Assembly (NCBI GenBank): GCA_965228735.1
Contig: OZ245838.1
Coordinates: 7,104,001-7,168,000, forward strand
DNA: 64,000 bases
From: Planctomycetota bacterium
GTDB taxonomy: Bacteria; Planctomycetota; UBA1135; UBA2386
Direction: 5' to 3'
Position numbers and translations under genes: made by a program. The notes beneath the pieces are model-generated. The model saw only the letters and a program-made list of their open reading frames with translations. It was not told the DNA's origin and searched no databases. Within the stretch, counting starts at the first letter, position 1. The number at the start of each line of letters is the position of its first letter. Shown piece by piece: positions 1-64,000 of the stretch.

Positions 1-3000
1 GGCTGCGAACCCGAACGCGCGGGACCGCGAGCCCGGGCGTCGACGTGATCGCGGTGCGGCCGTCGTCATCCGTGGGTTCGTGCGCGCTGGTCAGCGCAGC
101 CCCATCGCGCAAGAACGTCAGCTTGGCGCCTGCGAGTGGGCTGCCGTCCGGGGTTAGCACCCGGACCCTCGCCGTTCCGAGGCGCACATCGAAGTCCGCC
201 GTCGTGATCTGCCCGGACGCGACCGTTGCCTGCGCGCTCGAGTAGGCGCGCAGTCCGACGTCCCCGATGCGAACCCACGGGCCGGCTCGCCAGGTGCCGG
301 CCGGCAACAGAATCCGGTATCGCCCGTCCCCGTCCGACTGCGCGTAGCGCGTCTCCCGGCGCGGTGAACCGTCGGCGAGAACGCCGTCGATGGCAGCGAA
401 CTCGACCTGGCCCGTCAGTGGCTTGCCGGCGAGCGTGACCCGTCCTTCCATGCGTCCGAGTCGGTCCTGCGGACGGTTCAGCTCGATTTCCGCTTGCTCG
501 GCGTCGCGTAGCGTGATTCCGGTGCGAACCGTTCTTCCGCTGTCGGTGAAGCTGCCGGGTCCGAAGGAGCGGTACGTCATGAGCTGCAGATCCCAGCGGC
601 CGGGTGGGATCCCGCGCATTACGGCGACGCCATCATCATCGAACGAGAACGCTTCCTTGCTGCCCGACGGCGGAAAGTACACGGTGTCTCGTCCGGTGCC
701 CTGTCGGAGGCGAATCGCGGGGTAACGGGCGCGGTCCTTCTCGGAGACGGGGCCAGCGCGCGGCATGCCGGCCTGCTCCCGGAGATCGGCGAGGAGTTCG
801 AGGGGGCGCAACGTGACGCGGAGCGCCGCGCCGGCGTGCACCGTGGCGAAGATCGGTTCCGCGCTGAGTCGAATCCCGGTCAGGACGAGCGGATCGTGCG
901 GGCCGGTGATGCGCAGGCAGTACTCCCGGTCGGGGTCGCCTGCCAGCTTGCAACGACCGTTCGGGGCGCTCTGGGAGTCGACGAGAAGCGCCCGGTCGCG
1001 GGTCTGCCTGTTCCAACGATCGATCGCGAGGGCGCGGGTCTCGAACGTGACGGGCGAGCCGGGGATCGGCGCGAGGAGTTCGACTTTGCTGCCGACCGAT
1101 GGCTCGCCGTCCGCGAACTGCACGTGCACCTGCTGGCGAACTGCATCCTGTAGTTCGACCTGCACGGCGTTCGGCACGTCGCGAGAGAGGTTGACCTCGA
1201 GCGGGCCGAAGACCGCGAGGCCGGACTTCGTGATCGGCTCGACGACGAGCCAGTAGGCGCCCGGTGGGAACCCCACGACCTCTGCCACCCCGCCGCTGTG
1301 CTCCCAACCGCCGCGGACGCGGGTATCCAGGGGCGAGGACCGGCTCGAAGCTCCGGGCTTCTGGAACACGCGCAGTCCGAACTGCTCGACGGCGGCTCCG
1401 TCGCGTGCCCGTGTTGCGTGAACCCGGAGACTCGCGCCTGCTCGCAGCACCAGCCGGACGGGGTTGTCACCCCAGTCATGCTGTGCCTCGCTCGTCAGCC
1501 TCTCGTAGCTGTCGTGCTCCACTTCGAGGTGGAACGGGCCGCTCGGACGATCCGAAGAACGGTGCTGCAGCGTGAAGGCGCCGTCGCGCTTCGTGCGCGT
1601 CGAGGCCCCGCTACCAATCTCCCACGCGGGCCGCACGGTCGCGTTGTGCACGGGTCGGCCGGCTTCGTCGACGACGATCCCGCGCAGGGTCGGGATGTCG
1701 TGTGCTCGCTCGACGGTGAGGTCGAGTTGCTTGCGAGGCAGCGCCAGTGTGGTCACCACTGGTTCGTCCGCGAGGCGCGCGCCGTCGAGCTTGACCTCCC
1801 ACGAACCGGCCGCCAGGCGCGTAGTGACCTCGAACGTCCCGTCCTTCTTCGTGTAGCCGCTGCCGTACGTCATCGACCGGAGGCCGTCGGACGATCCGCG
1901 GTTGCCCGTTCGAATGAACCGAACCCGAATGCCCTCGCGAGGTGCGCCGTCGACATCGATCACTCGGCCGGCGACGTGAACGCCGGGCTCGAGGACGACG
2001 TCCGCGAAGTCCCTCGTCGTGCGCGGCGCGATCGAACTCCATCGTCCGTAGGTTTCGGTGAACCCGTCGCAGTTCAGCGAGAGCGTGAACTGATGCGACG
2101 ACGGTGGATCGAACCGCACTTCGAAGCGGCCGTCGGGGCCGGTGATTGACGGTTCCGGGTCCTGCCAGTCGACGGGTCCATGATCACGGATGTGCGCGTT
2201 GAGGCGTTCGTCGTTCGCGGCCCAACCGTGCAGCTCCACGCGCACGCCAGCGACGGCGTCGCCGGTCGCATCGACGCAGCGTCCGCGCAGGGTGGCTTCG
2301 TTCGTCCTGGGAGCGATCGCCGGTGCGACGACCGGGTCGCGTTCGAAGCGCTGTTGATCCCCATGACCCGCGACGGGGTCCGTGACCGCAATTGTTCGGT
2401 TCGTCGAGGGGTTGGTGCCGGCAGCGATTCCCGCGGTGCGGTCGTGAGCCGCGGTGGTCCCGTTCGCGTTCGGTGGGTCAGGTTGCATCGCAACCCACCA
2501 CGCACCGGCAGCGCAGGCGATGGTCAGACCGGCAATGGCGAGGTTCTTCATGAGCAGTCCTCCGGCGATCGTGGCGGCGGTTCCGGCCGCCAGGTTCGTT
2601 GCCGCCGCGCTTGCACTGCCGGTCGCGACGCCAGCCGGCACCGCGATGGGCCTGCCGCCGGCGATCAACGGCACGAACGCCCCGGCCCAGTCGCGGCCGT
2701 GCCTCTTTCCGAGCGCCTGGCGCAGCTTCGCGAGTGCGCGCGACAACCGCTGTCGCACGGTCGCTTCCCGTTCGCCCGTGACCGCGGCGATGCGGGCGCA
2801 CGAGTGGCCATCGAGATAACGCGCGACGACGACGGAACGATACGGCTCCGGCAACGCCAAGACGGCGTCCGTGAGCTCCTTGTGCCGCTGCAGGCGGTCG
2901 ACGGCGTCCCCGGGTTCGGGGCCCGGATCCCGGTCGTGACTGGCACGCGCCTCGACGTCACGCCGGCGGGCGCGTCGGGCCCGCCACCGCGCGGCCTGAC

Positions 3001-3220
3001 GGCGGGTGACCTCGAACAGCCAACGGCGAATGCCAGCTGGCCCCTCGATCCGCGGCCGCCGATCCAGCGCGGCCGCGACGACGTCCTGCGTCACGTCATC
3101 GGCGTCCGAATCCGATCGGAGCAGCCGCAATGCGAGGGCCCGCACCCAGCCGTACTCGGCGAGGACGCGGTCTTCGAGGTTTGCGACATCGGCATCGGTG
3201 GAGCGGTCGGAGGCGGCCAT
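1..3220 (-). CDS. ECF sigma factor fused via a TM helix to carboxypeptidase-regulatory-like (beta-sandwich) repeats; runs off the window edge
   Basis: Absent from the ORF track because there is no stop in the window. Manual translation from ATG 3220: MAASDRS...WVRALALRLL..DADDVTQDV..RRWLFEVTRR (sigma2), LPEPYRSVVVARYLDG..TVRQRLSRALAKLR (sigma4), TM MKNLAIAGLTIACAAGAWWV, then repeated GRxVDxxGxPxxG / TxxDGxF motifs. Frame is open to position 2. Confidence 0.88.
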   Translation of the reverse strand, partial: MAASDRSTDADVANLEDRVLAEYGWVRALALRLLRSDSDADDVTQDVVAAALDRRPRIEGPAGIRRWLFEVTRRQAARWRARRARRRDVEARASHDRDPGPEPGDAVDRLQRHKELTDAVLALPEPYRSVVVARYLDGHSCARIAAVTGEREATVRQRLSRALAKLRQALGKRHGRDWAGAFVPLIAGGRPIAVPAGVATGSASAAATNLAAGTAATIAGGLLMKNLAIAGLTIACAAGAWWVAMQPDPPNANGTTAAHDRTAGIAAGTNPSTNRTIAVTDPVAGHGDQQRFERDPVVAPAIAPRTNEATLRGRCVDATGDAVAGVRVELHGWAANDERLNAHIRDHGPVDWQDPEPSITGPDGRFEVRFDPPSSHQFTLSLNCDGFTETYGRWSSIAPRTTRDFADVVLEPGVHVAGRVIDVDGAPREGIRVRFIRTGNRGSSDGLRSMTYGSGYTKKDGTFEVTTRLAAGSWEVKLDGARLADEPVVTTLALPRKQLDLTVERAHDIPTLRGIVVDEAGRPVHNATVRPAWEIGSGASTRTKRDGAFTLQHRSSDRPSGPFHLEVEHDSYERLTSEAQHDWGDNPVRLVLRAGASLRVHATRARDGAAVEQFGLRVFQKPGASSRSSPLDTRVRGGWEHSGGVAEVVGFPPGAYWLVVEPITKSGLAVFGPLEVNLSRDVPNAVQVELQDAVRQQVHVQFADGEPSVGSKVELLAPIPGSPVTFETRALAIDRWNRQTRDRALLVDSQSAPNGRCKLAGDPDREYCLRITGPHDPLVLTGIRLSAEPIFATVHAGAALRVTLRPLELLADLREQAGMPRAGPVSEKDRARYPAIRLRQGTGRDTVYFPPSGSKEAFSFDDDGVAVMRGIPPGRWDLQLMTYRSFGPGSFTDSGRTVRTGITLRDAEQAEIELNRPQDRLGRMEGRVTLAGKPLTGQVEFAAIDGVLADGSPRRETRYAQSDGDGRYRILLPAGTWRAGPWVRIGDVGLRAYSSAQATVASGQITTADFDVRLGTARVRVLTPDGSPLAGAKLTFLRDGAALTSAHEPTDDDGRTAITSTPGLAVPRVRVRS

Positions 3221-3295
3221 TCGATCGGTATCTTCCTGGCGCACGGGTAGCGTGACAGGAATTCCGGATCAGGTCGTTGCCCGCATCGGTGCGAG

Positions 3296-4948
3296 CTACT
3301 GGAGCCCGATCTGCGCCGGCGCGGTCTCGGCGTTGAGGTCGAACTTGCCGCTCTTCAACAGCTGCGTGCCGGCGTGCAGTTCCCAGACGTAGTGGCCTGC
3401 AGGCAGCTCGGCAGTGGTCGGGTAGCCGCGCAGGAAACGCGCCCAAACGGGCACCCGCTTGCGGTCGAAGATCGTCAGGCAGTGGATGTCCGAACGAGGC
3501 ACGTCGAACGTCGCAGCGATGTCGACTTTGTGGGTTCCGGCGAGCGTCAGAACCACGGGTTCGTCGCCCAGCCCGGCGGTGTTGACGACCGTGTTGGCTT
3601 GCGACTGACCGCGCACGAATGCCTGGATCAGGTAGCGCCCGTTGCCGATGCCGCTGAGCTTGCACGTGCCATCCGACTCCGTGCGGCCGGAGCGGCGGTA
3701 CATCGACGGCTGCGGGAACCGCCGGCGATCGAGGTTCTGCCATTGGATCGTCGCGCCCGCCGCCGGTTCGCCCGTGGCGTCGACGACCTTGACGGCGACC
3801 TCTCGCGGTGGGTGCAGCGCGATCGTGCCGAGGTCGTGCTCGCCGGGCGTCAGACGCAGGAGGTCGTGGTAGTGCTCGAGATCCTTCGCCCAGATGTCGA
3901 GCTCGAGGATCCCGACCCGCTCGTTCTCGAGCGTGATGCGACCGTCCGCGTCCGTCGGGCGGCCGCCGCCACCGGACTGACTGTCGCTGATGCCGACCCT
4001 GGCACCCTCGACGGGCAAGCCCGTCGCAGCGTTGATCACCTGCAGCGTGACCGTCGTCGTGGATTCGCGGACGGTCTCGAGCGGAACTTCGAGGATCACT
4101 TCCTTGTCGCCCGGGTTCACGGTCGCGGTCGCGAGAACGAGGTGGCGGAACACCGCGGCAACGTAGATCGGCGGCGGCTCCGAAAGCTCGAGGATGCCCG
4201 ACACACCGGCCGGCATGGGGTCGCGTTCGCGCGCCATGAAACCGTTGGCTGCCCGCCACGAGCCGATCCCGAAACGCGAGTAGCCGCGCAGTTCGGTCAT
4301 CGGCAGATTGCCTTGGATCGGCTCCTTGGAGGCCACGGCGAGGACCTGGGTGTAGTGACCGAGCTTGGCCTCGGCGATGGCCTCGTGCAGCGGCTGACCG
4401 TCAGGGGTCTGGATCTTGACCGTCACGAGGAACGACGGTGAGAACGTCAGGTCGAGCCGCTGCGTCGGCGTATCGAAGATCTCGACCTCCTGCCGCAGGA
4501 CCGCGAAGTCCGCGGGTTTGGAGTACACGTTCCAGCGCCCTGGCGTGAGCCCGGTGAGCGCGAACCCGCGGCCGCCTTCGACGCTCGCCCGGCGTCGGAT
4601 CTTCGTATCCGCGACGCTCGAGAAGCTGATCGAACACTCCTCGATGGGCGTGCCGTCGGTCGATCGCGCCATGCCATAGACGAACGTGCCGAACGCCGGA
4701 TCGTAGTCGATGGTCGGACCGCTCGCGGTCGGGGTCGGGGCCGACTCGCGGATCGGGGCCGTGACCGGCGCGGTCTCGGCGCCGCGATCGAAGTTCGCAT
4801 TGGTTGCGAGCGTCGCATCGGATGCCGTGACGGTGCGATCCGGCGCGGGGTTCGGCTGCGGCGGCAGGGCTGGTTCGCTGCGAAACGCGACGAACCCGAG
4901 GAACAGGCCGAGTGCGAGGCCGAGAACGAGTGGGAGTGCTCGCTGCAT
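3296..4948 (-). CDS. Membrane-anchored carboxypeptidase-regulatory-like domain protein
   Basis: N-terminal TM, Pro/Ala linker, repeated TDGxP / PVEGARV / TDADGR motifs; GGAG upstream of the ATG. Confidence 0.82.
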   Translation of the reverse strand: MQRALPLVLGLALGLFLGFVAFRSEPALPPQPNPAPDRTVTASDATLATNANFDRGAETAPVTAPIRESAPTPTASGPTIDYDPAFGTFVYGMARSTDGTPIEECSISFSSVADTKIRRRASVEGGRGFALTGLTPGRWNVYSKPADFAVLRQEVEIFDTPTQRLDLTFSPSFLVTVKIQTPDGQPLHEAIAEAKLGHYTQVLAVASKEPIQGNLPMTELRGYSRFGIGSWRAANGFMARERDPMPAGVSGILELSEPPPIYVAAVFRHLVLATATVNPGDKEVILEVPLETVRESTTTVTLQVINAATGLPVEGARVGISDSQSGGGGRPTDADGRITLENERVGILELDIWAKDLEHYHDLLRLTPGEHDLGTIALHPPREVAVKVVDATGEPAAGATIQWQNLDRRRFPQPSMYRRSGRTESDGTCKLSGIGNGRYLIQAFVRGQSQANTVVNTAGLGDEPVVLTLAGTHKVDIAATFDVPRSDIHCLTIFDRKRVPVWARFLRGYPTTAELPAGHYVWELHAGTQLLKSGKFDLNAETAPAQIGLQ

Positions 4949-5006
4949 GTCTTCTCCAGGGACAGCGTGAGGGGTCGCGGCGCGGCGCGCCGATCAGCCT
5001 TCCAGT

Positions 5007-5558
5007 CTAGCGAGTTCGCGGCGAGTTCGCCGGGATCGGCGGTTGCCGACCGCCGGCCAGCACGAACGCCGAGAACGCGGGATCCGTCGTGACCTCACGC
5101 GTGGCCCAATCGGGCAGCGCAATGCCGTCGAGCTCGGCGTCGGTCTCGCACTCCACTTCGGCGAGGATCAGGCCGGCGCGGTGGGCGGGTTCTTCCCAGA
5201 CGTCGACGGCCCAGGTCGCGCCGTGGTGCTCGAGCGAATAGCGCCGCTTGCAGCAGTCGACGCCGGGAAGCGCGGCCAGCGGCGGCGATTCACCTGGTGC
5301 GAGGTAGATCGTCGTGAGCAGCCGACGCCGTGGATCATCCGGCGCGTCCGGGTCCGGTCGCTTCTGGCCGAGCTTGGTGACGAGGTGGTCGCCGCCTGGC
5401 GACTCCACGCGGCGAATGCGCAGCTCGGCGCCAGTAACGAAACGATCGCGCAGGCGGACGAAGTCGCCCTCGTCGACCCCCGGGGGCAGGCGATCGAGCA
5501 CGAAGCGGCGTTCGCGCTCGACGCGCGCGTAGTCGGTGCGTTGCAGAGGTCGGGTCAC
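5007..5558 (-). CDS. CYTH-like (triphosphate tunnel) protein
   Basis: ERERRF, ELRIRR, KRRY, VDVW, LAEVE and EVTTDP motifs; GTG start at 5558 inferred. Confidence 0.8.
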   Translation of the reverse strand: MTRPLQRTDYARVERERRFVLDRLPPGVDEGDFVRLRDRFVTGAELRIRRVESPGGDHLVTKLGQKRPDPDAPDDPRRRLLTTIYLAPGESPPLAALPGVDCCKRRYSLEHHGATWAVDVWEEPAHRAGLILAEVECETDAELDGIALPDWATREVTTDPAFSAFVLAGGRQPPIPANSPRTR

Positions 5559-5666
5559 GTCGTCATCGCCGAGTGTAGCAGTCCGGTGGCGTGGACTTGC
5601 GCCCCGTGCTACCGGTGCCCGCGGTGTTGCCCCTGCGCGGGATAGTGTCGTGCTAGGCTGGTCCGA

Positions 5667-7160
5667 ATGCCTCGTCGTTGCGTGGTCGTCGCCCTCGTCG
5701 GTGGGTTCGTCGCCCTCGTGGCGACGGCGGGCAGGAGCCAGGCACCCTGCGGTGCAGTGCCGTACGGCAGCGGCGCGCCGGGCGCGAACGCCATCGTCCC
5801 GGACATCACGATCACCGGCCTGCCATTGCTCGGCAACGCCGGGTTCGGCTACCGCGTCGCCGACGTTCCAGGTGGGGCGTGGACGGTGCACCTGCTCGGG
5901 ATCGCGCCGGCGTCGACGAACGTGCTCGGCGTCGAAGTGCTCGTCGACACGCCCGTGGTGGCCGGCACGTTCGCCGCGTCGAACGGAGGGGCGGCGTTCC
6001 GTTTGCCCCTGCCATCAGCTCCCGCGCTGACCGGATTGCCGCTCTTCGCGCAGACCGGAGCGCTCGACCCGGCGGCCCCGCAGGGGATCTCGGCGAGCGC
6101 GGGGCTGATGGTCGACCTGCGGCGAAACAACATGCTCGGCGCCGTGAGCGCCTACCAGGGCGCCGCCGCGTCGGATGCGTTCTGCGCGATCCACTACCTC
6201 GGCAACGGTCGCATCATCGCCGGCAAGCGGTCGTCGACGGCCAGCAACCGCTTCCTGCTGAGCGTCGACTACGGAATCAACTGGCAGGTCGTGGGCTGTC
6301 CGGGCTCGACGGGCTCGCACGCCTACTTCTTCGGAGCGGATGGCGCGACGGTGTTCTCCGGCACCGGCGACACGGGCAACGCGTGCCTCATGCGCAGCGA
6401 TGATTCTGGCGGGACGTGGACGGTTGCGCTCACGACCGCGCAGATCGGCGCGCTCATCGGCAGCGCGGATCCCAAGGCCGTGTTCGGGCCCGTGGCGCTC
6501 GGCAATGGCGAGTGGCTCGTGAACATCAAGAGCTTCGACTCGAGCAGCTCCGTGATCCGTTCGACGGACAACGGCCAGACGTGGCAGTTGCCCGCGGCGC
6601 AGCCGGGCGTCGGACCGTCGTCGTGGGCGCGGCAGATGATCCGCACGGGCGACGGCGTGTTGCTGTGGCCTGAGGTGCTGACCGATCGCATGTTCCGCTC
6701 GGTCGACGGCGGCGCGTCGTGGAGCATCGCGACGGTGCCGGGTGCCGCGCTCTTCCAGCCCCTCTGCGATGCTGGCGCTGGCGTCTATCTGTGCGGGGAT
6801 GCGAGCCCGGCGGCGAACGGCACGATTCGTCTGCATCGCAGCCTCGACCAGGGGCTCACGTGGTCTGCCGTCGCCGCCGTCAACCTGCAGCAGCCCGCGG
6901 TGACCTACTGGCGCGACGTGATCCGCGCGGGCGGCGCGCTCTATGCGTCGGCGTGCTGTGTCGAAGGGCAGAGCCAGGCGCGCGCGATGCAGCTCTGCCG
7001 TTCGGTCGACGACGGCGCCACGTGGTGTTCGCTCGGCAATCCGTTCGTCGGGCCCTACGGCGGCATGCAGGCGATCTATCAGATGTGCGTGACGGAGCTC
7101 GGTGACGTGTTCGCCGCGTGCCAGCCCGACAGCACGATCGTTCGTTGGCGCGCGCCGTAG
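5667..7160 (+). CDS. Secreted Asp-box (BNR) beta-propeller protein with an N-terminal copy of the shared module
   Basis: Signal peptide; six SxDxGxxW boxes (SVDYGINW, SDDSGGTW, STDNGQTW, SVDGGASW, SLDQGLTW, SVDDGATW). Confidence 0.85.
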   Translation: MPRRCVVVALVGGFVALVATAGRSQAPCGAVPYGSGAPGANAIVPDITITGLPLLGNAGFGYRVADVPGGAWTVHLLGIAPASTNVLGVEVLVDTPVVAGTFAASNGGAAFRLPLPSAPALTGLPLFAQTGALDPAAPQGISASAGLMVDLRRNNMLGAVSAYQGAAASDAFCAIHYLGNGRIIAGKRSSTASNRFLLSVDYGINWQVVGCPGSTGSHAYFFGADGATVFSGTGDTGNACLMRSDDSGGTWTVALTTAQIGALIGSADPKAVFGPVALGNGEWLVNIKSFDSSSSVIRSTDNGQTWQLPAAQPGVGPSSWARQMIRTGDGVLLWPEVLTDRMFRSVDGGASWSIATVPGAALFQPLCDAGAGVYLCGDASPAANGTIRLHRSLDQGLTWSAVAAVNLQQPAVTYWRDVIRAGGALYASACCVEGQSQARAMQLCRSVDDGATWCSLGNPFVGPYGGMQAIYQMCVTELGDVFAACQPDSTIVRWRAP

Positions 7161-7381
7161 TTACGGCGTTGTCGGACTTGGGGAGAACGCTCCACATAGC
7201 GCGCGGACTCGCGCGGGCGATCGTGCAGTCGGCGCTCGTGGTGGGGTTGGCGCCAACCGGTGAGTGCGACGACAATCTGCCGAGTCAGGCAACTCGCCGC
7301 GCAACGATGCCCGTCGAGCCAGCCGCGAGCCGCGTTGGTTCGCCTCGGGAAGCCACCGTCAACCAGGTGTCAGGAAACCTC

Positions 7382-9286
7382 ATGCCGACGTTCCGTTTCG
7401 TCGTCGCAGCGACTCTCGCTGCAGCCGTTCAAGCCCAGGACTGCACGGGCACCACCGCGCAATCCGTCCTGCGCAACCGCGACCCCTGGGGGGCGACGTT
7501 CTTCTACGGCTCCAGCAACGGGCCGACGGGTGCGCAGACGCTCGCCCTGTTCTTCGATCTCGAGACGCGCGCCCCGATCACGATCGAAGCGATGCAGATC
7601 CCGACCTATGACCAGGGCGCGGGCAATCCGGTCATCCCGACCCAGCTCGGCAACGTCGCGGAGGTGCGCGTCTATCTGATCCCCGGCACGCGAACGGGCA
7701 ACGAGACGAACCAGAGCGCGTGGGGCATCGACGCTCTCGGTGTCGGCACGGCCGATGGCGCGCCCGAGGCGCTCGGCGAACTCACGGTGGTCGCGTGGAA
7801 CGGCGACAGTCCGATCGTCAACTTCAAGGATCCGGTGACCGGCCTGCCGGCGCCGTTCGACGTGCCCGTCGGGCAGTTCGGCGTCTGCCTCGAGGTCATC
7901 CCGACGACGTGGTCCGGAACGACCGCGCTGCCGCAGACGAACTTGCCGCTGCTCAACCCCGGCCCCCTGCACACGATCGGGGTGAGCCCCAACCCGGGCG
8001 TTGCGTGGGCCGATGATCTGATCACGGTCGACAACGACGGGGTGCAGCAGCGGGGTTGGCAGATCGTCGACCCGACCGGCGTGATCGGACCGAATCCGTC
8101 GCCGACCGGCGTCATCGACAGCATCAACATCGAGATCGCGTACACGCCGTCGCCCAACGCGGCACGCAGTCTCGCGTACGGCGAGGGCTGCTACGACCGG
8201 CCGCGGGCGTTCTACGACCAGCTCCCCGAAGCAACGGCGTCGGGCAGCTACCTCGAGAACACGGGGATGTCGTTCGCGCCGCTCGGCGCGCCGGTCGAGG
8301 CCTACCTGCCGGGTGCAGGTGCTGCGTATGCACCGCCTGGCGCGGGCGCGACGAATCTGGCGGCCGGCGCGTTCACGTCGAGCTCGAGCGCGTCCTGGGA
8401 CGACGCGAGCGTGACCCAGGCGCTCGGGTTCACGTTCCCGTTCCCGGGCGGCAGCACCGATACCGTCACGATCAACAGCAACGGCAAGATCTACCTCGGC
8501 GTGACCCTCGATGGATCGTTCGCGACCAACGGCGCCAGCTACGGCAGCGTCGCCGTGCTCGAGAACGGTCCGCCGAGCGGTCCGCTCGCGCAGTGGTGTC
8601 CGTTCTTCACCGACCTCGATCCGAGCGATCCGATAGCGCCTGCTGGCAGCGGCGTGTTCTTCGAACAGCTCACCCCGACGAGCTGCCGGATCCATTGGCA
8701 TGATCTGCCCAACTGGCCCGCCGTTGCCGGTCAGCTCAGTCAGGTCAGTATGACCCTCGATGCGTCCGGCCAGGTCGACGTCGCGTGGGGCGTGCTCGAG
8801 AACTCGGCGCCCGGGAGCGGCAACGACGCGCTCATCGGCTTCGCGAGCGGTAACGGCGAGCCGGTCGGGATGCCGCAGATGCTCACCGGTCTGTTCGGCA
8901 CGCCGACGGGCAACGGCGCCGTGGCGCCGAAGCTCGTGATCCGCGGTCGCCCGGTCGCCGGGGCAACGGTCGATCTCGAGATCGAGGACGTCTCGCCGGG
9001 CACGATCTGCGGCTGCATCTCGTTCGCCTATGGCTTCGAGCCGCTGCCCGGCGTGTCGCTCGCGAACTTCGGTCTGCCGGGCTGCTCGCTGTTCATCGAC
9101 AACAGCACCGTACTCGCGGGCGTGTTCTTCTTCCCCGGCCCGCAGAACGAGCTGCGCTGGAGCTGGTCGGTGCCGACCGGCTTCAACGGGGTCGGCACCT
9201 ACCTGCAGGCCGCGACGCTCACGCCGGGAGTCAACGCCGCGAGCCTGCTGATGACCAACGGGCTTTGCGCTCGACTCGGCCTCTGA
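7382..9286 (+). CDS. Secreted beta-rich protein with nidogen-like central region and shared C-terminal module
   Basis: AGGA upstream of ATG 7382; signal peptide ending VQA-Q; WDD..GFTFPFPG..INSNG segment. Confidence 0.8.
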   Translation: MPTFRFVVAATLAAAVQAQDCTGTTAQSVLRNRDPWGATFFYGSSNGPTGAQTLALFFDLETRAPITIEAMQIPTYDQGAGNPVIPTQLGNVAEVRVYLIPGTRTGNETNQSAWGIDALGVGTADGAPEALGELTVVAWNGDSPIVNFKDPVTGLPAPFDVPVGQFGVCLEVIPTTWSGTTALPQTNLPLLNPGPLHTIGVSPNPGVAWADDLITVDNDGVQQRGWQIVDPTGVIGPNPSPTGVIDSINIEIAYTPSPNAARSLAYGEGCYDRPRAFYDQLPEATASGSYLENTGMSFAPLGAPVEAYLPGAGAAYAPPGAGATNLAAGAFTSSSSASWDDASVTQALGFTFPFPGGSTDTVTINSNGKIYLGVTLDGSFATNGASYGSVAVLENGPPSGPLAQWCPFFTDLDPSDPIAPAGSGVFFEQLTPTSCRIHWHDLPNWPAVAGQLSQVSMTLDASGQVDVAWGVLENSAPGSGNDALIGFASGNGEPVGMPQMLTGLFGTPTGNGAVAPKLVIRGRPVAGATVDLEIEDVSPGTICGCISFAYGFEPLPGVSLANFGLPGCSLFIDNSTVLAGVFFFPGPQNELRWSWSVPTGFNGVGTYLQAATLTPGVNAASLLMTNGLCARLGL

Positions 9287-9400
9287 GGCCCCTCTACCCA
9301 TCCAGCTGTTTCACCAACGGCACCTCGACGCGCGAGCTCGCCTTCCGCGTCGTGGCGTCGTTGGCGAAGTTCGGATAGGGCGGGCGCGGCGAGGCACCGG

Positions 9401-12073
9401 TCAGCGTTTCGGTGGCTTCAGCGTCACGGTGATCTCGGTCGGAGTGCTGCCGTCGATGGTGCACTCCGCGTTGCCGAACGAGCGGAGGTCGTGCACGGTC
9501 ACATGGTAGTCGCCGGGCGGCAGGCCGTGCATCGTGAACGTGCGCCCGACGCACGTGCCTGGGAACGTCGTGCGAGCAGACGTCGAGTTCTTCGGCCTCA
9601 CGGCGACCTGCAGGGCCTCGGCATCGGACTCGCCGGTCACCGAGATGCGCAGCACTCCGGCGTCCGTCGGTCGCAGGTCGACCTCGTTGAGTTGGCCGCC
9701 GACGAGCTCGAGCTGCTCGTGGATCACCAGGCCGATAGTGCCGGGGAAGCTCCGCACCTGGATCCAGCAGGTGCCGGGCGCGAGGGCCTTGATGCGAAAG
9801 CGGCCTTGCTCGTCGGTGCGTTCCTCCGCTCGGTCGCGTTCGGTCGACACGGCGACGATGGCACGCGCGAGGGGCTGCCCGAGATGGTCGACCACGGTGC
9901 CGGCGAGCGTCGCGGCGGCCGGCACCTCGATGCGGCAGTCGGTTGCCTGCCCGGTCTCGATCGTGAGCGGACCGACGCTGTGTGACGGCCGACCTTCGGT
10001 TTCGACGAGCAGCGCGGCAGGACCGGCTGGCAGGTCGGCGAGGGTGAACGTGCCGTCCGCTGCGCTCGTCGCGCGGATGCGGGCGCCGTACTCGGTGTCG
10101 AAGTAATCCGGCGGCCGTTCCTCGGCGAAGTGCACGATGCGCGCGCCGGCGATCGGTTGGCCGTCCGCAGCCGCCACGACGGTGCCGCGGATCGAACCGC
10201 CGCGGACGAGACGAATCACGCAGTCGTCCGGGTCCGGATCGAGCGCCGCGACGACGCGGGGGTGGCGCGTCGGGGCGTAGCCGGACGCGGTGATCTCGAC
10301 CCCGCTGATCGCGCCGGCCGTGAACTGTTCGTTCTCGGTCACGAACACGCCGTCCGTGGTCTGGAACCGATAGCCCTCACGCACCCAGGTCGCGCTGTAC
10401 GACGAAACCGCCTCTTCGCCCGCCGCGACGGTGGCCTGGAACAGGTGGGCTCGGAAGTCGCGAACAGGCTCGCCGGTCGCGTCGTCGACGACCCGGCCGG
10501 CGAGTCGGGCCGCGTGCTGCACGACGATCCGCAGGTCGCCACGATCGACGGCGACGTCGCGCGTCAGCTGGCGTTTGATGCTCGAGCCGTACGCTTCGAG
10601 GTTCAGGACGCCGGCGGGCAGGCCTTCGAGGCGGAAGGAGCCGTCGGAGCCGGTCTGGCTGCGAATGTCGAGATACTCGCCGCGGTCGCTGCGATGCCGC
10701 GCGGAGTCGGGGCGACGCTGGAGCACCGACAGCAGGATGTCGGGTACGCCGTGCCCTTCGGCGTCGACGACGACGCCGGCCAGGAAGTGTCCCGCGCGCA
10801 GCTGCACGTCGACCGCGAGCTCGCTCCGATCTTCCGGCACCTCGAGCACGCGGGTGTCGGGAGCGAGACCTTCGCGGCTCGTGACGAGCGTTTGGGGACC
10901 CGGCTCGACCGCCGAGAACTCGAACGTGCCGTCGTCGTCCGAGACCGCGTCGAGCCGATTGTAGGCGTTCGGGCTGAAGCCGATGTAGAGCTCGGCGCCT
11001 GCGAGGGGGGCGCCGGTCGGGTCGAAGATCCGACCGTGCACCCGCACGCCGCGTCGCAGTTCGAGGACGTAGTCCGAGTCGGGTTGCTTGCCGTCGACCT
11101 GGGTCTTGGCCTCGACGTAGCCGTCCTTGCGCGCGAACAGCGAATGCGAGTTGCGCGCCGGATCCGCGTGCGTGATCTCGAAGCGGCCGGCGGCATCGCT
11201 CGTCGTCGGATCGTAGAGCGTGAAGAACGTCGCGACGGTTGCGCCCTCGACACCCGCGCCGTCTTCGTCGACGACCCGACCGCGGATCCGAAAACCGGGT
11301 GCCAGTCCGAAGTGGGCCTCCGCGGTGTCGCCGTCCAGGGTCAGGGTTTGGCGGGCGGTGGCGAAGCCGGGGGCGCCGGCTTCGACGCGCGTCCGGCCGT
11401 AGGGGTTGGCGACCGCGAACGCGAACGAGCCGTCCGCTTCGACCGGCCGCTTGTTGCGCACGGTGCCGACCCAGGCGTCTGGGATCGGTCGGCCGCTCTC
11501 GTCGTGGACCGTGCCGGTCACGGTGCAGTCGAGCGGCGAGACCCAGATCTCGAGATCCTGCGGCGGTGCGTCACCGCGCGGCACGAGCTCGGTCGAGCGG
11601 CGCGCCGTGTGTTCCGTCATGTCGCCGGCACCCGCGATCGTCACGGTGCCGATCGGCGGCGGCAGCGGCCATTCGAACGTGCCGTCGTCCGTGGTGGTGA
11701 TCGACCGTTCGTGGAGCGGCGCGCCATCGGTGGTGGCGCCGGCGTAGCAGCGCAGCTGGACGCGCGCACCCGGATAGCGAACGTTTCGGCGCTTCATCAC
11801 TTGGCCGCGGACGATCCACGTGTGGTGGGCGGGAACCGTTGGCGTCGGTCGGTCGCGTTGGATGCTGGCGGGCTTCGTCGTCGCGTCGTCGGCCGCGCTG
11901 GCGTGGGCGGTGGACGGTGCCGTCGGATCCGCGCCGCTTCGCGGGTCGGCATCCACCGGACCGCTTCGCGGCACGCCTGGTCCGGGGGCGATGGCGGCGT
12001 CGTCCCACAGCAGCCAGTAGCCGCAGCAGCACGCGGCGAGAACGGCGAGTGTCCCGAGCACGACCTTCTGCAT
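9401..12073 (-). CDS. Membrane-anchored carboxypeptidase-regulatory-like repeat protein
   Basis: N-terminal TM; about 7 GxVVDxxGxP..GA.V / SDxxGxF repeats. Confidence 0.85.
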   Translation of the reverse strand: MQKVVLGTLAVLAACCCGYWLLWDDAAIAPGPGVPRSGPVDADPRSGADPTAPSTAHASAADDATTKPASIQRDRPTPTVPAHHTWIVRGQVMKRRNVRYPGARVQLRCYAGATTDGAPLHERSITTTDDGTFEWPLPPPIGTVTIAGAGDMTEHTARRSTELVPRGDAPPQDLEIWVSPLDCTVTGTVHDESGRPIPDAWVGTVRNKRPVEADGSFAFAVANPYGRTRVEAGAPGFATARQTLTLDGDTAEAHFGLAPGFRIRGRVVDEDGAGVEGATVATFFTLYDPTTSDAAGRFEITHADPARNSHSLFARKDGYVEAKTQVDGKQPDSDYVLELRRGVRVHGRIFDPTGAPLAGAELYIGFSPNAYNRLDAVSDDDGTFEFSAVEPGPQTLVTSREGLAPDTRVLEVPEDRSELAVDVQLRAGHFLAGVVVDAEGHGVPDILLSVLQRRPDSARHRSDRGEYLDIRSQTGSDGSFRLEGLPAGVLNLEAYGSSIKRQLTRDVAVDRGDLRIVVQHAARLAGRVVDDATGEPVRDFRAHLFQATVAAGEEAVSSYSATWVREGYRFQTTDGVFVTENEQFTAGAISGVEITASGYAPTRHPRVVAALDPDPDDCVIRLVRGGSIRGTVVAAADGQPIAGARIVHFAEERPPDYFDTEYGARIRATSAADGTFTLADLPAGPAALLVETEGRPSHSVGPLTIETGQATDCRIEVPAAATLAGTVVDHLGQPLARAIVAVSTERDRAEERTDEQGRFRIKALAPGTCWIQVRSFPGTIGLVIHEQLELVGGQLNEVDLRPTDAGVLRISVTGESDAEALQVAVRPKNSTSARTTFPGTCVGRTFTMHGLPPGDYHVTVHDLRSFGNAECTIDGSTPTEITVTLKPPKR

Positions 12074-12543
12074 GGTTCGCGATGCTATCGAGACCGCGGC
12101 GCGGCGCTCGGATCGTGCGGCAGGCGCGAACGTGTCACAGAGGTATGGGATGCACGGCGACGAAACGCGCGCCGTCGGTCGGGGATTCGCGGTCGCGATC
12201 GGGCCGGATTCTGCAGGCCTCGCAAGCTTGTTACTCGGCGGTTCGCGGCGAACGCGTCGTGCGTGGAACGTGAGACGTCCACGTGGCCTGTGACGGGGGA
12301 CGACCGGCGGGTCGATGCCGTGACGGCCGCCGTGAGTCGGTCAGGCCGCGCCCATCGAGTCTTGCTGGTGCCGTTGGCACGGTATTTGGGCCCGGATCAG
12401 GCATTCGACCCGGCAAAAACTGTCGGATAACGTGCGGGAGCAGCGCCTGCCCCCGGCGTTCTTCCCTTCCCGTTAGTGAGTCCGGGTCTCCGGCAGGCGT
12501 TCGCTTCTGCCACCTCAGTTCCCAACCAAAGGAAGCTCGCACG

Positions 12544-13638
12544 ATGAGAACCTCCATGCTCTCCGTCCCCGCCTGCACCCTCCTGCTCGCATCCGCCGCG
12601 ACGGCGCAGTGGTCCGACAACTTCGACACCTACAACATCGGCACCGTGACCGGCCAGGGCGGCTGGGAGGAGTGGACCACGGGTGCCGAGGCCTACGTCA
12701 CGACGACGCAGTTCCGCAGTGCGCCCAACTCGCTCGCGATCGGCCAGGCGACGCCGACCGGCACGCTCGAGAGCGACGTGGTGCAGCAGTACTACAACAC
12801 CAACATGGCCGCGTACTCGACGGGCCACTGGGTCTACACCGCCTGGCAGTACATCCCGAGCTCGATGACGGGCACGACGTACTTCATCCTGCTCAACACC
12901 TACAACATCGGTGGGCCCTACAACTGGTCGGTGCAGGTCGAGTTCGACGCGCAGACGGGTGACGTCGAGATCGACGCGGGCGCGTCCAACAACGGCAACA
13001 CCGCGATCATCCTCGATCAGTGGGTGCGTCTCACGGTCCACATCGACCTCGACAACGACACCTGCCAGTTCTACTACGACGACAAGCCGCTCGGCCCTGA
13101 GTACCAGTGGTCCGGTGGCGTCTTCGGCCAGGGCGGCGGCAATCAGTGGCTCGGTGCGGTCGACCTCTACGGCAACACCGCGACGGACTGCTACTACGAC
13201 GACATGGAGGCGCGGTACTACGGCTACGAGCTGATCGGCCGCAACCCGCCGTCGTCGGTCGGTCCGATCCAGTTCACCGAGCTGCTGTCCGCGACCATCA
13301 CCAACGGCGCGTGGATCACGCAGTTCGACGGCCTGCCGGACGCGCCGTTCTTCCACGTCGTGAGCACCAACCGCACGACCTCGACGCTCGGGACGCTGCC
13401 GATCGACCTCACGCCGTTCGGCCTCACCGGCATGTGCGCCTACGTCAACACGGAGAGCGTGCTGTTCCAGCTCGGCACCCCGACCGGAACGACGTTCCAG
13501 GGGCAGTTCGCCGTCACGATCGGTGGCCCGCAGTTGCTCGGCACCAACCTCTACCAGCAGCTGCTCTACCTCGACAACGGCCTGAACCCGGCGGGCGCGG
13601 GCATGTCCGACGCCTACGGCACGCGCATCACGATGTAG
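12544..13638 (+). CDS. Secreted ConA/LamG-like protein with shared C-terminal module
   Basis: Signal peptide ending ATA-Q; DNFDTY..GQGGW and DQWVRLTVHIDLD..YYDD motifs. Confidence 0.8.
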   Translation: MRTSMLSVPACTLLLASAATAQWSDNFDTYNIGTVTGQGGWEEWTTGAEAYVTTTQFRSAPNSLAIGQATPTGTLESDVVQQYYNTNMAAYSTGHWVYTAWQYIPSSMTGTTYFILLNTYNIGGPYNWSVQVEFDAQTGDVEIDAGASNNGNTAIILDQWVRLTVHIDLDNDTCQFYYDDKPLGPEYQWSGGVFGQGGGNQWLGAVDLYGNTATDCYYDDMEARYYGYELIGRNPPSSVGPIQFTELLSATITNGAWITQFDGLPDAPFFHVVSTNRTTSTLGTLPIDLTPFGLTGMCAYVNTESVLFQLGTPTGTTFQGQFAVTIGGPQLLGTNLYQQLLYLDNGLNPAGAGMSDAYGTRITM

Positions 13639-13777
13639 CTGGCTGCCGGGCGCCGGCGCGCGTTCGCGAGGGGGAGAAAGACTCGCGGACGCGCTGCCTG
13701 GCGTTATTGCCGGCTCTCGGCATCGAGAACCGCGGAACCGGCTTTGCGCGGCTCCGCCGAGGGGTGATCGTGGGGGA

Positions 13778-15253
13778 ATGCATGCTCCCGCGGGAACCCT
13801 CGGCGTCGCGCTCGTGACGGGTGCCCTGACGTTCGGCACCCTGGCCGTCGAATCGCTGTCGGCCCAATCGTCGTGGCCGCAGTTTCGTGGCCCGAACTCT
13901 CGCGGTCACGCAGAGGGCGGCGGGGCGTTGCCGATCGAGCTGGACCCGAACGCTGCGTCGTGGCGGGTCGAGGTCGGTCCGGGGCACTCGTCGCCGTGCC
14001 TGACCGCGGACCGCGTGTTCCTGACGTCGGGTCGCGAGCGCGAGCTCACGACGACGTGTTTCGATCGCGGTACGGGCAGGACGCTGTGGACCCGCAGCGT
14101 GCAGGTCGAGGCCGCGGAGCGCACGCATCGCGTCAACTCGATCGCGTCGCCGACGCCGGCCACGGACGGTGAACGGGTCGTCGTCTACTTCGGCTCGTTC
14201 GGCCTCCTGTGCTTCGACCTCGACGGCGAGGAGTTGTGGCGCCGGGAGTTCGCAGAGCGGCGCAACACGTTCGGAACGGCAGCGTCACCCGTCTTCGCGA
14301 AGGGCCGCGTGCTCGTCGCGCGCGACACCCAGGACGAGTCCGAGCTGCTGGCGCTGGATCCGCGGACCGGCGAGGACGTCTGGCGCGTCGACCGCAGCGG
14401 CTTCCCGTCGGCGTGGTCGACGCCGGTCGTCTGGTCCAACGCCGGGGTCGACGAGGTGCTCGTGTACGGTGCGTTCAAGCTCACGGCCTACGCGTTGTCC
14501 GACGGGCGCGAGCGCTGGTCCGTGCCCGGCCTCGCCGACGAACCCGCGATCACGCCGGTGATCGGCGACGGCCTCGTCTACGTGACGTCGTACAACATGC
14601 GGACGAGCCCGGAGGCGATCGGGTTGCCGAAGTGGAAGGAGCTGCTCGAGCGCTACGACGACAACGGCAACGGCACGCTCGATCGCGAGGAGGCCGCGAA
14701 GAACGACAGCATCCTGTCGCGCAGCGACGCGGACGGCGAGGGCGACCACCCGCTGCGCGGGTTCTTCCGCTGGCTCGACGGCGACCGTGACGGTGAGCTC
14801 AGCGAGCAGGAGTGGCAGAAGATCGTCGCCTGGCTCGAGAGCTTCGAGCACAAGAACGCGCTCGTCGCGATCCGCCCCGGCGACGACGAGCGCGATGCGG
14901 AGATCGCATGGCAACATCCGCGCGGTGTTCCCGAGTGCCCGTCACCGCTCTACCACGACGGCGCGGTCTACCTCGTGAAGAACGGCGGCCTCGCGACGTG
15001 CGTCGATGCCAGGACGGGCAAGTCGCACTACACCGCCCGGCTCGGCGCGCGCGGCCCCCGCTACAGCTCGCCAGTGGTGGGCGACGGCAAGATCTACGCG
15101 GCGTCGGCGCGCGGTCAGATCACGGTCTACAAGGTCGGGCCGAAGCTCGAGGTGCTGGCGCAGAACGACCTCGGCGAGCGCATCATGGCCACGCCCGCGC
15201 TCGTGGACGGGCAAGTGTTCGTGCGCACGGAGCGGCACCTCTACTGCTTCTGA
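13778..15253 (+). CDS. PQQ-like/BamB-type beta-propeller protein with inserted EF-hands
   Basis: WPQFRGP, GHSSP, ASPTP, YSSP, MATPA and terminal HLYCF motifs; DDNGNGTLDREE and DGDRDGELSEQE loops. Confidence 0.9.
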   Translation: MHAPAGTLGVALVTGALTFGTLAVESLSAQSSWPQFRGPNSRGHAEGGGALPIELDPNAASWRVEVGPGHSSPCLTADRVFLTSGRERELTTTCFDRGTGRTLWTRSVQVEAAERTHRVNSIASPTPATDGERVVVYFGSFGLLCFDLDGEELWRREFAERRNTFGTAASPVFAKGRVLVARDTQDESELLALDPRTGEDVWRVDRSGFPSAWSTPVVWSNAGVDEVLVYGAFKLTAYALSDGRERWSVPGLADEPAITPVIGDGLVYVTSYNMRTSPEAIGLPKWKELLERYDDNGNGTLDREEAAKNDSILSRSDADGEGDHPLRGFFRWLDGDRDGELSEQEWQKIVAWLESFEHKNALVAIRPGDDERDAEIAWQHPRGVPECPSPLYHDGAVYLVKNGGLATCVDARTGKSHYTARLGARGPRYSSPVVGDGKIYAASARGQITVYKVGPKLEVLAQNDLGERIMATPALVDGQVFVRTERHLYCF

Positions 15254-15601
15254 GGTCTGCTGCGAGTCGAGTGCGCGCGGCGTGTGCGTCAGCGTTGCGG
15301 CTGGTCGACCTTGGCGAAGAGGGCAGCAGAGACGAAACGGCGCATGTCGGTTGGACGGCGATGGGGGTTGGTTCTTTCGAGCGCTCCGGGTTCTCGGCGT
15401 GAAACGATCTTGGCGTCGACGCCGCCCGTACTCGACGCGGGCCTTCTCGAGGTTCCTGGCCGTCGACCGCGAAAGCGAGAACCAGAACGACGGACGACCG
15501 GAGAATGGGGGCACGGTAGCGCGCGGGGACCCGCGGTGGCGGGGTTGCAACCGTGGTGCGATCGCGAGTCGGAGGCTTCCCGTCCGGTCGGGGTCGTTGG
15601 C

Positions 15602-16444
15602 TCAGCGCTTCTTCGCGGCTGGCTCGGGCTCGGTCCTGGCCTTCGACATCGCGATTCGGGTGAACTCGGCGAGGCCAGGCGGCTGCTGCATTGCGGCGTG
15701 GCGGGCTGCGTCGTTCGGCAGCTTGGTAAAGAAGTCTAGGCCCCGCGCGTAGTGCAGCCTCTTGCTGCGCCAGTGCATGGCTCGCAACATCCGCGTGTGA
15801 CCCGGCGAGTCGAAGTCCGCTTCGACTATCCGGCCTTCCACGAACACCGCGTAGCCCTCCACGAGAGCGCGCGCGACCCACTTGTCCGTGGCGGTCTCGG
15901 CGTTGATCAGTCGGGTCTTTAGCCCGAAGTGCTGCTCCTGCAGAATGTGCACGAGCTCATGTACGATCGTGCTGCTCGCCGGTCCGATGCGACGCTTGGC
16001 TTCGGTGTTGCGGCGAGCTTCGAGGAACTTGAACGCGGCGACCGGGCTGAGGACGGCGCCCTCGTCGGCGGACAGAAACAGCCCCAGTGTTGTCGCGATC
16101 GTCAGGTGCGGGTCGCGCGCATCGGGGATCTGGTGCTTGACGACGGCCGCCCAGCTGTCCTCGTTCGCGACCCGCACCCGGGGTGGCTTTGCGAACTCGA
16201 GCCCGGAACGGAGTTCCACTAGGGGGACCAGTCCGGAGACTGCCTTGTCGAACTCGGCTTGCGAGAACCAGTCCTTCGTCGGGGCGACGACCGCGGGGAA
16301 CGGTGGGCGTTCGGGCTTGGCCGCCGGCGTCCCCGATGCAGTTCCTGCCCGCGGCTCGGACCTGCGTTCCTGCGCAGGCAACGTCGCCGCGAGCAATGCG
16401 GTGCTCATCGCGAGGACTGCGGTTCGGGCATTCATGGTCAGCAT
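15602..16444 (-). CDS. Secreted putative zinc metallopeptidase (gluzincin-like)
   Basis: Signal peptide; HELVH followed by LVEGYA. Confidence 0.7.
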   Translation of the reverse strand: MLTMNARTAVLAMSTALLAATLPAQERRSEPRAGTASGTPAAKPERPPFPAVVAPTKDWFSQAEFDKAVSGLVPLVELRSGLEFAKPPRVRVANEDSWAAVVKHQIPDARDPHLTIATTLGLFLSADEGAVLSPVAAFKFLEARRNTEAKRRIGPASSTIVHELVHILQEQHFGLKTRLINAETATDKWVARALVEGYAVFVEGRIVEADFDSPGHTRMLRAMHWRSKRLHYARGLDFFTKLPNDAARHAAMQQPPGLAEFTRIAMSKARTEPEPAAKKR

Positions 16445-16585
16445 GCTACCACGCCGCGGGACAGGCCCGATCCCAACGCTCCGCGGCGCAGTCCACGTTC
16501 GGCCGGACCTTGGCCGGGGAGCCGCGGTCCTCGCGTCGGTGTTGATCGCGTGGCGCCGCTCCCGAGATCGCGATCGGTGTCGCGA

Positions 16586-17278
16586 TCACCGAGCGACGCA
16601 GTCGGCGAAGGTGGGTTCGCCGGGCAGTTCTGCGCATGCATACTCGAGGTGCACGATGCGGCGTTGCGTGTTCGTCTCGCATCGTGACGATGCGTGCAGG
16701 AGTAGTGGGCGCATCAAGAGTGCGCCGCCGGCCGGCACCGCGCTGGTCGCGGGAGTCGACGTCGCAATCGTGCTATTGATCTGGGAGCGGGACAGAACAC
16801 CGTGCCGATGGCTGCCCGGGATCACGCGCAGGGCGCCGCTCCGACTATCGGAGCCGTCGAGGTCGATGCGCACGGCGAGCACGCCCGCGAGTGCGGCGGT
16901 GGGAGGCTGCACGAACCAGGTCTCGCCCTTGCGCGACCAGGGGCCGTAGCCCGGCGCGTCGACCCGATCGCGTACGGGCACGACGAGATCCTGGTGCCAT
17001 CCGACGAGCCAGTTGGTGCGGGTGGACTTGGCGAACAGGGTGGCCCGATACGCGAAAGCCCGATCGCCGAGCGCGGATTCGGCGAGGTCGAGGACGGCCG
17101 GGTGCCGCGCGAGTCTCCGGATCCCGTCGATCCGAAGTGCGTCGCGCCGCCCCGGCCGTGGGCCGAGCCCCTCGACGAACACGTTCAGGAGGTCGGGCAG
17201 GGCTCCGGCTGGCAGCACGTTCGGGGCGATGCAGAACCCGTCGCGTTCGATGTCTGACTGCGGCTGCAAGTAGGACAC
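16586..17278 (-). CDS. Phytanoyl-CoA dioxygenase (PhyH) family protein
   Basis: WHQD, GALRVIPGSH, LLHASS and RRIVHLEY motifs. Confidence 0.9.
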   Translation of the reverse strand: MSYLQPQSDIERDGFCIAPNVLPAGALPDLLNVFVEGLGPRPGRRDALRIDGIRRLARHPAVLDLAESALGDRAFAYRATLFAKSTRTNWLVGWHQDLVVPVRDRVDAPGYGPWSRKGETWFVQPPTAALAGVLAVRIDLDGSDSRSGALRVIPGSHRHGVLSRSQINSTIATSTPATSAVPAGGALLMRPLLLHASSRCETNTQRRIVHLEYACAELPGEPTFADCVAR

Positions 17279-17325
17279 GATACTCGCGTTGCGAACGATT
17301 CGCCGCGGATCTACGCTCGCGACCC

Positions 17326-17757
17326 ATGCGTCATCGGCTCGGTCTCTTGGTCCTGCTGTTCGCGGTCGGGGGTGGATGTTCGGTGAACGACGGCGCGGCT
17401 TCGGGAGGGGCCGGGGCGCGTGGCGCGCGGCCGAGCCATCCCGAGGACATCTCGCTCGCAGAGGCGGATGCGTTGCTGGCGGGCGATGACGACGTGGTCG
17501 TGCTCGACATCCGCACCCCGCAGGAGTTCGCGTCGGGGCACATCCCCGGGGCAGTCATGCTCGACTGCAAGGCGGACGGCTTCGTCGAACAGCTCGGCAA
17601 GCTCGACCGCAGCAAGACCTACGTCGTGCATTGAGGCTCGGGCGGACGGAGCGGCCGTGCGCTGCCCACGCTTCGCGAACTCGGATTCGAAAACATCAAG
17701 CACCTGCCCGCGGGGATGAAGGGCTGGGAGAGCTCGGGGCGACCCGTCGCGAAGTAG
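17326..17757 (+). CDS. Rhodanese-domain lipoprotein, probable selenoprotein (TGA 17632-17634 = Sec)
   Basis: Lipobox-like GGGC; LDIRTPQEFASGHIPGA; YVVH-TGA-GSGGRS at the active-site Cys position. The frame continues through LGFENIKHLPAGMKGW to TAG 17755-17757. Confidence 0.85.
17640..17667 (+). promoter_or_regulatory. Candidate bacterial SECIS hairpin
   Basis: GGGCGG/CTGCCC lower stem, GCG 3' bulge, ACGG/CCGT upper stem, AGCGG loop starting 15 nt after the TGA. Confidence 0.5.
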
Positions 17758-17786
17758 CCGCCGCGAAGTAGCAACCGAGGATTCCC

Positions 17787-19337
17787 TCAGCCACGTAGGA
17801 AGGCGGCGTACTCCCGTTCGATCTTCTTCCAGGTGGCGTCGTCGCTACCGATCACCCTCTCGAGTGTCTGCGCGTGCACTTGGTCTAGGAACGCGGCCCG
17901 GTCGTCGGCGGCGGGGAGCTCCGCCGCGAACTTGGCCAGCGCCGAGAGGTAGCGCGGCAGGAAGTTCTCGAGCGCCGGGGTCCGGGTCTTGCTCAGCAGG
18001 AAGCTTACCGCGAGCTGACATTGGACGTCCCAGCGCTCCTTTCTGCGATGGAGGCGATTCGCCCAGGCAGTGAACTCCTGCCCGTCCAGCGTGAAAATCT
18101 GGCGCAGTGGCGTGAGCTTGCGCTGTCTTACGATCTCGCGGCCGTGATCGCGCGCGAAGTCGCTGCCATCGAACGTCACGTCCTGTTCGATTCGCGCGGC
18201 GTAATACAGCGTACGATGAAGGCCGTGCCGGAGCCAACTCGGCAGCGCGTGCCCGACGAGCGCGTTCTTGTCGTGCAGGTAGCCGTAGAACAGTGTCTCG
18301 CACGCCCTCCCGTAGACGATCGGATCGACTATTCCAGTATCGGTGATGACCGCTTCACCGAACCCGCTGGTGGGCGCGTGCCAATTGCAGAACGCCCGGC
18401 CCTGGTCGATCGCCCGGCAGATCCGCAGTGAGCTGCGGCGGACGTGCTCGTCGCTCAGGTCTCCCAGGAGGTCGTCGAGGTAGTCGAGGAACACTTCGAG
18501 GTCCGCGACGAACGGGTCGGGAGACGAACCACGTTGGCTGATGACGACGAGTCGTTTGGTGCGGTCGTATTCCCACGCGGGTCCCGTCTGCTTCTTGAGC
18601 GCCTTGGCCCATGCGGTCTCGAACCGCTTGCGCAGGGACTTCCGCTTCGAAGCCGGCAGCGCGAGCCAGGCAGCGAAGTGCTCCGGTTGGAGCTTCGCGC
18701 CCAGCCAGCGGTCGTCGGGGCTCGGGCGCCGTGGTCGCTGCGCGATCTGCCTGGTCTTCTCGACGACGTTCTGCCACAGCGACTCGAGTGCGGCCCGCTG
18801 GACCGTCTGTGCCGTGAGCTCGACAGCGATCGAATGGGCCTCGCGCTCGAACACACGGGCGCGGCGCGTGTAGCCGTCCCCGGGCTGTTCGATGACCCGG
18901 TAGTCGCGATACTCGCCGATCGGACTGTCCCCGGTTGCGGTCTCCTCGACGCGAAACTCCTTGCCGTTCGGCACTATGTCGGGCGTCGTCGCCTCGACGA
19001 ACTTCTCGTAGGTCGCGTGACCCGATCCTTCGGTGCTCAGGGAATACGGGTCGAGCGGGTCCGGGCTCGCGATTTCGCGGACCCGGTCGACATCGGCGGG
19101 GAGTACGATCACCCGAGCGAACGTGTGACCAAACCGTGGATCGGGTCCGTCGTCGACGAACGAGGCGGCGATCCACGGGGTGTCTTCGCGGCGGGGAACC
19201 TGCGTCCACGCTCCCGGAATCGTGATCGCGATGCCGAGCGTCGGGGCCTGCCAATCGAGCTTCTCGCGACGGCGCTGTGCACTCGCGTCCGTGACGAGAA
19301 GCCCGACGATCAGAGGCAAGACTGCGAGGTAGTTCAT
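17787..19337 (-). CDS. Secreted hypothetical protein with degenerate DUF1570/peptidase-MA-like C-terminus
   Basis: Signal peptide ending ASA-Q; LPSWLRHGL; no HExxH. Confidence 0.65.
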   Translation of the reverse strand: MNYLAVLPLIVGLLVTDASAQRRREKLDWQAPTLGIAITIPGAWTQVPRREDTPWIAASFVDDGPDPRFGHTFARVIVLPADVDRVREIASPDPLDPYSLSTEGSGHATYEKFVEATTPDIVPNGKEFRVEETATGDSPIGEYRDYRVIEQPGDGYTRRARVFEREAHSIAVELTAQTVQRAALESLWQNVVEKTRQIAQRPRRPSPDDRWLGAKLQPEHFAAWLALPASKRKSLRKRFETAWAKALKKQTGPAWEYDRTKRLVVISQRGSSPDPFVADLEVFLDYLDDLLGDLSDEHVRRSSLRICRAIDQGRAFCNWHAPTSGFGEAVITDTGIVDPIVYGRACETLFYGYLHDKNALVGHALPSWLRHGLHRTLYYAARIEQDVTFDGSDFARDHGREIVRQRKLTPLRQIFTLDGQEFTAWANRLHRRKERWDVQCQLAVSFLLSKTRTPALENFLPRYLSALAKFAAELPAADDRAAFLDQVHAQTLERVIGSDDATWKKIEREYAAFLRG

Positions 19338-19453
19338 GGGGATCCTGTTGTGCCGAGTGCGATTCGGTTGGCCCGATGTCGTTCGCCGATTCCAGCCGCA
19401 GAGTAATGGAGCGCGTCGATTCGTGCATGCCGCACTCGTTGAGGCCGGCGGGC

Positions 19454-20101
19454 TCATCGCCGTTCGAGGCGCAGCAGAACGTTGTTCTTCGGCATTCGAC
19501 GCACGGTCGGGGGCGTGAGTCCGGCGCGAGTCGCGATGGCCGTCAATTCCGTGAGCGTGCGGACCCCGTACGCGGAATCCCGTTCTCGCAGCTCGCGATC
19601 AAACTCCACGTTGCCATCAGGGCGCGGCTCGCCGTCCAGAAAGACCGCCCCGTAGACGAGCAGCACGCCGCCGCGAACGAGATGGGCCGCGGCGCCGTGA
19701 AACAACGCTTCGGTCGTCGCGATCGGCGCGATGTGCATCACGTTGCTCGCGAACACGGCGTCGAGCGATGCCGGTTCGCACGGCCAGGGTTCGCCGAGCG
19801 TCAGCGGCTTCGGTGGGCGAAGGTTGTCGAGTGCCGCGTGCTCCACCCACGCTCGAATCGACGCGAGCGCTTCCGGATCGCGCTCCGTTGGCTGCCACGT
19901 CCAGCCGGGCAGTCGCGTTGCAGCGAGCACCGCGTGCTCGCCCGTTCCGGCTGCGATCTCGAGACAACGACCCCGTTCCGGAAGTTCGTCGAGCAGGGCG
20001 GCGACGATGTCGCCGCGGTTGCGACCGGCCGACGGCGAGTAGCGGCGACCGTCCGGCTCCCCGTCGAGGGGCTCCATGCGAACGGGTGGGGTGTTGCTCA
20101 T
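19454..20101 (-). CDS. DUF938 family SAM-dependent methyltransferase-like protein
   Basis: SPSAGRN, LEIAAGTGEH, WQPTE, NVMHI, FDRELR and MPKNN motifs. Confidence 0.88.
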   Translation of the reverse strand: MSNTPPVRMEPLDGEPDGRRYSPSAGRNRGDIVAALLDELPERGRCLEIAAGTGEHAVLAATRLPGWTWQPTERDPEALASIRAWVEHAALDNLRPPKPLTLGEPWPCEPASLDAVFASNVMHIAPIATTEALFHGAAAHLVRGGVLLVYGAVFLDGEPRPDGNVEFDRELRERDSAYGVRTLTELTAIATRAGLTPPTVRRMPKNNVLLRLERR

Positions 20102-20172
20102 GGGGTCGCGGCGCTCGTCGTGAACCGTTCCCGGGCGGGGATCCACGGAGCTGGATGTAGGCTGGAGTGATC

Positions 20173-20772
20173 ATGCCAGATCCCGCCGAGGTACTGTCGT
20201 TCTGGTTCGGCCCGATCGCCGACGATGGCAGCTGTGCGCCCGAGTTCGTCCGTCGCTGGTGGGCGAAGGATCCCGCATTCGACCGCGAGGTCACCGAACG
20301 GTTCGGCGAGGCGATCGCGGCCGCGGAAGCCGGGCAACTCGACGCGTGGCGGAGTTCGCCCGAGGGTTGTCTCGCCCTGATCCTGCTGTGCGATCAGATG
20401 ACGCGGAACAGTCGGCGCGACAGCGGTCGCATGTACGATGCGGACGATAAGGCGCAAGAACTGGTCCGGTATGCGATCGAGCAGGGTTACCCCGAGCAGC
20501 TGCGGACGATGCAGAGCTACTTCCTCTACATGCCGCTGATGCACGCGGAGTCGCTGGAGTTGCAGCGCGAGGGGATCGCCCGCTTCACGGCTCTGGCCGA
20601 GACCGCCGAGCCCGGCGCGCGGCAGGCGGCCGCGGGCGCGGTGGACTACATGCGGCAGCACGAGGCCATCGTCGCCCGGTTCGGCCGCTTCCCGCACCGC
20701 AACGAGTTGCTCGGTCGTGCGAGCACTCCCGAAGAACTCGAGTTCCTCGAGCAGCCCGGCTCCAGCTTCTGA
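20173..20772 (+). CDS. DUF924 family protein
   Basis: VLSFWFG, DQMTRN, FLYMPLMHAE and RFGRFPHRN motifs. Confidence 0.92.
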   Translation: MPDPAEVLSFWFGPIADDGSCAPEFVRRWWAKDPAFDREVTERFGEAIAAAEAGQLDAWRSSPEGCLALILLCDQMTRNSRRDSGRMYDADDKAQELVRYAIEQGYPEQLRTMQSYFLYMPLMHAESLELQREGIARFTALAETAEPGARQAAAGAVDYMRQHEAIVARFGRFPHRNELLGRASTPEELEFLEQPGSSF

Positions 20773-20773
20773 T

Positions 20774-20922
20774 GGCTGTACCGAACCCGTTTCGAATCCG
20801 CCACCGAATGGCTGTACCGAACCCGTTTCGAATCCGCCACCGATGCGCCGCTGCAATCTCCCGCGAAAGCCGGCGTTGACGTGGTCGAGGGGTGGCGGAT
20901 TCGAAACGGGTTCGGTACAGCC
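20774..20922. repeat. REP/REPIN-like element: a 32-bp unit twice direct and once inverted
   Basis: GGCTGTACCGAACCCGTTTCGAATCCGCCACC at 20774-20805 and 20810-20841; exact reverse complement at 20891-20922. Confidence 0.9.
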
Positions 20923-20931
20923 ACGCGCGGG

Positions 20932-23040
20932 TCAGCGTTCCCAGGTGATCGTGACATCACCCTGGCGGTAGGTGAGCATGCGGCCGCTGTCGTCGATGCG
21001 CAGGCCGATCTTGGTGCCCACCAGGTTGAGGTCGACGGCCCGGGCCGCGACGGTCTCGTCGCCGACCTCGACCTCCTCGTTGCCGGTTGGCGTGAACGAC
21101 AACGGCAGGGGTGACCGGTGTTCGACGTGCAGCGCCTTGCAGTTCACCGGGTCGCTGCCCGCGAGCGGCAGGCGCGCCAGCATGATCAGCAGGTGCGCCG
21201 TGTTGTTGTTGTGCAGCACGAACATGTCGGCCTTGGCGGCGACGGTCTTCTCGTCATCCTCGTCCGCCGCGCCGCGCCGGATCGTGACCACGTCGCCGTC
21301 GCGGACCGCGGAGAACGTCGCCTCCTTGCCGCCCGCCTGTCGCTTCGCCGAGAAGCGCAGCAGGCGTCCGTCGTCGCCGACGACGGTCGTGGCCGTCTCC
21401 TGGTAGCGCCCGTTCGCGAGGTCGACCTCGGTCTCGAACAGGTGGCCGCCATCGTCCTGTTTGCCGCGGTAGGTCATCCGTTCCTTGCCGAGCAGGCTGG
21501 TCCCGTTCCTGTAGACGAACGTCTGCGTCGCCCCGACGGGCCACGGAAACGCGTCGGTGCGGCGCGCCGTCGCGTCCTGCTGGAGCTTCGGCGCGTGGTC
21601 GAGCACCTCGAGCTTCTGCGGCCGGAACGCCGTGAGGTCCTCGCTGAGGCGGATGTGGCTCGCGTCGACGTAGGTCGCCTGGCCGGCCGTGCAGTCGACC
21701 GGCAGCCAGCCGATCTCGTCACCGAGGTAGACCTCGGTCCACATGTGCTGCCCGAAGCTGCCGCCGTAGAGCGGCACGTACATGCCGCCCATCGGTGTTC
21801 GTGCCGGGATGCCGAGCGAGCGCAGCATCGCGGCGAGCACCCGCGAGTGACCGCCGCACTCGCCTTCGCGGAGTTCGAACGTGCGCGCGGCCGTGCCGCC
21901 GCCGGGAATCACGTACGGGATCTCCGCGGTCCAGCGCGCGAGGCGATCGACGACCTCGAAGCAGTTGTTCGCGCCCGCGGCGAGCTCGCGGGCTTTCGCG
22001 CGGATGCCCTCGTGGTCACTCTGGACGTTCTCGTCGGGTGCGAGGTAGGGCTGCAGTTCGGCCGCCGTGAACGTCCCGTCCTCGACGGGGAACGGCGGGG
22101 CTCCGGCGCCGTCGATGCGCCGCGGTCGGATCTCGAACACGCCGTCGACGACGCCGTTCTCGACGGTCCCTTCGAACGACTGGCCGGGCACGTTGAGGCC
22201 TTCCTTCGTCACCACGGCGGTCGCCTCGATCACCGCCCGCACGCGCATGAAGGTCAGGGCCGACGGATCGCCGTAGTCGAGGTTGGTGGGGCCGACGAGC
22301 GTGTCCGTGAGGTCGACGCGTTCGATGCGCGCGACGACCTCCGGGTCCACGAGCTCGATGACCATCGACGCGGCTGGGATGTTCGACGTCAGGACCTCGA
22401 ACTTCACCGCATCGACCGTGATGTCGATGACGGTCCCCATGGTCGCGAGATCGATCGTGTAGTCGCGGATGCGTCGGCGCTGACCGCGGAACTCGCGTTC
22501 GCCGGCGGCGACCCACGTCACCTTGGCCCGCTGCGCGTCGCCGATCTCGGGAACGAAGTAGTCGATCTCGATCGTCACCCCCGGCTTCGCGGGGCCGCGT
22601 TCCGCGAGCCAGCGAAACTCCGGCGTGACGATCACCCGGGTCGGATCGAGCGTCTTGCCGCTCGAAAGCTCGAAGCCGGCGTCCGTCCGTTTGCCGTCGC
22701 ACGTGATCTTCTGATCGCCGACGTCCATGCGCGAGGACATCGACAACACGCGACGCGAGGCGGCATCGAGCATCCACGTCTGATCGACCGATTGCTCGAA
22801 GCTCTGACCCAGCATCTCGAGCTTGATGAGGCTGCGCACCCCGAACCGCACGACGTCCCGGTCCCCTTCCCGCGCCGGGTTCTCCGTTTCGATCTGGTAG
22901 CCGACGACGCGACCGTTGCTCCTGACCGCGTAGGTGCGCTCGATCGCGTTCTCGATCGCGTTCTTCGCCTGGGCCGGAAGCGCGGCAACGGAGGCGAGCA
23001 AGACGGCGAACGACGCGGCGAGCGAGCGGCGGGTGTGCAT
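20932..23040 (-). CDS. Secreted transglutaminase-like domain protein
   Basis: GECGGH..LRSLGIPAR, HMWTEVY and WLPVD (Cys-His-Asp triad); signal peptide. Confidence 0.9.
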   Translation of the reverse strand: MHTRRSLAASFAVLLASVAALPAQAKNAIENAIERTYAVRSNGRVVGYQIETENPAREGDRDVVRFGVRSLIKLEMLGQSFEQSVDQTWMLDAASRRVLSMSSRMDVGDQKITCDGKRTDAGFELSSGKTLDPTRVIVTPEFRWLAERGPAKPGVTIEIDYFVPEIGDAQRAKVTWVAAGEREFRGQRRRIRDYTIDLATMGTVIDITVDAVKFEVLTSNIPAASMVIELVDPEVVARIERVDLTDTLVGPTNLDYGDPSALTFMRVRAVIEATAVVTKEGLNVPGQSFEGTVENGVVDGVFEIRPRRIDGAGAPPFPVEDGTFTAAELQPYLAPDENVQSDHEGIRAKARELAAGANNCFEVVDRLARWTAEIPYVIPGGGTAARTFELREGECGGHSRVLAAMLRSLGIPARTPMGGMYVPLYGGSFGQHMWTEVYLGDEIGWLPVDCTAGQATYVDASHIRLSEDLTAFRPQKLEVLDHAPKLQQDATARRTDAFPWPVGATQTFVYRNGTSLLGKERMTYRGKQDDGGHLFETEVDLANGRYQETATTVVGDDGRLLRFSAKRQAGGKEATFSAVRDGDVVTIRRGAADEDDEKTVAAKADMFVLHNNNTAHLLIMLARLPLAGSDPVNCKALHVEHRSPLPLSFTPTGNEEVEVGDETVAARAVDLNLVGTKIGLRIDDSGRMLTYRQGDVTITWER

Positions 23041-23090
23041 GGTGGCTCCGTGGGGGCGGGGCGGCCGATGCTACCCGACTTTCGAGGGCG

Positions 23091-25775
23091 CTACCCGCCG
23101 GCGCGCACCTCGAACACGATCGTCGCGGCCTTGCGGTCGAGCTCCTGCCGCGTGCCGTTGGCCTGCAGGTGCAGGAATTGACGGCCGTCGTGCCGTTCGA
23201 CGGCGCAGCGGCGCAGTCGATAGTTCATCGGTCTGCCGTCCGCCGCGTGCGCGACGACGCGCGCATCGAAGCGATCGGCCGCGATTCCGAGGGCCGTGAG
23301 GTCGATGCGCGTCAGCACGCGGTAGTCGGCGCGGCGGTCCGTGCCGAACATGTCCCAACTGCGCGGCTGCCAGCCCGCCTCGCGTTCGATCGTTACCGTC
23401 AGCCCGTCGTCGGTCCGGATCGCGCGGACCTTCTCCGCGGGGCTCTCGACCCGCGGAAACGGGCGCAGCGCCGGATCGCCGATGAGGATGCGGTTGCTGC
23501 CGCCGCCCTGCATCACGGCCTCACCGCGCTTGTGCGGTTTGCCGACCTCGGGGATGTCGAGCACGAGTTCGCCGTTCGCTGCCAGCAGCACGTCGTCGTA
23601 CGTCGACTTCATCGTCTCGCCGAGGCTCGCGCCGTGCCGCAGCGCGAAGTCGGTCTCCATCGCGACGCTCATGCCGTGGTTGGCGCCGAGCGGAACGAGC
23701 AGGCTCACGGCTCCGGCCGCGAGCCAGGAGAGCGCCAGGCTGTTCTCGGGCCGGAGCTCGTGCACGGTTGCGTTCTCGGTGCGGCCGAACGTCGAGACGA
23801 TGTCACCTTCCACGAAGACGCGTTGCACGGCGCCGGAGTGACACGTGCCGGACCACAGGATCGGCGCGTCGAGCTCGAGCTCGCGAAAGCGCGCGGCCAT
23901 GAGCCGCGGCATCTCGCCGCTCGGATCCTCGCCGACCCGGGCGGGGTCGTAGTTCCAGTGTAGCTCGGGCTTCAGGTTGCGTTCGTCGTCGAACAGCCAG
24001 ATCCCCTGCGGGTCACCGCAGCCCGTGAACTCGACGACCGCGGCCGTGCTCATCGCCGCGAGCGAGCGCGTCACGAACGCGTCGCAGTCGGGGTCCTTCG
24101 TGCCGTAGTAGTAGTGCGGGGCGACATAGCCCGCGGCGCCCACGGCCTGCGGCGGCGAGTCCGCGTAGAGCAGCGACCGTTCCATCGGGGCGACCGAAGC
24201 CTGCAGCCACGTTCCCTCGCGCTTGCCGCTCGCGTGCACGCGTTCGATGCGTTGCCACAGCCGTTCGCAGGCCGCCCCGTCCTCCGCGGTCAGGTAGCCG
24301 AACGCCACGTCGCAGAACCAATCGTCATCGAGGGCGGCGGCGAGCAGCAGGATGCGGCGGTGCAGCGGCAGATCGAGCGTGTCGGGCCGCAGCACGAACG
24401 CGACGTTCGCCGGAGCGCGGCGACGCAGCTCCCGCTGCAACGCCTCGAAGTCGCGGCCGTCCCACGACCACGAAGCGGCGCGATGGAAGCGTTGCGCGCT
24501 CGTTGCAACGCGCAAGAACCCGGCATCGGATGCTCGTCCGGGAGCGAGGTCCACCGGCACGACGAGGTAGGGCCCGGTGTCCGGCGCGCCGTTCGAGGAC
24601 TTCGCCCGCGTCGGGCGGCCGCTCTTCTCGCCGCCCGGTCGCGAAGCTTCGTCCTCGGCCTCCGCGTCCTCGCGATCCATGCGTTCGAGATAGCCGGCCG
24701 ACGCCGCGCCGACCGAGGTCATGCCCTCGTCCTCGATCACGCGCCGGAACATCGCGCGCGCCTCGTCGCGGCGGCCGACGTTCAGCAGGTGGCAGGCCAT
24801 GTAGTGCCGCACGAGGGTGGCCTCGTCGCCGTCCGGGAAGCGTTCGAGGTAGCGTTTCTCGAACGCGAAGGACTCCTCGTCGCGACCGAGGCGACCCAAC
24901 GTGCACGCCATGTAGAACAGCGCTTCGCGTTCGGCATCGGTGTCGGCCGTCGCGGTGGCGAGCGCGTTCTCGAGCAGTTCTCGGGCAGCGAGCAGATGCG
25001 CTCGATCCGCCTCGCGGAGTTGCCCCGGCAGCGTGAAGCCGACCTGTGCGAAGCGCGAGATCCCGCGGGCGACGAGATCGGCTGCGCCGTGCCTCGCTGC
25101 GCCGGGGCGCGGGGCCGGTGTCTGCGGCTGCGGTTCTTGCGCCGGCAGCGGCTGTTCACGTGACACCGCGTTGGGTTCGAGCCGCCAATGTCCGGCGCCC
25201 AGCGCCGCGGTGCCGGCGGTCGAGAGCTTGCCCTTGCCCGTGATGATCGCGAGCACGCTGCCGTCGAGCACCGCGACGTGCCAGCCGTCGTCGTCCGACG
25301 TCAACGCGAACCCCGCCGGTCCGACGGCTTCGAGCCGGATGTCGTCGCCGAGTTCGACGGTTGCGGCCGCGCGCGCCGGCACCTCGATCACGTCGCGGCC
25401 GACGATCGCGCGTTCGGCGGCGACCGTCCACCCGCGGTCCGGGCCGAGCTGCCGTTGCGTCACCGATCCGCGGGGCGCGGCGGCCGGCAGCAGGAACAGG
25501 ATGAGTGCGGCGGCGAGCGCGGCGGCGGCGAGGCTGTAGAACCGCGCCCGCGCGCCGTGGCCGGAGCCTCTGGTCGTGGCCTCGAGTCGTTTCGCGGACT
25601 CGGTCAGGAGCGCCGTGAGCGCGCGTTCGCCGCTCTCCCACGAGCGGCAGCGTTCGCAGATCGCGAGATGGGCGTGCACGTCGAGTCGCTGCCGGTCGTC
25701 GATCTCGCCTTCGATGGCGAGGAAGAGCAGCGGCCGAATCGAGTCGCAAGTCGGGTTGGTGTCGCGGTCGGTCAT
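23091..25775 (-). CDS. ZAS (zf-HC2) anti-sigma factor with TM, FecR-like, TPR and C25-peptidase-like domains
   Basis: HLAICERC; TM; TPR-like helices; FTGCG, SGTCHSG and ILIGDPALRP; ATGA overlap with the sigma gene. Confidence 0.78.
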   Translation of the reverse strand: MTDRDTNPTCDSIRPLLFLAIEGEIDDRQRLDVHAHLAICERCRSWESGERALTALLTESAKRLEATTRGSGHGARARFYSLAAAALAAALILFLLPAAAPRGSVTQRQLGPDRGWTVAAERAIVGRDVIEVPARAAATVELGDDIRLEAVGPAGFALTSDDDGWHVAVLDGSVLAIITGKGKLSTAGTAALGAGHWRLEPNAVSREQPLPAQEPQPQTPAPRPGAARHGAADLVARGISRFAQVGFTLPGQLREADRAHLLAARELLENALATATADTDAEREALFYMACTLGRLGRDEESFAFEKRYLERFPDGDEATLVRHYMACHLLNVGRRDEARAMFRRVIEDEGMTSVGAASAGYLERMDREDAEAEDEASRPGGEKSGRPTRAKSSNGAPDTGPYLVVPVDLAPGRASDAGFLRVATSAQRFHRAASWSWDGRDFEALQRELRRRAPANVAFVLRPDTLDLPLHRRILLLAAALDDDWFCDVAFGYLTAEDGAACERLWQRIERVHASGKREGTWLQASVAPMERSLLYADSPPQAVGAAGYVAPHYYYGTKDPDCDAFVTRSLAAMSTAAVVEFTGCGDPQGIWLFDDERNLKPELHWNYDPARVGEDPSGEMPRLMAARFRELELDAPILWSGTCHSGAVQRVFVEGDIVSTFGRTENATVHELRPENSLALSWLAAGAVSLLVPLGANHGMSVAMETDFALRHGASLGETMKSTYDDVLLAANGELVLDIPEVGKPHKRGEAVMQGGGSNRILIGDPALRPFPRVESPAEKVRAIRTDDGLTVTIEREAGWQPRSWDMFGTDRRADYRVLTRIDLTALGIAADRFDARVVAHAADGRPMNYRLRRCAVERHDGRQFLHLQANGTRQELDRKAATIVFEVRAGG

Positions 25776-26290
25776 GGTTTCGTTCGTCGTTCGAGTTCGG
25801 TTCGGAGCAGCTGGCGCGCGTCGTAGAGGCGGCCGCGCACCGTCGAGACCGGCACCTGGAGGCGCGCGGCGATCTCGGCGTAGCTCAGGTCGTCGCGGTA
25901 GCGCCAGCTCAGCAACTGGCGGGGCGGTGAAGGCAGCTTCTCGACGAGCTCCCAGACCCAGTGGCCCGGCACCTCGTCGACCACCTCGTCGTCGAGCGGT
26001 GCGAACCGCTGTTGACGCTGACCGCGCCGGTGATGATCGGTGACGCAGTTGCGGGCGATGCGGCCGATCCAGCGGTCGGCCAGGCGCACGTCGAGCAACT
26101 TCGCTAGCTGGTCGTAGACGCGAATCCAGATCTCCTGGATCACGTCCTCGCGCGCGTGCGGGTCGCGCAGGCGTCGCCCGACGATTCGTCGCACCGGGGC
26201 GTCGAACGCGCTCACGATCTCCCCGAACCGGGAATCGTCACCGGCCAACACGGCCTGGACGGCAGCGGGAATTGGATCGGGGCGCGCCAC
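25772..26290 (-). CDS. ECF sigma factor
   Basis: EDVIQEIW, WIGRIARN and LSYAEIAARL..STVRGRL; GTG start inferred. Confidence 0.88.
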   Translation of the reverse strand: MARPDPIPAAVQAVLAGDDSRFGEIVSAFDAPVRRIVGRRLRDPHAREDVIQEIWIRVYDQLAKLLDVRLADRWIGRIARNCVTDHHRRGQRQQRFAPLDDEVVDEVPGHWVWELVEKLPSPPRQLLSWRYRDDLSYAEIAARLQVPVSTVRGRLYDARQLLRTELERRTKP

Positions 26291-26395
26291 GAGGATCTTG
26301 ACGACGGCGAGCGCCGGGTCGTCAGAGAAATCGTATCGCCCATCCAGGGTCGGCCCGGCGAGCGAGCGCGGTGGGCGTGATAGACTGCACGCTCG

Positions 26396-26629
26396 ATGCC
26401 CGATCCCCGGATCGAACCCCAACCGACACCGCTCACGACGCAGCCGCGCAGTCGGCCGCTGCGTGCACACAGCTACAACCTGCCGCCGACCGGCCCGCTG
26501 CGCGGGCGCCACCGGCGGCACTTCGCACGCCAGGAAGGCACGGGCGTGCTCTTCCTGATGTTGATCGCGAGCGTCGGGGTCTACCTGCTCGGCGTCGGGT
26601 TCGGCTGGTGGGAGACGGTGTTCGGCTGA
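26396..26629 (+). CDS. Small membrane protein
   Basis: 77 aa with a C-terminal hydrophobic helix; fills an intergenic gap. Confidence 0.45.
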   Translation: MPDPRIEPQPTPLTTQPRSRPLRAHSYNLPPTGPLRGRHRRHFARQEGTGVLFLMLIASVGVYLLGVGFGWWETVFG

Positions 26630-26711
26630 GCCGCCGAGCCTCGCGTCGAGCCGGCAAACCTGCCTGGGTCGGCCCCGACACGGATGCCTCGCGCCGAGCT
26701 ATCCTGAGCTC

Positions 26712-27749
26712 ATGGTTCGCTTCGCCGCTGCCGCTCTCGCTCTCTTGGCCGGGGTCCTCTCGGCCCAGACCCTCGTCGGCATCAAGACGGTGGGCAGCAT
26801 GTTCCGGCTGGAGCGCGGCACCGGCACCGCCTACCGGGCGGGCACGGTGGTTGGCCTCGGCAACGCGATCGTGCAGGAGCTGGCATACGACTCCGCGACC
26901 CGAACGGCGTGGCTGACGACATCGACCGATCAGCTGTGGACCGTCGACCTCGCGACGGGCGCGGCGACGCTCGTCGGAACGTACGCGCCGGGCGGGATGA
27001 ACGGTCTCGACTGGGACGGTTCGCGAGGGCTGCTCTACGGCGTGGCCGCGGACAACCGCCTCTACACGATCGACCCGGCGACGGCGGCGACGACGTCGGT
27101 CGGTCCGACGGGTCTGAGCGGCACCGTCAACATCGCATACGACTCGACGCGGGACGAACTGCTCGCGGTCGACAGCAGCACGATCAGTCTCCATCGACTC
27201 GATCGCGCACTCGGTCTGGCGAGCACGATCTCCGCATTCAACGGTCCGGGGAGCCCCGGCAGCCTCGCCTACGGCGCCGCGGCGGACACCCTGTATCTCG
27301 CCGACGGCCTGACGCGCAATCTGTATCGCGTCGACCCGGCGACCGGGTTGGCGAGCCTGATCGGACCCTATGGCGGCCTCGTGGTGTCGGCCACCGCCGT
27401 GCTGCCCGCCGCCGACTCGACGCGACGACCGCACGGCTGCGGCGTGACGCTGCGCGTGGACGGGTTGCCGTTGCTCGGCGGCAGCCTCGCGGCGGAAGTG
27501 CCCAACCCCGCGTACCCGACCTTCATCGGACTCGGTCTCCGCTCACTCACGATCCCGTTCTGCGCCTGCACGCTCGGGCACGGCTGGATCGCGAGCCGAC
27601 TCGGTGACAGCGCGACGCTGCCGATCCCGAGCACCGCGACGTTCCGCGGCGTGCAGGTCGCGTTCCAGGCCGGTCAGGTGCTGACACCCTTCGGGTGCAC
27701 GGTGCCGCAGGTGGCCTTCAGCGACACGTTCGTCTTCGTGATCGACTAG
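26712..27749 (+). CDS. Secreted beta-propeller protein with shared C-terminal module
   Basis: Signal peptide ending LSA-Q; repeated LAYD..LYxIDPATG.A.xG blades. Confidence 0.85.
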   Translation: MVRFAAAALALLAGVLSAQTLVGIKTVGSMFRLERGTGTAYRAGTVVGLGNAIVQELAYDSATRTAWLTTSTDQLWTVDLATGAATLVGTYAPGGMNGLDWDGSRGLLYGVAADNRLYTIDPATAATTSVGPTGLSGTVNIAYDSTRDELLAVDSSTISLHRLDRALGLASTISAFNGPGSPGSLAYGAAADTLYLADGLTRNLYRVDPATGLASLIGPYGGLVVSATAVLPAADSTRRPHGCGVTLRVDGLPLLGGSLAAEVPNPAYPTFIGLGLRSLTIPFCACTLGHGWIASRLGDSATLPIPSTATFRGVQVAFQAGQVLTPFGCTVPQVAFSDTFVFVID

Positions 27750-28813
27750 CGGCACGAGGCTCGCAGGATCGCGCGCGCGGTCTCGGAGTGCGTCGCGAAC
27801 AGGAAGTGGTCCGCGTCCAGCGCGTGGAGGTTCACCTCGGCGCCCGCCCCCCGCAATAGCTTCGCCACGGCTCGCACTCGTTCGATCGGGATGCGTCGAT
27901 CCCTCGTGCCGGTGAGCAACACGATCGCCGCGCCGCGCATCTTGGACGGGTCGAACTTCTCGAGCGGCACGCCCGAGATCGCGATGCACGTGCGGAAGCG
28001 CGTCGGGTTCGCGGCGTAGTGTTCGAGCGCGCCGATGGCGCCAGCGGAGAGCCCGCCGATCACGGTGTGCCCCGGACGAATCGGGAAGTTCGCGAGAACG
28101 TGCCGGTGGACCGACTCGATGCGTTCGGTCGCGGTTGGTCCGTGCCAGTCACCGAACCCGAACGTGGGCAGCGCGACGGCGATCCCGTGCTCCTCGGCCA
28201 GCTCGAGCAGGGTGACGGCATACGATTGGAAAGGGCCGCCGTTGCCGTGCAGGAACAGCAGGAGCGGGAACGGGCCGGCCCCATCGGGCAGGACGAGACG
28301 GTAGTGCGGCCGATCGACGAGCCAGGCATCGACGACGCGCGACGCCGATCGTTGGAGGACGGGTTTCCTGGACAGCTCGGTGTAGATCTGCTCGAGCGCA
28401 GCACCGTTCCGGATGGACGCGCGTTCATCCGGCGTGAGCCCGAGCGCGGCCCCGACGCGCACGAGTTCGATCTCGGGAACGAGGCCGAACCATGGCGCCG
28501 GCGGCTCCTCTCCGGTCGTGAGGACTTCGCGCACCGGGGCGGCAGTGGTCACGGTTTCGGGCCACGGCAGCACCATCGCCGCGGCGCCGGCCGCTGTGAC
28601 GAGCGCGACCGCCACCGACGCGTATCGATGTCGTCGCGCGCTTGCCGCGATGATGCTCACGAGGCAGGCCGTGGTCAGCGCGGCGAGCCCGCCGATCGTC
28701 GGGCCGCCGAGGACCAGACACAGAACGGCGAGAGTTCCCCCGAGACTGATCATCGTGGCGGCCGCGGCCAGCCGGCCGCGGCCGGCCCAGGTCCTGACTC
28801 GGGTGGTCGGCAT
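27746..28813 (-). CDS. Membrane-anchored alpha/beta hydrolase (esterase)
   Basis: Three N-terminal TMs; FLHGNGG, GLSAG, GTRD and DH motifs. Confidence 0.82.
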   Translation of the reverse strand: MPTTRVRTWAGRGRLAAAATMISLGGTLAVLCLVLGGPTIGGLAALTTACLVSIIAASARRHRYASVAVALVTAAGAAAMVLPWPETVTTAAPVREVLTTGEEPPAPWFGLVPEIELVRVGAALGLTPDERASIRNGAALEQIYTELSRKPVLQRSASRVVDAWLVDRPHYRLVLPDGAGPFPLLLFLHGNGGPFQSYAVTLLELAEEHGIAVALPTFGFGDWHGPTATERIESVHRHVLANFPIRPGHTVIGGLSAGAIGALEHYAANPTRFRTCIAISGVPLEKFDPSKMRGAAIVLLTGTRDRRIPIERVRAVAKLLRGAGAEVNLHALDADHFLFATHSETARAILRASCR

Positions 28814-28982
28814 GGCGCAACGTCGAGGAACAGGATGATCGACTTGCCTCGTTCCTGCCGCAATAGGCTATGGGACCCGGCCAGCGTTCCGGTTGCGGCT
28901 CGTCCTTTCGCACGTGCGTCCTGGTATTCTCGGGAACCTCGGCGGCGCTCGCGACACCACTGCTCTGGTCGTTCGAAGGGCG

Positions 28983-29558
28983 ATGCACTCTCCCGAGCCA
29001 ACCCGAACTCCGGCGTGCGCGAACTCGACGCGCCGCGTCGCCGCCGTCTTCATCGCGCTCGCGGTGGGGCCGGTCGTCGCCCTCGATCTGACGGCGGGCC
29101 TGCTCGGCGTCGCGCTGCTGGCCGGGTTCCTGCTCTTTCGCGTGACGTTCGCCGTGCGGTTGCCGTCGTGCCGCGCGACCGCGGCGCCATACCTCGTGGC
29201 CATTGCGTGGCAGGTCGCGCACTTCCTCGAGGAACTCACGCAGGGGTTCGCAGAGCTCTTCCCGCGGCAGTTTGGCTGCCCGGCGTGGGCCGAATCGAGG
29301 TTCGTGACGTTCAACGTCGTCTACTACGCGATCTTCGGGCTCGCGCTGGCGGGCTTCCTCGTGCGGCGAGCGTCGCTCGCGGCGCCGGCGTGTGCGTTCG
29401 TCACCGCGACGCTGGTCGGTGGGCCGGCCCACACCGTGATGGCGCTGCGGGCCGGGGGCTACTTCCCCGGACTCATCACGAGCTGGGTCGGCAGCGGGTT
29501 GGCGGTGTGGCTGATCCGGCGTTGGCGCCGTCTCGCCGCCGGCGAGTGCCGCCGCTGA
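28983..29558 (+). CDS. HXXEE-domain membrane protein
   Basis: HFLEE and GYFPGLITS motifs; multiple TMs. Confidence 0.8.
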   Translation: MHSPEPTRTPACANSTRRVAAVFIALAVGPVVALDLTAGLLGVALLAGFLLFRVTFAVRLPSCRATAAPYLVAIAWQVAHFLEELTQGFAELFPRQFGCPAWAESRFVTFNVVYYAIFGLALAGFLVRRASLAAPACAFVTATLVGGPAHTVMALRAGGYFPGLITSWVGSGLAVWLIRRWRRLAAGECRR

Positions 29559-29560
29559 GC

Positions 29561-29977
29561 TCACTTGCCCGGGTCGGTCGAGAAGAGCACCTCGAAGCGC
29601 GCGTCGCGCAGTTGCTCAGGCGTCATGTCCGGCGGCAGCTCGACCCGGAACTCGACCGGACCGCGATCGGGCAGGTCGACGACGATGGGGCGGGGGCCGT
29701 GCTCGTCGAGTCGGAGAACGTGCATGCCGGTGTCGAGCGTCCCGGTCCCGTCGTCGACGCGGATGCGGACCGGGACGTGCAGCACGTGCTGCACTGCCAC
29801 GTAGCTCGCCCCGGCGCAGGCCGCGAGCAGCGGCGTCAGCACCCAGATCGGCCATCGCGGCGAGCTGCGAGTGGCGGAGAATCGGGCGGTCATCGCCGCA
29901 GTCCGTGGCCGTTCGAACCAGTGCCGTGCAGCGACCCTGGTCAGCAGGTCGTCGAGCTCGCGGTCCTGCAGGGTCAT
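29561..29977 (-). CDS. Putative single-TM anti-sigma factor
   Basis: ATGA overlap with the upstream ECF gene; one TM. Confidence 0.65.
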   Translation of the reverse strand: MTLQDRELDDLLTRVAARHWFERPRTAAMTARFSATRSSPRWPIWVLTPLLAACAGASYVAVQHVLHVPVRIRVDDGTGTLDTGMHVLRLDEHGPRPIVVDLPDRGPVEFRVELPPDMTPEQLRDARFEVLFSTDPGK

Positions 29978-30630
29978 CGCTCGCCTCCGCCTCCGCCTTC
30001 GCCTCTGCCTTCGTCCCGGCCGAGCGCGCGCCGCAACTTCGCGCGCGCGCGCGAGAGCCGCGACTTCGCGGTCCCCTCGGCGATGCCGAGGATGGCCGCC
30101 GCGTCCTTGAGCGGGACGCCGTCGAGGCAGTGCAACGAGACGATCGCCTGCTGCGCGACGGGCAGCGCGTCGATCGCGATGCGCGTGTGCCGGAGTTCGT
30201 CGCTCTCGTCGAACGTGTGGTCGGGGTGCTCGTGCGCGGGGAACAGCGGCGCGAGCAGTCGCCGGGCCCGGCGCTCGAGTGCACGGCGCCGCAGCAGGCG
30301 GCACACGGTGTAGGTCGCGATGCCGAGCAGCCAGGACTCGACCGGGACGTCGCCGCGATACTGCGACCGACTGCGGAACGCGCGCAGGAAGACCTCGGCC
30401 GTGATCTCCTCGGTCTCGTCGCGGTCGGCGAGGCGGCGATACACGTGCGACGCGATGCGGCGGTAGCTGCGTTCGTAGATCGCGACGAAGCCGGCGATGT
30501 CCGTAGCGTCAGTTTCGCCGCTCTCCGTCCGGGGATCCGAGGCGCCGCGTTGGCTGGCGGGGCGCGAGCTGGTCGGCCTCGGGTCTGGCCAGGGGGCGCT
30601 CGGCATCGCGGAGTCGGACATCGTCACCAT
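29974..30630 (-). CDS. ECF sigma factor
   Basis: EEITAEVF, WLLGIA and EGTAKSRLSRAR; start uncertain. Confidence 0.88.
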   Translation of the reverse strand: MVTMSDSAMPSAPWPDPRPTSSRPASQRGASDPRTESGETDATDIAGFVAIYERSYRRIASHVYRRLADRDETEEITAEVFLRAFRSRSQYRGDVPVESWLLGIATYTVCRLLRRRALERRARRLLAPLFPAHEHPDHTFDESDELRHTRIAIDALPVAQQAIVSLHCLDGVPLKDAAAILGIAEGTAKSRLSRARAKLRRALGRDEGRGEGGGGGER

Positions 30631-30753
30631 ATGGTGTCACGGATCGCCGTCGGGTTCCGGGGGCGGGGGGATTTCCCTGCCCGGTCGAACCCGCGGGGCG
30701 CCGAGTCCGAATTGCCGTGGAACCTCGGGCCCTTCGGCGACACTTCACCCGTG

Positions 30754-32100
30754 ATGAACCACCGGTCCCGGCGCGTGTTCCTGACCCGTTTCGTTGCTGC
30801 CCTGCTCGCGTTGCCGATCGTGGGCCAGGACCCTGCCAGCGAGGAGGCGGGCAAGCCGTGGCGCGAGATGCTCGCCGCGAAGCCCGGCGCATGGGCTGCG
30901 CCCGCCGCCGAAGTCGTGTGGCGCACGGACCTGCGCGCAGCGCTGCGCGAGGCGGCGGCGGCCGATCGGCCGCTGTTCGTCACGCTGCGGTGTCTGCCGT
31001 GCAAGCAGTGTGCGTCGTTCGACCAGGACGTGCTCGAGGGCGGGCCCGAACTGACACCGCTGTTGCGGCAGTTCGTGACGGTTCGTCTGACGGATGCGAT
31101 GCAGATCGACCTCGCACGACTGCCGGTCGAAGGGTTTCAGGACTTCGACATGTCGTGGTGGGGTTGGTTCCTGTCGCCGGAGTCGCAGGTGTACGGCGTG
31201 TTCGGCGGCCGCGACGAGGTGTCCGACACGACGCGGATCAGCAGCGCGGCGCTCGCCGCGACGATGCGACGCGTCCTCGATCATCACCACACGCCCGGTC
31301 GCCGCGAGTGGAACGTCGACGGGCCGGCTGTCGCGGACGATGTGGCCCCGACCTCGCCGGGTCAGTTGCCGGGTTACGAGTCGTGGCGGCGGCAGTCGCT
31401 CGAGGCGCCGAAGCAATCGTGTCTCCATTGCCACCAGGTCGCCGAGATCCTGCGGCAGCCGGCAATCGATGCCGACGAGTTCGACAAGGCGGCGCTCGCG
31501 CCGTGGCCGCTGCCCGAGAACGTCGGGCTGAAGGTCGACCGCGACGACGGTCTGCTCGTGACCGAGGTGCAGGAGGGTTCGCCCGCGGCGCGGATCGGTG
31601 TCGCGGCCGGTGATCGACTCGCCGTGGCGGATGGCCGTCGACTGTTCGGTCAGGCTGACCTGCGCGCGGCGTTGCATCGCCACGAAGAACCCGACCCGCG
31701 CATCGGGCTCGGGTGGCGGCGCGGCGACGAGTTCCTGACCGGATCCCTGACGCTGACGGGAGAGTGGCGCAAGACCGTGCTCGACTGGCGGATGTCGGTA
31801 TCGCAGGGCAACCTCGGCGTGGGGCCCGGGTTCTTCCCGCTGCGGGCGCGAGGGGGCGGCGGCGACGGCATGGCGATCCGGCCGTTCTTCGGCCGCGACG
31901 TGCACCGCAGCGCGTCGCATGCGGCCGGCTTGCGGCAGCATCACACGATCGTCGCGGTCGACGGCGAGCGTCGACGCATGAACGGACGGACGTTCCTCAC
32001 GTGGTTTCGGCTGCGCTACGGGCCGGGCGATACGGTCGTGTTCACGGTGCGCGAGGGCAACGCCGAGCGCGATGTGCGCGTCGTGTTGAGGAAGCCGTGA
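30754..32100 (+). CDS. Thioredoxin-fold (Trx7)/PDZ domain protein, Cys form
   Basis: SRRVFL Tat-like motif; RCLPCKQC; CLHCH; two PDZ-like regions (GSPAARIGVAAGD, AAGLRQHHTIVAVDG). Confidence 0.82.
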   Translation: MNHRSRRVFLTRFVAALLALPIVGQDPASEEAGKPWREMLAAKPGAWAAPAAEVVWRTDLRAALREAAAADRPLFVTLRCLPCKQCASFDQDVLEGGPELTPLLRQFVTVRLTDAMQIDLARLPVEGFQDFDMSWWGWFLSPESQVYGVFGGRDEVSDTTRISSAALAATMRRVLDHHHTPGRREWNVDGPAVADDVAPTSPGQLPGYESWRRQSLEAPKQSCLHCHQVAEILRQPAIDADEFDKAALAPWPLPENVGLKVDRDDGLLVTEVQEGSPAARIGVAAGDRLAVADGRRLFGQADLRAALHRHEEPDPRIGLGWRRGDEFLTGSLTLTGEWRKTVLDWRMSVSQGNLGVGPGFFPLRARGGGGDGMAIRPFFGRDVHRSASHAAGLRQHHTIVAVDGERRRMNGRTFLTWFRLRYGPGDTVVFTVREGNAERDVRVVLRKP

Positions 32101-32179
32101 TGCGGTCGGTCGTCGTCGGATGCGGGCACACAAGCTCCGTGTTGCGCCCGCCGAGATCGGTCGTGGCGGGCCGATCGGC

Positions 32180-32842
32180 TCAGCCGTTGGGCTGAGCGAC
32201 GGTCCGCAGGTAGGGCTTGATGGTCTTGAAGCCGGCGGGGAACCGCTTCTTGGCCTCTTCGTCGCTCACCGTCGGCGGGATGATGACGTCGTTGCCCTGC
32301 TGCCAGTTGACCGGCGTGGCGACTTTGTGCTTCTCGGTGAGCTGGATCGCGTCGAGGGCGCGCAGGATCTCCTGGAAGTTGCGGCCGACGCTCATCGGAT
32401 ACGTCATCGTGAGCTTGAGCTTCTTGTCGGGACCGATGATGAACACCGTGCGCACGGTCGCGTTGGTCGCCGCCGTCCGGCCTTCGCTGGTGCCGGATTC
32501 ATCCGCCGGCAACATGTTGTAGAGCTTGGCGACGTTCAGGTCGGTGTCGCCGATCATCGGATAGCCGGGCAGGGCACCCTGGGTCTCCTCGATGTCCTTG
32601 GCCCACGCGTCGTGCTGATCGACGGGATCGATGCTCAGGCCGATCAGCTTGCAGTTGCGCTGCGCGAACTCGCCTTCCAGCCTGGCCGCGGCGCCCAGTT
32701 CGGTCGTGCAGACCGGCGTGAAGTCCTTGGGGTGGGAGAACAGGATGCAGTAGCTGTCGCCGATCCAGTCGTGGAAGCGGATCTCGCCCTGGGTGGTCTG
32801 GGCTGCGAAGTCGGGGACGGTGTCTTGGATGCGGAGGCTCAT
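32180..32842 (-). CDS. 1-Cys peroxiredoxin (Prx6 family)
   Basis: FSHPKDFTPVCTTE, YPMSVGRNF and ATPVNW motifs. Confidence 0.95.
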   Translation of the reverse strand: MSLRIQDTVPDFAAQTTQGEIRFHDWIGDSYCILFSHPKDFTPVCTTELGAAARLEGEFAQRNCKLIGLSIDPVDQHDAWAKDIEETQGALPGYPMIGDTDLNVAKLYNMLPADESGTSEGRTAATNATVRTVFIIGPDKKLKLTMTYPMSVGRNFQEILRALDAIQLTEKHKVATPVNWQQGNDVIIPPTVSDEEAKKRFPAGFKTIKPYLRTVAQPNG

Positions 32843-33118
32843 GGCAATCGGAAGGGCTCGGGGAGGACGCGACCGGGGGGTGGGTCGCCGTCGGCGGACG
32901 TCGGATGATCCCGGTTCCGGCACCAGAAACAAAGGGACTCTCGCGTTGCGGATCAGCTCGGCGGGCAAGCGCGGCGGTGCGGTCGTCGAATCGGTGCGGT
33001 TGGCGGCCGGCGTTGGCCCCGGCGGCGCTCCGGTGCGGTAGAATCCCGCGACCGTCCCAGCCGTGGTTCCGGCCGTTCGTCGGATCACGTGGCGACGATT
33101 CGTCGAAGGAGATCGCTT

Positions 33119-34483
33119 ATGTCACTGCGTTTCGTGGTCCGTATCGCTCCCGCGTTGCTCGTCACCGCGCTCGCCGTTGCCCAGCGGCCGACCGTCGGGG
33201 CCGCGGCGCCGCCGATCGTCGCTGACGACTGGCTCAACTGGGAGGGCGATGGGCCGACGCTCGAGTCGCTGGCGGGGCGCGTCGTGCTGCTCGAGTTCTG
33301 GGGCACGTGGTGTGGTCCCTGCGTGCGCGCCATGCCGGGGATCCAGAAGCTCCATGATCGGTACGCCGATCGCGGACTCACGGTGCTCGCGATCTCCTAC
33401 GAACCCGCTGCCACGATGCGGCCGTTCCTGACCAAGAACGGCTACACGATGGCGGTCGGCTCCGACCCGGGGAAGCGAACGATCGCGGCCTATGGTGTGA
33501 GTGGCTGGCCGATGACGGTCGTGATCGACAAGCAGGGCAAGATCGCGCACGTCGGTTCGCCCTACGACGCCGAGGTCCAGGTCGAGAAGGCGCTGGGGCT
33601 CGAAGCCGGGCCGGCCGCGCTGCTGAATCTGTATCTCGACTCGGTGGCGGGCAGTGACGAGGCGGCGCAGCGCGACGCTCTCGAACGGCTCACCCAGAAG
33701 GCGACGAACGACTTCGATCTGCAGGCGTGGGCTCGGAGTCACACCGGGGTCGAGACCGTTGCCGACGGAGGTTCGGAGCCGAGTCCGCGTCAGGCCGGCG
33801 GCAGAGCAACTGGCAACGCCGGCGATGGAATCGCTGTTCTCGAGCGTTGCATCAAGTCCTGGACCGACGAATCACGACGTGCGTCGCTGCTGCAGCAGCT
33901 CGCGGATACCGGGCCCGCGAAGTTCGATCTCGCGAGCTTCGCACGCGACCGGTTCGCGGACGCCTACCCGTTCAAGGCGAGCGAGCTGAAGGCCATGCTC
34001 GAAGCCAAACGGTACTCGGGAGTGGTCGATGCGATCGCCGAGCGCAGACCTTCCTCGAAGGTGCTCGCGACGGCTGCCAAGCACCGCGACTTCGCCACGT
34101 TCTGCGAGGACAAGAGCGGGGCCGCCCGGACGATGGCCAAGAAGGGGCTCATGGCGCAGTGCTGGGTGTTCCCCGGCGCGTTGCCGGCGGACGAAGAGCT
34201 GAACGGCAAGTTCTTCGGCGAGCTCGCCATCAGCGGGATCGCGACCAGCAAGGACAAGAAGACGATCACGGGCATCATGCTCGGTGGTGAGCTCGTCAAG
34301 AGCGACGAGGTCGAACGCTTCATCGTGAGCCACCTCACGCAAGCGCTCTTGATGGAGAGTCTGGGGGCCGGCAAGGCGCCGAAGCTGGGCAGGCTCGACA
34401 AGCAGTTGGCGAAGGAGCGCAAGTCGATCGTGCGCGACCTCGAGAGCCGCTATGGCAAGCCGAGGTCGCGCGGCAAGGAGTAG
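33119..34483 (+). CDS. Exported TlpA-like thiol:disulfide oxidoreductase with long C-terminal extension
   Basis: EFWGTWCGPC and GWPMTVVIDKQG; signal peptide ending AVA-Q. Confidence 0.88.
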   Translation: MSLRFVVRIAPALLVTALAVAQRPTVGAAAPPIVADDWLNWEGDGPTLESLAGRVVLLEFWGTWCGPCVRAMPGIQKLHDRYADRGLTVLAISYEPAATMRPFLTKNGYTMAVGSDPGKRTIAAYGVSGWPMTVVIDKQGKIAHVGSPYDAEVQVEKALGLEAGPAALLNLYLDSVAGSDEAAQRDALERLTQKATNDFDLQAWARSHTGVETVADGGSEPSPRQAGGRATGNAGDGIAVLERCIKSWTDESRRASLLQQLADTGPAKFDLASFARDRFADAYPFKASELKAMLEAKRYSGVVDAIAERRPSSKVLATAAKHRDFATFCEDKSGAARTMAKKGLMAQCWVFPGALPADEELNGKFFGELAISGIATSKDKKTITGIMLGGELVKSDEVERFIVSHLTQALLMESLGAGKAPKLGRLDKQLAKERKSIVRDLESRYGKPRSRGKE

Positions 34484-34551
34484 GGCCGCGCGACCCTCGA
34501 TATCGAGGCGCGCAGCGAAGCGGACGAGCTCGTCGGTTGGCGTCGTCGCCG

Positions 34552-37500
34552 TCAGCGATGGCGCCGGATCAGATACCGTGATCCTGCGAGCAACTCGCGG
34601 TCGAGTCTCGTGACTTCGCCGGTCGACCAACGAATCTCGACGCCGGCGATGCGCTCGTATTCGCCGAGGCCGAACCACGCGATCGGCGCATCGAACGACA
34701 CGAAGCCGCCGCTGGCCTGGATCTCCCGGATCTGCTGCCGGGCGCCGTCAGGGCCGTAGCGGATGACGATCTTCGCGCCGATGCCGAAGTGGTTCCCACG
34801 CTCGTCCCGCAGTTCGAACGCAACGCTGCGATTGCCTGCGAGGTTGTTCCGATAGGTCAGCACGGGGCCGACCGCGGGCAGGGCAATGATGTCGAGGTCG
34901 CCGTCGTTGTCGAAGTCGACGTAGGTGTAGGAGCTCGTCGCCAGCAGCGAAGTCAGGCCGCTCGTCGCGGTGGTGTCGACGAAGCGTCGGCCGCCCTCGT
35001 TGCGGAAGAGCATGTTCGTCTCGCGCGTTCTCGTCGTGAACTCGCCGTTCACCACGAACAGGTCCTGCCATTCGTCGTTGTCGAGGTCCGCGAACTTCGC
35101 GTTCCAGGTCCAGCCGACAACCCCGAGCCCGAGTTCGCCGGCGACGTCGACGAACCCGCCGTTGCCGTTCGATCGGAGCAGTACGTTGTCGCCGGCGCGG
35201 GCCGGGATGCTGTCCTTTCGCTCGGCTTCCGTCTGTTCGACCCGCTCGCCGAAGACCAGGCCGCACGCGAAGCCGAACGGCTCCCAGTTGCCCCGAAACA
35301 GCTCGCACAGCTGCGGGTCGGGGTTCCAGTTGGTCGCGTGGTAGAGCAGGAACAGCGCGATGCTGTCCTCGCGGTACCGCGGGTCGATACTCGTCGTGAT
35401 CGTGAGATCCTGCTGCTTCGCGATGCGGAGAAGCTGCTCCTGCACGGCGAGGACGTGCCGGCAGTGCTCCCGATGCGCCGGCTCGATCATCTCGTCGGCG
35501 ATCGCGTCACCGATCGGAGTCAGCGTTGGGCCGCCGCTGCCGCTCCGGCCAGTGATCTGCCCGATGTACATCTCGGGAACGAGATCGTTGTCGAGGTCCG
35601 CCGTCGCGAACGACATCGTCGTCACCGTGGAGTGCGGGATCACGCCGTCGCCGCGACGGATTCGGCTGAGGCTGCCCGAGCCGTCGCCGCGGTAGAACGT
35701 GTCCGGCGGCCCGAAGTCGTTGGCCATCACGAGGTCCAGGTCGCCATCGTTGTCGAAGTCGGACAGCAGCGACGCAAGCGACTCGCCGACGGCGCCGGGC
35801 AGCAGGCGAACGTCGAACGCGCCACCGCCGTGGTTCATCAGCACGACGTTCCGGCTCGACGACAGACCGCCGACGGCGCCGCGCACCTGGCCGATCTGCC
35901 CGATCGACCAGTTCCCGACGGCGACGTCGAGGTCGCCGTCGCGATCCAGATCACCGAACGACATCGTGCCCGACATGATGGCGGTGTCGTGATTGGGCAG
36001 CTCGAACAGTCGCGTCGCATCGAACCGCCCGTCCTGGTTGTAGAGGACGAAGTTGCCGCGGCGATAGCAGCAGAACACGATGTCCAGCCAGCCGTCGTCG
36101 TCGAGGTCGACCAACGCCGCGTTCACGACGCGGCAGTCGCGCAGGTCCCCGAGGTCGATCGGTTGGCGTCGGAACCGCGCGCCGGCTTCGTTGCGATAGA
36201 GGGTCAGGCCACGGTCCGACGTGATCACGACGTCCGGCCAGCCGTCGTGGTGCACGTCGCCCGATGCGATCGCGCGGAAACGGTGCAGCGAGAGGAAGTT
36301 CGTGACGTCGAACGCGTAGGGCTCGTCGAACCCGAACATGTCGCCTTCCAGGCGCGTGAACTGCGGACCGAGCTCGCCGACGCGCGGCCGGAAGGCGGTT
36401 CGTTCGATGGTGATCCCCGGTCGGGTGACGTCGACGAGAGGTGCGCGAGCGAGCGGTTCGACGGGGCGGGCAGGAGGTGCGGGCGTGGCCTTCGCTTCGC
36501 GATAGCGCATCGGGCCGCGCGGTGCCGTCGTCTCGCCGAACGTCGCGAGGAACAGCTGATGCTGCTCCCGCAACTGCATCTTGTGGAAGCCCTCGGCGAG
36601 CACGCCGGCGATCACTCCGAGGCCCGCGAGAACGACGAACAGCACGACGGACAGCCGCCGAGAGATCCCGGTCCACACGATGGCCAGCGAGTAGATGCTG
36701 TAGATGCCGAGCGTGAACAGCAGGATGACCGCGTAGCGCATCGGCATCCCGGCCGCGAGCAGGATCGCCGTGACGAGGACGTCGAACGCGATCGGCACCG
36801 GGAGCGTGATCCCGATCAGCGCGACGACGAGCATGCTCGCGAGCACGCCGGTCATCGTGGTGTCCGGGATCAGTGTCGCGACCGAGCTCCACGGCACGAA
36901 CGTCACGAGCACCGCGCCGAGGAAACCGGCGAGCACCATGAGCGGAACGGTCGTCCTGCAGATGAACCAGAGGTTCTTCGCGTAGGAGCGGAGCAGCCAG
37001 GCGACCGCTGCTCCCCACCCGGGGCCGGCCAACGTGTTCGTGGGTGCGGTATCGAGCAGGTTGGTGGGGGAGCCGGAGGGGAGTGGTTGCCGGACGTCGC
37101 CGCCAAAAAGGCGCCCGAGCAGCGGCAGGACGACCAGGACGAAGCCGATCGTGAGCCCGAGCTTGATCGCCACGATGTAGCCCGGGAGCAACGCGAAGAG
37201 CATGCTCAACACGATGATGTTGAGCGTCGGCGAACTGAGCATCGCAGCGAGCGTGGTCTCGACGCGCGCGCCGCCAGCGTGCAGTCCGCGCGCGATCGGC
37301 GCCGCGCAGTTCACGCAGACGCCGAGCGGTGCACCGATCGCCATGCCGAGCGCGGAGTTCGCGAACCGACTCTCGAAGCTGCGCGTCTTCGACCGGGTGA
37401 GCAGCAACATCAGCGCTGCCGCGAACAGCAGGCCGAACGTCATCCCCTTCTTGTTCGTGTCGAGCCAGTTCACCGTCGTGAACAGGATCCGCTGCATCGC

Positions 37501-37668
37501 CGGGTCGTCCGGCTGAACTGTCAGGACCGTTTCGAACCCCAGCTCGTCGAGCTGCACGGTCCCGCCCATGAGGGCCTTCTCGTTGAGCTGCGGCACGCGG
37601 GACTGCGTCCAGAACGTGCCCGCGAGGCCGGCGATCAGCAGGATCGACAGGATCAGGCGCTTGTCCAT
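34552..37668 (-). CDS. DUF318/ArsP-like permease fused to FG-GAP repeats and ASPIC/UnbV (CRTAC1-like) domain
   Basis: About 9 TMs with PLGVCVNCAAP and SSPTLN; DxDxDGxLD repeats; GIGAKI..GGFVS..FGLG..IRWSTG. Confidence 0.85.
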   Translation of the reverse strand: MDKRLILSILLIAGLAGTFWTQSRVPQLNEKALMGGTVQLDELGFETVLTVQPDDPAMQRILFTTVNWLDTNKKGMTFGLLFAAALMLLLTRSKTRSFESRFANSALGMAIGAPLGVCVNCAAPIARGLHAGGARVETTLAAMLSSPTLNIIVLSMLFALLPGYIVAIKLGLTIGFVLVVLPLLGRLFGGDVRQPLPSGSPTNLLDTAPTNTLAGPGWGAAVAWLLRSYAKNLWFICRTTVPLMVLAGFLGAVLVTFVPWSSVATLIPDTTMTGVLASMLVVALIGITLPVPIAFDVLVTAILLAAGMPMRYAVILLFTLGIYSIYSLAIVWTGISRRLSVVLFVVLAGLGVIAGVLAEGFHKMQLREQHQLFLATFGETTAPRGPMRYREAKATPAPPARPVEPLARAPLVDVTRPGITIERTAFRPRVGELGPQFTRLEGDMFGFDEPYAFDVTNFLSLHRFRAIASGDVHHDGWPDVVITSDRGLTLYRNEAGARFRRQPIDLGDLRDCRVVNAALVDLDDDGWLDIVFCCYRRGNFVLYNQDGRFDATRLFELPNHDTAIMSGTMSFGDLDRDGDLDVAVGNWSIGQIGQVRGAVGGLSSSRNVVLMNHGGGAFDVRLLPGAVGESLASLLSDFDNDGDLDLVMANDFGPPDTFYRGDGSGSLSRIRRGDGVIPHSTVTTMSFATADLDNDLVPEMYIGQITGRSGSGGPTLTPIGDAIADEMIEPAHREHCRHVLAVQEQLLRIAKQQDLTITTSIDPRYREDSIALFLLYHATNWNPDPQLCELFRGNWEPFGFACGLVFGERVEQTEAERKDSIPARAGDNVLLRSNGNGGFVDVAGELGLGVVGWTWNAKFADLDNDEWQDLFVVNGEFTTRTRETNMLFRNEGGRRFVDTTATSGLTSLLATSSYTYVDFDNDGDLDIIALPAVGPVLTYRNNLAGNRSVAFELRDERGNHFGIGAKIVIRYGPDGARQQIREIQASGGFVSFDAPIAWFGLGEYERIAGVEIRWSTGEVTRLDRELLAGSRYLIRRHR

Positions 37669-37813
37669 CGAGGCGGCGACGTGCTTCCGGGAACGGCCCC
37701 GCCTGCCCGGTGCGAGGCGCTGCCGTCGGCCTCATCGGCAGGACGGGCGGTTCAGACGAGGCGGGTTCCCTGGCAACCGCGGCACCGGCGGCGCGTCGCC
37801 CGGTCCGGCAGCG

Positions 37814-40813
37814 TCAGCCGCCCAGGGTCATCACGAGCCCGTTGCTGACCGAGATCGGGGTCGAGGCGTGCACGGTCTGCACCGTGAACCGCACGCCCGT
37901 GAACGTCGACGAGGCCGGGATGTTGAGGGCGTAGGACCACTGCGGCCCGAACTGCAACACGGACGCCGTCGGTCGCAGGAGGTGGGGCCAGCTCACGCAG
38001 TCGGCGGGCAGGACGCCGGGCAGCGCGATCGGACCGGTGACGAGGCCGATCACGAGCGCGCTCACGTTGCCCGTCGGCACCGTGCCTCGAACCGGAATCG
38101 CGCCGCCGAGGACCGGGTGGCCGGCGCGCAGCGTCGGTGGGTCGACGTGGCCGCAGCCGTTGCCGAGTCGGTCGACCGTCGCGCGGCCGCGGATGACGCG
38201 CAGCTCGACGCCCTTCAGCGGTTCGAATGCCGGGAACCAGACACCGCCGCGATGCGCGAGGAGGTCGGTGACGTGACCGATTGCGGCGCCGGGGTCCAGG
38301 TCCGCGACCAGGACCGTGCCGGCCGCGGTGCCGTCCGAGAACCACAGCTCCTTGCCGTGCGTGCCGTCGTCGGCGCGGAAGAACACGCCGCCGGATGCCG
38401 GCGTCAGCAGCAGCGGGTCGGAGGCTCCCGAGCCAGGCCGGATGTCGGCGACCAGTCCCGTTCCCGCGGCGGTGCCGTCGCTCGCGAACAGTTCCCTGCC
38501 GCCGCCGGGGCCCGGCGCGACGAAGAACAGCCGGTCGTTCGAGACGTTCAGGGTGCCGGCCGTCACGGCGAGGGAGGCGATCTGGATCGTGCCCGCCGCG
38601 GTGCCGTCGGTCTTCCAGAGGCCGCTGCCCGCCGTGAACCACATCTCGCCCGCAAACGCCGTGAAGCCGCTCGGGTTGCCGTTGCCCGGGCCGGGCACGA
38701 GGTCCTCAACGAGCGTGGTGCCGGCGCTGGTGCCGTCGGATCGGAACAACTCGGTGCCGAGCGACGGGTGCCTCGCGTAGAACAGCACCTCGTCGCCAAA
38801 CGCCGTCACGCTGCCGGGCGCCGGGGCTGCGCCGGGCTGCAGATCGTGCACCTGGTAGGTGCCGGCGACGGTGCCGTCGGTGGCCCAGAGCTCGTGGCCG
38901 TCATGCCAGTGCAGGGCGGTGAAGAACAGCTTGCCGCCGGCGACGCAGTACGGCCGCGCGTGCGAGGACGCCCCGCCCGGGTTGATGTCGGCGAACTGCA
39001 TCGTGCCGGCCGCGGTACCGTCGGTGACCCAGAGCTCGCGGCCGTCCTGGCCGCCGTCGGCGGTGAAGAACACGCGGCCGTCGAACGCGACGAGGTCGCG
39101 CGGATCGCTCGTCGCGGCGCCGGGCCGGATGTCGCGTAGCAGGATCGTGCCGGCGGGCGTGCCGTCGGTGCGCCAGACTTCGCGGCCGTTCGTGCCGTCA
39201 TCGGCGACGAACAGCGTCACGGTCGCGGCGCCGCGACGGAGGTCGACGAAGGTCGTCGGCGCGCTGCCGCCGGCGCCGGGTTGGAGGTCCGCCAGCAGCG
39301 ACGTCTGGCCGCCGTCGTGGACCCAGAGCTCGAAGCCGGTCGCTGGCTGGTAGGCGGCGAAGTACAGCGCGCCCGTGGTGCTGCCGAACAGCTGGCCCGG
39401 ATAGGCGTCCTCGGTCTGGAAGCCCGGGTTGCAGTCGAACAGCAGCTGGGTGCCGGCGCTCGTGCCGTCGGTGATCCAGAGTTCGCTGCCACCCTGCCCC
39501 TCGCGCGGGTCGTCGGCGCGGAACAGCGCCGTCAGACCGTTGCCGGTCGGCGTGAGCTCGAGCGGCGAGCCGCCGGTCGCGCCCGGCACGATCTCGCGCA
39601 CGCGCAGAGTGCCCGCTGCGGTGCCGTCGGTGTGCCAGAGCTCGGGTCCGCCGCTGCCGTCGTCGGCCGACAACAGGAACGACCCGCCCGGCATCGCGGT
39701 CAGGCCGCTGGGATCGCTGTCACCGACGCCGGGGTGGATGTCGGCGACGAGGCTCACGGTGTTGCCGACGAGTCGATAGAGCTCGGTGCCGGTGCTCGGC
39801 TGTGTGCCGGCGAGATAGAGCGTCGCGCCGTCCAGCAGCATCAGCCGCACGTCCGTCATCATCGGCAGCGGGATCACGGACGTGCCAGCCGCGGTGCCGT
39901 CGGTGCGCATCAGGCGGTTGGCGACGCCGTCGGACGCGCGGAAGAACAGCTGGCCGCCGAGCACCGCGGGCGGACCGCGATCGGGATGGAGCTGCGGGAG
40001 CGACCAACCGCTGCCGGGATCGAGGTCCGCGAGCAGGTTCGTTCCAGCGCTCGTGCCATCGGTCCGCCAGAGCTCGACGCCGTGTATGCCGTCGTTGGCC
40101 CGGAACATCATCCCGCCGCCGAGCGCGACGAACTGCTCGGGCTGGCTGCTCGCGACGAGGCCGGTGCCCGGGCGGATGTCCTTCAGCCGGAACGTGCCGG
40201 CCGCGGTGCCGTCGGTGCGCCACGGTTCGTCACCGGCCTGGTCGCGCCCGCTGAAGTAGACCACCGTCCCGGCCTGATCAGCCGCGAAGTGTTGCGCCGA
40301 GGACACGCCCGAGAACAACGCAACCGTGCCGTTCGCCGTGCCGTCGCTGAGGTAGAGCGTGTTGCCGGCCGAGAACAGCAGCGCGCCGTTCCATTCGAAC
40401 AGCTCCGGGCAATGGCCGGACTGCACGATCGACGTGCCGGCCGCGGTGCCGTCGGTTCGCAGCAGCCCGTTCGACGTCGCGGCGTAGACGATCGAACCGA
40501 GGCAGATCAGCGAACGCGGGTTCGCGCTGGCCTGCCCGGGCGCGAAGTCGACGACCATGCTGGTGCCGGCGGCGGTGCCGTCGGTCTTCCAGATCTCGTT
40601 CCGCTCGTCGAACGTCGTCGCGACGAAGAACCACTCGTTGCCGCACCGCACGAACCCGTGCGGGCTGCCGTCGCGCTCGAAGCCGACCTGGTTGACATCG
40701 TGGACGAGCTCGATCGGTCCGATCGGGCCCTGCGCCGCCAGTAGCTGGGAGGCGATGACGAGGGCGACGAGGACGACGAGAACGGGGGGAGAACGGTGGG
40801 GGCGCGGGCTCAT
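37814..40813 (-). CDS. ELWxxDGT repeat protein with shared C-terminal module
   Basis: Many ELWxTDGTxAGT repeats; signal peptide ending LAA-Q. Confidence 0.93.
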   Translation of the reverse strand: MSPRPHRSPPVLVVLVALVIASQLLAAQGPIGPIELVHDVNQVGFERDGSPHGFVRCGNEWFFVATTFDERNEIWKTDGTAAGTSMVVDFAPGQASANPRSLICLGSIVYAATSNGLLRTDGTAAGTSIVQSGHCPELFEWNGALLFSAGNTLYLSDGTANGTVALFSGVSSAQHFAADQAGTVVYFSGRDQAGDEPWRTDGTAAGTFRLKDIRPGTGLVASSQPEQFVALGGGMMFRANDGIHGVELWRTDGTSAGTNLLADLDPGSGWSLPQLHPDRGPPAVLGGQLFFRASDGVANRLMRTDGTAAGTSVIPLPMMTDVRLMLLDGATLYLAGTQPSTGTELYRLVGNTVSLVADIHPGVGDSDPSGLTAMPGGSFLLSADDGSGGPELWHTDGTAAGTLRVREIVPGATGGSPLELTPTGNGLTALFRADDPREGQGGSELWITDGTSAGTQLLFDCNPGFQTEDAYPGQLFGSTTGALYFAAYQPATGFELWVHDGGQTSLLADLQPGAGGSAPTTFVDLRRGAATVTLFVADDGTNGREVWRTDGTPAGTILLRDIRPGAATSDPRDLVAFDGRVFFTADGGQDGRELWVTDGTAAGTMQFADINPGGASSHARPYCVAGGKLFFTALHWHDGHELWATDGTVAGTYQVHDLQPGAAPAPGSVTAFGDEVLFYARHPSLGTELFRSDGTSAGTTLVEDLVPGPGNGNPSGFTAFAGEMWFTAGSGLWKTDGTAAGTIQIASLAVTAGTLNVSNDRLFFVAPGPGGGRELFASDGTAAGTGLVADIRPGSGASDPLLLTPASGGVFFRADDGTHGKELWFSDGTAAGTVLVADLDPGAAIGHVTDLLAHRGGVWFPAFEPLKGVELRVIRGRATVDRLGNGCGHVDPPTLRAGHPVLGGAIPVRGTVPTGNVSALVIGLVTGPIALPGVLPADCVSWPHLLRPTASVLQFGPQWSYALNIPASSTFTGVRFTVQTVHASTPISVSNGLVMTLGG

Positions 40814-41109
40814 GTCGTCGACTCGCGCGGAGCGGCCGGCAGGGGCAGTCGGCAGGACGGTTTCTTGGTTCGGCCTGTTCCAGCGCTACTGACTCCGGCC
40901 GTTCGTAGGTCGCAAAATACTGCTATTGTGCAACTTGCGTTGAGCGCTGCAAGGTCCTTGCCGCCGGCGAGCCGTCCGTTCGGGTTCGACTTCTAGCGTC
41001 GTCAAGGGGAGGTTCGTTGAGCATCCTGCTCGAACCGTGAGAGAGCGACCGCCCGCGCGCGTCGGTAACCCGAGCGCCGTTTCACGTTGCGACGACGGAG
41101 CAATCCCGT

Positions 41110-41799
41110 TCAGGGGAGGGTGCCACCGTTCTGCTGCAAGTGGCGTGCTGCCTTGCGGCGGCGCTTCGGGGTGCGATCGACGGAGTGCATCCTGGACCGG
41201 TTGTCGGCGTTGGCGTTGAGCGCGAGTACGGCGGCCATGACCAGCTCCATCGCCGTTTCGTCGGGAATGTCTCCGTTCGCCAGAGCAGCCAGAATGTCCT
41301 CGTCCCGCCGCTCTCGAAGACGGGCACGAACCGTGTCGGAACCGGAGTTCCCATCGACGAGGTGCACGCCGAGCAGCATGACCTTCAGTATGAACGATAC
41401 ATCGAGGACTTCTGCGCTCCGTGGCGCCTCTCGCGAGTCTGCGTGCCGGTATCGCCGCCGGTCTCGACCGACCTCTACGAGCAACCGCCCAGCATCCTCG
41501 ATCGCGCCGCCGAGTAGCTGCGGGTTGGATGCGGCAACCATGCGAATCGCGTGAAGCCTGTCGTGAGCGGACACGCCGCGTGCTTCGCCGACCTGACACT
41601 TGTGCGACTGGTACGAGCCCCACAGGCCCCGAGGCAGGCTCTTCTGCAGCACGTGCTGGTGGTACTTGATCGCAGCCTCATCGACGAGGAGGTTGCCGCG
41701 CGCTACCCGACCGTCGAGCAGCAGCGGATAGATCACTACGCCGACGAGCAGCAACAGCAGGATCGTGATTCCCGAGATCAAAACGAGGCCGATTGGCAT
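41110..41799 (-). CDS. Membrane-anchored hypothetical protein
   Basis: N-terminal TM; TAATG overlap with the receiver gene. Confidence 0.65.
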   Translation of the reverse strand: MPIGLVLISGITILLLLLVGVVIYPLLLDGRVARGNLLVDEAAIKYHQHVLQKSLPRGLWGSYQSHKCQVGEARGVSAHDRLHAIRMVAASNPQLLGGAIEDAGRLLVEVGRDRRRYRHADSREAPRSAEVLDVSFILKVMLLGVHLVDGNSGSDTVRARLRERRDEDILAALANGDIPDETAMELVMAAVLALNANADNRSRMHSVDRTPKRRRKAARHLQQNGGTLP

Positions 41800-42248
41800 T
41801 ACTGCTCTCCGTTCTCTGATCGGTCTAGTTTCAGCATGTCGCGGACCTTCTCGACGATCACCCTGGGGCTGTCTTGGCGTCGGAACACGGCCACGCGAAC
41901 GTCGAGCCCTCGGGAGTCAGCGTGCAGCTCCAGTTCCTGCTGGATCCGGTTGACATCGCCGCCATCCAGCACCGTGTACAGGATCACGTTCGATACGCCT
42001 CGGTCGAGTGCTTCACGCGCCAGTCGTGCTCCAAGTCGCCGCTCGAGGGAAAACTCGCCTCGGGCTCGCATCAAGACCACGTCGAGCAGTACGAGGTCGA
42101 CGTGCTTCTCCAAACGGTCTCGCCCTTCGTCGTAGGCCTCCGCCCGGTGTAGCCGAATCGCGAGTTGATCCAGGTACGAACGCAAACCGGTCATGACGCG
42201 CATGTCGTCGTCGACCCATAGGACTACTGGGATCAGCTCCTCGGTCAT
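41799..42248 (-). CDS. Stand-alone atypical response regulator receiver
   Basis: VLWVDDD, LVLLDV and VILYT; Arg at the usual Lys position; ATGA overlap with the kinase. Confidence 0.8.
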   Translation of the reverse strand: MTEELIPVVLWVDDDMRVMTGLRSYLDQLAIRLHRAEAYDEGRDRLEKHVDLVLLDVVLMRARGEFSLERRLGARLAREALDRGVSNVILYTVLDGGDVNRIQQELELHADSRGLDVRVAVFRRQDSPRVIVEKVRDMLKLDRSENGEQ

Positions 42249-43384
42249 TTGCCACTCCACTCTGCAGACATGTGAGCCTCGGCTTCCAGTACGGGAAACA
42301 ACAACGAACACTTGGTCAGGTGCGGGACGTCCTCATCGTCACCGTCTCGTGTCGAGTCCGTCGCGGGGCGTGACTGGATGCGAACCTCGCCGTCGTGCAG
42401 TGACATGATCTCATTGACGACGTACATCCCGATGCCGAAGCCCGGTCTGCCGCTGTTCTGGGCCGCGCTGCCGCGGAACCCGAAGCTTCCGATCCGCGAG
42501 ATCTCGTCCTTGTCGATCGCGATCCCGTAGTTCTGGACGCTGATTTCGACTCTGCGTTGACGAAAGCCTGGGTCGAACAACTTGGCTCGAACGTCGACGT
42601 GGCGCGTCTTCGACGTGGCGGTGGAGAAGTACGAGTACTTGATCGCGTTGGATACGACGTTGCTGAGAGCTTGTTTGATCATCTGAGGATCGGCGCGAAT
42701 CAGGATCGGTTCGGTGATATGGCTGCGCAACTCGATGCCCTTCGAGTCGGCCATGGCTCGCCAGGTCCGAACCACCGACGTGAGTATCTCGGAGAGATCC
42801 AAAGTTGACGTCCGGGGGCGCGAGCGCTTCTCACCCCGCCGTGCGCTGTAGTAGCGCATCAGGTTCTCGAGATGCCAAAGGCCGATCTCGGCCTGCTCGC
42901 CGGCGACTCTGACGTTCGCGGCGATCGGACGAGGCAGGGAGGCGTTCGGGGAGAAGGCGTCGTCGCCGGCGTCGAGAAGGAACTCCGCGGCTCCTTGGAT
43001 GGCCGACAGGGAGACCCCGATCTCATGCATCGTGTTCTCGCGCGCAACCTGGTCACCAAGGGTCAGCTGGGTAACCTCCAACAACGCGAGACCGAGCAGA
43101 TCCACGGTTTCGGCAGCGGATTCGCTCGAAGTGCCACGCAGTCGCACCTGTCCCAGTCCGGGAACGGTCTCCGAGCGCTCGATTGCTTTCGGGAATGTCC
43201 CGGGTTTGCCGAACGTGGCGATCGTTCGGCCATCGACGTCGAGGGTCAGATGTAGGCCGTGACCTGCGACCGACTGCATGATGGCCGTGAACTTGGGAAG
43301 GACGCGGCTCTGGAACTCGGCGAGAGCCCAGCTCGAAGGATCGCCGGGCCCGCTGGTTCCGGCACCGTCACTGAAGTAGCTCAT
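42245..43384 (-). CDS. Cytoplasmic histidine kinase
   Basis: MHEI H-box, NVVSNAIKY, VQNYGI, FGFRG and GFGIGM; no TM. Confidence 0.9.
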   Translation of the reverse strand: MSYFSDGAGTSGPGDPSSWALAEFQSRVLPKFTAIMQSVAGHGLHLTLDVDGRTIATFGKPGTFPKAIERSETVPGLGQVRLRGTSSESAAETVDLLGLALLEVTQLTLGDQVARENTMHEIGVSLSAIQGAAEFLLDAGDDAFSPNASLPRPIAANVRVAGEQAEIGLWHLENLMRYYSARRGEKRSRPRTSTLDLSEILTSVVRTWRAMADSKGIELRSHITEPILIRADPQMIKQALSNVVSNAIKYSYFSTATSKTRHVDVRAKLFDPGFRQRRVEISVQNYGIAIDKDEISRIGSFGFRGSAAQNSGRPGFGIGMYVVNEIMSLHDGEVRIQSRPATDSTRDGDDEDVPHLTKCSLLFPVLEAEAHMSAEWSGK

Positions 43385-44952
43385 TGTCCCCTCGCTTCCG
43401 TGAGAAGCTTCCGCACGCGATCTCCGACCACGGCGCAATCGAGCAGGGGTTGCATGCCCATGTAGCGGAGGTCGGAGAAGAAGGCCGAATCAGCGAACCC
43501 GCGATAGAGCGCTCGTTGCAGGGAGTCGTACGCAAGATCGCCGTGCTCGCACTCCTCGTGGTTGTCCCCGCGGCATGCGCTGCCGGGAATAGCCATGCGA
43601 AGAGCGATCAGCTGAGCCCGCGTGATGAGGTATGCAGGTTGTGGGTTCTTCTGGAAGTCGTCGAATAGCAGCTTGATGTGCTTGTCGATCCAGTCCCGAC
43701 ACTCTTGATCGTCCGTGAGGATCTGCGCCAGTAGTCGGTGTGCTTCCTTCGAGAGGCGAGCCGGTTCGATCCGCGGCCCGTCGCCTGGGTCCCGTTCACC
43801 TTCGTAGCGGATCCGGAGAATGCGATAGATCAGATCCGCGATGTTGTTGCTGTGAGCGCCTACGGACGCTCCGGTGTCGGCGCGGTATCGCTTGACGGCC
43901 TCGTTGATCGCGGCCTCGAACGGGATCGTCGATTTGGTGGCGTTCGTCGGAGTCGGGGCCTGAGTCTCACTGGGCCAGTCGTAGTCCGACTTGATGAGCC
44001 GCCACTGTTGGATGTAGTGCGCGATGCAGTTGCCGATGAGCGAGTCGATTCGCCTTCGATCCTTGTCGCCCGCCTCGCCCTCGGGCGTGACCTCGCGTGC
44101 GCGAAGTAGCAGCGCATGGGCCTTGGCGGTGTAGCGCACGTGGAGCCCCTGTGCTCCGAGGGCGAGGCATCCGCGCGCGCGCATGACCAGCAACTGTCCG
44201 GCCGCTCCCGGAGCCTCGTTGCCGGTGGGGACCATCGGCTCGTAGCAGTGACTCTCGAGATGCTGGTAATACTCTTCTTTCGTCTTGGTTGCGGCGAGGG
44301 CACGGAGCTTCTTGATACCGATGTCGTACGCCGGATCGACGACCGTGAAGCTGCGGCACATTGGCCAGCTGGCATGCGCGGAGTCTTCGGCAAGAAGCGT
44401 CTTCATTGGCGCACTGGGCCGCTCGTCGAAGTTCCGGATGTAGACGAGGTCCTTGAACTGCTCCTCGAGCGCCTCCTGTCGAGTTTGGAGGACGCCGGAG
44501 TACCAAGTGGCAGTGATCGTGACCGCGATCGCCGCAGTCGCGATCATGACGAGGCCGATCGCAGGTCCTTCGATGCGGGACTTCCGGTCGACCATCCAGC
44601 CAGCGAAGCGCGACTGCACCTTGAAGAGCAGGTCGCAGAAGTTCATCCACATGCGGCCGAGGAATTGGCGACTACTCTTGGTGACCGCGGCGAGCAGGAG
44701 CGCGACGGTCAGACTGCCGAGCAAGAGTTCGACGTAGCCCCAGCTCGGTGGCGCCTTCGCCGAGCCGTCTTGCAGGAGCTTGGCTGCGATGGCACGGACG
44801 AGGTAGGCGTCGCCGATCAGCGCGAAGTAGATCACGCTGACCGTGCAGACGAGCAGCACGAGCATGGCGTACGAGCGGTTGAGCACGACGACCTTCGGCC
44901 GACCCGCACCGTAGAGATACGTCAACCACACTCGGTAGGTGGCGTTGAACAT
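43381..44952 (-). CDS. Hypothetical 3-TM protein with helical C-terminal domain
   Basis: Long ORF with three hydrophobic helices; stop overlaps the kinase ATG; start inferred. Confidence 0.7.
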   Translation of the reverse strand: MFNATYRVWLTYLYGAGRPKVVVLNRSYAMLVLLVCTVSVIYFALIGDAYLVRAIAAKLLQDGSAKAPPSWGYVELLLGSLTVALLLAAVTKSSRQFLGRMWMNFCDLLFKVQSRFAGWMVDRKSRIEGPAIGLVMIATAAIAVTITATWYSGVLQTRQEALEEQFKDLVYIRNFDERPSAPMKTLLAEDSAHASWPMCRSFTVVDPAYDIGIKKLRALAATKTKEEYYQHLESHCYEPMVPTGNEAPGAAGQLLVMRARGCLALGAQGLHVRYTAKAHALLLRAREVTPEGEAGDKDRRRIDSLIGNCIAHYIQQWRLIKSDYDWPSETQAPTPTNATKSTIPFEAAINEAVKRYRADTGASVGAHSNNIADLIYRILRIRYEGERDPGDGPRIEPARLSKEAHRLLAQILTDDQECRDWIDKHIKLLFDDFQKNPQPAYLITRAQLIALRMAIPGSACRGDNHEECEHGDLAYDSLQRALYRGFADSAFFSDLRYMGMQPLLDCAVVGDRVRKLLTEARGQ

Positions 44953-45441
44953 GACCGACCTCCTTCCCGACTCTCGAATGAATCGCGCTACGAAAAGCGC
45001 GCGACTACCCAACAGAGGATGCCGGCTGCGCACGGAGTAAGTCAAGTGGCGGGAGCGGTTGCCCCGAGACGAGTCGCAATCGGGAGTCGGTCTCCACGCT
45101 CGATGGACGCTCGTAACGACTTTCGAACTCTTCAACTACGGCGTTCCCCTCGAGCTCGCAGACGATCGCGGCGGATCGCGTTTCGATGTCGACGACATGC
45201 TCGCGATCTACCCGATCACGGGGGAGGTGCTGTTCGACGGCATCGTTGGTAAGTAGCTGCCTCGTCTTCGGGAGTTTGCTGGCGCGAGCGTCGCCCGGGA
45301 ACGTGGGGTGCGGCGCGGCTCGGGCGGAACGCCCGGAGGGAAATCGTCGCGGCATATCGGTTCGCGTTTGGCGTCACCGGCATCACGCGTGTTCTCGCGG
45401 TTTTCCGCACCCTCTGCCCGCGTTCGCGCATCCTGTTCGAT

Positions 45442-45978
45442 GTGACCCGAACCTTCGAGCACGACGACCCCATCGCGCGCTCCGGACGAAGCGATCCGCT
45501 GTCGCCCGCCTGGTTGGACCGCCATCGCGATCGCGTTTACTGGTACCTGCGGTTCTTGCGCTGTCCGCACGACCTCAGTGAAGACCTGACGCAGGACGCC
45601 CTGCACCGCGGCTGGCGAAATCACGAACCGCTCGCCGGGGATGAGCGGACCGCCGATGCCTGGCTGCGCACGACGGCGCGCAATCTGTACTTCGAACACC
45701 TCCGTCGCATGCGGCGGCGCATCGAGTTCGAGGACACCGACATGCTCGAGCGCGTCTGGCAGGAGGAGGTCGAAGCCGATTCACGACGCCATGCGCTGGG
45801 CACGTGCCTGGATGCGCTCGGCGGGCGGGCGCGGCGCGCGTTGGAGATGCACTACGTCGAAGGCCAGGGCCGCGAGGCGATCGGCCGTGAGCTCGGCATC
45901 GGCGTTCATGGCGTCAAGAGCATGTTGCGCCGGCTGCGGCAGAGCCTGAAGGAATGCACCGAGAGGAGACTGCGATGA
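45442..45978 (+). CDS. ECF sigma factor
   Basis: EDLTQDA, AWLRTTARN and VKSMLRRLRQSL. Confidence 0.88.
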   Translation: MTRTFEHDDPIARSGRSDPLSPAWLDRHRDRVYWYLRFLRCPHDLSEDLTQDALHRGWRNHEPLAGDERTADAWLRTTARNLYFEHLRRMRRRIEFEDTDMLERVWQEEVEADSRRHALGTCLDALGGRARRALEMHYVEGQGREAIGRELGIGVHGVKSMLRRLRQSLKECTERRLR

Positions 45979-47705
45979 AGATCGACGAAACGGTGTGCCG
46001 CGATGCGGCGTTCGATGTGTTGCTGGCACGCACGCTCGCCGCAGGGCGTCGCACCGACGTGGCCGCGGCAGTCCGAGCGGACCACCCGCGACCCGCGCGG
46101 CAGAACCTCCTGCAGACGCTGGCCATCGTCGCCGGTATCGCGGTCGTCGTCCTCACCGCGTGGCGATCGTCCCTGCCCGCATCCCCGGTCCAGGACCCGC
46201 AGCGCCCGCTTCGCGAGATCACGTTGCAGGATGCGGAGCACCTGCGGCGTCTCGCCGACGACGTGCACGATGCGTTCGCGCAGTTCGTCCAGGTCGTGAC
46301 CATTCGCTTCCCGATCGGCCGCCAGTTCGGCCAGCAGGTCGACTTCGTCGAAGTACCGGACGCACGAATCGAGGTTGCGAACGGTGCGGCGTTGGCCCGC
46401 GAACTGGCCACCGCATTCGCCAGACCGCGCGATGCATCGGCCTCGCACCAGGACGCGCTGCTCGATCTCCACCTGCCCGTCGATGACGATCGATGCATCG
46501 TGGTGCGTTGCCACCGGACCGGCGGCAAGGTGTCGATCTCGACCGTCGGACTCGGCCTGCGGCACGTCGACGGCGAACTCGCGAACCGCGTGCGGGAGTG
46601 GATGAACCGCGCCAAGGAAGCTGCCGCCCCGACGTTCGTCTTCGCGACGACCGCGCCGGACCTGCGCAATGCACCCGAGACCGTCACTCAGCTAATCGGC
46701 TACGGGGTCGACGACGAGGCGCTGCCTGCCACCAAGCACATGCCGTTGCTGCAGCGCGTCAGGCTCGTCGGCCGCCACACCGACGAGTACCCGCAGGACT
46801 ACGTCGGCGTCGAGCTGTCGGCCACCGGGTTGGCAGAGCTGGCCGCGTGCCCACGGATCACGCACCTGCACCTCGAGAGCGCTGTCCTCGATGATCGCGC
46901 GCTCGGCATCGTTGCCGGGTTCGCCGATCTGCGTGAACTGGTCATCGATGACGGCCGTCGTTGCACGTTCGGCCGCGGGGGAATCGCCCTGTTGGCCAAC
47001 CTGCCGCGCCTCCGCAGCGTGCACATCGACGGTTGCGACGGCCTGACCGACAGCGCGCTGGCGGCGCTGGCGCGCAGCCGCACTCTCACGGAGGTTCGAC
47101 TCGTGGACTGCAATCGCGTGAGCGGGCGTGGTATCCGGGCCCTGCTCGGGGCGACGGCACTGCGTCGACTCGAGCTCGTTCGCGTCGATGTCAGCGGCGA
47201 CGACGACGAGGTCGACACCGATGCATCGGGGCTGCGCGAGCTCGAGCTCGTCAAGTGCACCGGCCGCTTCTCGGCCTGGGAGGTGACCCCGAACATCGCC
47301 CGCCTGAGCCTCTCCGACCAATCGCTCGACGCCGGCGGGATCGAGTCGCTGTGTCGACTGCCGCTGCGGGAGCTGAGGATCTCGCGTTGTCCGGGCGCCG
47401 CGCCGCACCTCGAGCGACTGGCGGCGCTGCCGCGTCTGGAGTCGCTGACGATCCTGGGCATGCGCGCCGGTGCGGATTGGCCGTCGACGTTCGCGAAGCT
47501 GCGTCACGCCGAGTCGCTGCGTCGACTGAGCCTGGTGCAGAACGGGCTGGCCGATGACCACGCCGTGCACCTGCGCCACCTGCAGCAGCTCGACCGGCTC
47601 GACCTGAGATACAACCAGATCCGGCCGAAGCGGCTCGACGAGCTGCGGCAGTGGCTGCCGGGCGTCGCTGTGTTCGGCGACGATTCCCGAGCTGGACCCA
47701 AGTGA
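45975..47705 (+). CDS. Putative anti-sigma factor with TM and leucine-rich repeats
   Basis: ATGA overlap with the ECF gene; one TM; LxxLxLxx repeats. Confidence 0.8.
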   Translation: MKIDETVCRDAAFDVLLARTLAAGRRTDVAAAVRADHPRPARQNLLQTLAIVAGIAVVVLTAWRSSLPASPVQDPQRPLREITLQDAEHLRRLADDVHDAFAQFVQVVTIRFPIGRQFGQQVDFVEVPDARIEVANGAALARELATAFARPRDASASHQDALLDLHLPVDDDRCIVVRCHRTGGKVSISTVGLGLRHVDGELANRVREWMNRAKEAAAPTFVFATTAPDLRNAPETVTQLIGYGVDDEALPATKHMPLLQRVRLVGRHTDEYPQDYVGVELSATGLAELAACPRITHLHLESAVLDDRALGIVAGFADLRELVIDDGRRCTFGRGGIALLANLPRLRSVHIDGCDGLTDSALAALARSRTLTEVRLVDCNRVSGRGIRALLGATALRRLELVRVDVSGDDDEVDTDASGLRELELVKCTGRFSAWEVTPNIARLSLSDQSLDAGGIESLCRLPLRELRISRCPGAAPHLERLAALPRLESLTILGMRAGADWPSTFAKLRHAESLRRLSLVQNGLADDHAVHLRHLQQLDRLDLRYNQIRPKRLDELRQWLPGVAVFGDDSRAGPK

Positions 47706-47882
47706 GGCGAACTCGCGAACCCTTCGTCGCAGCGACGGCAGCGTTGGCTCTGGGAGGGGCGCACCTGTCTTGATGGTCTCACCAGCCAAGCGAATCCACC
47801 ATGCTCTCCTTGGGGCGTTCTTCGGAATGGGCTGGTCGTGGGGGAGCCCGGTGGCGCGGACCGGCGAAGCGGCCGCGCGGCA

Positions 47883-48446
47883 TCACTGCGCTGTCGGCGG
47901 CAGCGGCTCGGGCACCTTGTTGACGATGGCCGGGATCGACTGCAGGAACGCGAACACCGCGCGCAGGTCGGCATCCGTCAGTTGGCGGATCATCTCGTAC
48001 GGCATCGGGGGCAGGATCTGACGCCCGCGACCCTGGTGCCGGCCGGTGCGCATGGCGGCGATGAACTCGTCGCCGGTCCAGCTGCCGAGGCCGGTCTCCG
48101 CGTCGGGCGTCAGGTTGGCGGTGTAGCTCGTCCCCCACGGGCCGCTCCACGCCGTCATCGTGCCGGCGACCGCCGTCGGCCACTCCGGCGTGCCGCGCGG
48201 TGCCGGCGGCAACTCGACGTCGTTCGGGTGGCCGGAGAGCATGCGCGCCATGTCGGGCGCCGGGCCGTGCGGCCCCAGGTGCCACGGCGTGTGGCAGTCG
48301 TTGCACCCCATCGCGGTGACGAGATAGCGCCCCCGGTCGACGGGATCGTGGTGCTCCGCGCGCGGCGCCAGCGAGAAGCCGACGGTGCCCGCGACGAGGG
48401 TGAGAGCCAGGGAGGAGACTAGAATCTTGGTCATCATGTTCTGCAT
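47883..48446 (-). CDS. c-type cytochrome (one CxxCH)
   Basis: Signal peptide; RGRYLV..GCNDCHTP, NLTPD and PPMPY; TGATG overlap. Confidence 0.88.
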   Translation of the reverse strand: MQNMMTKILVSSLALTLVAGTVGFSLAPRAEHHDPVDRGRYLVTAMGCNDCHTPWHLGPHGPAPDMARMLSGHPNDVELPPAPRGTPEWPTAVAGTMTAWSGPWGTSYTANLTPDAETGLGSWTGDEFIAAMRTGRHQGRGRQILPPMPYEMIRQLTDADLRAVFAFLQSIPAIVNKVPEPLPPTAQ

Positions 48447-49537
48447 CAGGGTTTCTTTCTGTTGGTGAGGTTGGTTTCGAGGCGGCGGTCGCCGTCCAGG
48501 TCGTCGCGGATCCAGCGCTCGATGAGTTGCACCGCGACGGGGTCCGTCAGGTGGCGACCGAACGGTGGCATCTGCGTGATCGGGTCGTCCGCGGCGATGC
48601 GCAGCGCGAGGACCGAGTGTTCCGGGGCACCGGCGGCGACCCGCAGGCGGTTCCCCGGCCGTTCGAAGCGACTCGCGACGGCCAGCGTCGTGACGATGGC
48701 GGGCGCCGGCCCACGGTGCGACAGCGGGAAATCCAACCGGAGGCCGAGGCGGCGCAGCGGACCGGCGTCGTTGTGACAGTTCGCGCAGTTGCCGTGCAGG
48801 TAGCCGAGCGCGGCCCGCTCGACGGCGCTCCGGCCGTCGATGCGCGGCGGCTGCCGCAGCCACTCGGCGGCCAGCCCGGTGAGGAGCCCGCGGTCCACGA
48901 GCGCGCGAAGGCCGACGTCTCCGGGACGCCGCGGTTCGCCGTTCGGGGCGAGCGGGTCGACATCGTCGGAGAGCTGCAGGGCCGAGAAGCCGAGCACGGG
49001 CGAACGGCCGGCCTCGTGGCACGCGCGGCAGTCCGCGAGCGACGGCAGATCGTGGTGCCGATCGCCGCGCGTGCGGCAGGCATCGCGCACACCCCCGTCG
49101 GACGCGAGCTCGGCCGTTGCGCCATCGACCGCCCAGAGATACGTCGCGTAGCGCCACGTGCCGTCGGCCAGCAGCTCCATGAACCTCGTCTCGACCGGGC
49201 GACCGAAGTCGAACTGCTTCCAGATCTTCGTGCCGACGGGGAACTGCCAATCGTCGACGGCGCTCGCGTCGATGCTCAGCCCCGGCGGCAGGGCGATGTA
49301 GCGGCGCTTGACCGCGCCGTCCGTCCACAGCGGATACTGCGGCGTGAACGTCAGCACCCCGGCCTGGATCGTGCGGCTCGCGAAGTCCGCGTAGAGCCCG
49401 GTGTCGGCCAGCCGCGCCGGCGCGGTCACGGCCTGGTCCGGCCGCGGCGGTGCGCAGCCCGCCAGCAGGCCGACCAGGACCGCGGCGATGGCGCGGCCGG
49501 ACCGGGTCTCGGGCGACGGCAGTGGTCGGTTGGACAT
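48446..49537 (-). CDS. Diheme c-type cytochrome lipoprotein (SO2930-like)
   Basis: LAGC lipobox; PLWTDGA.KRR and FPVGT; CRACH and CANCH; MPP. Confidence 0.82.
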   Translation of the reverse strand: MSNRPLPSPETRSGRAIAAVLVGLLAGCAPPRPDQAVTAPARLADTGLYADFASRTIQAGVLTFTPQYPLWTDGAVKRRYIALPPGLSIDASAVDDWQFPVGTKIWKQFDFGRPVETRFMELLADGTWRYATYLWAVDGATAELASDGGVRDACRTRGDRHHDLPSLADCRACHEAGRSPVLGFSALQLSDDVDPLAPNGEPRRPGDVGLRALVDRGLLTGLAAEWLRQPPRIDGRSAVERAALGYLHGNCANCHNDAGPLRRLGLRLDFPLSHRGPAPAIVTTLAVASRFERPGNRLRVAAGAPEHSVLALRIAADDPITQMPPFGRHLTDPVAVQLIERWIRDDLDGDRRLETNLTNRKKP

Positions 49538-49622
49538 GCCGTTCCGAGTGCCCGGCCGACGAATCCGTCACACCGACGTCACGGTTTTTCTGGGGACCCG
49601 GTCGCCGTTACGATCCACGTTC

Positions 49623-50237
49623 GTGACCGACGGCCCGATCGCCAGCGCAACAACGGCAGAGCTCGTGGCCGCGGCCCGGCAGCAGGACCGACCGGCGATC
49701 GAACAGCTGTTGATCCGTCATCTGCCGGGGCTGGAGGCGTTCGTCCGGCTGCGGATGGGCGCCCGGCTGCGCGGCCTCATGACGGCCCCGGACCTCGTGC
49801 AGTCCGTGTGCCGCGAGGTGCTCGAGGACCTCACCGCGTTCGAGTTCCGCGGCGAGGCGCCGTTCCGGCATTGGCTGTACGTCCGCGCCGAGAACAAAAT
49901 GCGGGCGCGCCACCGCTACCATCGCGCGAGCAAACGCAACCAGGAGAACGAGGTCGCGTTGCCCGAACCGAGCCAGCTCGCGGCGACGTACCGCGGCGTC
50001 TGCACGCCGAGCCAGGACCTCGAGGCGCGGGAGACGATGGAGCGCGTCGAGGCCGCGTTCGACCAACTGCCCGACGACTACCGCGAGGCGGTCATCCTCC
50101 ACAAGCTGTGCGGCCTGTCGCACAAAGAGATCGCCGAACGCATGCAGCGCAGCGAAGGCGCGGTCCGCAACCTGGTGTACCGCGGCATCTCGCGACTGGC
50201 GCTGCTCGTCGACGACGACATCACCGCGTCGGATTGA
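49623..50237 (+). CDS. ECF sigma factor (kinase-associated type)
   Basis: DLVQSV, FRHWLY, TPSQ and LSHKEIAERM..GAVRNL; GTG start inferred. Confidence 0.88.
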   Translation: MTDGPIASATTAELVAAARQQDRPAIEQLLIRHLPGLEAFVRLRMGARLRGLMTAPDLVQSVCREVLEDLTAFEFRGEAPFRHWLYVRAENKMRARHRYHRASKRNQENEVALPEPSQLAATYRGVCTPSQDLEARETMERVEAAFDQLPDDYREAVILHKLCGLSHKEIAERMQRSEGAVRNLVYRGISRLALLVDDDITASD

Positions 50238-52884
50238 CGCGGGCCGCGAGGCGCTGCAGCAGTTCCCCGAACTCGGGAAGTCCGCGCAGCGGATCGTAGA
50301 CGCGGTCGTTGAACGCGCTGCCCGAGCCCCAACCGAGGGCCTCGGCCGCGAGCAGGTTCGCCATCGCCTCGCGCACGAACCGCTCCCGACGAACGCCGCT
50401 GCCCTCCGGCTGCGGCACGATGGCATCGAGCACCGCAACGCACCGCAGCCAGAGCCGCGCGCTGCGCCGGCGCGCGACCGGTCGATCGGCGAGCTCGGCG
50501 AGCTCGCCGGCCGTGACCTCGAGCGCATCGAGCCGGCCCATCTGCGCGAGCGTCGAGCCCCGCACGGTGAGGTGGTTCATGAGGTAGTCGCTCGCCTGTT
50601 CGAACGTCGGCATCGCCGCGAGCACCTCGCGCTGCAGTGTGACCGCGCGTCCGAGCAGCTCCAACGACTCTTCGTCCCGCGCCTGCCGGTAGTAGAGGTT
50701 GGCGAGGTTGTGCAACGCGCCCGCGAGGTCGCTCTTCAACATGACGTCGCTCGGGTGTTCGCGCAGGACCGCCTCGCGCAACGCGACGGCCTCGAGCAGC
50801 GGCGCCGACGCGCGCTCGTCGCGGCGCGCCACGTGCAGGTTGCCGATCGACGTGAGCACGACGCTGACGAGGAACGGCTGCGGCGGCCAGATCGTCGCGT
50901 CCGCGGGGATCTCGCGCGCGTTCGCGAGCCCCTCGTCGAGGAGCGCGAGCGCGTCGTCGTGGCGACCGGTCCGCGTCAGCAACGTGCCGAAGTTGTCGAG
51001 CACGTCGACGAGCACCTGCCGGTCCGCGGCATCGAAGGGCCGCTCGGCGCAGATTGCCCGAGCCTGCAGGAGCGCCGCGCGATACTCGCGTTCCATCCGA
51101 TCGCCCTCGACCAGATGGTCGCCGATCGCGGCCGCCGCGAGGCAGCGCTGGACGTCGACGCGCCGCCGATCCAGTTCGAACTCGGGATGGTGCGCGAGCA
51201 CCGCGAGATCGGCCACGACCGCGTCGAGCGCCAGCTCCGCCGCCGGCCGATCGCCGCGCTGGACCGCGTTCCGGGCGATTCCGAGGTGAACGTACGAACG
51301 GGCGTTGACGAACGATGCCGGGATGTCGTTCGACCCGTTGCCCAGCACCCGGAGCCCCTCGCGCAGGGCGGCCCGTGCGCCGGCTTCGTCCCCGTCACGC
51401 ACGAGCAGGTCCGCATACCGGTAGAGCGCCTTCGCGGCGTCGACGCGCAGACTCGCGTGACCCGGGTGATCGCGCAGCAGGCGGTCGTACATGTTGCAGG
51501 CATCGCGCAGCGATGCGATCGCCATGCCGCGCGCCGCCGGCACGTAGCGCAGGCGGTCCTCGCCGACGCGGACGAGCAGCGACTCGATCGCGTCGAGGGT
51601 CGTTCCGAGGCTGCGGTCGGCCTGCTCGACCGCGCTCTGCAGGTCGCGGTTGATGCCGCGTTCACGCCACGCAACGACGGCCGGCAGCAGGGCTCCGACG
51701 ACCACGATGCACGCGATGATCGTCGCGGCGGCACGATGCCGCTGACTCCAACGCAACAGCCGCAGTCCCGGTCCCGGGTCGCGCGCCCGGATCGGCCGCC
51801 GCGCGAGGATCGCCTGCAGGTCGTCGAGGAACGCCTGCATGTCCGGGTAGCGCCGGTCGCGCTCGATGTCCATCGCGACGCGCAGCACGATCACGAGCTC
51901 GCGCGGCAGATCGCGGTTGTGGAGCCGCGGGTTCGCCTTCTCGCCGGCCAGGACCCTGGACGGATCGTCCCCCGGCGCGAACGGCGGCATCAGCGTCACG
52001 AGCTGCCACAACGTCGCGCCGAGCGAATAGACGTCGGTCCGCTCGTCGACGGCGTCGCCGCGGAGCTGCTCCGGCGACATGAACGCGGGCGAGCCGAGCG
52101 CGTGGCCCGTGCGCGTCAGGTCACTGCCGACGCCGACTCGCGCGACGCCGAAGTCGAGCAGGACGGCGCGACCGTCCGTCGTGAGCATCACGTTCGAGGG
52201 TTTGATGTCACGATGCACGATGCCGCGCATGTGCGCGTGGCGGACGCCGATCGCGACCGCGTGCACGACGTGGACGGCGGCCTGCCACCACGGCCCGGAG
52301 TACGGCGACGGCATCGCGCCGGCCACGCCGAGCGCGGTCCACAGGTCGTCCCCGGTCAGCGTCGCCGGGTCGCGCCCTGCGACCGCCGCCGTCACCTCGT
52401 GCAGCGTACGGCCGGGCAGCAGTTCCATCGCGTAGTACGGGATCCCGTCCTGTTCGCCGGACGCGAGGATGGGCACGATCGCGGGATGTGACAGCCGGGC
52501 GACGGCTTCGATCTCCCGGCGGAACCGCTCGCGTGCGCCCTCGAAATAGAGCAGCTCAGGCCGCACGACCTTGAGCGCGACCGGCCGATCGAGCGAGAGC
52601 TGTCGGGCCTCGTAGACGACTCCCATGCCGCCGCTGCCGAGCCGGCGCAGCAGGCGGAACTCCCCGAGGCGATCGGGGAAGTCGGCGCGCTCGGCGGGAC
52701 CAGCGAGCCCCATCTGCAGCGCGCGCTGCAGACCGCGCTCGAGCGCCGCGCGGTGGGTCGGATGAGCGTCGACGAAGCGCTGCAGCGCCGCGTCACCGCC
52801 GACGTCGAACGCAGCCAGCGCGCCGGCGAGCAACTCTTCGAGCCGTTCGGGAACGGGCGTGGGCATCGGGTCGGCCGTGATCAT
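50221..52884 (-). CDS. Ser/Thr protein kinase with TM and TPR repeats
   Basis: LGSGGMGVVY, VALK, HRDIKPSN, DFG, MSPEQ and DVYSLG motifs. Confidence 0.95.
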   Translation of the reverse strand: MITADPMPTPVPERLEELLAGALAAFDVGGDAALQRFVDAHPTHRAALERGLQRALQMGLAGPAERADFPDRLGEFRLLRRLGSGGMGVVYEARQLSLDRPVALKVVRPELLYFEGARERFRREIEAVARLSHPAIVPILASGEQDGIPYYAMELLPGRTLHEVTAAVAGRDPATLTGDDLWTALGVAGAMPSPYSGPWWQAAVHVVHAVAIGVRHAHMRGIVHRDIKPSNVMLTTDGRAVLLDFGVARVGVGSDLTRTGHALGSPAFMSPEQLRGDAVDERTDVYSLGATLWQLVTLMPPFAPGDDPSRVLAGEKANPRLHNRDLPRELVIVLRVAMDIERDRRYPDMQAFLDDLQAILARRPIRARDPGPGLRLLRWSQRHRAAATIIACIVVVGALLPAVVAWRERGINRDLQSAVEQADRSLGTTLDAIESLLVRVGEDRLRYVPAARGMAIASLRDACNMYDRLLRDHPGHASLRVDAAKALYRYADLLVRDGDEAGARAALREGLRVLGNGSNDIPASFVNARSYVHLGIARNAVQRGDRPAAELALDAVVADLAVLAHHPEFELDRRRVDVQRCLAAAAIGDHLVEGDRMEREYRAALLQARAICAERPFDAADRQVLVDVLDNFGTLLTRTGRHDDALALLDEGLANAREIPADATIWPPQPFLVSVVLTSIGNLHVARRDERASAPLLEAVALREAVLREHPSDVMLKSDLAGALHNLANLYYRQARDEESLELLGRAVTLQREVLAAMPTFEQASDYLMNHLTVRGSTLAQMGRLDALEVTAGELAELADRPVARRRSARLWLRCVAVLDAIVPQPEGSGVRRERFVREAMANLLAAEALGWGSGSAFNDRVYDPLRGLPEFGELLQRLAARVNPTR

Positions 52885-52996
52885 AGCGCCGTGGGGCGGA
52901 CCGGAAACCAGCGGGCACCGCCCGCACGGCGGGGCCACCCGAGGAAGTCGCACCGCCGGTGGGACGATCGGCCCGCCCCGGAACCCGTGCGCCGGC

Positions 52997-54418
52997 CTAC
53001 CGGCCCGCGCCGAACGCCGGCGGCGGCGCGACCAGCCGGGTGACGCCGGCCGCCTCGCCCGCGAGGAACCGCGCGATCGTGGGCACGACGTCCGGGTGAT
53101 CGAAGAACAGGTTGTGCCCGCCGTTCTCCACCGTCACGAGGGTGCCGTGCTCGAGCCGCTGCGCGAGCTCCTGGTGCGACTCGACGTAGGTGCGCCCATC
53201 GAGCGTGCCGCTCAGGATCAGCGTCGGGCGATCGCCGGCCGACGGCGCGCGGAACGCGTCGTCGAGCTCGAGCCCGCCGACGACGCCGCGCAGGTGCGGC
53301 ATCGGGAAGTTGAGCGCGTCGTCGAGCAGCGCGCTTCGCCGCTGCTCCTCGACGACCGCGAGCCGCGCTGCCGAGATGCCCGACGCCAGATCCATCGCTT
53401 CGGGCATGCCGCGCAGCCGGATCGCGGTCGGCGAGATCCATCCCAGCCATCGCCCGAACCAGGCGAAGTCACCGTCCGCGGCGCGATCGATCGCGCCGAG
53501 CAACGTCGCGATGTCGTCGGGGTCGGCGATCGAGTAGCCGATGGCGATCTGCATGTCGAACCGCCCGAGCACGCGCGCGCCCCCGGCGCTGCCGCGGCGT
53601 CGCAATGCGAACTCCGGCCGGTCGCGGTCGCAGCGGGCGAGCGCCGCGGCGATGCGCCCGGCGACGTCGGGAAAGCGCGCCTTCGCCGCCGGCTCGGCGT
53701 CGATCGCGGCCTGCAGCCGGGCGAAGTAGGCGTCCGTGCGGCGCGGTAGCTTGACCGTCTCGTCCAGACCTTCCGGACTGACGAGCACGACCCGGTCGAC
53801 GTGGTCGGGAAAGAGCTTCGCGTAGGCGAGCGCGAGATGCGTGCCGTAGCTGATGCCGAGCAGCGAGAGCCGCTCGACACCGAGCGCCTGCCGGAGGTCG
53901 TCGAGATCGCGTGCGCTCTCCGCCGTGGTGTAACCGCGGATGTCGATTCCCGTCTCGGCCCAGTGCGCGACGGCCTGCCGCATCGCCTCGCGATGGAGTC
54001 TGGTCCACAGCGCCCGCGTGCCCGGCTCGCCGGCCGGGAATCCGACCGACGACGTGAACGCTCCCGGGCCGTCCGAGTCCCCGGTGCCGCGCTGATCGAA
54101 CGCGATGACGTCGCGATCCTGCATCAGGGCCGCGAACAGCGGCCACCTGCGGCCGCGTGCCGTCGCGATCCCCGACCCGCCCGGCCCGCCGGCCAGGTAG
54201 ACCACCGGCGTCAAGTCGGCGTCTTGCTGCCGGGACGGGAACCTGACGAAGCGCAGCTTCAGGACCCGGCCGTGCTCGGCGGCGCGCCGCTCCGGCACGG
54301 TGAAGGTCACGCGCTCGGCGGCGACGGCGTCGTGGCCGTTGGGCTCGAACTCGATGGGCTCCCGAACCTGGGCCGAGGCCAGGCCGCAGAGCAGACACAG
54401 CGCGGGGATCGTTCGCAT
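52997..54418 (-). CDS. Secreted alpha/beta hydrolase (TAP-like peptidase)
   Basis: GGPG, DQRG, GISYG, SGTLD and GGH motifs. Confidence 0.9.
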   Translation of the reverse strand: MRTIPALCLLCGLASAQVREPIEFEPNGHDAVAAERVTFTVPERRAAEHGRVLKLRFVRFPSRQQDADLTPVVYLAGGPGGSGIATARGRRWPLFAALMQDRDVIAFDQRGTGDSDGPGAFTSSVGFPAGEPGTRALWTRLHREAMRQAVAHWAETGIDIRGYTTAESARDLDDLRQALGVERLSLLGISYGTHLALAYAKLFPDHVDRVVLVSPEGLDETVKLPRRTDAYFARLQAAIDAEPAAKARFPDVAGRIAAALARCDRDRPEFALRRRGSAGGARVLGRFDMQIAIGYSIADPDDIATLLGAIDRAADGDFAWFGRWLGWISPTAIRLRGMPEAMDLASGISAARLAVVEEQRRSALLDDALNFPMPHLRGVVGGLELDDAFRAPSAGDRPTLILSGTLDGRTYVESHQELAQRLEHGTLVTVENGGHNLFFDHPDVVPTIARFLAGEAAGVTRLVAPPPAFGAGR

Positions 54419-54469
54419 ATCGGGAGCGCGAGGCGTTGGATGCGCTAGGGCCTGATGTGGCGCGCGGCG

Positions 54470-55078
54470 TCAGCGGTCCTCGGAGTCCGGCTCGTCCTCG
54501 TCGACGATCTCGTCACCGGCGATGTCGATGCCGAACCAACCCAGCAGGAAGTCGACGAACTCGCCGGGAGAGACGCCGACGTGCAGACCGACGCCGAGGG
54601 ACACCTCGGCGTAGACGTCGAACGTGCGGTGCAAGCGCTGCTCCCAACGCTCCCCCTGGTTGAACAACCGGGTGCGCGGCCGGGCTCCCATCAACGGCAC
54701 GGGGATCACGTTCGAGAGTGGATCGCTGACCGTCAGATAGGGGGGCATCGGTCCGTCGTAGTAGCCTTCGCTCCCGACGAGCGCGACCATCTCCGCGCCC
54801 GAGTCCTGGATCCACGACTGCGCCAGCACCAGCGCCCCTCGCGAGGTCCGGGTTGCCGTGCCCGCATAGCGGCCATGCAGCGCGTACACGTCCTGCTCGT
54901 TGTAGCCGATCACGATGCCGACCGCGTCCGTCGCTTTCAGCCCGACGTGTGCGCCCGCGCCGGCGCCGACCTCGAACGTCACGATGTCGAGCAGGTCCGC
55001 CACGCGGTTCTTGAGGTAGGAGCAGCCCCCCGTGGCGAGCAGCAGCAGCAGGCAGCCGATCGTGGAGCGCATTCTCAT
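54470..55078 (-). CDS. Hypothetical lipoprotein
   Basis: TGGC lipobox; NRVADLLDI..GEFVDFLLGWFGIDI; start uncertain (55078 or 55087). Confidence 0.7.
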   Translation of the reverse strand: MRMRSTIGCLLLLLATGGCSYLKNRVADLLDIVTFEVGAGAGAHVGLKATDAVGIVIGYNEQDVYALHGRYAGTATRTSRGALVLAQSWIQDSGAEMVALVGSEGYYDGPMPPYLTVSDPLSNVIPVPLMGARPRTRLFNQGERWEQRLHRTFDVYAEVSLGVGLHVGVSPGEFVDFLLGWFGIDIAGDEIVDEDEPDSEDR

Positions 55079-55293
55079 GTCGGACATGGTAGCCGGGTGC
55101 CGGCGCAGCGCCGACCGCCTTCGGCGTGCCGTGTCGGAGCAAGCGATGGCGGGGTTGTTGTCAGCCGACCGACATCGGGAGCGCAACCGCCTGGCGCGAT
55201 CACCCAGCGGGCGTTCGGTTGCACCGTGAACGCTCGACTGGGGCCGAGGAGCGACTCGGGGCGCGGTCACGATGACCGGCGTCCGCGCACAAG

Positions 55294-55383
55294 AACGCCC
55301 CGCGGCTCTCAACCGCGAGGCGTTCTCATCCGCATCATCTGCGGCGACTGGCTCCCGAGAGCGGTCGTGGATGCGAAGTTCGG
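55294..55383. repeat. 90-bp structured direct repeat, copy A (att-like)
   Basis: Matches 60825-60914 with 6 mismatches by manual alignment. Confidence 0.85.
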
Positions 55384-55466
55384 TTGGAGTGACTGGCGTC
55401 CGGAGTCGCCGGTGACATGGGGCGCTCGCGGCCCAGGTCTCATGCCGGCTTGCGCCCGCGCCGATG

Positions 55467-55486
55467 TGTTATAACATGGTGATAAC
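55467..55486 (+). promoter_or_regulatory. TA operator / extended -10 promoter
   Basis: Perfect palindrome TGTTATAACA (55467-55476) plus an imperfect copy GGTGATAACA directly at the antitoxin ATG. Confidence 0.65.
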
Positions 55487-55735
55487 ATGACCGACTCCCT
55501 CATCGAGCTGCGACTGCGGCGAGTGGGCAACTCCCTGGGCGTCATCTTGCCCAGGGAGGCGCTCGAGGCCCTCGGCGTCGACGCCAAGGAAGGGGCAAAG
55601 CTGGCGCTCGTCCGGTTGCCCGACGGCAGCGGGCTCGAGCTGCGCCACGAGGACGCGAAGTTCGAGCGCAAGCTCGCCCTGCTGCGCGACACGATGCAGA
55701 AGTACAAGAACACGCTCCGGTCGCTGGCGAAGTGA
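55487..55735 (+). CDS. AbrB/MazE-family antitoxin
   Basis: RRVGNSLGVILPRE motif; YKNTLRSLAK tail. Confidence 0.9.
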   Translation: MTDSLIELRLRRVGNSLGVILPREALEALGVDAKEGAKLALVRLPDGSGLELRHEDAKFERKLALLRDTMQKYKNTLRSLAK

Positions 55736-56115
55736 CCGCCGAGCCGGAGTGGATCGAGCTGGCAGATGCCCTGCTGTTCCACGGCCGGTTGATCGCGGTG
55801 TTCGGCGGCGCCTCGGGCATCAGTGACAAGGGACTGCTCGAGTCGGCGCTGAGTCGCCCACGAAACCTGTTCGGCTACGGTACGACCGATCACTTCGAAC
55901 TGGCTGCCGCGTATGCGCACGGCATCGTCCAGAATCACCCGTTCGTGGACGGCAACAAGCGAGCGGCCTTCGTGATTGCGCGTGTCTTCCTCGGCATCAA
56001 CGAGCTTGCGTTCGATCCGCCGGAGGAGGAAGCGGTCGTCATGGTGGAGGGGCTTGCGGCGGGTGAGGTGTCGCAGGCGCTGTTCGCCGAATGGCTGCGG
56101 AAGCACACCAAGTAG
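55732..56115 (+). CDS. doc: Death-on-curing (Doc/Fic) toxin
   Basis: GLLESALSRP and NHPFVDGNKR; GTGA overlap with the antitoxin. Confidence 0.93.
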   Translation: MTAEPEWIELADALLFHGRLIAVFGGASGISDKGLLESALSRPRNLFGYGTTDHFELAAAYAHGIVQNHPFVDGNKRAAFVIARVFLGINELAFDPPEEEAVVMVEGLAAGEVSQALFAEWLRKHTK

Positions 56116-56172
56116 TCGGGGCGGCCTCGTCATGGTATTGCGATCGCCGTCTGCGTCTGGCAAGACGCCACC

Positions 56173-56419
56173 GTGTCCGACCTGCTGCCGCTTCGCCTCC
56201 TGCTGCTTGCCTTCGCCGGCCTCGTCAACCGCGATCAGGCCCGTCTGCTTGCCTACACTCTCGAAGAGAACCGTATCCTGCGCGAGCAGATCGGTTCACG
56301 CCGACTTGCACCTGACCGCGGAGCAGCGCCGCCGATTGGCCAGGCTCGGGAAGGCGCTCGGTCGCAAGGTGCTGAGCCGGGTCGCGACGATCGTCACGCC
56401 CGACACCATCCTGAGGTGG
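56173..56419 (+). pseudogene. Frameshifted N-terminal relic of an integrase-core/IS3-like transposase
   Basis: YTLEENRILREQIGSRR, frameshift near 56305, then LHLTAEQRRRLARLGKALGRKVLSRVATIVTPDTILRW, then interrupted. Confidence 0.8.
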
Positions 56420-56450
56420 TGTCATGGACCGCCCTATGAGAGCCACTCCG

Positions 56451-56568
56451 GTTCGGCCAAGCGGAGCCACCTCCAGTTCGGCCAAGCGGAGCCAGGGCAG
56501 TTCGGCGAAGCGGAGCCACCCTGGTTCGGCCAAGCGGAGCCAGCCGAGTTCGGTCGGGCCGGAAGTCA
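56451..56568. repeat. Tandem 24-25-bp repeats with core GTTCGGCCAAGCGGAGCCA
   Basis: Copies start at 56451, 56476, 56500 and 56524, with a degenerate copy at 56548. Confidence 0.9.
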
Positions 56569-56660
56569 GATCTGAAACTGGGTGAGCCCCCTGCCGCCCG
56601 GGATCCTCGCGGGAATCACCAAACCCCCAAGAGGACCAGATGGGCTTCAGGAGGCTCTCG

Positions 56661-56960
56661 ATGCATCGTCTACAAGATCTCGTTCGACTTCACCGTCAAG
56701 GTCAGCCAAACCGCGCAATCTCGCGCTTGTTGCGCATGGGGCGCAACACGGTCGCCCGCTACCGCAGTGCGCTACTGGCTGCAGGTCTGCTGGACGGCAA
56801 CACCGAGGAGCTGCCGGGCATGGAGGAGCTGCGCGCGGCCGTGGACACGCACGCGCCATCGGCACTGCCCCCGCAGCAGCGGTCCTCGATCGAGCGTTGG
56901 CTGCCGATCATCGACGAGAAGCATGCGGCTGGCGTGAAGCCGACCGCGATCTACCGGTGG
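56661..56960 (+). pseudogene. istA: Truncated IS21 transposase
   Basis: AGGAGG + MHRLQDLVRLHRQG..ISRLLRMGRNTVARY (HTH)..PPQQRSS..TAIY; similarity is lost afterwards. Confidence 0.7.
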
Positions 56961-57159
56961 TCAGCCGCTGGCAGTTTGCGAGCCGCAGAGCGATGCTCAG
57001 CAAGAGACGTTGCTGCGGGCTTGGAGGCAGGCCCAGGCCGGCGAGGGCCGCCGCGCCGACGACGTGCTCGACGATCTCGGGCGCAAGTGATTTCGTTCGT
57101 TGGCACCCGGCGAGTCCGCCCGCTTGCGGAAGCACCGGCGAGGGGTAATCTTGCCCTTC

Positions 57160-57387
57160 ATGTCCTGGACCGACCGCATCACGATCGAGCCCGGCAAGCG
57201 TGGCGGCAAGCCGTGCATTCGCGGGCTTCGCATCACCGTGTCGGACATCCTCGAGTACCTCGCATCAGGCATGTCGGAAGACGAGATCCTCGCCGACTTC
57301 CCCGACCTGGAGCGCGCTGACATCCGCGCGGCCCTCGCGTTCGCGGCGGAGCGGGAGCGACGGCTCGTGGAAGTCCGGCCCGCGTGA
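57160..57387 (+). CDS. DUF433 family antitoxin
   Basis: RITIEPGKRGGKPCIRGLRITV..ILADFPDL..DIRAALAFA. Confidence 0.92.
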   Translation: MSWTDRITIEPGKRGGKPCIRGLRITVSDILEYLASGMSEDEILADFPDLERADIRAALAFAAERERRLVEVRPA

Positions 57388-57563
57388 AACTCCTGTTCGA
57401 CGAGAACCTCGCCCCGCGGCTCGCCGTGGGGTTGCAGGACCTGTTTCCCGAATCGCAGCACGTCCGCGATGCCGGACTTGCCGGTGCCTCGGATGCCGAG
57501 GTGTGGGACTACGCCAAGACACGAGGGTTCGCGATCGTGTCGAAGGACTCTGACTTCCAGCGC
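57384..57563 (+). pseudogene. DUF5615 PIN-like toxin, apparently 3'-truncated
   Basis: MKLLFDENL..SDAEVW..IVSKDSDFQR; the expected C-terminal half is absent and the frame runs antisense into the convergent gene. Confidence 0.72.
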
Positions 57564-57602
57564 ATCCATCGCCTGCGAGCCCTCACGTTTCCGCAAGCGG
57601 CG

Positions 57603-58520
57603 CTAAGTTTGAACTACGACGCCGTTCGTCCCAATGAACGTGCCGCCACTGATCGCGATGCCTTGCGTGTAGAACGTCAGGCCCGGGATCGGAGGAAAGG
57701 TCGCCTCGAAGTCGACGAACTTGCGGTTGTTTGGTCCGTCGAGGAGCGGCACTCCGAGGATGAACTGGGGCTGTACGAGTAACGGACAGGCGAAGCTGGG
57801 CAACTGGACGTTCCACTGCGTGTCGCCGCCCATAAGCCAGGCGAACGTCGCGTCGCTGGGTAGGGAAGCCACGAACACTCGGTCGAACGTTGCGTCGCCG
57901 TGCTGACAGCCCAGTTCACCGGCGCAGTTGGGACCGAACACGGGCTCCAGGTTTGGCTCGACGAAATCGAGGACGATGGCCGAACTCACGGCGGAGGCGC
58001 CCGAGGAAGGGGAGCTCGCAGAGTCGATCGTCCAACGCACTTCCGTGCCGCGGCGATCGCAAAGCACCGGGAGCGTCGTTTGCGGCGTCGATGTGAGCCC
58101 GGATGCGCTGTGCTCCAGGATTCCGTCAGCTCCGACGTCGATCTCGGATTGCGCACCGACTGCGAGAGGCGATAGCCAGAGGTTGTAGTCCACCTGCACG
58201 TCGAACTCGAGGTGAACGCGGCTTGGTGCTGGCGCGGTCACGACAGTGGTCAGCGATGTGCGCGCCGCAGTGTAGAAGTGGTGCAGTTGCGACGCGCGCT
58301 GTCGTGCCTCCAAGCGGTTGCCTGCCCGATCGAGACTAATCACTCCGAGATAGACGAAGCTCGGAAATGTCACGGGTCCGGGCGGAAGGTAGTGGTACTG
58401 GCCCGAGCCCTCCGACGTGAAGTACCAGGTGGCCTGAGGCGCGTTGCGAGTATCGAGTTGCAAGCCTTGCGCCGGCAAGCTGGCGAGTGACATCGATACC
58501 GCGATAAGCGAGTTCCGCAT
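57603..58520 (-). CDS. Secreted protein with shared C-terminal module
   Basis: Signal peptide ending LPA-Q; FGPNC...PGLTFYTQ..TNGVVV. Confidence 0.78.
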   Translation of the reverse strand: MRNSLIAVSMSLASLPAQGLQLDTRNAPQATWYFTSEGSGQYHYLPPGPVTFPSFVYLGVISLDRAGNRLEARQRASQLHHFYTAARTSLTTVVTAPAPSRVHLEFDVQVDYNLWLSPLAVGAQSEIDVGADGILEHSASGLTSTPQTTLPVLCDRRGTEVRWTIDSASSPSSGASAVSSAIVLDFVEPNLEPVFGPNCAGELGCQHGDATFDRVFVASLPSDATFAWLMGGDTQWNVQLPSFACPLLVQPQFILGVPLLDGPNNRKFVDFEATFPPIPGLTFYTQGIAISGGTFIGTNGVVVQT

Positions 58521-58571
58521 TCGTCAGATTCTACAGGCAATGTGACGTGCGTTCTCTCTCATGGCGCCGGG

Positions 58572-60605
58572 TTAGCGAGGCGGAAGGACGATGGTTTGCT
58601 CCGAGACTTCGTTCGCCCGAATGACGACATCCACGATGGCGGTCTTGCGCCCATTGGCGGTGACGAAGAGGCGTTGCGCACCAAGCCTCAACCCGTGGAA
58701 AGTGGTCATGTCGTCCTCGACGAGATCGAATACCTGATCGCCGATGATGACCGTCGCGCTTTCGATTGGCGCGCCGGCATCGTCCTTTGCCGCGAGTCGG
58801 ATCCGGCCGCTGGGAATACGCAACTGCCACGGGCCGGCGCCCTGTAGTGGGAACCGCTGCGTCAGGTGGCGCGCCGTCAGGTCGTCGGACTCCGGCGGAT
58901 ACACGACCAGCGTGTCGCTGGCGCGTGCGTCGATACCGAGCCAGCCGCCGAGATCGTCGAGCGGAACCGTGTCCGGTGTCTCGCGCACGTTCTGCCAACC
59001 CGGGCGCAAGAGCGCGGCCTCGAGCCAGGCGCAAGGCTTGCCGTCGGCGAAGGTGACGCTCACGTTGGGCTTTGTGCCGAGTCGAATCGTCCCGACGTCG
59101 ACCACGACATCGACGCCGCGCGGTGGCAGGACAACGGGTAGCAGGCGTGCCCACTCGCTGCCGTCGAGCGGACGGACGACGAGGATCGAGAGGCCTTCCA
59201 GCGTCGTGGGAAGCGAGAAGGCGCCGTCGGTCTGCAGTTCCGCGTCGAACTCATCGTTCTCAGGGTGCACGCAATCGCGATGGCCGCGCCACGACCGCAG
59301 GCCCACTCGCGATGCCACTGGTTCGCCGTTCGCGTCGACGACCTGGCCTTCGACTCGGCTCGGAGGGAACGGGTGGAGGCGTATCGGGGCCGCAGCCAAC
59401 GCCTCGGCCTGGGTGAGGCGGAAGGGGCGGCGAGCTTCACCGAGCTCGAACGTGAGTGAGCCCGGCGGTAACGCGATCGGAAGCCCGAGCCGGATTTCCT
59501 CCGAGATGTCGCGGACGCCGCTGGCGGACCAGAGCGCCACCTCGATCGGCGGGTCGCCGGCGACGCGGACCAGGATCTCGGTCGACGCCGCGTTCGTCTC
59601 TTCCTGCGCTGCGGCTGGTGCACTCTCACGTGGTGCCGTTGGGCGGGCCACGAACTGCTCGGGATCCTGATCTGGTTCGGGAAGGCGCAGGACGAACGGT
59701 TCGGCTGCCGGGCGCTCGAACCACACGCGTTGTCGGCCGTGGACGACAACGAGGTTGTTGGCAACTTCGGGGCCGAACAGCGCGAACGAACCGTCACGCT
59801 TTGTTCGGGTCCAGGGACCTCGGTGGTCGCCCGAATCGCACCCGACGTAGGCGTCGCGAACCGCTGTTCCTGCCGCATCGAGAACGCGACCGATGGCTGG
59901 TTTGCCGGGTGGTGTTCGGAACGTCAACGGCGGCTCGTCGGGATGCCACGTCGCATCATCGAAGTAGCCGAGTGCGAGCGCGGGGTGCTCGAGGTAGATG
60001 TCGCCGATGCCGTCGTGCGGGTCGACTCCGGTCAGGGTGACGAGGCCAGTCGCGTCGGTGCGACCCCAGGCCAGATCCGGGGTATGCCCACAACCGCCGC
60101 AGAACCCGACGAGCACGTTGGGGACCGGCTCATGGCGCCAGTCGAGGATCCTGACTGGAACCGGGATCGCGGGGGCGAGGGCCGTGATGCCTTGATCGAC
60201 GGATCCCATGCTGACCGTCGCGGCGTAGCCGGGTGCGCGAACGATCGTCCAGCCCCAGGGTCGGTAGTTCGGAGCCCGCTCATCGCATCGCAGTCTCACG
60301 AAGCCGTCGGCGTCCGCCGTCGCGCGCATCGAGAACCAGAACTCACCGCGAAGTGGCGTCGGGCTTTCCGCATCGAGCAACAACTCTGCCGTCGGAACCG
60401 GGGCCCCCGTCATGCCATCGACGACCCTCGTGACCAGCCACGATTGGTCGTTCGTGTAGACGCGGCCGTCCCAGCCGGTCGGATACATCTTGGGCGTGAT
60501 CGATACTTGTGCAGCTACCGCCGTCGTGAGCGCGAGTAGGCAGACCGCTGCTGAAGGGAGCGAGCTCGCAAGGCTCTGGGCTCGTGGGGCGCAGCGGTTC
60601 GGCAT
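58572..60605 (-). CDS. Secreted carboxypeptidase-regulatory-like domain protein
   Basis: Signal peptide ending VAA-Q; repeated VVDxxGxPV / TDxxG motifs; FCGGCGH; start inferred. Confidence 0.78.
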   Translation of the reverse strand: MPNRCAPRAQSLASSLPSAAVCLLALTTAVAAQVSITPKMYPTGWDGRVYTNDQSWLVTRVVDGMTGAPVPTAELLLDAESPTPLRGEFWFSMRATADADGFVRLRCDERAPNYRPWGWTIVRAPGYAATVSMGSVDQGITALAPAIPVPVRILDWRHEPVPNVLVGFCGGCGHTPDLAWGRTDATGLVTLTGVDPHDGIGDIYLEHPALALGYFDDATWHPDEPPLTFRTPPGKPAIGRVLDAAGTAVRDAYVGCDSGDHRGPWTRTKRDGSFALFGPEVANNLVVVHGRQRVWFERPAAEPFVLRLPEPDQDPEQFVARPTAPRESAPAAAQEETNAASTEILVRVAGDPPIEVALWSASGVRDISEEIRLGLPIALPPGSLTFELGEARRPFRLTQAEALAAAPIRLHPFPPSRVEGQVVDANGEPVASRVGLRSWRGHRDCVHPENDEFDAELQTDGAFSLPTTLEGLSILVVRPLDGSEWARLLPVVLPPRGVDVVVDVGTIRLGTKPNVSVTFADGKPCAWLEAALLRPGWQNVRETPDTVPLDDLGGWLGIDARASDTLVVYPPESDDLTARHLTQRFPLQGAGPWQLRIPSGRIRLAAKDDAGAPIESATVIIGDQVFDLVEDDMTTFHGLRLGAQRLFVTANGRKTAIVDVVIRANEVSEQTIVLPPR

Positions 60606-60817
60606 CGTGTCATGGTAGCGAAGCTGCTCAGGCTCGACTGTTAACCAGAATCCGAGCTCTCTCCCCGTCCGCAGAGAGCATCCGCCCTGGTGCCACTCAG
60701 GCCGACCCCGTTCCCGGGTGGGGACCCGCAGCACCCCGGTCTCGCGAACACCCGCCCCAAGCCCAGCGACCGCCCACAACCGCCCCCGACACCCCCGCCT
60801 ACGCCACTCCCCGCTCC

Positions 60818-60855
60818 AAAAGAAAACGCCCCGCGGCTGCTAACCGCGAGGCGTT
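60818..60855 (-). terminator. Rho-independent terminator within repeat copy B
   Basis: AACGCCTCGCGG/CCGCGGGGCGTT hairpin followed by TTCTTTT on the minus strand. Confidence 0.65.
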
Positions 60856-60914
60856 CTCATCCGCATCATCTGCGGCGACTGGCTCCCCAGAGCGGGCGTG
60901 GATGCGAACTTCGG
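60825..60914. repeat. 90-bp structured direct repeat, copy B (att-like)
   Basis: Matches 55294-55383. Confidence 0.85.
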
Positions 60915-60925
60915 GGCCGTAGGGC

Positions 60926-61828
60926 TCACTTCTTCTGGTCGTCCGGGACGAACAGTTTGGTCCATCGCGAGCCTTGGAACTCCTTCGCGGTTCGGGAGCG
61001 CAGGTCCGTGGCCGCGCCGCCGCGCGTCTCGACGGCACGGATGCGGTTGAGACGACCGAGGGCCTTGATGCCGAGCTTGGCCGCGTCGGCTTCCGGCTCT
61101 CGGGCGAACGCACCCGCGAGCGTCCGCAGGCGTTTGATCTCCGGAGTCAGGTCGGCGCCCTTGGCGGCGGCTTCGAACACGGACGCGAACTGGGCTTCGG
61201 CCCAGTCTCGAGCCTTCTTCGTCGCGGCAACGATCAGGTCGCGTTCTTCGCAGCGGCCAAACGTGTCATCGGCCGTCTTGGCGGCCTTGAGCACGGCCCG
61301 CCAGTCTTGCTTCTCCGCGGCCTTCTGCGCCTCGGTGGCGAGCTTGGCGAGGCGTTTGCGGAGTTCCGGAGGTGCGTCGAGCTTGCCGAGCTTCTCGACT
61401 TTGTCGAGCATCTCCGCGAACTGCACGCGGGAAACCCCGCCCGAGTAGCCGGTGACCCATTCGCCCTCGTGCGTGAGGATGGCAACGAAGGGCAGGCTGG
61501 TCGCTCCCGCCAGGTTCGCGTCCATGATGCCCGCAACGTCGGAGTCCGGATCGTCACAGTCAGCCGCCAGGCCGACCGCGAGATCGCCGATTCGCCCGTG
61601 CACGGGAGCGACGCCGAGGATGCCCTCCACGAGGGCACGGCACATGCCTCAAGCCTGGCGGCCGTACTCGACGAGCACGAACTTCTGCTGCTTCCTTGCG
61701 GCCGCCTGCGCGTCCGCCAGCTTCTTGTGCCACTGCAGGGCGCCGTTGTCGGCGAAATGCGGATGACCTTGCGCTGGCGCCTGGGCGATGAGTGATGCCA
61801 GAGCGATCGTGAGGATGGGCTTGAGCAT
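60926..61828 (-). CDS. Exported thioredoxin-fold protein, probable selenoprotein (UxxC; TGA 61649-61651)
   Basis: Track ORFs 61649..61843 and 60926..61645 are in the same frame: W..LADAQAAARKQQKFVLVEYGRQA-TGA-GMCRAL..SLPFVAIL; GAGGT upstream of ATG 61828. Confidence 0.87.
61613..61641 (-). promoter_or_regulatory. Candidate bacterial SECIS hairpin
   Basis: GCCG/CGGC lower stem, TCCT 3' bulge, TGCCCTC/GAGGGCA upper stem, GTG loop starting 18 nt after the TGA. Confidence 0.65.
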
Positions 61829-62000
61829 GGCTACCTCTTCCATGTTGGGAAGAGTAGGGCAACTCGCCGAGTTAGGCTAGTCGCGTGCAGTCGTTGGAGG
61901 TGCAGTCGGTCGGCGGCGTGAGGGGTTGTCGTCGGTTGCTGATCTGGCCGACGCACGGGCTCTTGCGGCCGGGGTGACCGTCAACCAGAATCCGAGTGCC

Positions 62001-62201
62001 GACATCCTCGCTGACTTCCCCGACCTGGAGCGCGCTGACATCCACGCGGCCCTCGCGTACGCGACGGAGCGGGAGCGACGGTCTGTGGAAGTCCCGCCCG
62101 CGTGAAGCTCCTGTTCGACGAGAATCTGGCGCCGCGGCCCGCCGCGGCATTGCAGGACCTGTTTCCCGAATCGCAGCACGTCCGCGATGCCGGACGTGCC
62201 G
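62001..62201 (+). pseudogene. Degenerate partial duplicate of the DUF433/DUF5615 junction
   Basis: Ungapped match to 57283-57483 with about 18 mismatches in 201 nt by manual count. Confidence 0.85.
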
Positions 62202-62219
62202 TCGCTTCGGACGCGCAGA

Positions 62220-63701
62220 TCAGTTGAAGATCGGCAGCTCGGTGACGCGGCCGACGAAGAAGTTGTCGTTCGAGTCGATCCAGCCAGCCTGCAGGTAGAG
62301 GTTCTGCGCCACGAAGGCCGGCGAGGTCGGCACTTGCAGCGTGATGGTCTGCGAGGCGTTGAATGGGAAGCCGATGCCGGCGACGATCACCGGGTCGGTG
62401 AGCACGGGGTTGTCGAGGTAGGCGCCCGGCGTGTTGGTGCGAGAGAACGAGGCGCCGAGGGCCCAGATCTGGTCGAGCACGTTGAAGTGGGCGTCGACCT
62501 CGAACGAGAAGCTCTGGCCAGGCGCCGCGGCGACGACTCGGTCGTGAATCGAGACCTCGCGCTCCATACCGGTGCGGTAGAAGCTGAGCGGGTCGTTGGG
62601 ACCCTGCCCGAAGAAGAAGATGGTCGGGTCGAGCTCGTTCGGCTGAGCGTTCGGATCCTGCTGGACGAACGGTGGGATGGAGTAGACGAACAGCTCCAAC
62701 GGGGTCAGGACCGTGTAGGCGCCACCCGGTTCGGTGGTGAGACCGTCCCGCACGTGCATTACCGACGCGCTGCGTTCGGGGGTGCCGGCGACGATCTGTC
62801 GAGTGATGAACGACAGCCATTGACGGTCGCCGCTGACCTCCAGCGTTTCTACATCCACACCGATCGTGAGGTCACGGATCGCGAGCGGGTTGTTGCGGTT
62901 GAAGCGCACGATCTTGTGGATCGAGGGCGTCGCGTTGTTCGACATGCGCGCGACCAGATACTGCGTGTCGATCCACTTCAGGTCGGTCATCGTGTGATTG
63001 GCCGGCACGTTGAAGCTCACGACGCCGCCCGGAACGCTGCCGTTGAAGTTCACGAACGAGACCTGCTGACCGGTCGTGCCGTTGCTGAGGAACGCGATCT
63101 GCGATAGCGAGCCGTTGTCGATCACGGTCAACGGTTCAGTCGCGGCCGGGCCCGAGGTGGGGGTGAGTCGAGGCGGGTTGCCCGCGATCCCGCTGCGGCC
63201 GGTGTAGAAGAGGTTGCCGACGGAGTTGCCCGGCTGCGTGTTGGCGCGCCGCAGGAAGAACGTGTTGTTGCCGGTGCGCACGCCCTCGACGCGCCAGCTC
63301 TCGTTGGTCGCGAACGACAAGGTCGGCAGCTGAGTCGCTCCGCCGACGAGGTATCGTTCGACGAGCACGGCGTTGCCATTGACGTCGTTCTGCACATCGT
63401 AGGTCGTGGTCGGCGTCGCCGTGCTGCGTTCCCAGATGATCGAATCGACCGAGCCGGCGGCGAACGGGTCGATGATCTGCACGAAGGTCGGGTTGCCGCC
63501 GGTCGCGAGGTCGAAGTAGCCGTAGGCGCCGTTCGTCGCGCGCAGTAGAACCCGCAAGCCGGCGTCGCCGAAGCCGAACGAGGTCCCGCCCTGCGAGGTG
63601 AGGTTGTTGACGGTGAATGGGGTCAGATACTGCGCCGCCAGTGGGCTGCAGCAGGCGAGGGCGAACGCCGTAGCGGCGATCGAAGGAAGTCGTGTAGTCA
63701 T
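62220..63701 (-). CDS. Secreted beta-rich protein with shared C-terminal module
   Basis: Signal peptide ending LAA-Q; LQVPTSPAFVAQNLYLQAGWID. Confidence 0.8.
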   Translation of the reverse strand: MTTRLPSIAATAFALACCSPLAAQYLTPFTVNNLTSQGGTSFGFGDAGLRVLLRATNGAYGYFDLATGGNPTFVQIIDPFAAGSVDSIIWERSTATPTTTYDVQNDVNGNAVLVERYLVGGATQLPTLSFATNESWRVEGVRTGNNTFFLRRANTQPGNSVGNLFYTGRSGIAGNPPRLTPTSGPAATEPLTVIDNGSLSQIAFLSNGTTGQQVSFVNFNGSVPGGVVSFNVPANHTMTDLKWIDTQYLVARMSNNATPSIHKIVRFNRNNPLAIRDLTIGVDVETLEVSGDRQWLSFITRQIVAGTPERSASVMHVRDGLTTEPGGAYTVLTPLELFVYSIPPFVQQDPNAQPNELDPTIFFFGQGPNDPLSFYRTGMEREVSIHDRVVAAAPGQSFSFEVDAHFNVLDQIWALGASFSRTNTPGAYLDNPVLTDPVIVAGIGFPFNASQTITLQVPTSPAFVAQNLYLQAGWIDSNDNFFVGRVTELPIFN

Positions 63702-64000
63702 CTCTGTCGTGGGTTCGTTGTCGAGCCGTCGAACGCGGAGGTCGCGAGACGGGATGACGTTGGTGTCTCGGGGCGTCGCGGCGGCTGGCGCAGTCCTCGG
63801 ATTTTCGCGAACGGCTGCGTCGTCGTTGCTGTTCGTGCCGCAGCGCTTCGCCCGCGCCCATCGCCGTGGCGCGCGAACTCGGTCTACACGAATGCGAACG
63901 GGCCGCGCGTCGGAGGCGACGCCGTCGATCCTGACAACGGAACCGCGATAGTCGCGGCCGCTCTGGTCGAGCGACCGCCTGTGTCAGGCTCCGCCGGGAA

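Follow-up and report, generated by a model that had tools for sequence, protein, structure and literature searches.

A module shared by seven exported proteins

The window analysed here, a stretch of 64,000 nucleotides of Planctomycetota DNA, raises the question of what joins seven secreted proteins that have different cargo domains and a common sequence pattern. A preliminary description of this DNA had assigned to them a terminal module of about 110 residues. In the present analysis, the module was predicted to be a common docking or sorting handle that holds Sec-exported proteins at the cell envelope, a reading to which we give even chances. To our knowledge, the placement of proteins in the unusual envelope of Planctomycetota has not been worked out, and a single handle on hundreds of exported proteins would provide a direct experimental entry to envelope sorting in this phylum.

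All seven proteins (designated A to G) exist and carry the pattern (Table 1). A profile built from 300 copies of the module encoded elsewhere in the genome, outside the window, was used to score them (Z = 61,526). The E values ranged from 1e-19 to 2.5e-4: 1.1e-19 for A, 1.4e-19 for B, 2.1e-10 for E and 1.4e-8 for C, followed by the weaker three, G (8.5e-7), D (1.5e-4) and F (2.5e-4). With Z set to the 5,410 called proteins, the values for D and F were 3.3e-7 and 2.7e-5, respectively. Pairwise BLASTP among the seven was weak, the best module pairs being A-G (0.014), D-E (0.20) and A-D (0.39). All seven proteins contain the same homologous module, which measured 105 to 130 residues rather than the single length first given, and none of the remaining genes of the window matched the module profile.

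Table 1. Proteins of the window that carry the module, with the position of the module in DNA and protein
Protein	Length (aa)	Gene	Strand	Architecture	Module (DNA)	Module (aa)	Remark
A	497	5667..7160	+	signal peptide, N-terminal module, BNR/sialidase-type propeller	5763-6119	33-149	module straight after signal peptide
B	634	7382..9286	+	signal peptide, cargo without family match, C-terminal module	8894-9280	505-633	
C	364	12544..13638	+	signal peptide, cargo without family match, C-terminal module	13240-13629	252-360	
D	345	26712..27749	+	signal peptide, DUF4394/DUF6923 propeller-like cargo, C-terminal module	27429-27743	242-344	
E	999	37814..40813	-	signal peptide, 16 ELWxxDGT repeats, C-terminal module	37820-38167	884-998	cargo TIGR04534, 668 bits
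F	305	57603..58520	-	signal peptide, cargo without family match, C-terminal module	about 57606-57953	215-303 (HMM-aligned)	most divergent of the seven
G	493	62220..63701	-	signal peptide, cargo without family match, C-terminal module	62235-62564	392-487	

The terminal location claimed for the module held, with six copies at the C-terminus and that of A at the N-terminus. The proteins at 7382 and 12544 are real and both are encoded on the plus strand; the long minus-strand ORFs at these two positions are arginine-rich antisense artefacts. The cargo assignments of the preliminary description were borne out for the ELWxxDGT protein (E) and for the propellers (a BNR match on A and DUF4394/DUF6923 on D), and the ConA-like and nidogen-like assignments of C and B found no support in Pfam or NCBIfam. 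PF25852, which appears in the precomputed annotation of A, probably corresponds to the cargo of A rather than to the module, because it is absent from the precomputed annotation of B and D. An ortholog of A with identical architecture was found in the related genome G010 (57% identity over aa 15-497).

Copy number, conservation and distribution of the module

A genome-wide count with an HMM of the seven segments had been suggested in the preliminary description. This HMM detected 47 additional ORFs at E ≤ 1e-3 among the 61,526 six-frame ORFs of the whole genome. Iteration converged at 306 ORFs, and a reversed-sequence control for the iterated search gave no matches. When the speed filters were omitted, 332 of the 5,410 called proteins matched at E ≤ 1e-3 and 342 at E ≤ 0.01, and all ten proteins in the bin from 1e-3 to 1e-2 had the module at the C-terminus. 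The 7.19-Mb genome encodes 306 to 342 carriers in total, approximately 6% of its genes or about one gene in sixteen, and each carrier has a single copy.

The best-kept positions were a Gln (96%), a Pro (93%) and two Gly residues (85% and 81%), and the near-invariant positions comprise the Gln, the Pro and a Ser/Thr-Asn pair. Two was the commonest number of cysteines per module (130 of 306 copies), located at G-x-G-C and P-G-C motifs. The module is acidic, with a mean net charge of -3.3 and almost no lysine; it therefore has no obvious means of binding anionic envelope polymers, which argues against a docking function. A conserved lead-in, P-A-x-V-x-x-[FY]-G-x-G-C, follows directly after the cargo with no flexible linker. 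This joint is unlike that of many tethering modules and also counts against a handle. It would suit a structural add-on without address function that helps a protein to fold, remain stable or self-associate, and the top conserved positions (Gln, Pro and Gly) could all be structural. Nevertheless, we regard such an add-on as highly improbable, since it is hard to explain how one stabiliser could serve at least 99 unrelated folds among which it is freely shuffled, and since in a module-less genome (G015, see below) the module is replaced by a lipid anchor and not by another fold.

Within the order, 20 of 21 genomes contained the module, and each of these had between 7 and more than 150 matches. 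In a sample of the phylum, 42 of 201 Planctomycetota genomes were positive, and the distribution was all-or-none by family, which could reflect simple shared ancestry. A public protein library contained 21,468 matching cluster representatives. A curated model of the module would allow many thousands of 'hypothetical' metagenomic proteins to be labelled as exported and probably envelope-located.

Predicted fold and database matches

AF2 models were obtained for the modules of B (pLDDT 84.3) and F (pLDDT 83.7), a structure prediction that the preliminary description had also suggested. Both were modelled as a beta-sandwich, and 12 entries were in common among their top-50 structural matches. The predicted fold is a seven-strand, two-sheet Ig-like sandwich, often with one disulfide. 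The matches of the B module included an MG domain of TEP1r (2pn5_A; Z 9.6, 106 residues, 3.0 A), an Ig domain of PECAM-1 (5gni_A; Z 9.0) and complement C5 (3kls_A; Z 8.7), and the best match of the F module had a Z of 8.8. These MG, Ig and FN3 neighbours have the same seven-strand sandwich topology at a sequence identity of only 7-15%, and they do not rise above the background of other sandwiches, so that they indicate the fold class and not family membership. Since the structural matches are generic (best Z 9.6), they were counted against the module being a handle.

The module had been open to identification with an already characterised domain, and none was found in Pfam or NCBIfam. Pfam matched 0 of 58 modules (the best E value, 0.035, came from an unrelated family), and neither Pfam nor NCBIfam matched the module region of the seven window proteins or of 37 further carriers. 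A Foldseek search with the module returned nothing at E ≤ 1e-3, the best match of its sequence to solved structures had an E value of 0.38, and the 30 nearest ESM Atlas clusters had no Pfam 38.1 family in common. A full-text literature search, within the portions of text that it covered, returned nothing on the domain. The module is uncatalogued: it has no name in Pfam or NCBIfam and no sequence match in the PDB.

A ligand-binding or adhesion domain, similar in role to a CBM, would bind an external substrate or the surface of another cell and take no part in sorting. Occurrence at either terminus is frequent for binding modules, many carriers of the present module are hydrolases or propellers, and the F module matches CBM56 (5t7a_B; Z 8.7) and the beta-glucan-binding domain of GNBP3 (3ie4_A; Z 8.4). 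However, Z values of this size are common for any sandwich, no conserved aromatic platform was seen among the top conserved columns, and none of the 306 ORFs contained two copies in tandem. In addition, the module is attached to cargo of all kinds, and a share of approximately 6% of genes is far above the usual spread of a single substrate-binding module. We consider this explanation unlikely.

Position in the chain and comparison with known export systems

A signal-peptide-like start of the Sec type was present in 272 of the 306 ORFs. The module ends no more than 5 residues before the stop codon in 277 of them, and in 231 of these 277 the stop follows 1-2 residues past the domain. By position, 282 copies (92%) were C-terminal, 13 were N-terminal and 11 had an extra tail of 34-45 residues without a hydrophobic helix. 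The N-terminal copies, including that of A, lie directly behind the signal peptide, and this form recurs in the relatives G010, G003 and G002. The best 149 library representatives comprised 147 C-terminal copies and one N-terminal copy.

The location at the extreme C-terminus, with the stop so close behind the domain, and the hundreds of substrates per genome with Sec signal peptides are what would be expected of a signal that directs secretion by an outer-membrane route not yet described, in which, as with a T9SS CTD, the module would be recognised in the periplasm, translocated and possibly cleaved. The Ig-like sandwich is also the broad fold class of T9SS CTDs, and the C-terminal domain of PorU was among the structural matches (6za2_B; Z 7.7, 95 residues, 2.7 A). 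On the other hand, the 13 N-terminal copies, a form conserved in relatives, speak against a signal that has to lie at the C-terminus, and we hold a secretion signal to be doubtful.

The CTD of type A in Bacteroidota (Por_Secre_tail, PF18962/TIGR04183) is likewise a terminal Ig-like sandwich on Sec-exported proteins, with very diverse cargo, many copies per genome and a lineage-restricted distribution. It has no sequence match to the module, however, and belongs to another phylum. T9SS CTDs have approximately 70-100 residues, whereas the module has 105-130, commonly with a cysteine pair, and is N-terminal in 13 copies. Thus, the likeness to a T9SS CTD drawn in the preliminary description extends to the single terminal copy, the signal peptides of most carriers, at least 99 cargo groups, hundreds of copies per genome and an Ig-like fold. 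Its further proposal of a dedicated system for secretion, anchoring or lattice assembly found no support in the searches for machinery described below, and the N-terminal copies do not fit a signal confined to the C-terminus.

SLH domains and dockerins are also terminal, occur at either chain end and gather unrelated exoproteins at one site through one partner. Their folds are unrelated to that of the module: SLH domains are helical and usually occur in threes, and a dockerin is a calcium-binding helical pair, whereas the module is a single beta-sandwich with no known polymer or cohesin-like partner. The PEP-CTERM/exosortase system resembles the module in that its C-terminal tags occur on exported proteins of environmental Gram-negatives, with choice-of-anchor cargo. 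Unlike PEP-CTERM, the module lacks both a transmembrane helix and a basic tail; a hydrophobic C-terminal helix in the last 45 residues was found in 1 of 295 module proteins. A crude pattern search detected one PEP-CTERM-like protein in the genome and none among these 295.

Cargo of the module and an exchanged anchor

The cargo of the carriers fell into 99 clusters, of which 76 were singletons, and included Kelch, FG-GAP, RCC1 and BNR domains, sulfatases, S8 and M14 peptidases, an amidase and a di-haem peroxidase. In the module tree, 40 of 95 sister pairs were on different cargo clusters, indicating shuffling. If the module is a docking or sorting handle, it would fold in the periplasm after Sec export, where the common cysteine pair may form a disulfide. 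A protein or glycan of the envelope would then bind the folded module, and the diverse cargo would be brought to one common place, most likely the cell surface. Part of the cargo is of a classically periplasmic type (di-haem cytochrome c peroxidase and N-acetylmuramoyl-L-alanine amidase), and the surface location of the carriers is therefore only putative.

Among the carriers is a complete choice-of-anchor I protein (NF038117, 472 bits), a member of a family that is defined by its occurrence with differing anchoring signals. Its counterpart in the relative G015, a genome without the module, lacks the domain and has a signal peptide with a lipobox. When CHRD and di-haem peroxidase cargo were used as queries, none of five module-less genomes yielded a clear ortholog. 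The exchange of a lipoprotein signal for the module was thus seen in a single example, and this was counted against the module as a handle.

Search for a partner or machinery

In a further step, the module may be the address tag of an undescribed sorting system, non-homologous to T9SS, that serves approximately 6% of the proteome in mostly uncultured Planctomycetota lineages and has its receptor or translocon among lineage-specific envelope genes. We regard this as possible and propose it tentatively. No partner or machinery was found among T9SS parts, peptidase C25, exosortase, Omp85 proteins, outer-membrane candidates and gene neighbours.

The genome (G000) had no match to SprA_N, for which the control matched in no genome either, and none to PorV, for which the control appeared only below the cut-off, in Bacteroides thetaiotaomicron. 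Por_Secre_tail (PF18962) was likewise without a match in the whole genome and in the control genomes. These results, obtained with weak controls, would count against a secretion signal of the T9SS kind. PorU is a member of the peptidase C25 family, and the genome has one C25 gene. C25 was present in 116 of the 201 phylum genomes, namely 30 of the 42 with the module and 86 of the 159 without it, and no match was seen in G129 and G161, both of them rich in the module. In G184, C25 and module matches occurred in the same frames (841 and 839 residues), indicating that some C25 peptidases are themselves cargo. C25 was rejected as a sortase, and its failure to track the module is a further point against a secretion signal. 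Exosortase was detected in 86 of the 201 genomes (17 of the 42 with the module and 69 of the 159 without it); it neither co-occurs with the module nor complements it, and was likewise rejected. Profiled across the 201 genomes, neither of these two candidate sortase-type families co-varied with the module.

Three Omp85 paralogues are encoded in the genome: one BamA-like, one fused to a patatin, and one 459-residue protein. Large exported proteins were considered as candidate translocons; two of these carry Rhs repeats, and another, of 2,109 aa, has no family assignment. There were 38 outer-membrane candidates with a beta-signal-like end, of which 20 were scanned. A lipoprotein family of 1,100-1,200 residues (Big_5 plus a glycine-rich region) occurred in 22 of the 201 genomes, all 22 of them module-positive. 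It was rejected as machinery because G015, which has no module, also encodes it (10 matches, best E 5.9e-43), so that its co-occurrence reflects lineage and not linkage. A prediction of a three-copy module complex scored 0.00 in a run without controls and weighs neither way on binding.

ECF sigma factors (36 of 96, p 7e-7) and anti-sigma-like proteins of about 900 residues (33 of 81, p 2e-7) were enriched around module genes, at a distance of no more than two genes. A third enriched group consisted of further diverged module carriers, and no other family was enriched. The presence of sigma and anti-sigma-like genes in the neighbourhood points to regulation, not to machinery.

Homology and copy number of the module

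The window (G+C content, 64-72%) belongs to a genome assembled as a single contig of 7,193,928 bases. Translation confirmed that the seven proteins of the preliminary description (proteins A to G in the table) are products of real genes. B and C are encoded on the + strand from 7382 and 12544, and the long, arginine-rich ORFs on the opposite strand at these positions were rejected as antisense artefacts. All seven proteins have an N-terminal signal-peptide-like segment whose last residues are Ala/Ser-Gln. The terminal motif that had been ascribed to them was located at the C-terminus of six; protein A does contain it, but directly behind the signal peptide and followed by a BNR propeller. Module matches were confined to these seven among the 48 genes called in the window, and an eighth carrier (module-bearing protein) lies just beyond the window end.

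Pairwise BLASTP among the seven gave weak matches, the best module pairs having E values of 0.014, 0.20, and 0.39. The HMM built from the seven segments, as had been proposed, was searched against every six-frame ORF that reached 60 residues (61,526 ORFs) and matched 47 further ORFs at E<=1e-3. On iteration, the ORF set grew from 54 to 242, 285, 295, 297, and then 306, and a reversed-sequence control gave 0 matches. An independent profile of 300 module copies outside the window (Z=61,526) detected A (E=1.1e-19), B (1.4e-19), E (2.1e-10), C (1.4e-8), G (8.5e-7), D (1.5e-4), and F (2.5e-4). The profile searches therefore settle the question left by the weak BLASTP matches, and the resemblance is beyond chance. 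When HMMER was run without filters on the 5,410 called proteins, 332 matched at E<=1e-3 and 342 at E<=0.01, and 10 of 10 matches in the weakest accepted bin were C-terminal.

Conserved residues and predicted fold

The most conserved columns of the 123-position module profile were Gln (96%), Pro (93%), and two Gly (85% and 81%), and a Ser/Thr-Asn pair and the Cys residues of G-x-G-C and P-G-C were also highly conserved. Two cysteines per module was the commonest state (130/306 copies). AlphaFold2 predicted a seven-strand beta-sandwich for the B module (58-sequence alignment; pLDDT 84.3, pTM 0.76) and the same type of sandwich for the module of F, which diverges most among the seven (pLDDT 83.7, pTM 0.74). 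A Foldseek search of the PDB gave no match to the module model at E<=1e-3, and exhaustive structural alignment returned generic Ig, macroglobulin, and FN3 matches only. The best were 2pn5_A for B (Z 9.6, 106 residues, 3.0 A) and 7f9m_C for F (Z 8.8), with 12 entries common to the two top-50 lists. The PorU C-terminal domain (6za2_B), at Z 7.7, did not rise above background.

No Pfam or NCBIfam match fell on the module in the seven window proteins or in 37 further carriers, and 58 isolated modules gave none in Pfam (best E, 0.035). The best E value among PDB sequences was 0.38. The 30 nearest ESM Atlas clusters, most commonly from Planctomycetota, were annotated as 'hypothetical protein' and shared no Pfam 38.1 family. 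For 20 metagenomic carriers, the precomputed Pfam assignments comprised cargo families only (PKD, RCC1, and Kelch); PF25852 was listed for protein A only, as an accession without the region covered. The listings returned by a full-text literature search held no mention of the domain. In these searches, we found no name for the module in Pfam, NCBIfam, PDB sequences, the ESM Atlas, or the literature.

Position in the chain and export signals

None of the 306 ORFs contained more than one module. The module was C-terminal in 282, N-terminal in 13, directly behind the signal peptide, and followed in 11 by an extra tail of 34-45 residues without a hydrophobic helix. It ended within 5 residues of the stop codon in 277, the stop following after 1-2 residues in 231 of these. 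Likewise, 147 of the 149 top library representatives were C-terminal, one was N-terminal, and one had a 14-residue tail. The protein A ortholog in the relative G010 has the same architecture (57% identity over residues 15-497), and signal-peptide-plus-module units head other proteins in this genome and two other relatives (G002 and G003). These facts indicate that misannotation does not account for the N-terminal form.

A signal-peptide-like start was present in 272 of the 306 ORFs. A crude second classifier assigned an '...A-Q' signal peptide to 203 of 295 called carriers and a lipobox to at most nine; by this classifier, the A-Q ending occurred in 844 of about 2,460 other signal-peptide-like proteins. 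If cleavage follows the Ala of this ending, the mature protein would begin with Gln, a residue that could form pyroglutamate by cyclisation. Cargo (the non-module part) joins the module without a linker, at a conserved lead-in, P-A-x-V-x-x-[FY]-G-x-G-C. Lys was strongly depleted in carriers across the genome, including all seven of the window (0.18% in modules and 0.56% in cargo; a crude proxy for the proteome gave about 2.2%).

Distribution

The module was found in 20 of 21 genomes of the order, at 7 to at least 150 matches per carrier genome; the sole genome in which none was found was G015 (2.9 Mb, 91% complete). In an even sample of 201 genomes of the phylum (completeness at least 85%), it was detected in 42, and its presence was all-or-none by family (for example, 5/5, 4/4, and 5/5 versus 0/9, 0/10, 0/8, and 0/6). 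Among 1.84 billion cluster representatives, 21,468 matched at E<=1e-3, 10,644 at E<=1e-10, and 495 at E<=1e-30. Ten of 11 related public loci are labelled as Planctomycetota metagenome-assembled genomes, two of them 'Brocadiaceae', and the remaining locus, a contig of 3.5 kb, carries the label Ilumatobacteraceae.

Cargo range and possible role

The non-module parts formed 99 single-linkage clusters, of which 76 were singletons and the largest had 102 members, mostly Kelch-type propellers. A Pfam scan covered 37 of the 99 representatives. Ten stood for the largest non-window clusters, and the other 27 came from 28 picked at random among the remaining clusters; the three window proteins that were drawn (E, G, and C) had a separate scan against Pfam and NCBIfam. 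The families found were FG-GAP, di-haem peroxidase, sortilin/BNR, beta-helix, PPC, S8 and M14 peptidases, RCC1, CHRD, sulfatase, amidase_3 with Golvesin_C, lamin-tail, and choice-of-anchor I, and 18 of the 37 had no Pfam family. In the module tree, 40 of 95 sister pairs carried cargo of different clusters, indicating transfer of the module from one gene to another. N-terminal copies did not form one clade (largest pure clade, 3).

With 472 bits (cut-off, 300), the choice-of-anchor I carrier belongs fully to NF038117, a family defined by occurrence with different anchoring signals. The copy in this genome has an ordinary signal peptide and the module, whereas the signal peptide of its counterpart in module-less G015 (530 bits) contains a lipobox, and that protein ends right after the domain, the one example of such a swap.

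Occurring once per protein and always terminally, on diverse Sec substrates, with shuffling from gene to gene and retention or loss by whole lineages, the module acts like an address or docking tag. The preliminary description had proposed the T9SS CTD for comparison. A secretion signal in that sense seems rather unlikely, because N-terminal copies are conserved and a lipid anchor takes the place of the module in a module-less relative. On the same grounds we favour a docking or anchoring handle, to which we give an even chance; this reading partly coincides with that of a secretion signal. A substrate-binding module is improbable and a purely structural add-on very improbable, since both fit the abundance and the cargo range less well. 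Classically periplasmic cargo (peroxidase and amidase) and the linkerless junction count against a surface location of the carriers.

Search for partner machinery

None of the SprA_N, PorV, and Por_Secre_tail profiles matched in the genome; the controls for these searches were weak. Peptidase C25 occurred in 116 of the 201 phylum-sample genomes (30/42 module-positive and 86/159 module-negative) and was not found in two relatives rich in the module. The distant module-positive genome G184 has frames that match both Peptidase_C25 and the module, and the peptidase there is therefore cargo. Exosortase was not associated with the module (17/42 module-positive versus 69/159 module-negative genomes), and a crude pattern found one PEP-CTERM-like protein in the genome. 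A family of large lipoproteins (1,100-1,200 residues, containing a Big_5 domain and, in the middle, a long glycine-rich region) was present in 22 of the 201 genomes, all 22 module-positive. It was also present in 21 of 21 genomes of the order, including module-less G015, and was rejected as a partner because it marks the lineage, not the module. Within two genes of module genes, only ECF sigma factors, anti-sigma-like proteins, and further diverged carriers were enriched. Thus, no partner was identified among T9SS parts, C25, exosortase, the lipoprotein family, or the gene neighbourhood.

Other genes of the window and the genome

ECF sigma units, two of them given in the table, lie among the carriers. 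The frame at the window start, which runs off the window, either encodes a sigma/anti-sigma-like fusion or merges two separate genes. The protein adjoining carrier E is an unusual membrane-repeat fusion, and a Fic/DOC family gene and the antitoxin gene preceding it resemble a toxin-antitoxin pair. Elsewhere in the genome, one of two exported RHS-repeat proteins ends in a CDI-toxin-like nuclease domain.

Positions of carriers and other features (window coordinates unless a genome and contig are given; G000, this genome)
Feature	Position (strand)	Signal peptide ending ...[A/S/T]-x-A-Q	Details
Protein A	5667-7160 (+)		
Protein B	7382-9286 (+)	7382-7445	
Protein C	12544-13638 (+)	12544-12610	
Protein D	26712-27749 (+)	26712-26780	
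Protein E	37814-40813 (-)	40740-40813 (-)	
Protein F	57603-58520 (-)	58460-58520 (-)	
Protein G	62220-63701 (-)	63630-63701 (-)	
ECF sigma unit	20932-26521 (-)		sigma 25772-26521; zf-HC2 anti-sigma 23091-25775; transglutaminase-like 20932-23040
Second ECF sigma unit	45442-47705 (+)		sigma 45442-45978; overlapping LRR protein 45954-47705
Frame at window start	2-3244 (-)		at least 1,081 residues; ECF sigma regions 2 and 4 (residues 30-176) joined to CarboxypepD_reg and Big_1-type domains
Protein adjoining carrier E	34552-37668 (-)		1,038 residues; ArsP_1 permease-like residues 77-358, then FG-GAP repeats and ASPIC/UnbV end
MazE-like antitoxin and Fic/DOC genes	55487-56115 (+)		
C25 with module	G184:C96:95188-96867		841 residues
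C25 with module	G184:C54:111724-113394		839 residues
Large lipoprotein (L105)	G000:C1:2695762-2699205		paralogues 2418909-2422364, 5166207-5169566
RHS-repeat exported protein (L095)	G000:C1:3787232-3793462		about 2,080 residues
RHS-repeat exported protein (L096)	G000:C1:5214372-5220623		about 2,080 residues

Follow-up and report, generated by a model that had tools for sequence, protein, structure and literature searches.

We identified a gene that we describe, with good confidence, as encoding a single-domain rhodanese whose catalytic UGA codon very probably specifies selenocysteine (Sec) and whose product is predicted to be exported and lipid-anchored. The gene is located in a 64-kb stretch of planctomycete DNA (the window), taken from a genome that consists of one contig of 7.19 Mb. 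A sequence-only reading of the window had pointed to a TGA codon in place of the catalytic cysteine and had interpreted the product as a membrane-tethered seleno-sulfurtransferase. Comparison with related genomes indicates that this is very probably a genuine and conserved selenoprotein gene. The earlier observation is confirmed and its interpretation is supported, and the RNA hairpin that follows the TGA is corrected here.

Reading frame, rhodanese domain and conservation of the TGA codon

The coding sequence (17326-17757, plus strand) consists of 143 codons and a TAG stop. It starts with ATG at 17326, ends with TAG at 17755-17757, and contains a single in-frame TGA, codon 103 (17632-17634), in the context YVVH-TGA-GSGGRS, exactly as had been read from the sequence. 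The reading frame continues for 40 codons 3' of the TGA, and its tail reads ..LRELGFENIKHLPAGMKGWESSGRPVAK / ...LGFENIKHLPAGMKGWESSGRPVAK. The protein begins with MRHRLGLLVLLFAVGGGC-S, and a public gene call that is 84% identical to it (P0003) has the near-identical N-terminus MRHRLGLLVLLFGVGGGCS.

The read-through product matches the Pfam Rhodanese profile (PF00581) with 69.5 bits (cut-off 22.2; E-value 3.6e-19). This match covers profile positions 3-101 of 102 and runs across the TGA. It places the rhodanese domain at residues 45-136 (17458-17733, plus strand). An AlphaFold2 model of residues 39-143, based on 77 aligned sequences, has a mean pLDDT of 95.7 and a pTM of 0.87 and adopts the alpha/beta fold of rhodaneses. 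A Foldseek comparison of the model with the PDB gave 149 matches at E<=0.001, and the best TM score, 0.90, was to the rhodanese domain of 3tp9. A family profile likewise matches the solved rhodaneses 1yt8 (2.1e-32) and 6mxv (6.8e-30). The claim that the codons after the TGA complete a rhodanese fold is thus upheld by the Pfam match across the TGA and by the model. If it stopped at residue 102, the product would be missing its catalytic loop together with the final helix-strand-helix.

The predicted Sec opens the active-site loop, U-G-S-G-G-R-S (17632-17652, plus strand), as judged from the sequence and the alignment. The glycine, arginine and serine of this loop (G68, R70 and S71 in the numbering of the domain alignment) are invariant across the 77 aligned sequences. 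Rhodaneses that act as sulfurtransferases have a six-residue loop, whereas the Cdc25/Acr2 phosphatases carry a seven-residue C-X5-R loop; Bordo and Bork reportedly set out this loop-length rule in 2002. The loop encoded here is of the six-residue sulfurtransferase type.

Relatives of the protein were collected from 5.8 billion public proteins at E<=1e-10, which returned 98 sequences. Fifty-eight are full length, with Cys at the catalytic position in 57 and a variant loop in one. The other 40 are gene calls of about 90 residues that end in ...TYV[MV]H just before the TGA, without the catalytic loop; where these cut calls are named at all, the names are 'rhodanese-like domain-containing protein', 'phage shock protein E' and similar. 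We also searched 91 genomes of the source genome's family at a threshold of E<=1e-18 and found orthologs in 21. The catalytic codon is TGA in 16 of these and TGC in the remaining five. The TGA orthologs are spread over four genera, although 12 of them come from one genus; because they are related and mostly from that genus, the 16 are not independent observations. The TGA column, which predicts Sec at the catalytic position, aligns with the catalytic Cys of the five family orthologs and of the 57 database relatives. Among the first 44 loci listed in the search for relatives in other phyla, 41 have Cys or no match to the motif pattern, and the three with TGA are members of the source genome's family. 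One Sec ortholog (L058, at G058:C174) comes from a record titled as a gammaproteobacterial metagenome-assembled genome (Luminiphilus sp.), while the genome search groups it with the family; the public label or the binning of that genome may be wrong.

Across 14 pairs with the window's gene, dN/dS for the 40 codons downstream of the TGA ranges from 0.15 to 0.47. The 60 codons upstream give a similar range, from 0.13 to 0.68. These ratios show purifying selection acting on the stretch that follows the TGA. A tree of the 77 domains (105 columns) is poorly resolved. The Sec rows require four changes on the best tree, and a single origin of these rows is recovered in 22% of bootstrap trees.

The region 17200-17900 (701 bases) shows no differences among contigs from four runs of four different studies. 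These matching runs may stem from the same strain, so they show the reproducibility of the sequence and no more. An assembly slip at the TGA is ruled out by these identical contigs taken together with the presence of the TGA in 15 other genomes. The idea that the gene is a pseudogene, or that the TGA is a sequencing error, draws on nothing beyond the bare fact of an in-frame stop, and we give it a negligible chance: it is contradicted by the same TGA in 16 genomes of four genera, by identical contigs from separate runs, and by dN/dS well below one on both sides of the codon. Another contig, roughly 20 kb long and of much greater depth, occurs in runs X6 and X8 and has in common with the gene two exact 18-19 nt stretches (17593-17610 and 17647-17665, the latter over the hairpin described below). 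These stretches may reflect chance in G+C-rich DNA or a related element of another organism.

Candidate SECIS element and selenocysteine machinery

A conserved hairpin core, GCGGC-CGUGC-GCUGC (17651-17665, plus strand), starts 16 nt after the UGA and is a candidate bacterial SECIS element. The pattern GCRGC-N5-GCUGC is found at +20 to +34 in all 16 TGA orthologs and at that place in none of the five Cys orthologs. When the 60 nt around the TGA are aligned, all five core pairs are intact in every TGA ortholog. The loop of five nucleotides is CGUGC, AGGUU or AGGUC, and it begins 22 nt after the UGA; the spacing rule for a UGA and its SECIS loop is 16-37 nt. The second loop position is G in 16 of 16 TGA orthologs. 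The conservation of apical-loop guanosines is described as a mark of bacterial SECIS elements in a figure legend of the Sargasso Sea study (PMC1088965). The core therefore has a SECIS-type arrangement, that is, a hairpin shortly after the UGA with a G in its apical loop.

Codon choice in the TGA orthologs follows the stem. Serines of the 5' arm are always encoded by AGC where Ser is kept, and the second is replaced by GGC (Gly) in two genomes. The Leu codon of the stem is CTG in all 16. In the codon after it, within the 3' arm, the third position stays G while the residue changes between Ala, Leu and Ser. In the Gly and Arg codons just upstream of the stem, third positions vary freely.

The core may be extended (17648-17667, plus strand) by pairing of G17648 and G17649 with C17667 and C17666, leaving A17650 bulged; these pairs can form in 10-11 of 15 distinct sequences. 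A longer bulged hairpin (17640-17667, plus strand), which the single sequence adopts at minimum energy, is an alternative that competes for the same 3' arm. The surrounding DNA is 69% G+C, and the long fold is no better than shuffled sequences (z = +1.74; 197 of 200 shuffles equally or more stable). Across the orthologs 83% of its cells are paired, with 91% in the lower helix and 70% in the upper helix. The sequence-only reading had placed a bulged hairpin after the TGA. A hairpin is indeed present and is retained in the TGA forms only, but the conserved element is the 5-bp core at 17651-17665 rather than the long fold. None of the core pairs has changed on both sides; four of the five are invariant and one varies one-sidedly (A-U to G-U). 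In a covariation analysis of the core, shuffles equalled the observed values in 500 of 500 cases. The pairs hardly vary, so covariation counts are silent on both the core hairpin and the long fold. A search of the whole 64-kb window against Rfam at gathering thresholds gave no match, and a search of 17600-17720 at E<=10 gave only chance matches to unrelated families.

The genes required for Sec insertion are present in the source genome, with matches above curated cut-offs to selA (454 bits), selB (337 bits), selD (367 bits) and tRNA-Sec (76.6 bits). A tRNA scan of the 64-kb window itself found none. The selA gene is directly followed by selD (locus L010, G000:C1:121367-123694). This selD has an in-frame TGA in a GSG-U-AAK motif and, 17 nt downstream, a 9-bp hairpin with the loop CGGGC, which suggests that selenophosphate synthetase is itself a selenoprotein in this organism. 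Within the family, selA occurs in 84 of 91 genomes and in 31 of the 31 high-quality ones, so the use of Sec looks family-wide and not confined to a single strain. The sel machinery is also present in genomes with the Cys form of the rhodanese.

We observed a second candidate selenoprotein gene at 61843-60929 on the minus strand of the window. It would encode a 305-residue secreted thioredoxin-like protein with a TGA at 61651-61649, forming a U-G-M-C motif in the context YGRQA-U-GMCRAL. This protein scores 19.8 bits against Thioredoxin_7, short of the required 27. Its UGA is followed, 12 nt on, by a hairpin with a stem of 5-6 bp rich in G+C and a CGUGG/GUG loop, and the TGA at 60928-60926 looks like the true stop. 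The hairpin of the rhodanese gene had been said to share the architecture of this one. The two do have in common a short G+C stem and a CGUG(C/G) loop, and the likeness is limited to these features. Similar loops thus follow the UGA in the rhodanese gene, in selD (CGGGC) and in the thioredoxin-like gene (CGUGG).

The UGA of the rhodanese gene might not encode Sec at all, being instead a stop that yields a 102-residue fragment, or a codon at which a normal tRNA places Trp or Cys. Public gene callers do stop there in 40 of the 98 relatives, and the hairpin is without covariation. Against this, the 40 downstream codons remain in frame, show purifying selection and complete the domain, whereas the fragment would be missing two elements of the fold as well as the catalytic loop. 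The UGA aligns with the catalytic Cys, the hairpin occurs in TGA forms only, and the genome has the Sec machinery. Nearby genes also appear to use TGA as a normal stop, one instance being the minus-strand codon at 60928-60926. We consider a meaning other than Sec very unlikely.

Predicted export and proposed activity

The protein is predicted to carry a lipoprotein signal peptide, read from the sequence as residues 1-17 (17326-17376, plus strand) and followed by a lipobox cysteine, Cys18 (17377-17379, plus strand), as the predicted site of lipidation and cleavage. According to the PROSITE PS51257 rule, such a signal has a basic N-terminus, a hydrophobic core and a lipobox Cys within the first 15-35 residues. 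The arrangement MRHR-LGLLVLLFAV-GGG-C18 conforms to this pattern. The lipobox of the window protein, V-G-G-G-C, is atypical, and its lipoprotein status is therefore a prediction. Most orthologs have a canonical lipobox such as L-A-A-C, V-A-G-C or L-S-G-C. By eye, a signal peptide and lipobox Cys are seen in 21 of 21 orthologs, and a regular expression finds them in 38 of the 40 public gene calls that are cut at the TGA. The genome also has lgt (179 bits) and lspA (86.7 bits), both above the cut-off. These observations support, at the level of prediction, the earlier proposal of an exported and membrane-tethered lipoprotein.

The gene is isolated, with a gene of the opposite strand on each side: one encodes a PhyH-family protein and the other is an unassigned 556-aa ORF. 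Two minus-strand ORFs next to the gene, 17787-19457 (556 residues) and 15602-16444 (280 residues), have signal-like N-termini, and neither has a Pfam match at E<=0.001. No neighbour is conserved across genera. Only within one genus (g12) do orthologs share neighbours, namely a class II tRNA synthetase, a DUF1648 protein and an SNF symporter, all unrelated to sulfur; the neighbourhood therefore provides no functional lead. A promoter scan of 17100-17900 found no sigma-70-like site.

From the fold and the type of loop we infer that the protein is a seleno-sulfurtransferase. The six-residue loop and its invariant Gly, Arg and Ser make a carrier of sulfane sulfur, with a Se-S intermediate on Sec103, the most likely mechanism. 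SelB carrying Sec-tRNA(Sec) would bind the hairpin at 17651-17665 and insert Sec103. The precursor would then be exported through the Sec secretion pathway; Lgt would attach lipid to Cys18 and LspA would cleave the signal peptide, which would leave the lipidated rhodanese domain outside the cytoplasm. In that location, Sec103 in its selenolate form would take sulfane sulfur from thiosulfate, a persulfide or a polysulfide as the Se-S intermediate, and this sulfur would be handed to a thiol or other acceptor. Selenium may be of use in such an oxidising compartment through its higher reactivity and the ease with which it recovers once oxidised.

Such a protein would presumably work, like PspE of Escherichia coli, as an extracytoplasmic carrier of sulfur. 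PspE and GlpE of E. coli are thiosulfate sulfurtransferases that likewise have one rhodanese domain, roughly 100 residues long, whose one catalytic residue sits in a six-residue loop, and PspE is periplasmic, thus also outside the cytoplasm as predicted here. The family profile matches solved structures of the PspE/GlpE type (2jtq, 8.2e-12; 1gmx, 8.2e-13). However, PspE and GlpE use Cys and are soluble, whereas the window protein is predicted to have Sec and a lipid anchor. Membership in either equivalog family was rejected, with scores of 23.1 against 102 for PspE and 35.7 against 102 for GlpE.

A second cysteine, Cys81 (17566-17568, plus strand), is typical of the Sec forms according to alignment column counts. 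Position 81, which is 22 residues before the Sec, is Cys in nine of 15 Sec forms and in 36 of the 40 public calls cut at the TGA. Only one of 62 Cys forms has Cys there; the others are mainly aromatic (Phe in 40, Tyr in 19). Sec103 and Cys81 could form a selenenylsulfide pair, or the association could equally reflect inheritance within one clade. A redox pair of this kind would make the protein an exported thiol oxidoreductase or a reductase of the peroxide or selenite type and not a sulfur carrier. Among the bacterial selenoproteins catalogued so far, the majority are redox enzymes that have a U/C pair, and three of the Sec forms without Cys81 (L050, L053 and L054) have a Cys elsewhere in the domain. 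However, the mature domain of three other Sec forms without Cys81 (L047, L052 and L056) is devoid of any other Cys, which means that not every Sec form has a resolving Cys. Simple inheritance within one clade may account for the association of Cys81 with Sec, and the loop has the six-residue length of sulfurtransferases. We regard a redox-pair enzyme as unlikely. It seems similarly doubtful that the switch from Cys to Sec came with the replacement of the aromatic residue by Cys81, and that the protein is now an extracytoplasmic selenenylsulfide reductase of peroxide, disulfide, selenite or polysulfide, no longer a plain sulfur carrier. A sulfane-sulfur carrier remains our preferred reading of the gene.

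Relation to known selenoprotein rhodaneses

Rhodaneses containing Sec have been described before, as the sequence-only reading stated; they have been catalogued as predicted families since 2005 in the Sargasso Sea study (PMC1088965). Together with the Global Ocean Sampling study of 2008 (GOS, PMC2398784), this work first listed Sec rhodanese families, and the families of rhodanese type presented in the two studies have three, eight and six sequences. A 2022 review, in its listing of selenoproteins, includes Sulfurtransferase COG0607 forms, and a table in a 2026 review (PMC13188914) gives five rhodanese-like selenoprotein forms, among which forms 2 and 4 belong to PF00581 and have a UxxG motif.

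Forms 2 and 4 are the closest to the gene described here. As the table presents them, they share with it the PF00581 domain, Sec at the position of the catalytic Cys, the motif U-x-x-G (here U-G-S-G) and many Cys homologues, and, like the window protein, they are known from prediction only. The window protein fits the description of these forms (exemplars MBM9537886.1 and MCY3690685.1) in its domain and motif. The Sargasso Sea family, as listed in that study, is filed under COG2897, the two-domain SseA type, whereas the window protein has a single domain. Form 3, rhodanese_LYCAU (NF041203, CxU), resembles the window protein in being small, in having one rhodanese domain and in carrying Sec in the active-site region. 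The window protein is not a member: it scores 35.7 bits against a cut-off of 115 and reads V-V-H-U, with Val two residues before the Sec and no CxU. Form 5, TsoB (NF045694), a rhodanese/DsbD fusion with a UxxxxU motif, was rejected as well (19.9 bits against 805; single domain with one U).

The words 'lipoprotein' and 'planctomycet' have no occurrences in the available portion of PMC13188914. In a study of planctomycete genomes that includes a selenoprotein list (PMC4807772), neither the main text nor supplementary files 2-12, among them the candidate table s020, mention a rhodanese. The gene is thus a member of an unannotated new clade of a known, still purely predicted type of selenoprotein and not a new kind of system.

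The 40 of 98 public relatives that end at the TGA indicate that this Sec clade is common in public data and is systematically cut short. Reading the TGA as Sec corrects an annotation error that is widespread in these data, and it adds a clade from the Planctomycetota to the predicted Sec rhodaneses. The Sec and Cys forms of the protein also make up a clean natural pair within one bacterial family, which could help to explain why an extracytoplasmic sulfur-transfer enzyme would have selenium in place of sulfur.
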